DNA of 32,000 bases from Microcystis aeruginosa NIES-2549 (GCF_000981785.2 NZ_CP011304.1:2130001-2162000), one strand, 5' to 3'. Shown: positions 1 to 32,000, counted from the first letter of the stretch. Translations and numbers: made by a program. The notes: generated from the sequence alone by a model not told the origin.

Positions 1-183
1 CCTGGTATTATATATTCCTGTAAGACTCAGATTTGCTATAAAAAGCCAACCTCCCCACCAAATAGTCATGAAAGTAATAGGATTAGCCAGCCTTTTGAAT
101 TTTAGATAAGATAAAAATACACAGATAAAAACAACTGTAGGAATCAAAAAGATAAAAATTGCAGTATCTTCAAACCAATCCAT
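1..183 (-). CDS. Partial (5' end only) polytopic membrane protein, possibly a Wzy-like polysaccharide polymerase; continues past the window start
   Basis: An ATG at 183-181 (minus strand) opens a frame that stays open to position 1: MDWFEDTAIFIFLIPTVVFICVFLSYLKFKRLANPITFMTIWWGGWLFIANLSLTGIYNTR. It is hydrophobic and helix-rich. It lies 39 nt downstream of the FkbM and flippase genes and in the same orientation. It is absent from the ORF track because it has no stop in the window. The function is a guess from context. Confidence 0.4.
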   Translation of the reverse strand, partial: MDWFEDTAIFIFLIPTVVFICVFLSYLKFKRLANPITFMTIWWGGWLFIANLSLTGIYNTR

Positions 184-222
184 AATTTTTTATATCCTAG
201 CTATACGTTGAATCGATAGTTT

Positions 223-1020
223 TTATTTTTTATTTTTATGTAGGGCAACTATATTTTGATAGGCAAATATTTCACAAAAGATAGGAGAGTATGTATCTAA
301 TGGCAAGAGATGATTCGGTAACATTCTAAAAAGTCGATATTCTTCCAATAAATCGAAGAAATCCTTAAAGAAAGTTCTGCTAAAAACGTTCATTTCATTA
401 AACTCAAAGTGTATAATCTCAATCATACCTTTTTTAAGAGATTCCTTCAAGCCCTCAAGGACACTGTATTCATTCCCCTCAACGTCAATTTTCAGCAATT
501 TTACTTTTTGTATATTCTGCTCAGACAAAAAGCTATCTAAATCAATAACATCCACTAAATGTGCAACTGAATCACACTGGCGAATCTCATTGATAGCACC
601 TCTATACAGAGAAGCATGAGATGAGCCATCTTGATTTTTATAATCATATAGTTCCAATTTCGATTTACTTTTACCGCAACCTAAATTCAAAGCCTTATAC
701 TTATTTTTAATGGCATTCTCTTGAAGTATTTTAAAAGTCTTCGGATGCGGCTCAAACGCATAAATCATAACTCCTGAGTTAAGTTGTTTGATTAAGTTAG
801 AATAATTGCCAACATTTGCTCCGATGTCAAGTACGACTGAACCTGGTTGAAAATTTTTTGTCAGTTTGGTAATAAAAGAATACTCGCCACTTATTTTATC
901 ATTCTTCCAATTCAAAATTCCTAGAAAATTTAGCACCAACAAATATAGCCTGACATTGAAGCTATAAAAAAAAGGTCTTGCTAAAATCCATACTAAAAAG
1001 TTTCTGATTGTTTGTTTCAT
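223..1020 (-). CDS. FkbM-family SAM-dependent methyltransferase
   Basis: 265-aa ORF with the SAM-binding motif VLDIGANVGNYS, FEPHP, and KIDVEGNEYSVLEG, all typical of FkbM-family methyltransferases. It is tightly spaced (25 nt) behind the flippase gene. Confidence 0.85.
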   Translation of the reverse strand: MKQTIRNFLVWILARPFFYSFNVRLYLLVLNFLGILNWKNDKISGEYSFITKLTKNFQPGSVVLDIGANVGNYSNLIKQLNSGVMIYAFEPHPKTFKILQENAIKNKYKALNLGCGKSKSKLELYDYKNQDGSSHASLYRGAINEIRQCDSVAHLVDVIDLDSFLSEQNIQKVKLLKIDVEGNEYSVLEGLKESLKKGMIEIIHFEFNEMNVFSRTFFKDFFDLLEEYRLFRMLPNHLLPLDTYSPIFCEIFAYQNIVALHKNKK

Positions 1021-1045
1021 AGCATTAGTTGTTTTAATTTCAAGA

Positions 1046-2401
1046 CTATATTAGAGTTCGCTTTATTTTATTAAAATAATTTAGATTTTGCTCAAAACGA
1101 AATGGTATAAACAAAGCTTTAGTTAACATCAAACCAGGCTTGAACATAGGAGGATAAAGGAGACAGCTAATATGAGAAGCTACTGCATAGGATAGCACGG
1201 TTGCTATCGCCGCTCCCACACCGCTGTAGGGGGGAATAAGCAAGAAATTCAACCAGACATTGACAATCGCTCCTAATGAAGTCGTCAAAAAACTAAACCG
1301 GGTGAAATTTTCAGCCATTAACCAGTTACTGCGAGCCACCCCCAAAAAGACGAAAGGACCGGCCCAGATGTGCCATGCTAGAATTTGACCAGCTTCAGCA
1401 TAGTCCTTACCGAGCAAATTTGTCAACAAAGGAACTGAAGCAAAAGTCATGGGAACTGCAATGGCCAGTGCCATCCAAGCCATGAGATCGTACAATTGTT
1501 GTAGTCTAGCATAATATTCCTCTCTACTCCTCTGCTTCGCCCGCAGGATTGCAGGAAAGACAGAAGAACAAACTGCCACAGGAATAAAATACCAAATTTC
1601 TGAGAACCTGACCGCCGCCGCATAGTTTCCCACTGCTTGAGCATTTGCCATATTACCGAGCATTATTTGGTCAATCTTCATGTAAATCGTGATCATGACA
1701 CCCGATAGGATCAGCGGCCATGAATCTCGCAGCATTTCTAACCCTTTCGACCAATTGACTCTCCATTGCCATATAGATTGGTGATGCTTAAAATAAACCC
1801 AGAGCATTCCCAGCACCTTCACAACCTGCTCTGCCAGAATTAACCAGACAAAAGCCATTAACGACAACTTGAAGGCAATAAATGAAAGTTTGATCAGGGA
1901 ACTCAAAATTAACTGGACGCTTCTCAGTATAGCTAGGACTCCTGAAAGTACCTGTGATTGAAACCAAAACTCGATCACGTCAAAAGCACTGAACATTAAG
2001 CTAAAGGAAATAATTAAGGTCATCCAGCGAACGTTAGGATCGGCATCAAACGTCCAGATGGCTATACCAGTTATAATAATTGTCAATAAACTGGCTATCA
2101 ACTTTAGCACAAAAGCAGTACCCAAAATCTCTGGGGCAGCCTTTTCTTTATGGACAATATTGCGGACGACGATGGCATTCAAACCCAATTGAGAGATCGC
2201 ACTAAAAAGAGCAACGAAGCTAGTAGTATAACTTAGTTTGCCAAAATTTTCTGACCCTAAATATCTAATAACCCAGATTCCGACGAAAAAGGCTAGTATC
2301 ATGGTCAGGATGCGCTCGACAAACAGCCAGCCGACGTTACCGAGAATTTTACGCAATCCTGGACCCAGTTTCTGAGTGATCCCCGTCAGTTTATCGAACA
2401 T
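1046..2401 (-). CDS. Polysaccharide flippase/exporter (Wzx-like, MOP/PST superfamily)
   Basis: 451-aa protein that is hydrophobic throughout, with roughly 12-14 predicted helices. The N-terminal pattern (NVGWLFVERILTMILAFFVGIWVIRYLGSENFGKLSY) and length fit polysaccharide biosynthesis flippases. It sits in an operon with the methyltransferase. Confidence 0.8.
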   Translation of the reverse strand: MFDKLTGITQKLGPGLRKILGNVGWLFVERILTMILAFFVGIWVIRYLGSENFGKLSYTTSFVALFSAISQLGLNAIVVRNIVHKEKAAPEILGTAFVLKLIASLLTIIITGIAIWTFDADPNVRWMTLIISFSLMFSAFDVIEFWFQSQVLSGVLAILRSVQLILSSLIKLSFIAFKLSLMAFVWLILAEQVVKVLGMLWVYFKHHQSIWQWRVNWSKGLEMLRDSWPLILSGVMITIYMKIDQIMLGNMANAQAVGNYAAAVRFSEIWYFIPVAVCSSVFPAILRAKQRSREEYYARLQQLYDLMAWMALAIAVPMTFASVPLLTNLLGKDYAEAGQILAWHIWAGPFVFLGVARSNWLMAENFTRFSFLTTSLGAIVNVWLNFLLIPPYSGVGAAIATVLSYAVASHISCLLYPPMFKPGLMLTKALFIPFRFEQNLNYFNKIKRTLI

Positions 2402-2470
2402 TCCACCTCGACTTCATAGACATTGACACTATACCACCGATGCTCTTAACTCGACCATTTTCTAGATTTC

Positions 2471-3220
2471 TTATTCAGCCCCCAAGTCAATTCCTATGGC
2501 CTTCAGCTGTGCCGCCATGCGCTCTACCTTCCGTTCGGCTTGTTCGACTCTTTTCCGCTCCTGTTCAATCCGTTCACTACCCCACAATAGTAAATTAACT
2601 GATTGATCCCACCAGCGCAACCAATGAGCCGTTACTGCTGCTTTTTTCCCCTGCCATACTCCTAAAAATAAACCAATTTCTGCCAGCCAGTAACGATAAT
2701 TTTCATCAGCTTTCTGTAACTCATACTTCCCTGCTACTAAGCGATAAACTTCTAATTCTCCTGTTTGTGGTTGAAAAATAATATAGACAGGCACTTGTAA
2801 GATTCGCTCGTAGAAATACCACTTGCCATAGGGATAGTGGGGATTGATAGAATACTCCCCTCCCTCCGTTTCTGAGATGAATTCCATGACAATTGCTGGT
2901 ACTTCCCCTTCTGCATGAGGCGTGTAGCTGCGGGGAATTTCTCCTTCTCGGATAGGTGCTACTGCGGGTACATAAACCCAATCGGGAGCTTTTACTACTG
3001 TCTTACCGCCAACGGTGGCGCAAATGCCAAAATTAGAAGCAATAAGACTCGCTTCCACAATTAAACTGGCTAATTCTAAAGATTCTCGCAAAGCCGCCGC
3101 GAGGAGGGGTTGTAGGGTGCTTTCCACTGGTTCATCAGGGAGGACAAAATCCGCTGGCAATTTCTCCCAGGTAATGGGGGGTAAAGTATCAGAGAGGCGA
3201 GGTGCTAATGGGATTGTCAT
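2471..3220 (-). CDS. Uma2-family (DUF820) PD-(D/E)xK endonuclease-like protein
   Basis: 249 aa. It has the characteristic cyanobacterial Uma2 features: N-terminal PPITWEKLPADFVLPDEPVES, then APDWVYV, VPAIVMEFISETEGGEY and YERILQVPVYIIFQPQTGELEVYRL. It ends in a C-terminal coiled coil (ERIEQERKRVEQAERKVERMAAQLKA). Confidence 0.8.
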   Translation of the reverse strand: MTIPLAPRLSDTLPPITWEKLPADFVLPDEPVESTLQPLLAAALRESLELASLIVEASLIASNFGICATVGGKTVVKAPDWVYVPAVAPIREGEIPRSYTPHAEGEVPAIVMEFISETEGGEYSINPHYPYGKWYFYERILQVPVYIIFQPQTGELEVYRLVAGKYELQKADENYRYWLAEIGLFLGVWQGKKAAVTAHWLRWWDQSVNLLLWGSERIEQERKRVEQAERKVERMAAQLKAIGIDLGAE

Positions 3221-3490
3221 TTAGGCTCTCGTGTGATGGTGGTTATGGCGGTTTAGCTTATTGTAACAGCAGATAATTCTTGCCATTGGCGGGATAGCAG
3301 ATGATTTGTAACCGTTAGGGGTATGTCAAGCAGCCAGTGGCATTGACTAGGTTAAACGCACCTTATTTGGTAATTACTGGAAAAACTAGGGTTATCATTG
3401 TAGCACGGTGTTATGATTGAGCGGTGACAAATCGAGCCAGATTGCCACCGGAAAATCTTTTAATACAGTTATCCCTTGACTATTTGACTA

Positions 3491-5812
3491 ATGATGAACA
3501 ACCAACAAAATGGGGCTTTAAAAACCCAAAGTCAAGCAAATCTGCCAGTTTTTGCCCAACCGGCTTTTATCCCCTCCCCGACGCAAGAAGAAGAGGAACT
3601 CAACCTGCGTCAATTCCTTTCCGTCATCAAGCATCGCTGGTGGTTAATCGCTGGCATCACCCTAGGGGTGACAGGAGCGCTCGCTGTTTGGACTTTTTCA
3701 AAAACCCCTATCTATCAAGGTAGATTCCTGCTGCTCATCGGTCAACCCATCGAGGAAAATAAAAGTTCTTCCAGACTGGCAACCCAAGATATCCTACCTC
3801 AGTTGGGGGGTGAAGACATCGATTATGATACCCAAATCGCCGTTTTAACCAGTCCTCAACTCCTTAACCCCATCCTTAGTAAAATAACCCCTAAGTATCC
3901 CGACTTTACCTACAGTGATTTAATTAGTAAAACTGGCAAATCTGATCTCAAAATTACTCAATTAAAAGAGACGAAAGTTTTAGAAATTTCCTATCAAGAT
4001 GCGGAACCAGAAAAAATCAAGCTGGTTTTAGATAATTTAGCCCGTCATTACCTCAAATATAGTTCTCAGGAACGGAAGACCGAAATTAATCAAGGCTTAG
4101 ACTTTGTTAACGCTCAATTGCCCGTGCTGCGGGAACGAGTTAATTCTCTACAAAAACAAATGCAGCAATTCCGGCAGCAATACAATTTCCTGGATCCCGA
4201 TAAAGAGGCGACTCGTTTATCACAACAATTAACCGCTACTGAACAAGAGTATCAGGCAGCCCAAGTTGCCCTTAACGAAATTAACTCTCGCTATCAAGCT
4301 TTACAACAACAGGTGGGATTAGCCCCTAATCAGGCAATTATCGCCACCTATCTCAGTGAATCTCCCGGTTATCAAGATTTGCTCAAGCAGCTGCAGGAAG
4401 TGGAAGTGGAACTGGCCGAACAATCGGCAGTTTTCGCCAAAGATAGCCCGATAATCGCCACACTAGAGGAAAAACGGGCTAATTTACTGCCCCTACTGCA
4501 AAAAGAGGCCCAGAGAACCCTAGGGGAAAAACTGCCCCAGACAGTGGGTAATTCCCCGGCTTTGGTATCTCAGAGCGCTTTGCGGGTAGAATTAACCCAA
4601 CAATTGGTGGAAGCCGCTAACAGTCGCCAAACCCTAGAAATTAAGGTAGAATCCCTTGCCCGGGCCCTGGAACAGCAGAAAGCCTCGGTCAAAAATCTTG
4701 CGGTTTTGGCCCGTCGCTATACGGATTTGCAGCGAGAATTGGAAATCGCCACCACCAGTCTCGGCGGTTTTCTGGAGGAACAACAAAAATTACAGCTACA
4801 GGTGGCACAACAAGTGGTGCCTTGGCAACTAATTTCCCCCCCAGAAGTAGGGGAAGAGTTCGTTTCCCCTAAACCCACGCGAAATCTGGCTTTAGGGGTT
4901 ATTGGTGGCCTGTTACTAGGACTGGGGGCAGCCTTTTTAGCCGAAAGATTAGACCCCGTTCATCATAGTGCAGATGAACTAAAAGAAGATACCAAACTAC
5001 CCCTTTTAGGCGCAATTCCCTGGCAAAAAGACCTCGGTACGATCGACAAAGTGACCGCCGCCCTACCCCAGTTAACAGTCGGCGCTCGCAAAATTACTAT
5101 CCCTAATACTACCCTAAAATCAGCCAACGAAAACCCCTCCTACTATAATTTCTCCCCCTTCTCGGAAGCTTTCCACACTCTTAATACCAATATTCGCCTC
5201 CTCGGTTCCGATTCCCCCCTCAAGTCCCTCGTGATTAGTTCTGTATCACCGGGAGATGGTAAAACCACCATGGCAATAAATATCGCTAAGGCGGCCGCTC
5301 GTATGGGACAAAAAGTCTTATTGGTGGATGCCGACCTGCGACGACCCCAGATTCACCATCGACTTAATCTCGATAACGACCACGGACTTAGTAATGTCCT
5401 CGCCGAGAATCTCGATTGGAACAAAGCAATTCAATCCCTACCCCGCTACGAGAAGAATTTCGGGAGTTTATCGATTCTTACCGCCGGTTCAATTCCCCCA
5501 GATCCAACCCGCTTGCTTTCTTCCCAGAGAATGCAGGAGATGATCTCGCAATTACAGCAAGACGACGTTTTCGATCTAATTATCTACGATCTACCACCGA
5601 TCGCCGCTTTTGCCGATGCAAAAATTCTCGCCGCCATGGCCACCGGCCTGATTCTCGTCACCAAACTGGGCAAAACTGATCGCTTTGTGCTGAAAAATCT
5701 ACTCGAAGATCTGAGATTATCCCAGATTTCCGTGTTAGGTTTAGTGGCTAATAATGTTAGTCGGAAAGACCACAATTATCGTTACTATGGCTATTACTAC
5801 GGCAAAAGATAA
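3491..5812 (+). CDS. wzc: Polysaccharide co-polymerase / bacterial tyrosine kinase (Wzc/GumC-type chain-length determinant)
   Basis: 773 aa. The N-terminal Wzz-like segment has a TM helix (WWLIAGITLGVTGALAVW). It is followed by a long Q/E-rich coiled-coil region and a second TM helix (LALGVIGGLLLGLGAAFLAE). The C-terminal BY-kinase has Walker A SPGDGKTT, Walker A' LLVDADLRRP, Walker B LIIYDLPP and a Tyr-rich tail YRYYGYYYGKR. Confidence 0.85.
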   Translation: MMNNQQNGALKTQSQANLPVFAQPAFIPSPTQEEEELNLRQFLSVIKHRWWLIAGITLGVTGALAVWTFSKTPIYQGRFLLLIGQPIEENKSSSRLATQDILPQLGGEDIDYDTQIAVLTSPQLLNPILSKITPKYPDFTYSDLISKTGKSDLKITQLKETKVLEISYQDAEPEKIKLVLDNLARHYLKYSSQERKTEINQGLDFVNAQLPVLRERVNSLQKQMQQFRQQYNFLDPDKEATRLSQQLTATEQEYQAAQVALNEINSRYQALQQQVGLAPNQAIIATYLSESPGYQDLLKQLQEVEVELAEQSAVFAKDSPIIATLEEKRANLLPLLQKEAQRTLGEKLPQTVGNSPALVSQSALRVELTQQLVEAANSRQTLEIKVESLARALEQQKASVKNLAVLARRYTDLQRELEIATTSLGGFLEEQQKLQLQVAQQVVPWQLISPPEVGEEFVSPKPTRNLALGVIGGLLLGLGAAFLAERLDPVHHSADELKEDTKLPLLGAIPWQKDLGTIDKVTAALPQLTVGARKITIPNTTLKSANENPSYYNFSPFSEAFHTLNTNIRLLGSDSPLKSLVISSVSPGDGKTTMAINIAKAAARMGQKVLLVDADLRRPQIHHRLNLDNDHGLSNVLAENLDWNKAIQSLPRYEKNFGSLSILTAGSIPPDPTRLLSSQRMQEMISQLQQDDVFDLIIYDLPPIAAFADAKILAAMATGLILVTKLGKTDRFVLKNLLEDLRLSQISVLGLVANNVSRKDHNYRYYGYYYGKR

Positions 5813-5840
5813 TTAAATTGAAGATATATCCCCCCTTAAT

Positions 5841-5875
5841 CCCCCCTTAATAAGGGGGGTGTCTGATGGTTTTTA
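5841..5875 (+). terminator. Possible intrinsic terminator after wzc
   Basis: CCCCCC (5841-5846), loop TTAATAA, GGGGGG (5854-5859), then a TTTTT run at 5870-5874. The T-run is about 10 nt from the stem, so this is weak. The arm CCCCCCTTAAT is duplicated directly upstream (5830-5840). Confidence 0.35.
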
Positions 5876-5891
5876 ACACCTAACTACTTAA

Positions 5892-7349
5892 ATGCGGGTT
5901 TTAATCTGGTATCGCAATGATCTGCGGGTTCACGATCACGAGGCAATTTATCAAGCTGTTCAAGAACAATTAGAGATAATTCCCTTCTATTGTTTTGATG
6001 AGCGTCAATTTGGTCTTACTTCCTACGGGTTTCCAAAAACTGGCAAGTTCCGGGCTAAATTTTTATTAGAAAGCGTAGCAGATTTACGACAATCTCTGGA
6101 AAGTTTAGGCGGTAATTTAATTATCCGACGGGGAAAACCAGAAGAAATTATACCGCAATTAGTTCAACAATTACAGATAGCCAAGGTTTATTATCATCAA
6201 GAGGTGACAGCCGAGGAATTAGTGGTAGATAAAGCTTTAAATAAGGCTTTATCTGGGGTTCCCGTGCAGATAAAAACTTTTTGGACAGCCACTTTATGTC
6301 ATCCTGATGATTTACCTTTTACCCTTAATCAACTGCCGGAATTATTTACTAATTTTCGTAAACAAGTAGAACGTCATTGGGAAATAAGAACAACTTATCC
6401 CACGCCGAAAAAGTTGACAAAATTACCTAAAATAGATTTGGGAAATCTTCCGATTTTAAACGATTTGGGCTTAACAGAACCAATTTTAGACCAGGGAGGT
6501 GTTTTGTCGTTTCAAGGGGGTGAAATGGCAGGAAAATCACGGGTTAAAGAATATATTTGGGATAGTGATTCCTTAAAAACCTATAAGGAAACCAGGAATG
6601 AAATGTTAGGGACTAATTATTCCTCAAAATTCTCAGCTTGGTTAAGTTTTGGCTGTCTTTCCCCCCGTTATATCTATGAGGAAGTACAAAAATATGAGCA
6701 AACAAGAGTAAAAAATGACTCTACCTATTGGCTGATTTTTGAATTATTATGGCGAGATTTTTTCCGATTTATTTGCAGTAAACACGGTAATAAAATTTTC
6801 TATAAATCTGGGTTGCAAGAACTTAATTTACCTTGGTTAGAAGATTGGGAAAGATTTAATCTCTGGTGTGAGGGAAAAACTGGTTATCCCCTTGTAGATG
6901 CTAATATGAGAGAGTTAGCTGCTACAGGATTTATGTCGAATCGTGGCCGGCAAAATGTCGCTAGTTTTCTGACCAAAAATCTCGGTATTGATTGGCGTAT
7001 GGGAGCAGAATGGTTCGAGTCATTATTAATTGATTATGATGTCTGTAGTAATTGGGGTAATTGGAATTATACTGCTGGTGTCGGCAATGATGCACGAGGA
7101 TTTCGTTATTTTAATATCCCTAAACAGTCAAAAGATTATGATCCCAAAGGTGATTATTTACGTCACTGGTTGCCGGAATTAGCCCTAATAAAAGGCGATA
7201 AAATTCACGAACCCTATAAATTATTCCCAGAGGAACAAAAGCGTTATGGGGTGATTTTAGGGGTTAATTATCCCCGTCCTATTGTCGATTTTTTTCAATC
7301 GATCAAACACAACGAAAAAATTTATCTTCAGCATTTCAGTGAACAGTAA
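5892..7349 (+). CDS. cry: DASH-type cryptochrome (photolyase/cryptochrome family)
   Basis: 485 aa, collinear with Synechocystis CRY-DASH as I remember it. Shared motifs: WYRNDLRVHDHE, LPELFTNFRK, FQGGE, DSTYWLIFELLWRDFFRF, TGYPLVDANMRELAATGFMSNRGRQNVASFL, WGAEWFESLLIDYDVCSNWGNWNY and FNIPKQSKDYDP. Confidence 0.9.
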   Translation: MRVLIWYRNDLRVHDHEAIYQAVQEQLEIIPFYCFDERQFGLTSYGFPKTGKFRAKFLLESVADLRQSLESLGGNLIIRRGKPEEIIPQLVQQLQIAKVYYHQEVTAEELVVDKALNKALSGVPVQIKTFWTATLCHPDDLPFTLNQLPELFTNFRKQVERHWEIRTTYPTPKKLTKLPKIDLGNLPILNDLGLTEPILDQGGVLSFQGGEMAGKSRVKEYIWDSDSLKTYKETRNEMLGTNYSSKFSAWLSFGCLSPRYIYEEVQKYEQTRVKNDSTYWLIFELLWRDFFRFICSKHGNKIFYKSGLQELNLPWLEDWERFNLWCEGKTGYPLVDANMRELAATGFMSNRGRQNVASFLTKNLGIDWRMGAEWFESLLIDYDVCSNWGNWNYTAGVGNDARGFRYFNIPKQSKDYDPKGDYLRHWLPELALIKGDKIHEPYKLFPEEQKRYGVILGVNYPRPIVDFFQSIKHNEKIYLQHFSEQ

Positions 7350-7362
7350 TCAGTAATCAGTT
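7337..7362. repeat. Heptanucleotide tandem repeat CAGTRAW x about 3.7, containing the cry stop codon
   Basis: The sequence reads cagtgaa cagtaat cagtaat cagtt. The TAA stop of cry (7347-7349) lies inside the array. The last unit ATCAGTT is the exact reverse complement of the AACTGAT unit at 7566-7607. Confidence 0.75.
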
Positions 7363-7565
7363 GACCTCGAATTAATATTATCTCAAGACTAAAATTTTGT
7401 CTAGACAAGCAACTTACCCAAATAAAAATGATTTTAATGTCCCCAGATTTTTTCAGTTAAATTGAATTAGCAATAATAGATATACATTTTAGCATCGAAT
7501 TAATCATTAGTACAAGCTATCAAAACAAGCTCTGATTGAGTTATAATTTTTGGATATGTCTCATG

Positions 7566-7607
7566 AACTGATAACTGATAACTGATAACTGATAACTGAT
7601 AACTGAT
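7566..7607. repeat. Perfect heptanucleotide tandem repeat (AACTGAT)x6, STRR-like
   Basis: Six exact copies can be read directly. The last nucleotide is the first base of the nadA stop codon (minus-strand TAA at 7609-7607). Confidence 0.95.
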
Positions 7608-8593
7608 TAAGACATTTCTAACATTCTTTGAATCGGCAACAGTGCCTTAACTCTTAAATCTTCAGAAATAGTAATTTCTGGAGTTTTATCTCGCATACAG
7701 AGATACAACTTTTCGAGAGTGTTCAGTCTCATGTAGGGACACTCATTACAAGCACAGTTATTTAAAGCTGGTGCGGGGATAAATACTTTCTCTGGGGCCG
7801 ATTTTTGCATCTGGTGAATAATCCCGGGTTCTGTGACGACAATAAAGGTTTTTTCAGAACTTTTTAGAGAATAATTTAATAGTGCCGTCGTAGAACCAAT
7901 ATAATCGGCATGGCGTAAAACCGATGATTCACACTCAGGATGGGCGATAATTTTTGCTTCTGGATGGGCGACTTTTAATTCTATTATCTTGCGTTCGGAA
8001 AAAGTTTCATGGACAATACAACTACCCTGCCAGAGAACTAAATCTCTACCAGTTTGCTGACTGACGTAACGGCCTAAATTGCGATCAGGAGCGAAGATAA
8101 TCGGTTGATTGACAGGGATTTGATTAACTATTTTGACTGCATTGGAACTGGTGCAGATAATATCACTCATGGCTTTAATTTCTGCACTGCAATTGATATA
8201 GGAAATCACGATATGATCGGGATATTGGGCTTTAAAACGAGCAAAATCTTGAGGATGACAACTATCAGCTAAAGAACATCCCGCATCTAAATCCGGCAGC
8301 AATACCAACTTATCCGGATTTAAGATTTTAGCTGTCTCTCCCATGAAGTGAACCCCCGCAAATACGATTACATCTGCTGGGGTTTGGGCAGCCTGCTGGG
8401 ATAAACCTAGAGAATCACCAATATAATCAGCTATATCCTGTATGTCAGAATTTTGATAGTAGTGAGCCAGAATAACAGCGTTTAATTCCCGTTTAAGCTC
8501 TTTAATTGCTGTAAATAGGTCATCAGGTAAGCTCGATCGATTTGCGGGTTGAACAGTTGTAAACACGGCGGCATTTATGGTTATTTTTACCAA
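7607..8593 (-). CDS. nadA: Quinolinate synthase A
   Basis: 328-aa ORF with NadA hallmarks: [49 protein letters not shown] and the CxxCxxM region ([13 protein letters not shown]). The track start is a TTG. An in-frame GTG at 8566 would give [12 protein letters not shown]..., which looks like the usual cyanobacterial N-terminus, so the true start may be 8566. Confidence 0.9.
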
Positions 8594-8736
8594 ATACTAA
8601 ACATTCCCCTACATTGTAGCAAATTTTTCCGAGGAGAGACCCCAATCAAAAAAAAGCTTGATGGAACAGCGATCAAACGACTGACAACCAAACTCTGACA
8701 CCCTATCCTATCGAGAGATTCTTGGTCAACGGTAAA

Positions 8737-8971
8737 CCCTATGTTAGGGTCTGCTGAAAAAGTTTGTTGGTGGGGGCAGGGTGTGGGGTGTGGGGTGTGG
8801 GGTGTAGGGTTTTACCGATTTTGAGGTAGTCAGTTACCTAATTTTCAGGGAAAAAGTACCTGAATTTTACCCCCGATCCCTCCAATGGTCGGCACTTTTT
8901 GAGGTCAAAAAAGTCTAAAAGCCTTATCCAACAAGGTTTTTAGATTTATTCAGCAAGCCCTATGTTAAGGG
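8737..8971. repeat. Candidate MITE-like element or repeat-rich spacer bounded by imperfect inverted repeats
   Basis: The left arm is ccctatgttagggtctgctgaa (8737-8758) and the right arm is ttcagcaagccctatgttaaggg (8949-8971). About 17 of 23 positions pair as an inverted repeat. Internal sub-repeats include gattttgaggt / ctttttgaggt and tacctaattttcaggg / tacctgaattttaccc. There is no coding capacity. Mobility is not demonstrated. Confidence 0.25.
8772..8810 (+). repeat. G-rich heptamer tandem repeat (GGGGTGT-type, about 4.5 units); canonical G-quadruplex motif
   Basis: The sequence is tgggggcagggtgtggggtgtggggtgtggggtgtagggt. It has six G3-G5 runs separated by 2-4 nt loops, all on the plus strand. 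Confidence 0.9.
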
Positions 8972-9315
8972 TGATCACAATATCAGCCAAGAAAATTTCA
9001 GGTTTATTCCTATCAAATTTCTGGGGACACTTCGGCCGAACGAGATAAAATCAATAAATCTTAGCAGGGTTCCGATTTGGTGCGCTCTGACTTGTATGCT
9101 CACGCTCTTTGCAATATTTACCCGAATAAACCCTCTAAAACTGAGATTATCGCTAAACTTAAAGACTCTTGGTTAAATTCTGGAATTCATTCCTATTTTA
9201 CTCGAGACGAAAAAACTGGGCATAAAATCGAAGTTAACCAATAGTCACCGAGTTTTAAGGCATTAGCGAGGGATAGCCTCTGTCGTTGGCTATTTTACGA
9301 GACTAGGCTCCTGTC

Positions 9316-9885
9316 TTAACTTTTAAACTGATTGGGATCGACACCGATCACTCCTTCACCGTCCGCATCTTGTAGGTTAGCACCATCTAAGCGAGCATTA
9401 GTGAGATTGGCCTTCTCTAAGTCAGCTTTTTGGAGATTGGCGTTGGTTAAGTTTGCCCCTTGCAGGTTGGCTTTTTCTAAATCTGCACCTAAGAGATTGG
9501 CCCCGCTTAAATCGGCCCCCGCTAGGAGAGTTTTGCCGAGGTCGGCTCCCCCGAGATCAGTCCCTTTGAGGTTAGCACCCTGTAGGTTTGTTCTTTCTAG
9601 ATCCGCTTGGCTGAGGTTTGCTCCTTCTAAATTGGCCCAGGACAAGTTTAAATCTTTGAGGCTAATGCCGTTAAAGTCACAACCGACACAGGCGTTAGTT
9701 GCCTGTAGTTTTTGCAGATTATCCCCAGCGGCAGCCGGCTCGATCAGAGTAATTTTTGCCGGTGCGCCGTCAGTGGTGGTAACGGCCCTAGCGATGGCAG
9801 GCTGGAAGCAAGAAAAAACTGTGAGTAGCAATAGACAGAAGGCTGTCAGTAGCGATCGAGTGAGGGGGCCTGTAATTGGTTTCAT
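9316..9885 (-). CDS. Pentapeptide-repeat protein with a Sec-type signal peptide (periplasmic or thylakoid-lumen type)
   Basis: Tandem A(D/N)LxX pentapeptides: ANLEGANLSQADLERTNLQGANLKGTDLGGADLGKTLLAGADLSGANLLGADLEKANLQGANLTNANLQKADLEKANLTNARLDGANLQDAD. I prefer the ATG at 9885 (MKPITGPLTRSLLTAFCLLLLTVFSCFQPAIARAV...) because AGGAG lies at 9900-9896, about 10 nt upstream. The ORF track extends the frame to 9957. Confidence 0.85.
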   Translation of the reverse strand: MKPITGPLTRSLLTAFCLLLLTVFSCFQPAIARAVTTTDGAPAKITLIEPAAAGDNLQKLQATNACVGCDFNGISLKDLNLSWANLEGANLSQADLERTNLQGANLKGTDLGGADLGKTLLAGADLSGANLLGADLEKANLQGANLTNANLQKADLEKANLTNARLDGANLQDADGEGVIGVDPNQFKS

Positions 9886-10130
9886 CGTTTTTGATCTCCT
9901 TGAGTGATCTTTTTCAGTCTCTCTTTTCACTCTAGGCAATGGCTTTAATAAAAACAAATATTCTTTGTTTTCAAATCCATAAATTCCCTTTATGCAAAGC
10001 TGGGAAACTCCCTCGCCCTTTCATCACTTTTGTTTATTAAAACAACAATTAAGAATATTTGCTTTTATCTTTATCCCTTACCTAAGATAATAGTGTCCAG
10101 CCAAAATCCTAGTTAAGGAGAGGAAGAACC

Positions 10131-10736
10131 ATGACTCTATCTCAGCCTAGACCAACTAACCTCGATCGCCAGATAAAAATTAATGCTAAGAGCGATATTA
10201 GCCCAAAGAAAGCCTATAAAAGTCAAAATAGTTCAAATTTGACCTTCGGGCAAAAACTCGCCGATGCGATGGCGGCAAAAGTGGGTTCTTGGGGGTTTCT
10301 CATCGGTCAGACCATCGTACTGACGGGATGGGTAGGGGCCAATACTATCCCCGGAATGCCCCACTGGGATCAATCCCCCTTTATCCTGTTAAATCTAGTT
10401 TTTTCCTTTGCCTCGGCCTACACTGCACCTGTGGTGTTAATGAGCCAAAACCGACAATCGGACGAGGATAGGGAACAGGCAGCCCAAAATCATCTAGTCA
10501 ATCTACGCACTGCGGAAAGCATCGAATTACTGCACCGCAAACTAGACGAGTTACAAGCAAGAATCTCGATCGCCGACAGTACATCTTTACTAAGTCAACC
10601 AGAAAATAAAACCGCCGCCACCATAATACCCCTCGTTCATTTCGATGGCAGTGTGGTCACAAATCTTGCGATCGATCCCAAGGTCAAAAACTTGACCTTG
10701 GATTTATACCGACAGCAGAATGACAAAGAACCGTAG
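10131..10736 (+). CDS. DUF1003-family membrane protein
   Basis: 201 aa with the core GSWGFLIGQTIVLTGWVGANT...WDQSPFILLNLVFSFASAYTAPVVLMSQNRQSDEDR, typical of DUF1003. AAGGAGAGG lies upstream of the ATG. Confidence 0.8.
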   Translation: MTLSQPRPTNLDRQIKINAKSDISPKKAYKSQNSSNLTFGQKLADAMAAKVGSWGFLIGQTIVLTGWVGANTIPGMPHWDQSPFILLNLVFSFASAYTAPVVLMSQNRQSDEDREQAAQNHLVNLRTAESIELLHRKLDELQARISIADSTSLLSQPENKTAATIIPLVHFDGSVVTNLAIDPKVKNLTLDLYRQQNDKEP

Positions 10737-10784
10737 AAGGATTAATCTGTCTCGACACAGTGATAGGAGTGAAAATATAATTAT

Positions 10785-11480
10785 ATGTCCCCTCAAATTC
10801 TCGATATCGCTGAAAATCTCTCTCTAACCACTTGCGGCACTATTCTCACCCTGGCAGTCTTAGAAACCATTCTATCGGCCGATAATGCCGTCGCCCTGGC
10901 CGCTTTAGTGCGAGAACTTCCCGACCCCAGACAACAACGCCAGGCTTTAAACTGGGGATTAGCGGCGGCATTTGTGTTAAGAGTTGCCATGTTAGTGAGT
11001 GCCAGTTGGACAGTTAAATTCTGGCAGGTGGAGGTACTGGGTGCTATTTATCTGCTCTGGTTAGCGGGTAAGCATTTTTGGCAGAAATTTTTGAATATAG
11101 AAATAGAAGACCAAAATTTTGCCACTAATCTCGCCATAGAATCTTTTGGCCGTGTTATTGTTCTGATTGCTTTTACGGATCTGGCTTTTTCCCTCGATAG
11201 TGTCACCACAGCGATCGCCCTAACCGATCGATTCTGGATTCTCCTGACTGGTGGTATTTTGGGAATGTTAGCCCTACGATTTTTGACCGGTTTATTTGTC
11301 AGGTGGTTGGCTGAGTTTGTTTACCTACAAGATGCGGCCTATCTGACGGTTTTAGCGGTAGGGGGAAGACTGTTATTAAAAGCTTGTCAACCCACCTATT
11401 TACCGCCAGAGTGGATGGTATTGATGATGGTGGCGATCTCGTTAAGTTGGGGCTTTTCTAAGCGTGTTGTGGTGGAATAG
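10785..11480 (+). CDS. TerC-family integral membrane protein
   Basis: 231 aa with multiple TM helices, the motif LETILSADNAVALAALV and a second half-repeat FSLDSVTTAIALT, both characteristic of the TerC family. It lies 48 nt downstream of the DUF1003 gene, so the two may form an operon. Confidence 0.8.
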   Translation: MSPQILDIAENLSLTTCGTILTLAVLETILSADNAVALAALVRELPDPRQQRQALNWGLAAAFVLRVAMLVSASWTVKFWQVEVLGAIYLLWLAGKHFWQKFLNIEIEDQNFATNLAIESFGRVIVLIAFTDLAFSLDSVTTAIALTDRFWILLTGGILGMLALRFLTGLFVRWLAEFVYLQDAAYLTVLAVGGRLLLKACQPTYLPPEWMVLMMVAISLSWGFSKRVVVE

Positions 11481-11606
11481 TTCTGGCAGCAAGGGATTTT
11501 CTCAATTTTTTAGGAGCGTGTCAACCGTTATACTCCGGGAGGATGGGCGACTGTGACATAATTTGGGACTAGGTACGGTAAGAGTCGCTAGTGAACCCCG
11601 TTAGCC

Positions 11607-11858
11607 TTGGAGACTTCCTTGCTAGACACCATTTCCACCCTATCCCCAAAACTAACAGCGATCGAAACCACGGGAAATCCTCTCCCGAAAGTTGCCAGTT
11701 GTTCCTCCACCTGTCGTTACTGTCGGTTTTATAAGTTTCAGGGGAGAGGAAACGGCTATTGTCAACGCTTGGGAGTCCCTGTCCACAGTCATTGGCGCGC
11801 CTGTCCTTTGATTTGTCCACCTTTCGCCCCTTCCTGGGAAAGGCTGGAAAATGGGTAA
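11607..11858 (+). CDS. Small Cys-rich hypothetical protein (83 codons from a TTG start; the true start is uncertain)
   Basis: The C-terminal half, CSSTCRYCRFYKFQGRGNGYCQRLGVPVHSHWRACPLICPPF, has six Cys in a CxxxCxxC...C...CxxxC arrangement. It resembles a small conserved cyanobacterial ORF I recall only vaguely. A plus-strand intrinsic terminator follows at 11906-11940. There is no ATG in the frame. A competing minus-strand ORF (11569-11820) looks random. Confidence 0.45.
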   Translation: METSLLDTISTLSPKLTAIETTGNPLPKVASCSSTCRYCRFYKFQGRGNGYCQRLGVPVHSHWRACPLICPPFAPSWERLENG

Positions 11859-11905
11859 TTCTAAGTAGTTATCTGGATTTTACCGCCTGTATCGAGCAAT
11901 TTTCT

Positions 11906-11940
11906 CCCCATCCCGATGCGCCCGAGGATGGGGTTTTAAT
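11906..11940 (+). terminator. Intrinsic terminator between convergent genes
   Basis: CCCCATCC (11906-11913), a 12-nt loop, GGATGGGG (11926-11933), then TTTTAAT. It sits in the 77-nt gap between the small Cys-rich ORF (+) and the DUF202 gene (-). Confidence 0.5.
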
Positions 11941-12334
11941 CGAAACCGATGCTTTCCACTCCACCGTTATCGGGACTGGTGGCGACAAAATAGAGAATTC
12001 CTGACCCGAGACAAGCGATCGCTATACTAAAGCAAATAATCCAGACTCGAGCAGGTTCGTAGCTATTACTATCGATCGCTCGCCGGATGAGAAAATACCG
12101 GCGCGTGGCGATGACAACGGTTAATAATCCCACCATAGCGAAGACAAAACCCAACAACCACCCCAATCCTAGGGCGGTAGAAGATGCCGTCCGTAAACGC
12201 AAAATGACCAGACCAAAACCCATCAAAGCGATGGAGGCGCGCATCCAAGACAGATAGGTGCGTTCGTTGGCCGAATGATCTCGCCAGTAATCGGGGTCAA
12301 ATTTCTGCTTTGTCTTTCGGGATTTAAACAGCAT
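11936..12334 (-). CDS. DUF202 (YidH-like) small membrane protein
   Basis: The motif ANERTYLSWMRASIALMGFGLVILR plus two further TM helices fits DUF202. I prefer the ATG at 12334 (MLFKSRKTKQ...) because GAGGA lies 7-8 nt upstream. The track ORF begins at 12370. Confidence 0.75.
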   Translation of the reverse strand: MLFKSRKTKQKFDPDYWRDHSANERTYLSWMRASIALMGFGLVILRLRTASSTALGLGWLLGFVFAMVGLLTVVIATRRYFLIRRAIDSNSYEPARVWIICFSIAIACLGSGILYFVATSPDNGGVESIGFD

Positions 12335-12405
12335 ATAGGAGTTCCTCGCAGTCAAGTTCAATAAAATCAAGTATTCTTTCTTATGGTTTTAATAAATTGT
12401 TTTTA

Positions 12406-13212
12406 TCATCTAGTTTTTCGCTTATCTTTAACCAATTCAAGGGACTTAAGCAGATTATCATCCATAAATAGGGGGAGTTTACCGTCCCATTTTTCGATCG
12501 CTTTGTTCTGTAAAACTTCTGGACTTAAGGAATCTTGGAGAATGCGATGAGCTTCCGCCTCTCCTTGAGCCAGATTGATTTTCACTTCCGATTCTTTCAG
12601 AGCTTTCAGCACCATAAAACCGGCTTTTTTGGCCTCCTGTTCGGCAATTTGTTTGGCTTCCACCGCATCGGTAAAGCGATCGGAAAAATTGACATGAACC
12701 AAAGAAATATCATCGACACCGATATGATAATTTTTCAGTCTTTCGCTCAAACGAATATCCACTTCCCCTTTCACCTCCTCCCGTTTAGTAATTAATTCTT
12801 CGGCGGTATATTTAGCCATAACTGCCTTGAGAATTTCCTCCACTGCTGGATCGATCACTCGTTCAATGACAGCCGTTTCATCGCCAATTTGTTGAAAAAT
12901 AGTATTAACTTCTGATGCTAAAATATGCCAATTCAGTGCCACATCTGTGAATACTTCCTGTAGGTCTTTGGAGGAAGCTTCGGCCGCTATCTGTTGTTTT
13001 TGAATTCTCACACTTAGTTTTTTTACCGTGTTAACAACCGGAATAATCCCGTGAATGCCCTCATTAAGTATTTTCTCCTGTACTTGACCAAAAACCATTA
13101 AAACCCCTCTTTCTCCCGCATTGACAATCACAAAAGGATTAAAAATAATCGCCAAAATTAATAACAAAAAAAAGAGATTACTTGGTCTAGCTAAAAGGCG
13201 AATTTTGAGCAT
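12406..13212 (-). CDS. SPFH/band-7 (prohibitin/HflC-like) membrane protein
   Basis: 268 aa. It has an N-terminal TM anchor (LFFLLLILAIIFNPFVIV), GERGVLMVFGQV, a band-7 core (DLQEVFTDVALNWHI, ITKREEV) and an Ala/Glu-rich coiled coil (EAKQIAEQEAKKA...AQGEAEAHRI). Confidence 0.85.
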   Translation of the reverse strand: MLKIRLLARPSNLFFLLLILAIIFNPFVIVNAGERGVLMVFGQVQEKILNEGIHGIIPVVNTVKKLSVRIQKQQIAAEASSKDLQEVFTDVALNWHILASEVNTIFQQIGDETAVIERVIDPAVEEILKAVMAKYTAEELITKREEVKGEVDIRLSERLKNYHIGVDDISLVHVNFSDRFTDAVEAKQIAEQEAKKAGFMVLKALKESEVKINLAQGEAEAHRILQDSLSPEVLQNKAIEKWDGKLPLFMDDNLLKSLELVKDKRKTR

Positions 13213-13745
13213 TTTAATTGATAATAAAGATAGTTTATTGGATGGGATTACAAATCAATAAAATGGCTAATTTTATCTATTTTAATAATTTTAGCAACTA
13301 GAAATAAAGGTAAATTTTGTCCTATATTATTTAGATAAAGTCAGATTTAGTCTCGTTATTTTTCGTTTTGGCTGGGGAAAGTTCTGGAAATGATTGTGTA
13401 TTTATAGTTATCATATTCGCCAATTAAATGTTTTAGTAATCATGAATTAAAACGAGCATCTCGTTAGTTGTTGACCCAAAAAGCATTTATTTATCTAAGA
13501 AAGCGATCGAGATTATCCAGAAACAATTATCACAAAATTTACCTTGTCTTAAATGGTACATTCTCATTCCACCAGTCTAGCTGGTACTTTCTTTTATAGC
13601 AATTACCTTAACACAATCTAGTTTCGGCATAAAAGATATTTTGTATAAAGGATATCTCGATAAATTGACTCGCAGAAATGGCTATGGTAGAACCCTAAAT
13701 ACAGTAAACGGATAAGCCTACTGTACCCATTCCATCCCCTAATGA

Positions 13746-14099
<354 letters not shown>

Positions 14100-14140
14100 T
14101 GGAATGGGCCTTATCCCCCTCCGTTTAACCCGAACTGGGG

Positions 14141-17100
14141 TTAAGCAATAAAATTAAACGCCAAAATCCCATCATTAAAATCGTTATCGCTGATATTGGG
14201 TAAGTTCCCCGGTAAATCCTCAAAGCCAAAGATATTATTCCCCCTTGACCGTAAATGTTCCGCCCCATCGGGATTTGCCGAGCCAAAGGAGAAATAGGCC
14301 ACCTCATGACTCATATAGTTTTCTAGGGTAGCCGCCACATTATCGGGATTCTTGGTCAAAAATGCCTGAATACTCCCTTGCAGACTTTCTCCCAGATTGC
14401 CCCCATTGGCAATCACAAAGGGTGCGTAGCGTCGCCCTCCTTCCAACAACACATCCCCTTCGTTAAATTCAGCGGCGGTGGTGCTTTGGTTTGCCCCTTC
14501 TCCACTGGCCCGCAAAATGAAGTTATTCACTGCTTGACTTAAGGCACTACGCGCATAACCCGCTTGACCGGGTTGAATTAACTCTGTCACGTTGCCATCT
14601 CCATCTAAATCGAGGCTGTCAAAAACGGCTCCGTTGTCATCCGCCACTGGATAGAGACCGACAACGTTATTGAAGAAGGCTCCCGTCTGTTGGAGTCCCT
14701 CCTCAATGGCTGTCACCTGTATGCTACTGGGCAAGTTACTGAAGTTGAAAACCAGAGAACCCTGTCCATTGCCCGTATTTTTAAATTCAAGGGCCTGGGG
14801 ATTAACGTCTTGGTCGGGTAGATTGGTAATTTCTAGGGTGAAATTAACCGTTGCGTCTGGCGTGGCATTGGGAGCCGGGTTGAGGGTGGTATCCGTTACC
14901 GCCACCGTCAGATTATAGAGGGATTGGGCTTCAAAATCAGCCTTACCGATGAAGAATAATTCCCGGCCACGAATCTGGAAACTGCTCTGATCACTGCCCA
15001 ACAAAGAAAGGCTATTGGTCCCCAAGGCATCATCGCTGATCTGAATATCGGCAACTTTGACACCTTGACTGGTATCGGTATTTTCAGCGATCGTATTGGT
15101 GCTATTAGCAAGAATTAGGGCTGTGGGAGCTTCGTTGACATCGGTGATGTTTAAAGTTAAGGTTTGGGTGAGATCGGGGGTGACACCAACGGTTGTATCA
15201 TCGACATTGACGGTGACTTCGTAACTGTTTTGAGCTTCAAAATTAGGAGTAAAACCGACATAGAAAAGAGCCGAATTCTGAATTAAGAAGCGCTCCCTAT
15301 CCCGTCCCGTGAGGAAGAGATTATTGGTTCCTAAACCATCATCTTCAATCAGGAGATCGGCGACTTTAAATTCTGGTGTGACATCGACATTTTCAGCTAA
15401 CTCGGTGACAGCATTTTGGAAAATTAGGGCTGTGGGAGCTTGATTACCGGGAGTTTCATTAACATCATTGACAGTAATTGTCAAGGTTTTCTCAAAACTT
15501 AGTCCCCCTTGATCGGTGGTTTTTACCCGAATACTGTAACTATTCTTGGTTTCAAAATCGGGGGAATTATTAATCTGTAATTGATTCCCTACAATCGAGA
15601 AGGCAGTATTATCTGTATCTCCTGTTCCTGCTATTAAACTATAGGTAAAGTTATTACCAGTATCGGGGTCTGTGCTAGAAAATGTTCCAATTACTGTGTT
15701 AACAGGGACATTTTCATTTACTGTAGTGGCACTTAATGCTAAATTTGTTGGAGCTTGATTACCGGGAGTTTCATTAACATCATTGACAGTAATTGTCAAG
15801 GTTTTCTCAAAACTTAGTCCCCCTTGGTCTGTGGTTTTTACCCGAATACTGTAACTATTTTGGGTTTCAAAATCGGGGGAATTATTAATCTGTAATTGAT
15901 TCCCTACAATCGAGAAGGCAGTATTATCTGTATCTCCTGTTCCTGCTATCAAACTATAGGTAAAGTTATTACCAGTATCGGGGTCTGTGCTAGAAAATGT
16001 TCCAATTACTGTGTTAACAGGAACATTTTCATCTACTGTAGTGGCACTTAATGCTAAATCCGTCGGAGCTTGATTACTAGGATTTTCATTAACATCATTG
16101 ACAGTAATTGTCAAGGTTTTCTCAAAACTTAGTCCCCCTTGGTCGGTGGTTTTTACCCGAATACTGTAACTATTCTTGGTTTCAAAATCGGGGGAATTAT
16201 TAATCTGTAATTGATTCCCTACAATCGAGAAGGCAGTATTATCTGTATCTCCTGTTCCTGCTATCAAACTATAGGTAAAGTTATTACCAGTATCGGGGTC
16301 TGTGCTAGAAAATGTTCCAATTACTGTGTTAACAGGAACATTTTCATCTACTGTAGTGGCACTTAATGCTAAATCCGTCGGAGCTTGATTACTAGGATTT
16401 TCATTAACATCATTGACAGTAATTGTCAAGGTTTTCTCAAAACTTAGTCCCCCTTGGTCTGTGGTTTTTACCCGAATACTGTAACTATTCTTGGTTTCAA
16501 AATCGGGGGAATTATTAATCTGTAATTGATTCCCTACAATCGAGAAGGCAGTATTATCTGTGTCTCCTGTTCCTGTAACTAAACTATAGGTAAAGGTATT
16601 GCCAGTATCGGGGTCTGTACTGGAAAATGTTCCAATTACTGTATTAACAGGAACATTTTCATTTACTGTGGTCGCACTTAATGCTAAATTTGTTGGAGCT
16701 TGATTACTAGGATTTTCATTAACATCATTGACAATAAAGTCCAGTGCCACCAGGCCATTAACCACTTCATCGCCATCGAAGAGTCCACCATCTTGGAACT
16801 GCATACGATATAAATCGTTCAAACCATTCCCGTCAACATCTTGCGCTTGGCTGATTCCGTTAACTTCTGCGGAGGGAATGTTCACATAGCTATCCGTGGC
16901 GGGATTCCAAATCAGAGGCACCACCAGACCATCTAAATCCAGATCCAAGGTGGCTATCCCCTCTGTACTATTGGTCGTGGTGATGTCAAACAGAACGGAA
17001 TTCCCCTCTGTTCCCGTAATGCTTTTCCAGCGTCGGATCTGCTCATTCCCGGTGGCGATCGCCGCTTGCCAGGCATCGGGTACTAGGTTTGGATCGCTGC

Positions 17101-20100
17101 TTTCCCCTTCTAGGGTAACCGCTAACCCAAATTTGCGAGTGCCAACGTATTCACTATTATCGGGAATGGGTACGGTAACGGTGAGGGTGGTTTCCCCGGG
17201 GGCAAATACTGCCTGGCCTGCAACAGGCGTATAGCGATCGCCAGCCTTGGCATCCCCATCCTGGGTCAAGTAACCTACCCAGACGTATTTGTCTAAATCC
17301 CCTGTGCGTTGGATGGTAAATTCTACCTTTCCATCGGCTTCATTGCCTTTAGAATTAGACACGAATAGGCGAGTCGAGGCATTAGGATTACTGGCAGTAG
17401 GACTAAATACCGAACTAGCAAAACTTCGAGCCGTGCTATCACCTGATTCATCGACACTATAGGATGTCATGGTTTCTGCACTAACAGAGGCTACTTCTAA
17501 AGTCGAGTTAGGTGTGGGGATGTTTGTTTTGGAAGCATTTGTCTTGACGGTGATAACATTAGTTGTACCTGTTTGCACAATGCGATTAAGTAAAACCGTG
17601 GCGGCGGAGGTATTGGAGGTATATTGATCGAACTTCTGATTATATTGATAGACTGTACCGTTCAGACTAAAATCGCTACTGAGATTAAGGGTGTCATCGG
17701 CATCCATTACCACCGTGACAGTGTTGTTATCAGAAAGTTGCGTGACGGTTAGAGAATTGAGGGTAAGGGTATTTGCACCATAATTTTCGGTGACTAAAAT
17801 CTCAAAATTGCGTAAACGACTACCGGGGGAAAGAGTGGTTAAATCCCAATCTTGCCCGTTATAACCCTCAAATCTTAAAACGTTTGTACCAGTACCACCA
17901 TCTAAACGAAGGAAATAGGTATCATTGACAGTAACAAAATCATCTCCGGGTCCGGCGTAAACTACGTCAATACCGCCGTTAGTATAAATTTGATCATCTC
18001 CTTCCCCGGCTAGGAAACTTTCACCCGTTGCCGTGCCAATCATGATATCATCGCCGACCGTACCAGTTTGATTTACAGTGTCATTAAAGTCACTACCAAA
18101 GATTGTGTAGGTCAGATTATCGCTATCCCCCGGCGCACCGATGATAAAGTCGCTAAAGCCATCGCCATTTACGTCCCCACCACCACTCAGGGAAATTCCG
18201 GCTTGAGAACCAGGTAAACCGGTAATTACAAAGCCGCTGGTATTCGAGTTACCCGTAGAAGCATTAGATTGATTATTACTTAAGCTGTTTAAATCAAAGG
18301 GTGACGTGGCTGGATAAGTGCTACCCCACACAGATTCCCCGCCACCAAAGACGACAAAGGCTGTACCATCGGTCGTGTTACTGCTATCCAGGGCCGTATT
18401 GGGGGAGCCAATAATTAGGTCATCGTAGCCGTCGCCGTTAATATCTCCCGTTGGTGCCACTTGGGTTAATAGCAACGCTTGATTATTAGCCACATTGGTG
18501 GAGCTATTGGGAGCCGGGGTCGCCAGCACCACATCAGGGGTGGAACTGCTACTCAAGCCGCTGGTGGAGCCGTAGAAAATTAACACTGCTCCTTGGTTAT
18601 TTTCCAGCAGGTTATTATTCCAACTGCCGAGATTCGAGAAAAAGCCAGGAGCTAGGACGGCAAAATCCGCAATACCATCGCCGTTAAAATCACCGATATT
18701 TTGCAGTTGCTCACCGAATTGTTGAGTCTGATTCGGTTCGTAAATGGGATTGGAAGTAGCGATACCAATACGCGTTGTACCCGTTGTTTCATAACCGACC
18801 AAGATACTCTCTTGGAAAAAGACGGGGGAAGGACGATCGTTGGTGGTTTGGTTTGGAATGTTATTGAGGGTACTGCTCCAGGTGCTACCCCCATCGGTAG
18901 AGGTCAAATATGGAATTTCGTTATTGCCGTTGCTGGAAGTAAAGAAAAGGTAAAGCGTATCTCCCACCGACAAAAGACTGGGACCCGATGACGATGTCTG
19001 ACCTGAAACCTGGTTACTGCTCCAGGAGGTTCCGTTGTAGGTGGCGACATTTACATCTTCATTGCCGTTACCGACAAAGCTCACCAATAAATTATCCCCA
19101 TCCACCGCCACTCCCAGGCGATTGTCAGTTTCTTGAGCATTGCCAGAGCTATTGGTGACCGTGCCATTGCTCGACCAAGTGCTTCCATCGCTAGAAGTGG
19201 TATAGAGAATCGTTTTGGTACTATTATTGGCGACAAAAAAGAGGTAAAGATCCTCGTCATAAACAGCTAGGGTAGGGCCAATGCCAGTAGGAGCGGTATT
19301 GCCGCCAGCGTTGATGGAATTAGTGCTATCAAAGGTTAAGCCTAAATCGCTACTACTGTCAGTCGTTGCTGGGGTAACAATGACCTGGTTATCTGTGGCG
19401 GTGAAAGCAAGGTAAAGTGTGTTATTAAAAACCGCTAGAGAAGCTTGGGTATCACTTTCAAAATTACTCCCTAAGCTGGTCAGCCCTTCCCAGTTATAAC
19501 CATCTGCACTTCTTTGAATATAGAAGTTAGTAGTATAAGCACCAGTGGTAGAGTTGGTAATTTCGGTAGTGTTATAGACCATATATAAATAGCCGTTAAA
19601 CACCGCAAAGGAAGGGGAAAATAGAGGAGTTTCGTCAAGACTATTGAAGCCCCAGTCACTATTATTTAATGTTCCTGAAATTGCAGCATTAGGAGGCGTG
19701 ATATTGGTGCTGTTGCTAGTAGCGGAACCAGCAGAAATATTACCTGAATAAACCGTCGCCTGTCCATTCCCAGTGGCATTAGGACTGATCACATTCCCAT
19801 TGGGTTCACCGCCGCCAATATCGCCAAAACCATCGCCATTCACATCACCGATGCCATTAAAGACGGTATTACTGTTAGCGCTAAAGGTGACAGAACTATT
19901 CAGAGTGCCGCTGCTGTTACCTGTGTAAAGTTTCTGCCCACCATTAGAGGATGACAATAACAAATCATCATAGCCATCGCCGTTGTAGTCTCCCACCGCG
20001 ACAGCAGAGGTTATGCCAGTTTGGGAAATATTGGCACTGGTACTCAAAGTCAGAGTTTGTTGGGGGCCTAGGTTGGTATTACCTAAAATCAGATAGAAAT

Positions 20101-23100
20101 TATTATTCTGATCCACCACCCCAAAATCCGCTAATCCTTCGCCGTTAAAGTCACCTGCGGCACCAACGCTTTGAATTAAGCCGCCATCGGCAATGTTAAT
20201 AATTAACTCATCCGTTCCCGCCGCTGCGTCCAGTAAATTTTGGGTACTAGCGCCAAAAGTGACAACAGCGCCATTGATACTTCCTCCGGCCAGCACATCG
20301 GCAAAACCATCGCCATTGATGTCCCCCAACATAACGACATCATTACCTGCTCCGGCAAGAATTTTGCTAACGCTAAGGGCGGTGACATATACGTCAGCCT
20401 CGGAGTTGGTGCCAGTATAGCCTAGATACAATCGACCCCCTAAAATAGCTGGAGCGGGGAGATAATTACTGGTTTGGGAATCAATCTCGTTTAACCCAGA
20501 CCAACTGGTTCCATTGCTAGAAGTCAGATAGTAGAGATCGCCACTGCTATTGCTATAGGTGAAGTAAAGTTGACTGCCGTCATTGGTAATGCCAGGCGCT
20601 GTACTGGCGCTAGTTGCGCCGCTTAGTTCCGATACGCCCCAAGTTAGGTTCGTTAAATTTGAACCGCTGGTGTTAGTGACGTAATAGTTATTACCGCTAC
20701 CTACCGTTCCACCCTGATAGGCTAGGTAAAGCGTTTCGCCCATAACGGTGGCGCTGACGGCTTGGCTGGCAGTTTGATTGGGGGTACCATCTGGATTGGC
20801 AACTGTGTAATCTGTTGACCAGGAAGCTCCTGATTGGGGATTATTAGAGTAAACGTAAAGAATATCGCTATTAGACTCGGTGCTGACAAAAAACGCCATC
20901 AACTGGTCTTGATAAACCACGAGAGAAACCCCGGCACTGGAAGATTGATTGGGGATAGCTTGTGCGCTTGTCCAGGTTTGTCCGTTATCAGTGCTAGAGG
21001 TAATATAGAGGTCTTTATTAAGACCAACAAAAGCCAGATAAAGCGTCCCTTGATAAAAAGCTAAGGATGGGGACTGGCTGGTAGTTATACCACTGGGAAG
21101 TTCCACCGCGCTTGTCCAGGTTTGCCCGGCATCACTGCTAGTGGTCAGATAAATTTGATTACCCCCCTTTTCCACATAGGCGAGGTAAAAAGTGCCGTTA
21201 TTGTTGATGAAAGCAGGGGCGGCGCTCGATTCGTCTCCGAGGTTATAAATTTGGGTTCCTATTCCTACTGTTACGGAGTATAAGTCGCCATCAATAACAA
21301 AACCGTTATCACCGGAAATATCGGCTAATTTAATACTGCCATCGTCCGCTAACCAGGGATGGCCATAAGTAGTGTAGAGTTGTCCCGCATTAGGCGCACT
21401 AATCATTAAATCATCCACGCCATCACCGTTCACATCCCCAATACCACTAGCGGCGGCTCCCACTAATTGATAAGGCTGATCTCCATTGAGTAAGAAGGTG
21501 GTTTTACTATCAGTAGCGGTAATGTTGAGGTCAAAAATAGTACCAATGTCGCTCAGATTAAGGGGTCCAAAAAGCACATAACCTTGCCCAGTGCCGTTTG
21601 CACCCTGGGGGGCGGTAATCAAAAAGTCTGCATACCCATCATCGTTGACATCGCCGGGGGAGGTAATAATCGCCCCTGTTTGACTGAAAGAAAGCCCTCC
21701 GACAATACCTAAATTGGCTACATTGCCAAGATTTTGAGCATTACTGTTGGCACTTACTCCTCCTTTAAGAACATAAACGGCACCGTTATTATTGCTTGCT
21801 CCCGGGGCGGAAATGGCTAAATCATTAGTACCATCACCATCTAAGTCACTACTATTTAAGGCACTTCCCGCATTGATGTTATTAGCTGTACCATTACTGG
21901 AGGGCAGATTGGGACCGGTATAACTCACATATTCCGTTAATGTTGTTGTGCCATTACTTTGATAGACATAGACTGCCCCCAATTCGGCTTGGGTGGTGGA
22001 GGGATAACTATTATTTTGATTGGTATTACCAGGAAGTCCACTTATGCCATTCCATTGATTAGTAACCGTTCCTTGAAAGTTGATCGCACCGATAATCAAA
22101 TCATCGGAAAGTTTATTACCAGTAAAGGTAGTGGAATTAGGTGTACGAGAGGAAACCGCAAGGCTATAACCTGCTAACTCTCCCTGGTTAGTGGAATTGT
22201 AAATATTTGAAGAACTTGAACTACCATCAAAGGCAACATACACCGCCCCATTGCCATTATTTGCCCCCGGCGCACCGATGGCAATATCAAATTTAGTACC
22301 ATTGGCGTAAGTGCCATTAGATTGAGCGTTACTGTTAAAGTTACCCACTGCCACGGAATAACCAAAGGCGATATTGGTTGAACTGGGGGCATTAATTACA
22401 TAACCTTGACTGCTAGTTAAATTCGTGACATCAATGGTAGATCCTTCTAAATTATTAGAGCCATAAATGACATATACTGCATTCGCATTGGGATCACCAA
22501 TGACTAAATCCTGATAACCATCACCATTGACATCTCCTGTGGCCATACTGAAAGGAAAATCGCCGTTTGCTTGTCCAGTATCACTTAAACCTGTAATCAA
22601 GACACCGTTAGGATTGCCAGTTAAATCGGTAGTAGTTAAGGGATTGGTTTCACTGTTTAATAATACTGCGCCGCCTCCAAAGAGAATTTGGATTGTCCCT
22701 CCTGATTGTGGAACGCCTGAGGTGTTAGTATAGCCCCGATTTCCCACGGCTACATCGGATTTACCATCGTTGTTAAAGTCAGCAGAAACGATTGAATAAC
22801 CGATACTAGGATTATTGGTGTTGATAATAAAACCACTATCGATTAAAGCAAGGGAAGAATCATTGGCTTCGGTGACTGTGGCGGTTCCTAATACTTGGTT
22901 AGAGTTGATGGTTGTGGGTTCGCTGGTGACATCTACAGGATTGATAGATTGGGAAGCATTACCATTGATAGAATATTCAAAGTTAGAGTAATTATTACCT
23001 CCTCCATCGATAAATAAATCTAAGTCCACATTAGAGGACAAGATTGTATATTCCCAACTACCATCAGGATTCACAGGATTAAGTAGTTTATCCCCTTGCA

Positions 23101-26100
23101 CAACCGCTAATTGATTGCCATTGGTATTGCCCACACTCCATGTGATAGTCTCGCCATTACTATTAGTCGCAGTGACAACAATAGAACTTATTGTTGTACC
23201 TGTAGCCTGATTCGATAAATTGAGGGGTAAATAAATATCAGGATTACCGTTAGGATTCACATAGCCACTACTGTTAGCAGTGGTGTAAGAAGTCACATCC
23301 CATTCAGGTGTATTAGCATTGGATAGTTGAGTGGCGATGGGCTTGTAGGTAGGATCAATAACACTAGGCACACTCCAGGAACTACCATTATAAGTTACAT
23401 AGTTGGTATTTGGTCCGGCAGGTAAAGGATCGATATATTGAGAATTATATTTATTGCCTATTTGACTGGTACTAAATAGGATTTGAGAAATTTGAGAAGG
23501 GGTTAAATTGCCAAAATCCGATATATCACCAGTTTCGCTATAGGTTAAGGCTTGACTATAAAAAGCCACCTCATCTAAATAGACGGCACTGGTATTAGAA
23601 GCACTAGCAAGACTGACAGTGGCACTGTTCGGGAGAGTTAAGGCTAAATTCTCTTGAGAGACCGAGGGTTTACCATTAATATAAAGGGTAGCAGTATCGG
23701 TTTCTCCGTCATAACTGGCAACCACATAATACCATTGGTTAGCACTAGGAGTAAAACCATCGGAGTTTAAGATATTTCCATTGAGATTGAAAGATAACTC
23801 TGTATTGGTGAGACTTATACTCACCAGGTCACTAACTGATAGTAATTCTATCGAACTTGAGGATAAAGAGGGTGCATTAAACCAAAATTCTAAGCTAAAA
23901 GAAATACCAGAGAAGGGAATGGCGACGGAAGTGGCACTATCGCCTGCATTAAACAATACGGCAGGATTGGGATCACCCTGATTAGTGCTAGTATTTTCTA
24001 ACGCACCTACCTCATTAAATGTTACTGAACCACTATAAGTACCATTACCGCCAGCCCCGTAAATACCTTCATTGACAAGGGTTGTACCACTGGTTTCCGC
24101 TAGACGATAGTAAAGTAGAGGAGATTCTTCTTGGGTTAATTGACTATAGGATGTAGCCTGAGTTTCTGTCCACAAAACTGTTGGCTTACCGTTAATGGTG
24201 ACAATACTTAACTCTGTTGAGGGATCAGGATTTGCGTCAGTGTAGAGAATTTCAGGACTACTCCAACTAGCCACCCCACTACTATAAGTAAGGCTTGACC
24301 AGTAAATGTTTGATTCGCTATTATTATAGTTAATCCATGCGGCCATCAATTCGTTATTCGGTCCAGAGCCGATGACGATTTTGCCTTCCGAGCCTTCTTG
24401 TTCTGCTATGGCAGCGGCTATCGTCCAACTACCTCCACTATAGATAGAGTAATAAATGTCAGATTTATTGAAACTTTCATTAATTGAGGTAGTTTCATCG
24501 TCGGTATAAAATTCGCCAGGTACAAGGTTCGTATTTATATCACTAGCATCAGCATTAGACCAGACTAACACGGTAATATCATTAGTGGAGTCATAGGCCC
24601 CTACGGGATTAAAGTTAAAACCGCCTGTCCCCGGAATACTGCTAATACTGCTAACTAGGTTAGTATCAGTAGAATTGAGGACAGCGTATTTAATAACAGT
24701 AGTTGGAGTGCTAGGGGATGTAATAACGGGTTGATTGCTAAAATTAGCCACACTACCGTTAGTACCAGATAAAGAATTACCCGTATAACTTACTGTAACG
24801 ATGTCTCCATTACCGATGAGATTTACCCCGTCTGGGGGTTGAACCGTTAAAATAACTGTATTGCCAGTAGTATTTACGTTCCCAGATATCGTAAATACCT
24901 GTCCATTACTTTCTACAGTAAAGTCGCTATTGGTAACACCATTATCGGTTAAAGTTTGATCGAAAACGAGGGTAATTTGATTACTGGTATTATTTTCGGT
25001 ATTATTTTCAACGATCGCACCCGCCCCCAATATAACGGGGGGATTGCTACTCTTAGTGGTGTTAGTCAGGGCAAAATTACTAAATTCATTAACCCAAAGG
25101 GTGGTATTAGTAAAGGAGTTATCAATGTAAAGATTAGTGCTGGTGGGAGTTGAAAGATTGTAACTAATGCTTAATTCTGTATCCTCACTCACCGCAGTAT
25201 CAAGAGTTAAAGTCAGACTATTATCATTAACTTGGATATTGCCCACAGTATAGCTATTATTATTACTATCGGTGACGATAAATTGATTAGCAGTAGGAAC
25301 ATCATTGCCATTGCCTAGATCATCGATAAAATTCAGGGTGACAAGTTTCCCGTTAACAAAACCGGAGATCGGTTCTAGAGGCGGAACCTCCGCAACCCAT
25401 GCCAATAAAGGAGATGAACCACCAGAAATAATGAAGGGCGCACTATCTTGTCCTAAATCCGCTTCAATATTTGCCATGAGGGAGGAAGTTGTAACAGCAG
25501 GCGGGGTAATCCCTGTTACTAAGGAGCTAATATTTTGACTGTTGTAAGTTATACTAACAATTTGATCGGGAGATACACTCTGATTGAGACTCAAAAAGAC
25601 ATTATTCCCTGTGAGGGAAACAGAAACACTCTGTACCTGGACATCATTCACCGTTGTCCCATCAGAGTTGGTAACGGTGACGGTATAATCTGCAACAGTG
25701 TCGGAGAATGTCAGATTAGAATTGTTGTTTGAAATGAAGACAGATGACTGAGAGACTTGGGCAGATACGCCATTTTGAATGGTAAAAGATTCGATCGAAT
25801 CTCCGTTACTATCTTCTAAGGGGTTACTACCTAAAGAACTACTATTGTTATAACTAATGGTGACATTTTGTAGAGACTGATTCGTCACCGATGAGGCAAA
25901 TGTTAATAACACACCATTATTAGTTACCGTCGCATCGGTAATGGATAAGGAGGTGTTATTGTTGTTGGTGACGGTAAATCGAGCAAGATCAGGACTAACC
26001 GTCGTATCTAAGGGAGTGTTAAAAGCGAGAAGGAGGGTGAGATTAATATAGTTTTGACTGTTACCACTGGTGGGATTGTATTGATAAGCAAGGGAGTTAG

Positions 26101-28228
26101 GAGTATTATTAGTAACGCCTAAATCAGAGATATTTTCGATCGTATTGCCATTAGTATCCGTGATCCCCTCATTATTTACAAAATTGAGAGAGACATTATT
26201 GCTAGTGGGTGTAGGATTATCAGAACTGGTGTAATCGAGATTTTCTGAGGTAGGAATGGCATTTTCTAACTGTAAAATAACGAGATTAGAACTCGCACCT
26301 GCTACCACACCAAAAACAGGAACATTAGTAATATTGCCATTAATATCCGTCACGCTGACAGTAAAGTCACTCGCGGAGGGAAGTGCAGCTAAATCTGTGC
26401 CGAAGTCCACTGTAATCAAAGAACCAGCTAAACTGGCGCTAGTGGTAGAAGCCATTAACGCCAAAGAAGTCGAACTTGCTACTGAGGAGGAGTCACTGTC
26501 ACTACTAGAGTTTTTATTGCCGTCAAAAACATTCCAAGACCAACCCGGATTGAAATTAAAACCTAATCCTAAAGGACCTATCTTCACCTCTAAACCAACG
26601 GGAAAAGTTAGGGAGATAGTATTATCTGTATTTCCAATACCCCAGTTAAAAGCAGTTTCGACACCACCGTTTATATCTGCACTCAGAATTGGTACATGGG
26701 GAATTTGAGCCTTACCGGATACCCCTGTAGTCAACACAGGAAAACTAATCGAGCCTTGGTTATCTAATCCTTGGGTCGTGCCATTAATAAAAGCGGCGAA
26801 GGTTTCCCCTACAGCAATCGCTATATTGGCGGCCAGAATTCCAGCACCGCTACCCTCAGTTGTTCCCTCTGTCGCTAGATTCATCATTAGTACAGATGCG
26901 TCGGCACCAGCACCTGAACCTATCGCTTTGCCCAAATCACCTAGTCCTGCCAACAAAGTTTGAGGCGAATAGGTTTGTCCAGAAATAGGTGTCCCCAAAA
27001 GGTTAAAATTAATACCGACACTACCCGTGGCATCTAAGGTAAAAAATCCTGCGGTTTCCTCTGCTGGTATAATCGGAAACTTTACGGAAGCGGTTATGCC
27101 TAAAACGTTATCTATATCAAGCAAATCATAGGGTGAATTGTTAGAAAAGCTATACTTAGAATCTAGGTCAAATCCAAAAGTAATAGGACTTTCTCCCCGT
27201 ATTTTTTTTGTTCCGACTACATTAGCACTATCATCAGCGAATAAATTACCAAATAAATCACTATTTTGATAATCAACGGTGGGATCAGGTACGGTTTTAT
27301 TTTTCCAAGGGCTTTTTAACTCTTTGGGGGATTCCCATTCTAGCTGTGCATTTGTTTGTAAAAAAATTGATGGTTCTCCACCAAAAGTTGTCCCCCCTGA
27401 CAATGTACCCACAAGCTCCCAATTTTTCATAAAGGGAGTGATAATTGATCGAAGAAAGCCACTGCTAGGCACACTGTGCATCAATTCCCAATCTTCTAAT
27501 AAACTACTAGCAAAGTATAATTGGGCATTCCATGAGCCGAAAGGTTGTTGTGCTTGTTCTTCTTCTGTTTCGTCGCTACTAATACTTAAACTATTGGCTT
27601 CTGTGGCTGATTGTACCGCTGGAGTTGTGCTTTGAGCATTGCTTAAAACCCCCGGATTAACGACACCATTATTCGTTAATTGAGGGGAATAGGGGGCAGT
27701 AGGTATTACATTACTGGTACTTGTAGAGAATTGACTACTGCTAACGCTAAAGGTTTGAGTGTAAAAGTCGGTATCTTCTTTGATGCTGAGATTCGCAACA
27801 TTATCAAAGTTAACCTTTGAACCGATAACTATTACTTCGCCGCTATCATTAACTGTAACGGTAGGTTCTAAATCCCCTACTTGATCTGAGGTTAGAGTTT
27901 GAGGAGTATCTAACCATTGTAAATCAGCATTCTCGTCGTATTGGGCGGCGGTATAGAAAAAATCGCTATCATTCAGATTTCCCTGTTGCCATACCACTGC
28001 TAACCCCGGATTGCTCCCACTAATCAGTTTATCACTAGCGACGAGATTAAGACTGGCGACAGGTTCAGTACCCGTAAAAGCAATAGCTTCGGCATTTTTC
28101 CAAGTTTCCGAATTACTGTCATAGACTGCGTGCCAAATATTGCCATTATCAGCCCAAACGATATGAGTAACCCCTGTGGTGGAGTCAGTGGTGACAGCGG
28201 AAAGACTGGAAGCGAGATTGATAGACAT
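14141..28228 (-). CDS. Giant (4,695 aa) multidomain Ca-binding adhesin/lectin-like surface protein
   Basis: A single uninterrupted 14,088-nt ORF. Recognisable repeats and domains run along the whole length (see the sub-features), which an accidental ORF could not produce. I found no Cys on reading the translation. The protein is acidic and rich in S/T/N/G. There is no N-terminal signal peptide. Confidence 0.9.
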   Translation of the reverse strand: MSINLASSLSAVTTDSTTGVTHIVWADNGNIWHAVYDSNSETWKNAEAIAFTGTEPVASLNLVASDKLISGSNPGLAVVWQQGNLNDSDFFYTAAQYDENADLQWLDTPQTLTSDQVGDLEPTVTVNDSGEVIVIGSKVNFDNVANLSIKEDTDFYTQTFSVSSSQFSTSTSNVIPTAPYSPQLTNNGVVNPGVLSNAQSTTPAVQSATEANSLSISSDETEEEQAQQPFGSWNAQLYFASSLLEDWELMHSVPSSGFLRSIITPFMKNWELVGTLSGGTTFGGEPSIFLQTNAQLEWESPKELKSPWKNKTVPDPTVDYQNSDLFGNLFADDSANVVGTKKIRGESPITFGFDLDSKYSFSNNSPYDLLDIDNVLGITASVKFPIIPAEETAGFFTLDATGSVGINFNLLGTPISGQTYSPQTLLAGLGDLGKAIGSGAGADASVLMMNLATEGTTEGSGAGILAANIAIAVGETFAAFINGTTQGLDNQGSISFPVLTTGVSGKAQIPHVPILSADINGGVETAFNWGIGNTDNTISLTFPVGLEVKIGPLGLGFNFNPGWSWNVFDGNKNSSSDSDSSSVASSTSLALMASTTSASLAGSLITVDFGTDLAALPSASDFTVSVTDINGNITNVPVFGVVAGASSNLVILQLENAIPTSENLDYTSSDNPTPTSNNVSLNFVNNEGITDTNGNTIENISDLGVTNNTPNSLAYQYNPTSGNSQNYINLTLLLAFNTPLDTTVSPDLARFTVTNNNNTSLSITDATVTNNGVLLTFASSVTNQSLQNVTISYNNSSSLGSNPLEDSNGDSIESFTIQNGVSAQVSQSSVFISNNNSNLTFSDTVADYTVTVTNSDGTTVNDVQVQSVSVSLTGNNVFLSLNQSVSPDQIVSITYNSQNISSLVTGITPPAVTTSSLMANIEADLGQDSAPFIISGGSSPLLAWVAEVPPLEPISGFVNGKLVTLNFIDDLGNGNDVPTANQFIVTDSNNNSYTVGNIQVNDNSLTLTLDTAVSEDTELSISYNLSTPTSTNLYIDNSFTNTTLWVNEFSNFALTNTTKSSNPPVILGAGAIVENNTENNTSNQITLVFDQTLTDNGVTNSDFTVESNGQVFTISGNVNTTGNTVILTVQPPDGVNLIGNGDIVTVSYTGNSLSGTNGSVANFSNQPVITSPSTPTTVIKYAVLNSTDTNLVSSISSIPGTGGFNFNPVGAYDSTNDITVLVWSNADASDINTNLVPGEFYTDDETTSINESFNKSDIYYSIYSGGSWTIAAAIAEQEGSEGKIVIGSGPNNELMAAWINYNNSESNIYWSSLTYSSGVASWSSPEILYTDANPDPSTELSIVTINGKPTVLWTETQATSYSQLTQEESPLLYYRLAETSGTTLVNEGIYGAGGNGTYSGSVTFNEVGALENTSTNQGDPNPAVLFNAGDSATSVAIPFSGISFSLEFWFNAPSLSSSSIELLSVSDLVSISLTNTELSFNLNGNILNSDGFTPSANQWYYVVASYDGETDTATLYINGKPSVSQENLALTLPNSATVSLASASNTSAVYLDEVAFYSQALTYSETGDISDFGNLTPSQISQILFSTSQIGNKYNSQYIDPLPAGPNTNYVTYNGSSWSVPSVIDPTYKPIATQLSNANTPEWDVTSYTTANSSGYVNPNGNPDIYLPLNLSNQATGTTISSIVVTATNSNGETITWSVGNTNGNQLAVVQGDKLLNPVNPDGSWEYTILSSNVDLDLFIDGGGNNYSNFEYSINGNASQSINPVDVTSEPTTINSNQVLGTATVTEANDSSLALIDSGFIINTNNPSIGYSIVSADFNNDGKSDVAVGNRGYTNTSGVPQSGGTIQILFGGGAVLLNSETNPLTTTDLTGNPNGVLITGLSDTGQANGDFPFSMATGDVNGDGYQDLVIGDPNANAVYVIYGSNNLEGSTIDVTNLTSSQGYVINAPSSTNIAFGYSVAVGNFNSNAQSNGTYANGTKFDIAIGAPGANNGNGAVYVAFDGSSSSSNIYNSTNQGELAGYSLAVSSRTPNSTTFTGNKLSDDLIIGAINFQGTVTNQWNGISGLPGNTNQNNSYPSTTQAELGAVYVYQSNGTTTLTEYVSYTGPNLPSSNGTANNINAGSALNSSDLDGDGTNDLAISAPGASNNNGAVYVLKGGVSANSNAQNLGNVANLGIVGGLSFSQTGAIITSPGDVNDDGYADFLITAPQGANGTGQGYVLFGPLNLSDIGTIFDLNITATDSKTTFLLNGDQPYQLVGAAASGIGDVNGDGVDDLMISAPNAGQLYTTYGHPWLADDGSIKLADISGDNGFVIDGDLYSVTVGIGTQIYNLGDESSAAPAFINNNGTFYLAYVEKGGNQIYLTTSSDAGQTWTSAVELPSGITTSQSPSLAFYQGTLYLAFVGLNKDLYITSSTDNGQTWTSAQAIPNQSSSAGVSLVVYQDQLMAFFVSTESNSDILYVYSNNPQSGASWSTDYTVANPDGTPNQTASQAVSATVMGETLYLAYQGGTVGSGNNYYVTNTSGSNLTNLTWGVSELSGATSASTAPGITNDGSQLYFTYSNSSGDLYYLTSSNGTSWSGLNEIDSQTSNYLPAPAILGGRLYLGYTGTNSEADVYVTALSVSKILAGAGNDVVMLGDINGDGFADVLAGGSINGAVVTFGASTQNLLDAAAGTDELIINIADGGLIQSVGAAGDFNGEGLADFGVVDQNNNFYLILGNTNLGPQQTLTLSTSANISQTGITSAVAVGDYNGDGYDDLLLSSSNGGQKLYTGNSSGTLNSSVTFSANSNTVFNGIGDVNGDGFGDIGGGEPNGNVISPNATGNGQATVYSGNISAGSATSNSTNITPPNAAISGTLNNSDWGFNSLDETPLFSPSFAVFNGYLYMVYNTTEITNSTTGAYTTNFYIQRSADGYNWEGLTSLGSNFESDTQASLAVFNNTLYLAFTATDNQVIVTPATTDSSSDLGLTFDSTNSINAGGNTAPTGIGPTLAVYDEDLYLFFVANNSTKTILYTTSSDGSTWSSNGTVTNSSGNAQETDNRLGVAVDGDNLLVSFVGNGNEDVNVATYNGTSWSSNQVSGQTSSSGPSLLSVGDTLYLFFTSSNGNNEIPYLTSTDGGSTWSSTLNNIPNQTTNDRPSPVFFQESILVGYETTGTTRIGIATSNPIYEPNQTQQFGEQLQNIGDFNGDGIADFAVLAPGFFSNLGSWNNNLLENNQGAVLIFYGSTSGLSSSSTPDVVLATPAPNSSTNVANNQALLLTQVAPTGDINGDGYDDLIIGSPNTALDSSNTTDGTAFVVFGGGESVWGSTYPATSPFDLNSLSNNQSNASTGNSNTSGFVITGLPGSQAGISLSGGGDVNGDGFSDFIIGAPGDSDNLTYTIFGSDFNDTVNQTGTVGDDIMIGTATGESFLAGEGDDQIYTNGGIDVVYAGPGDDFVTVNDTYFLRLDGGTGTNVLRFEGYNGQDWDLTTLSPGSRLRNFEILVTENYGANTLTLNSLTVTQLSDNNTVTVVMDADDTLNLSSDFSLNGTVYQYNQKFDQYTSNTSAATVLLNRIVQTGTTNVITVKTNASKTNIPTPNSTLEVASVSAETMTSYSVDESGDSTARSFASSVFSPTASNPNASTRLFVSNSKGNEADGKVEFTIQRTGDLDKYVWVGYLTQDGDAKAGDRYTPVAGQAVFAPGETTLTVTVPIPDNSEYVGTRKFGLAVTLEGESSDPNLVPDAWQAAIATGNEQIRRWKSITGTEGNSVLFDITTTNSTEGIATLDLDLDGLVVPLIWNPATDSYVNIPSAEVNGISQAQDVDGNGLNDLYRMQFQDGGLFDGDEVVNGLVALDFIVNDVNENPSNQAPTNLALSATTVNENVPVNTVIGTFSSTDPDTGNTFTYSLVTGTGDTDNTAFSIVGNQLQINNSPDFETKNSYSIRVKTTDQGGLSFEKTLTITVNDVNENPSNQAPTDLALSATTVDENVPVNTVIGTFSSTDPDTGNNFTYSLIAGTGDTDNTAFSIVGNQLQINNSPDFETKNSYSIRVKTTDQGGLSFEKTLTITVNDVNENPSNQAPTDLALSATTVDENVPVNTVIGTFSSTDPDTGNNFTYSLIAGTGDTDNTAFSIVGNQLQINNSPDFETQNSYSIRVKTTDQGGLSFEKTLTITVNDVNETPGNQAPTNLALSATTVNENVPVNTVIGTFSSTDPDTGNNFTYSLIAGTGDTDNTAFSIVGNQLQINNSPDFETKNSYSIRVKTTDQGGLSFEKTLTITVNDVNETPGNQAPTALIFQNAVTELAENVDVTPEFKVADLLIEDDGLGTNNLFLTGRDRERFLIQNSALFYVGFTPNFEAQNSYEVTVNVDDTTVGVTPDLTQTLTLNITDVNEAPTALILANSTNTIAENTDTSQGVKVADIQISDDALGTNSLSLLGSDQSSFQIRGRELFFIGKADFEAQSLYNLTVAVTDTTLNPAPNATPDATVNFTLEITNLPDQDVNPQALEFKNTGNGQGSLVFNFSNLPSSIQVTAIEEGLQQTGAFFNNVVGLYPVADDNGAVFDSLDLDGDGNVTELIQPGQAGYARSALSQAVNNFILRASGEGANQSTTAAEFNEGDVLLEGGRRYAPFVIANGGNLGESLQGSIQAFLTKNPDNVAATLENYMSHEVAYFSFGSANPDGAEHLRSRGNNIFGFEDLPGNLPNISDNDFNDGILAFNFIA
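14144..14435 (-). other. C-terminal DUF4114-like domain of the giant protein
   Basis: The ending ...YAPFVIANGG...VAYFSFGSANPDGAEHLRSRGNNIFGFEDLPGNLPNISDNDFNDGILAFNFIA carries the FGFED...GDxDFND signature I associate with DUF4114. Confidence 0.6.
14815..15434 (-). other. Two diverged cadherin-like modules (copies 5 and 6)
   Basis: These are about 105-aa modules ending in ...LNITDVNEAP and ...LEITNLPD. Each has AENxD near the start, a DDxxGTN loop and an F(E/x)AQxxY...V.V.D core. They have the same length and frame as the four upstream copies but are much more divergent. Confidence 0.65.
15435..16694 (-). repeat. Four head-to-tail, in-frame 315-bp repeats encoding near-identical cadherin-like modules
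   Basis: On the plus strand the units start at 15435, 15750, 16065 and 16380, each with GGAGCTTGATTAC. The period is exactly 315 nt, or 105 codons. My manual alignment gives about 6 of 315 differences between the middle copies and about 17 of 315 between the copies starting at 16065 and 16380. The protein unit is NQAPT(N/D)LALSATTV(N/D)ENVPVNTVIGTFSSTDPDTGN(T/N)FTYSL...FSIVGNQLQINNSPDFETKNSYSIRVKTTDQGGLSFEKTLTITVNDVNE. Confidence 0.95.
17105..17365 (-). other. Calx-beta domain
   Basis: GKVEFTIQRTGDLDKYVWVGYLTQDGDAKAGDRYTPVAGQAVFAPGETTLTVTVPIPDNSEYVGTRKFGLAVTL fits the Calx-beta pattern (V.R.G......V.Y.T.DG.A.AG.DY....G.L.F..GE....I.V.I.DD...E..E.F). Confidence 0.7.
17925..18065 (-). other. 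RTX-like (hemolysin-type Ca-binding) nonapeptide block, about 3 repeats
   Basis: GTVGDDIMIGTATGESFLAGEGDDQIYTNGGIDVVYAGPGDDFVTV contains GxxGxD-type turns. The block lies about 1,300 aa from the C-terminus. Confidence 0.55.
18095..18720 (-). other. FG-GAP/integrin-alpha-type blades, block 3 (3 blades)
   Basis: The Ca-loop motifs are GDFNGDGIADFAVLAPG, GDINGDGYDDLIIGSP and GDVNGDGFSDFIIGAPG. Confidence 0.7.
18750..19625 (-). other. Asp-box (BNR)-containing beta-propeller-like module 2, about 6 blades
   Basis: Blades of about 47 aa recur with a hydrophobic strand (YLYMVY, TLYLAF, DLYLFF, NLLVSF, TLYLFF, SILVGY). Asp-box-like turns follow: RSADGYNW, TSSDGSTWSS, YNGTSWSS and STDGGSTWSS. Confidence 0.55.
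19795..20365 (-). other. FG-GAP-type blades, block 2 (4 blades)
   Basis: The motifs are GDINGDGFADVLAGG, GDFNGEGLADFGVVD, GDYNGDGYDDLLLSS and GDVNGDGFGDIGGGEP. Confidence 0.7.
20385..21225 (-). other. Asp-box (BNR)-containing beta-propeller-like module 1, about 6 blades
   Basis: The blades read TFYLAYVEKGGNQIYLTTSSDAGQTWTS, TLYLAFVGLNKDLYITSSTDNGQTWTS, QLMAFFVS...YVYSNNPQSGASWST, TLYLAYQGG..., QLYFTYSNSSGDLYYLTSSNGTSWSG and RLYLGYTG.... Two blades carry a perfect SxDxGxTW Asp-box. Confidence 0.6.
21365..22805 (-). other. FG-GAP-type blades, block 1 (7 blades, a complete integrin-alpha-like propeller)
   Basis: The blades are ADFNNDGKSDVAVGN, GDVNGDGYQDLVIGDP, GNFNS...KFDIAIGAP (degenerate), ...KLSDDLIIGA (degenerate), SDLDGDGTNDLAISAPG, GDVNDDGYADFLITAP and GDVNGDGVDDLMISAP. 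Confidence 0.7.
23545..24125 (-). other. LamG / concanavalin-A-like lectin domain
   Basis: LLYYRLAETSGTTLVNEG...FSLEFWFNAPSL...ANQWYYVVASYDGETDTATLYINGKPS...VYLDEVAFYSQALT shows the typical LamG_3 pattern: an FWF strand, W.hVa.tYDG....LYvDG, and iDEVriY..aLs. Confidence 0.65.
24720..26475 (-). other. About 5-6 Ig-like beta-sandwich repeats of the kind seen in giant cyanobacterial surface proteins such as SwmB
   Basis: An approximately 95-aa pattern recurs: ..L.L.F...L......DFTV....G....V..V.V.GN.V.LTL...V.....V.VSY. Examples are NQITLVFDQTLTDNGVTNSDFTVESNGQVFTISGNVNTTGNTVILTVQPP...IVTVSYTGNSL and GKLVTLNFIDDL...ANQFIVTDSNNNSYTVGNIQVNDNSLTLTLDTAV...LSISYN. The family assignment is tentative. 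Confidence 0.45.
26525..28228 (-). other. Unassigned N-terminal module (about 568 aa) ending before a poly-Ser linker
   Basis: I recognise no family. The module contains the only long hydrophobic stretch in the protein (GSGAGILAANIAIAVGETFAAFI, about nt 26780-26850). It ends ...ISLTFPVGLEVKIGPLGLGFNFNPGWSWNVF, directly followed by the linker DGNKNSSSDSDSSSVASS (about nt 26478-26524). Confidence 0.5.
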
Positions 28229-28512
28229 GACTAAAAACTTTGAAGAAGGGTTAAGGTCAATTAAGTTTGAAGTCCACTAGCGTGGTTAGGTTGAACAGTA
28301 GACTTGTCGGGAAGTAGCGATCAAAATTGCTGAAGCTTATGTACAGACAAACTTGCAGGGATTTTGCTCCGAGATTCCTGAGTAGATAGAGCGTTGGGGT
28401 TGACCATAGGGACTTGGAGGGTGAAGTCACTTTCCGTTGACCACTTTCGTCATTAATCTTCACTATAAGTTGACTTGCCTTAAAGGATCTCTGTAAAATT
28501 GTCATTTTTGTC
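28229..28512. promoter_or_regulatory. Divergent intergenic region between the giant gene (-) and the response-regulator gene (+); candidate sigma70-type promoter for the plus-strand gene
   Basis: TTGACT (28470-28475), an 18-nt spacer, then TAAAAT (28494-28499). This would put a TSS only about 7 nt before the ATG at 28513. That implies either a near-leaderless mRNA or use of the next ATG at 28588 (MQFNPL...). I could not pick a convincing promoter for the giant gene by eye. Confidence 0.3.
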
Positions 28513-29706
28513 ATGACCTTGAGCTTCCTCAAGGTGCTAGGATCACAAACTCCTCTACTACAGCTTAATCCAGAATCTAAAATCCCAATGCAGTTCAATC
28601 CCCTCACCTCTGAAATCATCATCGAATTTCTCCAAAAAAAGCTCTATTTAAGTGAATATCGTACCTTAAGTCTTCAAGAAGAAATGATTATTAAAGGAAT
28701 CATTGATCAGCATAGTTATGAAAAAATTGCCAATCAAATTTATCTTAGTCCAGGTACCACCCGCAATATTGCCTCTCAGCTTTTCCGTCACTTATCAACA
28801 TTGTTTAAAACTAAAATAACCAAGAAAAATTTTGGCGTATTTATCGAGAAAACGATGAACAACAAGGAAGATTTCATCGATGAACTAGAAAATTATACGC
28901 CAAACTGTTTAGAGGCAAATTTATCTGTTATTTTATTAATCGACGATCAACTGGAAAACCTGTTGCTTCTCAAGCAAATTCTCTCTCAAAATAATTACAT
29001 AGTTCGTACCATTAAGAATGGTCGGACAGCCCTAGAGCTAATTGATAAAATTAATCCCAACTTAATTCTTTTAGATATTTTAATGCCTGAGATAGATGGC
29101 TATGGAGTTTGTAAAACACTAAAAGAAAATCCACAATATAAGGAAATTCCTATTATCTTTCTCAGTGCTATTAGTGATTTAACTGACAAAGTAAAAGCCT
29201 TTAGTTTGGGGGCTAGTGATTATATTACCAAACCTTTTGAGCCGGTTGAAGTTTTAGCGAGAGTCTCCTATCAAATTGAACTTCAATCTCAACGCCGAGC
29301 CTTGAAGACAGAAATTGAATCTCATCAAAAAACTATCGAATCCTTGACCCAATCTCGATCAATTTTAGCTAGTCTTCTCAATTATGCTCCCTATGGAATT
29401 GCCGCTTTATCCGCTATTCGTAGTCCAGAAACTGGAGAAGTTATTGATTTTGAGTTTATTCTCGTTAATCCAATTTTTATCAAACTTTTTCCCGCTGACT
29501 CTGAGCTAATTAAAAGTGGTTCAAGTTGTGTCTCATTTTTGCAAAAAAAACAACTGGATTGGCTGCCAAAATTAATTAACCTAGTAACAGCTGGCCAACC
29601 CTTCTCCGAGATTATCAATCTCGCCAGCCAAATTATTGAAGTTCATGGAACTAAATTAGGCGATGGTGTTAGTATAACCTTACATCCTATAGTTAATCAT
29701 TTTTAA
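28513..29706 (+). CDS. Atypical response regulator: N-terminal LuxR-type HTH, then receiver (REC), then coiled coil, then a PAS-like C-terminal domain
   Basis: HTH: LSLQEEMIIKGIIDQHSYEKIANQIYLSPGTTRNIASQLFRHL (LuxR/GerE pattern). REC: ILLIDDQ, the phospho-acceptor in LILLDILMPEIDG, FLSA and KPF are all present. The C-terminal 100 aa (LLNYAPYGIAALSAIRSPETGEVIDFEFILVNP...) look PAS-like. The start codon is uncertain (28513 or 28588). Confidence 0.8.
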   Translation: MTLSFLKVLGSQTPLLQLNPESKIPMQFNPLTSEIIIEFLQKKLYLSEYRTLSLQEEMIIKGIIDQHSYEKIANQIYLSPGTTRNIASQLFRHLSTLFKTKITKKNFGVFIEKTMNNKEDFIDELENYTPNCLEANLSVILLIDDQLENLLLLKQILSQNNYIVRTIKNGRTALELIDKINPNLILLDILMPEIDGYGVCKTLKENPQYKEIPIIFLSAISDLTDKVKAFSLGASDYITKPFEPVEVLARVSYQIELQSQRRALKTEIESHQKTIESLTQSRSILASLLNYAPYGIAALSAIRSPETGEVIDFEFILVNPIFIKLFPADSELIKSGSSCVSFLQKKQLDWLPKLINLVTAGQPFSEIINLASQIIEVHGTKLGDGVSITLHPIVNHF

Positions 29707-32000
29707 TTATCTTCAGTAGGCAAAAGTGAAAAAATATCTATCAATCGGTCAATTTCAACCGCCTTAACTAATTTGCCTAAATCTTGAGTTAATTGGGGAT
29801 AATCAGGCTCAATTTCTGCAAGTAATCCCAGCATTGTTAATTCATCTAGTGCAGTTAGAGCCTCATAGAAAGCGCGACACCATTGAGGTGATATACCTTC
29901 AATAATTTTCGGAGTTAATGACATAAATTTACTGATTTTTACCTTGTCTTTTGCTACCAAATTAGTTTGCTCAGTCTGAATTTCTGCTTGTAAAATTTGG
30001 ACTGGTAAACAAAAATAAATCCGAGTTCCTTGAAGCACTTCGCTTTCTAAGCTAATACTACCGCCTAAAAGTTTAATATACTCTTGAGTTAGCATCAACC
30101 CCAAACCCGTTCCTTCAATTAAAGGATCAGGATTTTGACCTCGATAAAAAGCGTTAAACAGTAGTTCTTGTTCCGACTGGCTAATCCCGACTCCTGTATC
30201 TTCTATCCAAAAATTAAGTTGAGCATTTTCTTGATCTAATTTTTGCAAGGAGACTGTTAAAGAAATGCTTCCCACAGATGTAAACTTAAAGGCATTACTG
30301 AGCAAATTAAACAAGATTTGTCGTAACTTAGTTGCATCAACTCGAATTAGGCGAGGACAAGCGGTGAGAAAACTAACCTGAAAATCTAAGTTTTTTATCT
30401 CGCTACTAAGCTGAAAAATTGCTTCAATATCTCGAATAAAGTCTAAAAAGTTAAGAGATTGAGGCTGTATTGATAATTTTCCAGCTTCAATTTTAGCTAA
30501 GTCTAAAATGTTGGTAATTAATAAAAATAAATTTCTGCTATTTTTTCGCACAATATTGAGGGATTGAGTTAAGTGTTTTGGCAACGCCGGATCATTGACA
30601 ACTATGTCAGTAAACCCTAAAATCGCATGAAGGGGTGTTTTTAGCTCATGACTCATATTGGTTAGCAAAATGCTTTTAGCCTGATTGGCGATTTCTGCTT
30701 TTTCTTTAGCATCAGCAAGTTCTTCAGTCTGTTTCTTCACTTCTTGTGTTAAGATTTTGTTATAATCTTTCAGAAGTATTTCCGCTTGTTTTCTGTCGGT
30801 AATATCTTCAATAATAATCAGAGCAAAGATAATCTCATTGGCTTCGTCAAAAATCGGCTTTCCCAATATCTTAACTACAATACTTTGGTGATTGACTTTA
30901 ATAGTTATATCATCTAGAGTAAATGATTCTCCTATTAAAATTTTCTGCATATTTTTCTCAAAAAATTCTAGGCTTGCAGCCAATAAAATATTGCCTTCTT
31001 TGTTGATAAAAATTTGCTGTTTTTCCGAATTATAAACTGTAATACCAATCGGTATTGCTTCCAAAAACTGTCTTAATTGTTGTTCTTGAGACTGAAGTTT
31101 TTTTACATATTCCTTTAGTTGATACGCCATTTTTTTAAAGGCTTGAACTAAGTTTTGCAGTTCAGTAATCGAACTTGCTTTAAGTTTTTTTTGCCAATCT
31201 CCTTCGGACAAGGCTAAGGTTGCTTGACTTAATCGGGTAATCGGTTGAGTAATGTAATAAGCAGAAATTAAACCAATAATAATAGCCATCAATAAAGCTA
31301 AGACAGATAGCAGAAAAGTGAGACGTTGATTTTGCCAAATTTTCCCTAAAATATCAGCCTGTGGAATTACAATAATTGCTAACCATTGCAGTCCATTTTG
31401 TTGCTGGAGTGGAAGTGCTAAGACAAAATACTTTTGAGAGTTGATAACTAATGAAGAAAAATACTGTTTTTCAATTTTTTTTACTGGTAGATTGAGTAAT
31501 GTTTGTGATATCTTTTTGGTGATAAGATTAGGACTTTTAGTTGCCAACAAAGGAACTGCATTGCCATTAACAACTTCTAACTGACTTTGACCATTAGAAG
31601 TAGCAATTAAATAACCATTTTTATCAATAATAAAGACGCTACCCGTGCGCCCAATTTTCAGGGATTGCAAAAATTTATTTAGATAGGACAAATCTACCTG
31701 AATAGATGTTACCCCTAATAATTGAGAACGCTTCCCATTGTAGAGGGGACGAGAGAAGTTTATTACTAAATGTTTTTGAAAAACTTTATGGGCAAATAAG
31801 GGAGTCCATTGCATTTTGCCCGTTTTTATCACCTGGGTGTACCAGGGTCTGTTAGTCACTTTATATCGATTAGCGAGGATTTTGGGATTGCGTTTCTTTT
31901 GATAATTTTCTAGAGAAGAATAACCATAGTAATTATATTGCGTTTTTCTTCCTACTTCCGCTAACCCTTGAAGGATTTGACCTTGTTTGTTATAAGTGTG
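29703..32000 (-). CDS. Sensor histidine kinase (Cache-like periplasmic domain, TM, HAMP, PAS, HisKA, HATPase_c, about 73-aa C-terminal extension); 5' end lies outside the window
   Basis: The frame stays open from 31859 to the window end (HTYNKQGQILQGLAEVGRKTQYNYYGYSSLENYQKKRNPKILANRYKVTNRPWYTQ...), so the GTG in the track is not the real start. Motifs are RPWY and FIIDKNGYLIATSNG (Cache), TM LTFLLSVLALLMAIIIGLISAYYI, HAMP PITRLSQATLALSEGDW, H-box MSHELKTPLHAILGF, N-box LLSNAFKFT, and G-boxes DTGVGIS and GTGLGLML. Confidence 0.85.
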   Translation of the reverse strand, partial: HTYNKQGQILQGLAEVGRKTQYNYYGYSSLENYQKKRNPKILANRYKVTNRPWYTQVIKTGKMQWTPLFAHKVFQKHLVINFSRPLYNGKRSQLLGVTSIQVDLSYLNKFLQSLKIGRTGSVFIIDKNGYLIATSNGQSQLEVVNGNAVPLLATKSPNLITKKISQTLLNLPVKKIEKQYFSSLVINSQKYFVLALPLQQQNGLQWLAIIVIPQADILGKIWQNQRLTFLLSVLALLMAIIIGLISAYYITQPITRLSQATLALSEGDWQKKLKASSITELQNLVQAFKKMAYQLKEYVKKLQSQEQQLRQFLEAIPIGITVYNSEKQQIFINKEGNILLAASLEFFEKNMQKILIGESFTLDDITIKVNHQSIVVKILGKPIFDEANEIIFALIIIEDITDRKQAEILLKDYNKILTQEVKKQTEELADAKEKAEIANQAKSILLTNMSHELKTPLHAILGFTDIVVNDPALPKHLTQSLNIVRKNSRNLFLLITNILDLAKIEAGKLSIQPQSLNFLDFIRDIEAIFQLSSEIKNLDFQVSFLTACPRLIRVDATKLRQILFNLLSNAFKFTSVGSISLTVSLQKLDQENAQLNFWIEDTGVGISQSEQELLFNAFYRGQNPDPLIEGTGLGLMLTQEYIKLLGGSISLESEVLQGTRIYFCLPVQILQAEIQTEQTNLVAKDKVKISKFMSLTPKIIEGISPQWCRAFYEALTALDELTMLGLLAEIEPDYPQLTQDLGKLVKAVEIDRLIDIFSLLPTEDN

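Follow-up and report, generated by a model that had tools for sequence, protein, structure and literature searches.

Among the ORFs in a 32-kb stretch of DNA from Microcystis aeruginosa NIES-2549 (here called the window), the longest lies on the minus strand and fills 44% of the window. An earlier note, made from the sequence alone, described its product as a Cys-free mosaic of lectin-like and Ca-dependent adhesion modules. This raises three questions: whether the ORF is a real gene, whether its architecture is unique, and what such a protein might do. In Microcystis, buoyancy, resistance to grazing, and the development of blooms all depend on the formation of colonies. To our knowledge, the proteins that hold Microcystis cells in mucilage are poorly known.

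The giant ORF is an intact, selectively maintained gene

We translated the ORF and found that it encodes a protein identical to AKE64507.1 / WP_046662059.1 of M. aeruginosa NIES-2549. As claimed earlier, it is a single uninterrupted frame (14,085 nt without a stop) and there is no Cys in the translation of its 4,695 codons. Its composition also agreed with the earlier description, with S+T+N+G at 43% and K+R at 2.2%. The protein contains 7 His and 470 acidic versus 102 basic residues and has a predicted pI of 4.05 and a mass of 491 kDa. The 13 other ORFs in the window contain 0.76% Cys; thus, about 36 Cys would be expected in the giant, and the probability of finding none is about 2.5e-16. We also found 0 TGY codons, compared with about 99 expected from the ORF's own position-specific base composition, which indicates ongoing selection on composition.

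In an independent assembly (GCA_009811875), we found a collinear allele of 4,698 aa with 98% identity; comparison of the two long alleles gave a dN/dS of 0.23. The giant is also collinear over >3,000 aa with relatives from other genera. The second assembly and the collinear relatives argue against a chimeric assembly. We concluded that the giant ORF is an intact, selectively maintained gene. In the literature, we found no transcript, peptide, or phenotype data for it and no characterization of this protein or of Microcystis FG-GAP/cadherin/Calx-beta adhesins. No characterized homologue turned up, just as the earlier note had been unable to name one with this architecture. The database names of the giant and its homologues are "hypothetical," "SwmB domain-containing," "cadherin domain-containing," and "alkaline phosphatase." We rejected the last, a GenBank name, as spurious; neither Pfam nor NCBIfam finds a phosphatase domain.

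The features of the locus are as follows (window coordinates, strand, description).
14141..28228, minus: whole ORF, 4,695 codons plus stop, ATG start
27734..28228, minus: N1, aa 1-165, all-beta, about three beta-propeller-like blades; AF2 pLDDT 70-88
27542..27733, minus: linker, aa 166-229, disordered, S/T/Q/E-rich; pLDDT <45, low conservation
26525..27541, minus: N2, aa 230-568, ten long beta-strands (13-22 aa) and three helices
26429..26524, minus: linker, aa 569-600, Ser/Thr/Ala-rich
24713..26428, minus: five SWM / TIGR02059 Ig-like repeats, aa 601-1172; PF13753 E 2.9e-28
24089..24691, minus: aa 1180-1380, blade-like, lacking Asp-boxes; matches no family
23459..24076, minus: LamG / concanavalin-like jelly roll, about aa 1385-1590; PF13385
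22859..23431, minus: beta-rich unassigned conserved module, aa 1600-1790; 44-48% mean family identity
21329..22846, minus: FG-GAP propeller 1 (integrin-alpha-type), seven blades, aa 1795-2300; PF01839 E 1e-55
20369..21241, minus: Asp-box (BNR_2) module 1, aa 2330-2620; PF13088 48.9 bits versus cut-off 31.4
19724..20365, minus: propeller 2, FG-GAP blades 1-4, aa 2622-2835; four Ca loops (aa 2636, 2693, 2747, 2795)
18749..19651, minus: Asp-box module 2, aa 2860-3160; inserted in propeller 2 after blade 4
18074..18736, minus: propeller 2, FG-GAP blades 5-7, aa 3165-3385; three Ca loops (aa 3180, 3262, 3352)
17549..18061, minus: five RTX-like nonapeptide turns (aa 3390-3436) and conserved post-RTX block to about aa 3560
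17069..17371, minus: Calx-beta, aa 3620-3720; PF03160 E 6.7e-21
16694..17056, minus: "choice-of-anchor U"-like conserved module, aa 3725-3845; NF041766 E 0.039, faint
14816..16702, minus: six cadherin (EC) repeats, aa 3843-4470; PF00028 E 3e-30
14144..14791, minus: DUF4114-containing C-terminal domain, aa 4480-4695; PF13448 E 7e-10
28513..29706, plus: response regulator (RR), HTH_VMAP-M9 and receiver, 397 aa, divergent from the giant gene
29703..32000, minus: dCache-HAMP-HisKA-HATPase sensor kinase (HK), running off the window end

The giant belongs to a cyanobacterial family with one core architecture

The protein is a mosaic, as had been described, but not a one-off. Using a profile of the N-terminal module in an exhaustive HMM search, we found 103 proteins, including about 20 near-full-length giants of 2.5-4.3 kaa that carry the module at the extreme N terminus. 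Word-indexed searches with a single sequence or a 22-sequence profile gave 4-5 proteins. The relatives are collinear with giant aa 1-3840 at 35-53% identity, and the first ~3,840 aa plus the DUF4114 end make up the family's conserved collinear core. We counted Cys in 19 of the family proteins, including partial ones, and found 7 in 63,542 residues. All of the genomic loci found for the N-module (15/15) are cyanobacterial, and members are present in Synechocystis salina. These comparisons indicate that the giant represents, in Microcystis, an undescribed family of giant, nearly Cys-free proteins that is restricted to cyanobacteria and has one core architecture. The family evolves via insertion, relocation, and swapping of modules: Asp-box propellers are inserted within domains, a cadherin array has been added, and there are three alternative C termini.

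Profile searches recover the modules of the body

We found that profile searches recovered nearly all of the modules named in the earlier note. The Ig-like repeats correspond to five copies of SWM_repeat and to TIGR02059, the "cyanobacterial long protein" repeat (51.6 bits versus a cut-off of 40.1), so that the giant carries the TIGR02059 / PF13753 repeats of the SwmB type. A LamG domain was identified by PF13385 (Laminin_G_3) at aa 1433-1565 (E 3.7e-14, 53.6 bits versus 27.6); PF02210 fell below its own cut-off there. The propeller-like region without Asp-boxes is present, but it matched no family and showed just weak similarity to N1 (E 0.015). The conserved module at aa 1600-1790 had no match in Pfam or NCBIfam.

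FG-GAP blades had been counted in groups of seven, four, and three. The grouping was right, but the four and the three are better described as one seven-bladed unit with an Asp-box insert than as separate units, because relative P0166 lacks the insert; giant aa 2801-3174, which include Asp-box module 2, correspond to 42 aa there. Propeller 1 has five canonical DxDxDGxxD Ca loops (aa 1817, 1899, 2128, 2193, and 2265), and the giant has 12. Seven FG-GAP blades with such loops are present and may close into a propeller. The two Asp-box propellers were likewise recovered: BNR_2 scored above its cut-off, SxDxGxTW boxes lie at aa 2364 and 2412 in module 1 and boxes at aa 3012 and 3110 in module 2, and the modules are paralogues (31% identical, E 6e-26). 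Not all family members have module 1 (occupancy, 0.3-0.4); it is absent in relative P0156 and relocated in P0173.

RTX-like turns are present, but their profile support is weak (HemolysinCabind, 22.0 bits versus a cut-off of 23); the region also gave weak matches to RTX-toxin and serralysin (ZapA) C termini. The RTX/post-RTX block is the family's most conserved stretch, with 73% mean identity. Calx-beta scored 75 bits (cut-off, 27) and matched NCX1 CBD structures at an E value of 4.5e-9. The module that follows contains one DxDGxGxxD loop at aa 3797, and NF041766 is above cut-off for it in relative P0172 but not in the giant (E 0.039).

The six cadherin modules were found with starts at aa 3843, 3948, 4053, 4158, 4263, and 4366. 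These ~105-aa repeats scored 104.9 bits against PF00028 (cut-off, 28.8), matched protocadherin structures at E 2.6e-19, and contain readable Ca motifs (VNENVP, DPDTGN, DFE, and NDVNENP). At the DNA level, EC1-4 make up a tandem array (315 bp x 4.2, 96% identity; window 15430-16737), so that four of the six copies come from a recent 315-bp tandem amplification. The cadherin block is missing from all relatives examined and is the sole Microcystis-specific part of the giant.

The C terminus carries a predicted LecB-like calcium loop

The DUF4114-like end was confirmed by Pfam (PF13448). Its final loop contains seven residues that are invariant in 8 family termini (E4670, D4671, G4674, D4681, D4683, N4685, and D4686), and these align with the Ca/sugar-binding residues E95, D96, G97, D99, D101, N103, and D104 of LecB. 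The residues of the LecB two-calcium loop (E95, D99, D101, N103, and D104) thus have counterparts near the C terminus of the giant, and in both proteins a pattern E-D-x(n)-D-x-D-[YF]-N-D precedes a hydrophobic strand near the C terminus. In contrast to LecB, the giant has a 7-residue insertion in the loop, and the upstream ~150 aa do not align. Direct hhalign comparison gave a probability of 37% and an E value of 3.5e-4 over 23 columns only, whereas the LecB beta-sandwich is about 114 aa. Neither the DUF4114 profile (HMM) nor the 48-aa terminus (phmmer) retrieved anything from the PDB, LecB included.

In Myxococcus xanthus PilY1.1, mutation of the DUF4114 Ca site abolishes EPS-dependent twitching, and the authors related DUF4114 to PA-IIL lectins (PMC9109919). 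DUF4114, which the giant shares, is thereby implicated in Ca-dependent EPS binding (PMC9109919). The predicted loop makes the DUF4114 terminus, and not LamG or the propellers, our best lectin candidate.

The N-terminal module contains a predicted novel domain

The first ~568 aa had been called unassigned, and they are: no Pfam or PDB match was found. The Pfam run on 22 N-modules and the NCBIfam search gave no match for N2 or the rest of the module, an N-module profile search of the PDB gave none, and Foldseek against the PDB returned nothing at E <= 1e-3. AF2 prediction of aa 1-575 with 5 sequences gave a pLDDT of about 25 past aa 165; with 22 sequences the N-module was modeled better, with a mean pLDDT of 67.

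Conservation within the family is comparatively high in N1 (mean identity, 55% for aa 1-100), which begins with a conserved M-[ST]-I-[ND]-L. A hydropathy scan, used in place of a dedicated predictor, found no signal-peptide-like hydrophobic stretch in it. Foldseek matched N1 to sialidase 4x4a (probability, 1.0) and the RSL lectin (probability, 0.96), with poor E values. The N2 helices lie at aa 423-482, a region that holds the Gly-rich segment with the highest hydrophobicity in the family; in most of the 22 members, hydropathy peaks there (KD19, 1.6-2.1). By these models and searches, N2 is a novel domain. An S/T/A-rich linker of the kind that follows the N-module is found in all family members.

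The giant is probably exported by a type I system

Like RTX adhesins, the giant is acidic and Cys-poor and lacks a Sec signal, the last by hydropathy scan only. Ca sites can be seen in its FG-GAP loops and RTX turns, in Calx-beta, and in the cadherin linkers. In relatives that have this core, the C terminus consists of RTX plus TIGR03661 T1SS_VCA0849 (24.8-28.1 bits versus a cut-off of 17.6): TIGR03661 is above cut-off in P0159, P0170, and P0172, and P0156 has C-terminal RTX. The giant's own C terminus contains no detectable T1SS target domain; its last 256 aa match nothing in NCBIfam and only DUF4114 in Pfam, and its RTX block is internal, about 1,250 aa from the C-terminal end. We found no genes for an ABC transporter, membrane-fusion protein, or TolC-like protein in the 32-kb window and no T1SS genes in a sample of 10 ORFs from the upstream regions of five related loci. 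An ABC-2 transporter in locus L008 was rejected as a secretion gene, not being of the T1SS type. The secretion genes for the giant may be unlinked. Taken together, the sequence features suggest that the giant is probably Sec-independent and type I-secreted. Pfam matched none of the 22 N-modules to a LapA/MpIBP-type retention module or any LapA-type domain, and the giant's N-module is possibly a functional analogue of such a module.

An adjacent sensor-regulator pair decays with the giant gene

The HK and RR genes adjoin the giant gene in Microcystis, in Cyanobacteria bacterium RI_101 (RR, 57% identity; HK, 51%), and in Geminocystis (RR, 44%). We rejected an interruption of the kinase gene in the window, as the ORF just runs off the window end; at full length it is 892 aa in locus L002. 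Also rejected as a gene was a 121-aa ORF upstream of the giant, which is Cys-rich, matches no family, and overlaps the regulator start.

Many wild Microcystis carry a truncated allele that breaks at codon ~1431, at the LamG start (window 23938). Truncated alleles carry rearrangement scars, and the HK/RR pair decays together with them, the RR gene being deleted. Because of the conserved adjacency and this codecay, the RR is a probable regulator of the giant gene and the dCache kinase its probable sensor. Truncated natural alleles are common, and the N-module pattern scan matched no Microcystis species-representative genome. We concluded that the giant gene is dispensable and not needed for Microcystis life generally.

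DISCUSSION

The most economical reading of the giant is an extracellular Ca-dependent adhesin. We propose, with a probability of about one-half for the mechanism as a whole, a Ca-stiffened, exported surface adhesin or lectin that binds polysaccharide under HK/RR control. According to this model, the unfolded giant would leave the cell via a TolC-dependent type I system and fold outside as Ca2+ fills its sites. The N-module, with its N1 blades and an N2 bearing a hydrophobic helical hairpin, would stay at the envelope as an anchor or plug and would be followed by a 30- to 50-aa S/T/A linker; the anchor role of N2 is our guess. The Ig-like, propeller, and cadherin modules would form a Ca-stiffened stalk, and the distal end would consist of the cadherin array and the DUF4114 terminus with its LecB-like two-calcium sugar site. 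Binding of this end to mucilage or neighbor-cell polysaccharide would give Ca-dependent cohesion, and the adjacent dCache sensor kinase and RR would probably control expression. A role as a colony aggregation factor is something that we purely infer.

The alternative that fares best, although unlikely, is that the giant is a surface-coat or motility-type outer-layer protein like SwmB, without specific ligand binding, that affects surface properties, buoyancy, drag, or grazer or phage resistance. It shares with SwmB the SWM / TIGR02059 repeat that is named after that protein, and one of its database names is "SwmB domain-containing protein." Its presence, absence, and truncation vary with the strain, as is typical for surface antigens on which phages or grazers exert pressure, and Slr1403 of Synechocystis, an FG-GAP/Calx-beta protein of the cell surface, is reported to vary together with the S-layer protein (PMC5333879). 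However, the 5 SWM repeats shared with the SwmB type make up only ~12% of the protein, and its cadherin, Calx-beta, FG-GAP, and LecB-like modules belong to types that bind ligands or Ca, not to those that form lattices. We also know of no swimming in Microcystis, which counts against this alternative.

The chance is slim that the giant is a secreted polysaccharide-processing or nutrient-scavenging enzyme whose Asp-box propellers (five- or six-bladed) are catalytic, sialidase- or GH43-like, with the remaining modules serving as carbohydrate-binding and spacer modules. LamG and DUF4114 could serve in carbohydrate binding, BNR_2 is over its cut-off, and we found a weak Glyco_hydro_43 match (E 3.7e-4, aa 2336-2512) and a faint glycosylhydrolase-family match. 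However, GH43 reaches 20.4 of the 32.2 bits at its cut-off, and the BNR_2 match covers only part of the model. Since Asp-box module 1 is facultative, it cannot be the family's core activity. The GenBank name "alkaline phosphatase" would also fit an enzyme, but Pfam and NCBIfam find no phosphatase domain.

We regard as very unlikely a contact-dependent or secreted membrane-active effector, in which N2 would insert in a competitor or grazer membrane and the rest would target it. Some RTX proteins are pore-forming toxins, N2 holds the segment of highest hydrophobicity in the family (KD19, 1.6-2.1) between long hairpins, and Foldseek gave faint likenesses to porins, ushers, a perforin pore, and BinAB, but all of these matches had a probability of <0.1 and E >0.01. 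In known type I substrates, the C terminus exits first, so the N-module would emerge last, nearest the producer cell, and no immunity-like small gene adjoins the ORF. Finally, it is barely credible that the ORF is a nonfunctional relic or an assembly chimera without biological meaning: natural populations often carry truncated alleles that bear rearrangement scars and near-identical 315-bp repeats could mislead assemblers, but 14,085 nt without a stop, the same structure in an independent assembly, collinear relatives in other genera, a dN/dS of 0.23, and 0 TGY codons versus ~99 expected all speak against it.

The proposed adhesin makes the giant gene a concrete candidate for holding cells in mucilage, with many Ca sites and a predicted Ca/sugar-binding tip. 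The candidate also brings its own sensor-regulator pair and natural loss-of-function alleles whose occurrence across strains and blooms could be set against phenotype. A further extension, to which we give a small chance, is that the N-module is an unrecognized cyanobacterial envelope anchor for Sec-independent giants and that HK, RR, and giant form a strain-variable, signal-controlled, Ca-dependent lectin system shaping colony cohesion. The anchor would then be a partial propeller and a beta-rich domain shielding a hydrophobic, Gly-rich helical hairpin, and possession of the long or the truncated allele (regulator deleted) would help decide cohesion in mucilaginous colonies. Uncharacterized surface giants are common in bacterial genomes, and if this is one more of them, the result is ordinary. 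Regardless of role, the analysis defines a family of giant cyanobacterial proteins whose N-terminal domain is unannotated.

Several known systems resemble the giant in part. Inverse autotransporters (intimin/invasin) also combine an N-terminal beta-rich module, a linker, Ig-like repeats, and a distal lectin-like tip. We rejected this explanation of N2, having found no Sec signal peptide, no barrel-family match in 22 N-modules, and no significant structural match.

We know of no N-module, LamG, FG-GAP, Asp-box, Calx-beta, cadherin, or DUF4114 in SwmB of marine Synechococcus. SwmB and the giant have the SWM_repeat / TIGR02059, giant size, and a predicted cell-surface location in common, but of the modules they share five repeats only. 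According to a passage in PMC2853384, which cites the original work, SwmB is a 1.12-MDa protein required for swimming motility.

Slr1403 and Slr0408 of Synechocystis PCC 6803 have been described as "integrin alpha/beta4-domain homologues" (May & Ponting 1999). Like the giant, they are cyanobacterial giants with FG-GAP blades and Calx-beta. Slr1403 has been reported to lie at the cell surface (PMC5333879, PMC3192720), and neither protein has a demonstrated function. The single-pattern N-module scan returned no PCC 6803 locus.

The giant also resembles RTX adhesins such as LapA, MpIBP, FrhA, and SiiE. They differ from the giant in that its RTX is internal and weak and its end is DUF4114 rather than RTX plus a secretion signal, its 570-aa N-module is unlike LapA-type retention modules, no T1SS or LapG/LapD-type genes adjoin it, and its body is mostly FG-GAP/Asp-box propellers instead of dozens of identical BIg repeats. 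Like the giant, however, they are very large, acidic, and Cys-poor, lack a Sec signal, and begin with a distinct N-terminal module and then a flexible linker. Tandem repeats rigidified by Ca let RTX adhesins reach their ligands (PMC7493085, PMC5550230). Tandem Ig-like extenders stiffened by Ca2+ and ligand modules near the C-terminal end are also what we predict for the giant.

A single intact gene encodes a cysteine-free giant protein

The earlier note had described one uninterrupted minus-strand ORF of 4,695 residues without cysteine, and both claims were borne out. We found one ATG-initiated ORF of 4,695 codons at window positions 14141-28228 (-), and the window holds no longer ORF. Its translation, hereafter the giant, contains 0 Cys and 7 His; S, T, N, and G together account for 43% of the residues, and K plus R account for 2.2%. 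The predicted protein has a mass of 491 kDa, a pI of 4.05, and 470 acidic versus 102 basic residues. Because ~36 Cys residues would be expected at the 0.76% found in 13 neighbouring ORFs of the window and none is present (probability of zero, ~2.5e-16), the absence of Cys is far beyond chance. The position-specific base composition of the ORF itself predicts ~99 TGY codons, and 0 were observed.

The giant is identical to AKE64507.1/WP_046662059.1 of Microcystis aeruginosa NIES-2549, a record labelled "alkaline phosphatase" or "cadherin domain-containing protein". Despite the first name, profile searches found no phosphatase domain. In the independent assembly GCA_009811875, the same genomic context holds a collinear allele of 4,698 aa with 98% identity, and a Nei-Gojobori comparison of these two long alleles gave a dN/dS of 0.23. 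Relatives from other genera are also collinear with the giant across thousands of residues. We concluded that the gene is real, intact, and under purifying selection.

Module map of the giant

Almost all of the modules named from the sequence by the earlier note were recovered by profile search; the RTX-like nonapeptides fell just under the Pfam cutoff.

Modules of the giant, in residues of the 4,695-aa protein (minus strand), with evidence
aa 601-1172, five SWM/TIGR02059 Ig-like repeats; profile matches
aa 1433-1565, Laminin_G_3 (LamG); profile match
aa 1795-2300, seven FG-GAP blades; profile match and Ca-loop motifs
aa 2330-2620, Asp-box (BNR_2) module 1; profile match and boxes
aa 2622-2835, four FG-GAP blades; Ca-loop motifs
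aa 2860-3160, Asp-box module 2, a paralogue of module 1; 31% identity, E 6e-26
aa 3165-3385, three FG-GAP blades; Ca-loop motifs
aa 3390-3436, five RTX-like nonapeptides; slightly under the Pfam cutoff
aa 3620-3720, Calx-beta; profile match
aa 3843-4470, six cadherin repeats; protocadherin structures at E 2.6e-19, inter-repeat Ca motifs kept
aa 4620-4692, DUF4114; profile match

No Pfam or NCBIfam family matched aa 1-600, 1180-1380, 1600-1790, or 3437-3560.

The giant belongs to a cyanobacterial family with shuffled modules

A profile built from aa 1-575 was run against 1.84 billion representative proteins and gave 103 matches. About 20 of these are near-full-length giants of 2.5 to 4.3 kaa with the whole N-terminal module at the extreme N terminus. 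The relatives are collinear with the giant from residue 1 to ~3840 at 35 to 53% identity, and the DUF4114 end also aligns in those that possess one. Only 7 Cys occur in 63,542 residues across 19 family proteins, some of them partial. The giant is thus a member of a family and not an isolated mosaic.

In a 14-sequence family alignment, the RTX and post-RTX block is among the most conserved parts (mean identity, 73% over aa 3401-3500), together with aa 1-100 (55%) and some portions of the FG-GAP propellers. The stretch at aa 3390-3560 (window 17549-18061), which comprises the internal RTX-like turns and the next ~120 aa, is the most conserved of the family (73% mean identity) and weakly resembles the C-terminal regions of proteases and toxins that leave the cell by type I secretion. 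The cadherin block is nearly missing in relatives (occupancy, 0.12 to 0.39), and the array is therefore a Microcystis-specific insertion. Cadherin copies 1 to 4 form a tandem array (315 bp × 4.2), and their 96% DNA identity points to recent amplification.

Modules have also moved within the family. Asp-box module 1 is facultative (occupancy, 0.3 to 0.4): the relative P0156 lacks it, and P0173 has a 43% identical copy relocated into the LamG region. In P0166, 42 residues stand in place of giant aa 2801-3174, and FG-GAP blades 4 and 5 are adjacent. From this comparison, we interpret the "4 + 3" blades as a putative single seven-bladed unit with an inserted Asp-box domain. The C termini vary as well. 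P0160 ends in a DUF4114 (Pfam), and P0161, P0165, P0166, P0168, and P0171 have C termini closely like it in an alignment of DUF4114-type ends. In P0159, P0170, and P0172, RTX is accompanied at the end by a match to TIGR03661, "type I secretion C-terminal target domain", that exceeds the cutoff for that model; P0156 has an RTX-type C terminus, and P0164 has DUF5648 repeats. Paralogous family members thus carry type I secretion system (T1SS) target domains.

A pattern scan for the N-terminal module returned 15 loci, all cyanobacterial, in Geminocystis, Synechocystis salina, Chroococcopsis gigantea, Cyanobacteria bacterium RI_101, and uncultured lineages, with 2 to 3 copies in some genomes. None of the Microcystis species-representative genomes matched the pattern, so the gene is accessory within the genus. 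One contig of Synechocystis salina LEGE 00031 carries two family genes in tandem, ~13 kb apart, and Geminocystis sp. CENA526 and RI_101 have two copies apiece; the family is therefore multicopy in some genomes.

The N-terminal module forms an undescribed domain family

AlphaFold folded only aa 1-165 when given five sequences. With 22 sequences, the model had a mean pLDDT of 67 and three parts: an all-beta N1 (aa 1-165), a disordered stretch (aa 170-228), and N2 (aa 230-568) with ten long strands, each of 13 to 22 residues, plus three helices (aa 423-482). No PDB structure matched the module at E <= 1e-3 in Foldseek, no PDB sequence matched its profile, and no Pfam family matched any of the 22 modules. 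N1 resembled a few propeller blades (sialidase 4x4a, probability 1.0 over 168 columns; RSL lectin, probability 0.96), whereas the Foldseek matches of N2 to porins, ushers, and pore forms were faint (every probability <0.1). In most of the 22 members, the most hydrophobic 19-residue window (Kyte-Doolittle, 1.6 to 2.1) is in the N2 helical region. An S/T/A-rich linker of 30 to 50 aa follows N2 in all members. The conserved N termini, M-[ST]-I-[ND]-L-[AS], are not signal peptide-like, and the giant is thus predicted to have no Sec-like N terminus.

N1 also occurs deep within unrelated giants of 3 to 6 kaa that bear N-terminal signal-like sequences (the P0184, P0186, P0192, and P0209 group). In P0192, an N-terminal N1 directly precedes a blade region matching giant aa 1170-1400, without SWM repeats, which hints that the two may be one split propeller.

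The C terminus resembles LecB at the motif level

Eight family DUF4114 termini share invariant E4670, D4671, G4674, D4681, D4683, N4685, and D4686 (giant numbering). A profile-sequence alignment to LecB (PA-IIL), whose sequence we checked against PDB entries, placed this stretch on E95, D96, G97, D99, D101, N103, and D104 (23 columns; E 3.5e-4 in a single comparison; probability, 37%). In LecB, E95, D99, D101, N103, and D104 are ligands of the two sugar-binding calcium ions. Because HMM searches of the PDB did not retrieve LecB, the likeness suggests a relationship at the motif level only. A D-to-A change in the DUF4114 Ca site of Myxococcus xanthus PilY1.1 abolished EPS-dependent twitching, and its authors related DUF4114 to the lectins PA-IIL, RS-IIL, and BclA (PMC9109919). 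This lends independent support to the lectin lead.

The flanking two-component system is conserved and decays together with the giant gene

The gene is chromosomal. Upstream lie a divergent response regulator (28513..29706, +; HTH_VMAP-M9 plus receiver) and a dCache-HAMP histidine kinase (29703..32000, -). An equivalent pair flanks family members in RI_101 (regulator, 57% identity; kinase, 51%) and Geminocystis (regulator, 44%), and the two-component system is thus conserved. A 121-aa ORF directly upstream of the giant (28257-28622, -) is probably no gene; it is Cys-rich, matches no family, and overlaps the regulator start. The downstream genes are ordinary ones, for Band7, DUF202, TerC, DUF1003, a pentapeptide protein, NadA, photolyase, and polysaccharide proteins of the Wzc, Wzx, and FkbM types. 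The window contains no genes for secretion.

Window 1-5812, ~8 to 14 kb downstream, holds a polysaccharide export/modification cluster with genes for an FkbM methyltransferase, a Wzx-type flippase, and a Wzc-like chain-length/tyrosine-kinase protein, interspersed with a Uma2-family endonuclease gene. A tie to the putative glycan ligand of the giant is conceivable. Abutting the giant's stop codon, an N-terminal remnant of a Cys/Met-metabolism PLP enzyme gene occupies 13753-14091 (+; ORF 13827-14099). Contigs with short alleles have a complete PLP enzyme gene and an alpha/beta-hydrolase gene there, and the long-allele contig has an IS605 OrfB/Y1 transposase pair after the remnant.

The giant's 90%-identity cluster contains many proteins of 1,435 to 1,442 aa, and these stem from alleles that are truly truncated. 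The gene of a Microcystis MAG, like that of four independent JGI metagenome contigs, matches the window only as far as 23938 (codon ~1431, the LamG start). Beyond this point comes a 212-bp segment of the codons that would follow, in inverted orientation (23729-23940), before the sequence passes into unrelated genes. All four metagenome contigs have also lost ~900 bp of the regulator gene (28521-29419), and two of them have the kinase split into 327- and 528-aa ORFs. Compared with the window, the truncated allele has a dN/dS of 0.66, from small counts. We concluded that the kinase-regulator-giant module decays as a whole in a portion of wild Microcystis, which argues for a probable functional link among the three genes. 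Since natural Microcystis populations carry the decayed module, it is dispensable.

Upstream of the kinase gene, the short-allele contigs also bear an additional ~245-bp stretch that duplicates giant codons ~170-270 (L001, 1098-1343; L018, 1547-1792; likewise L019 to L021). This duplicate is 92 to 100% identical with an internal deletion, is missing from long-allele contig L002, and is another sign that the locus has been rearranged.

Proposed function and relation to known systems

The giant has a set of Ca-binding and Ig-like/propeller modules. We propose, with a probability of about 0.5, that it would be exported by a type I, TolC-dependent route and retained at the envelope by its N-terminal module; Ca would stiffen the stalk, as in RTX adhesins, and the DUF4114 tip would bind polysaccharide in a Ca-dependent manner. 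Such Ca stiffening in RTX adhesins is described in PMC7493085 and PMC5550230.

A surface-coat protein like SwmB, with which the giant shares SWM repeats, is unlikely. A polysaccharide-processing enzyme, an idea based on the Asp-box propellers, is quite unlikely. A membrane-active effector working through N2 is very unlikely. That the gene is a relic or an artefact is scarcely credible, given its purifying selection. The giant offers a testable candidate factor behind Ca-dependent cohesion in a bloom-forming cyanobacterium, and the undescribed N-terminal domain family and the natural loss-of-function alleles add further value.

The RTX giant adhesin is the known kind nearest to the giant in logic. 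The giant differs in lacking the defining C-terminal RTX-plus-signal arrangement and linked T1SS genes, and its N-terminal module shows no homology to theirs. To our knowledge, no mechanism has been demonstrated for the cyanobacterial proteins Slr1403, Slr0408, and SwmB. The first two combine FG-GAP with Calx-beta, according to May and Ponting (1999) as cited in PMC5333879 and PMC3192720. Together with SwmB, through its SWM repeats, they are the cyanobacterial proteins nearest to the giant in domain content.
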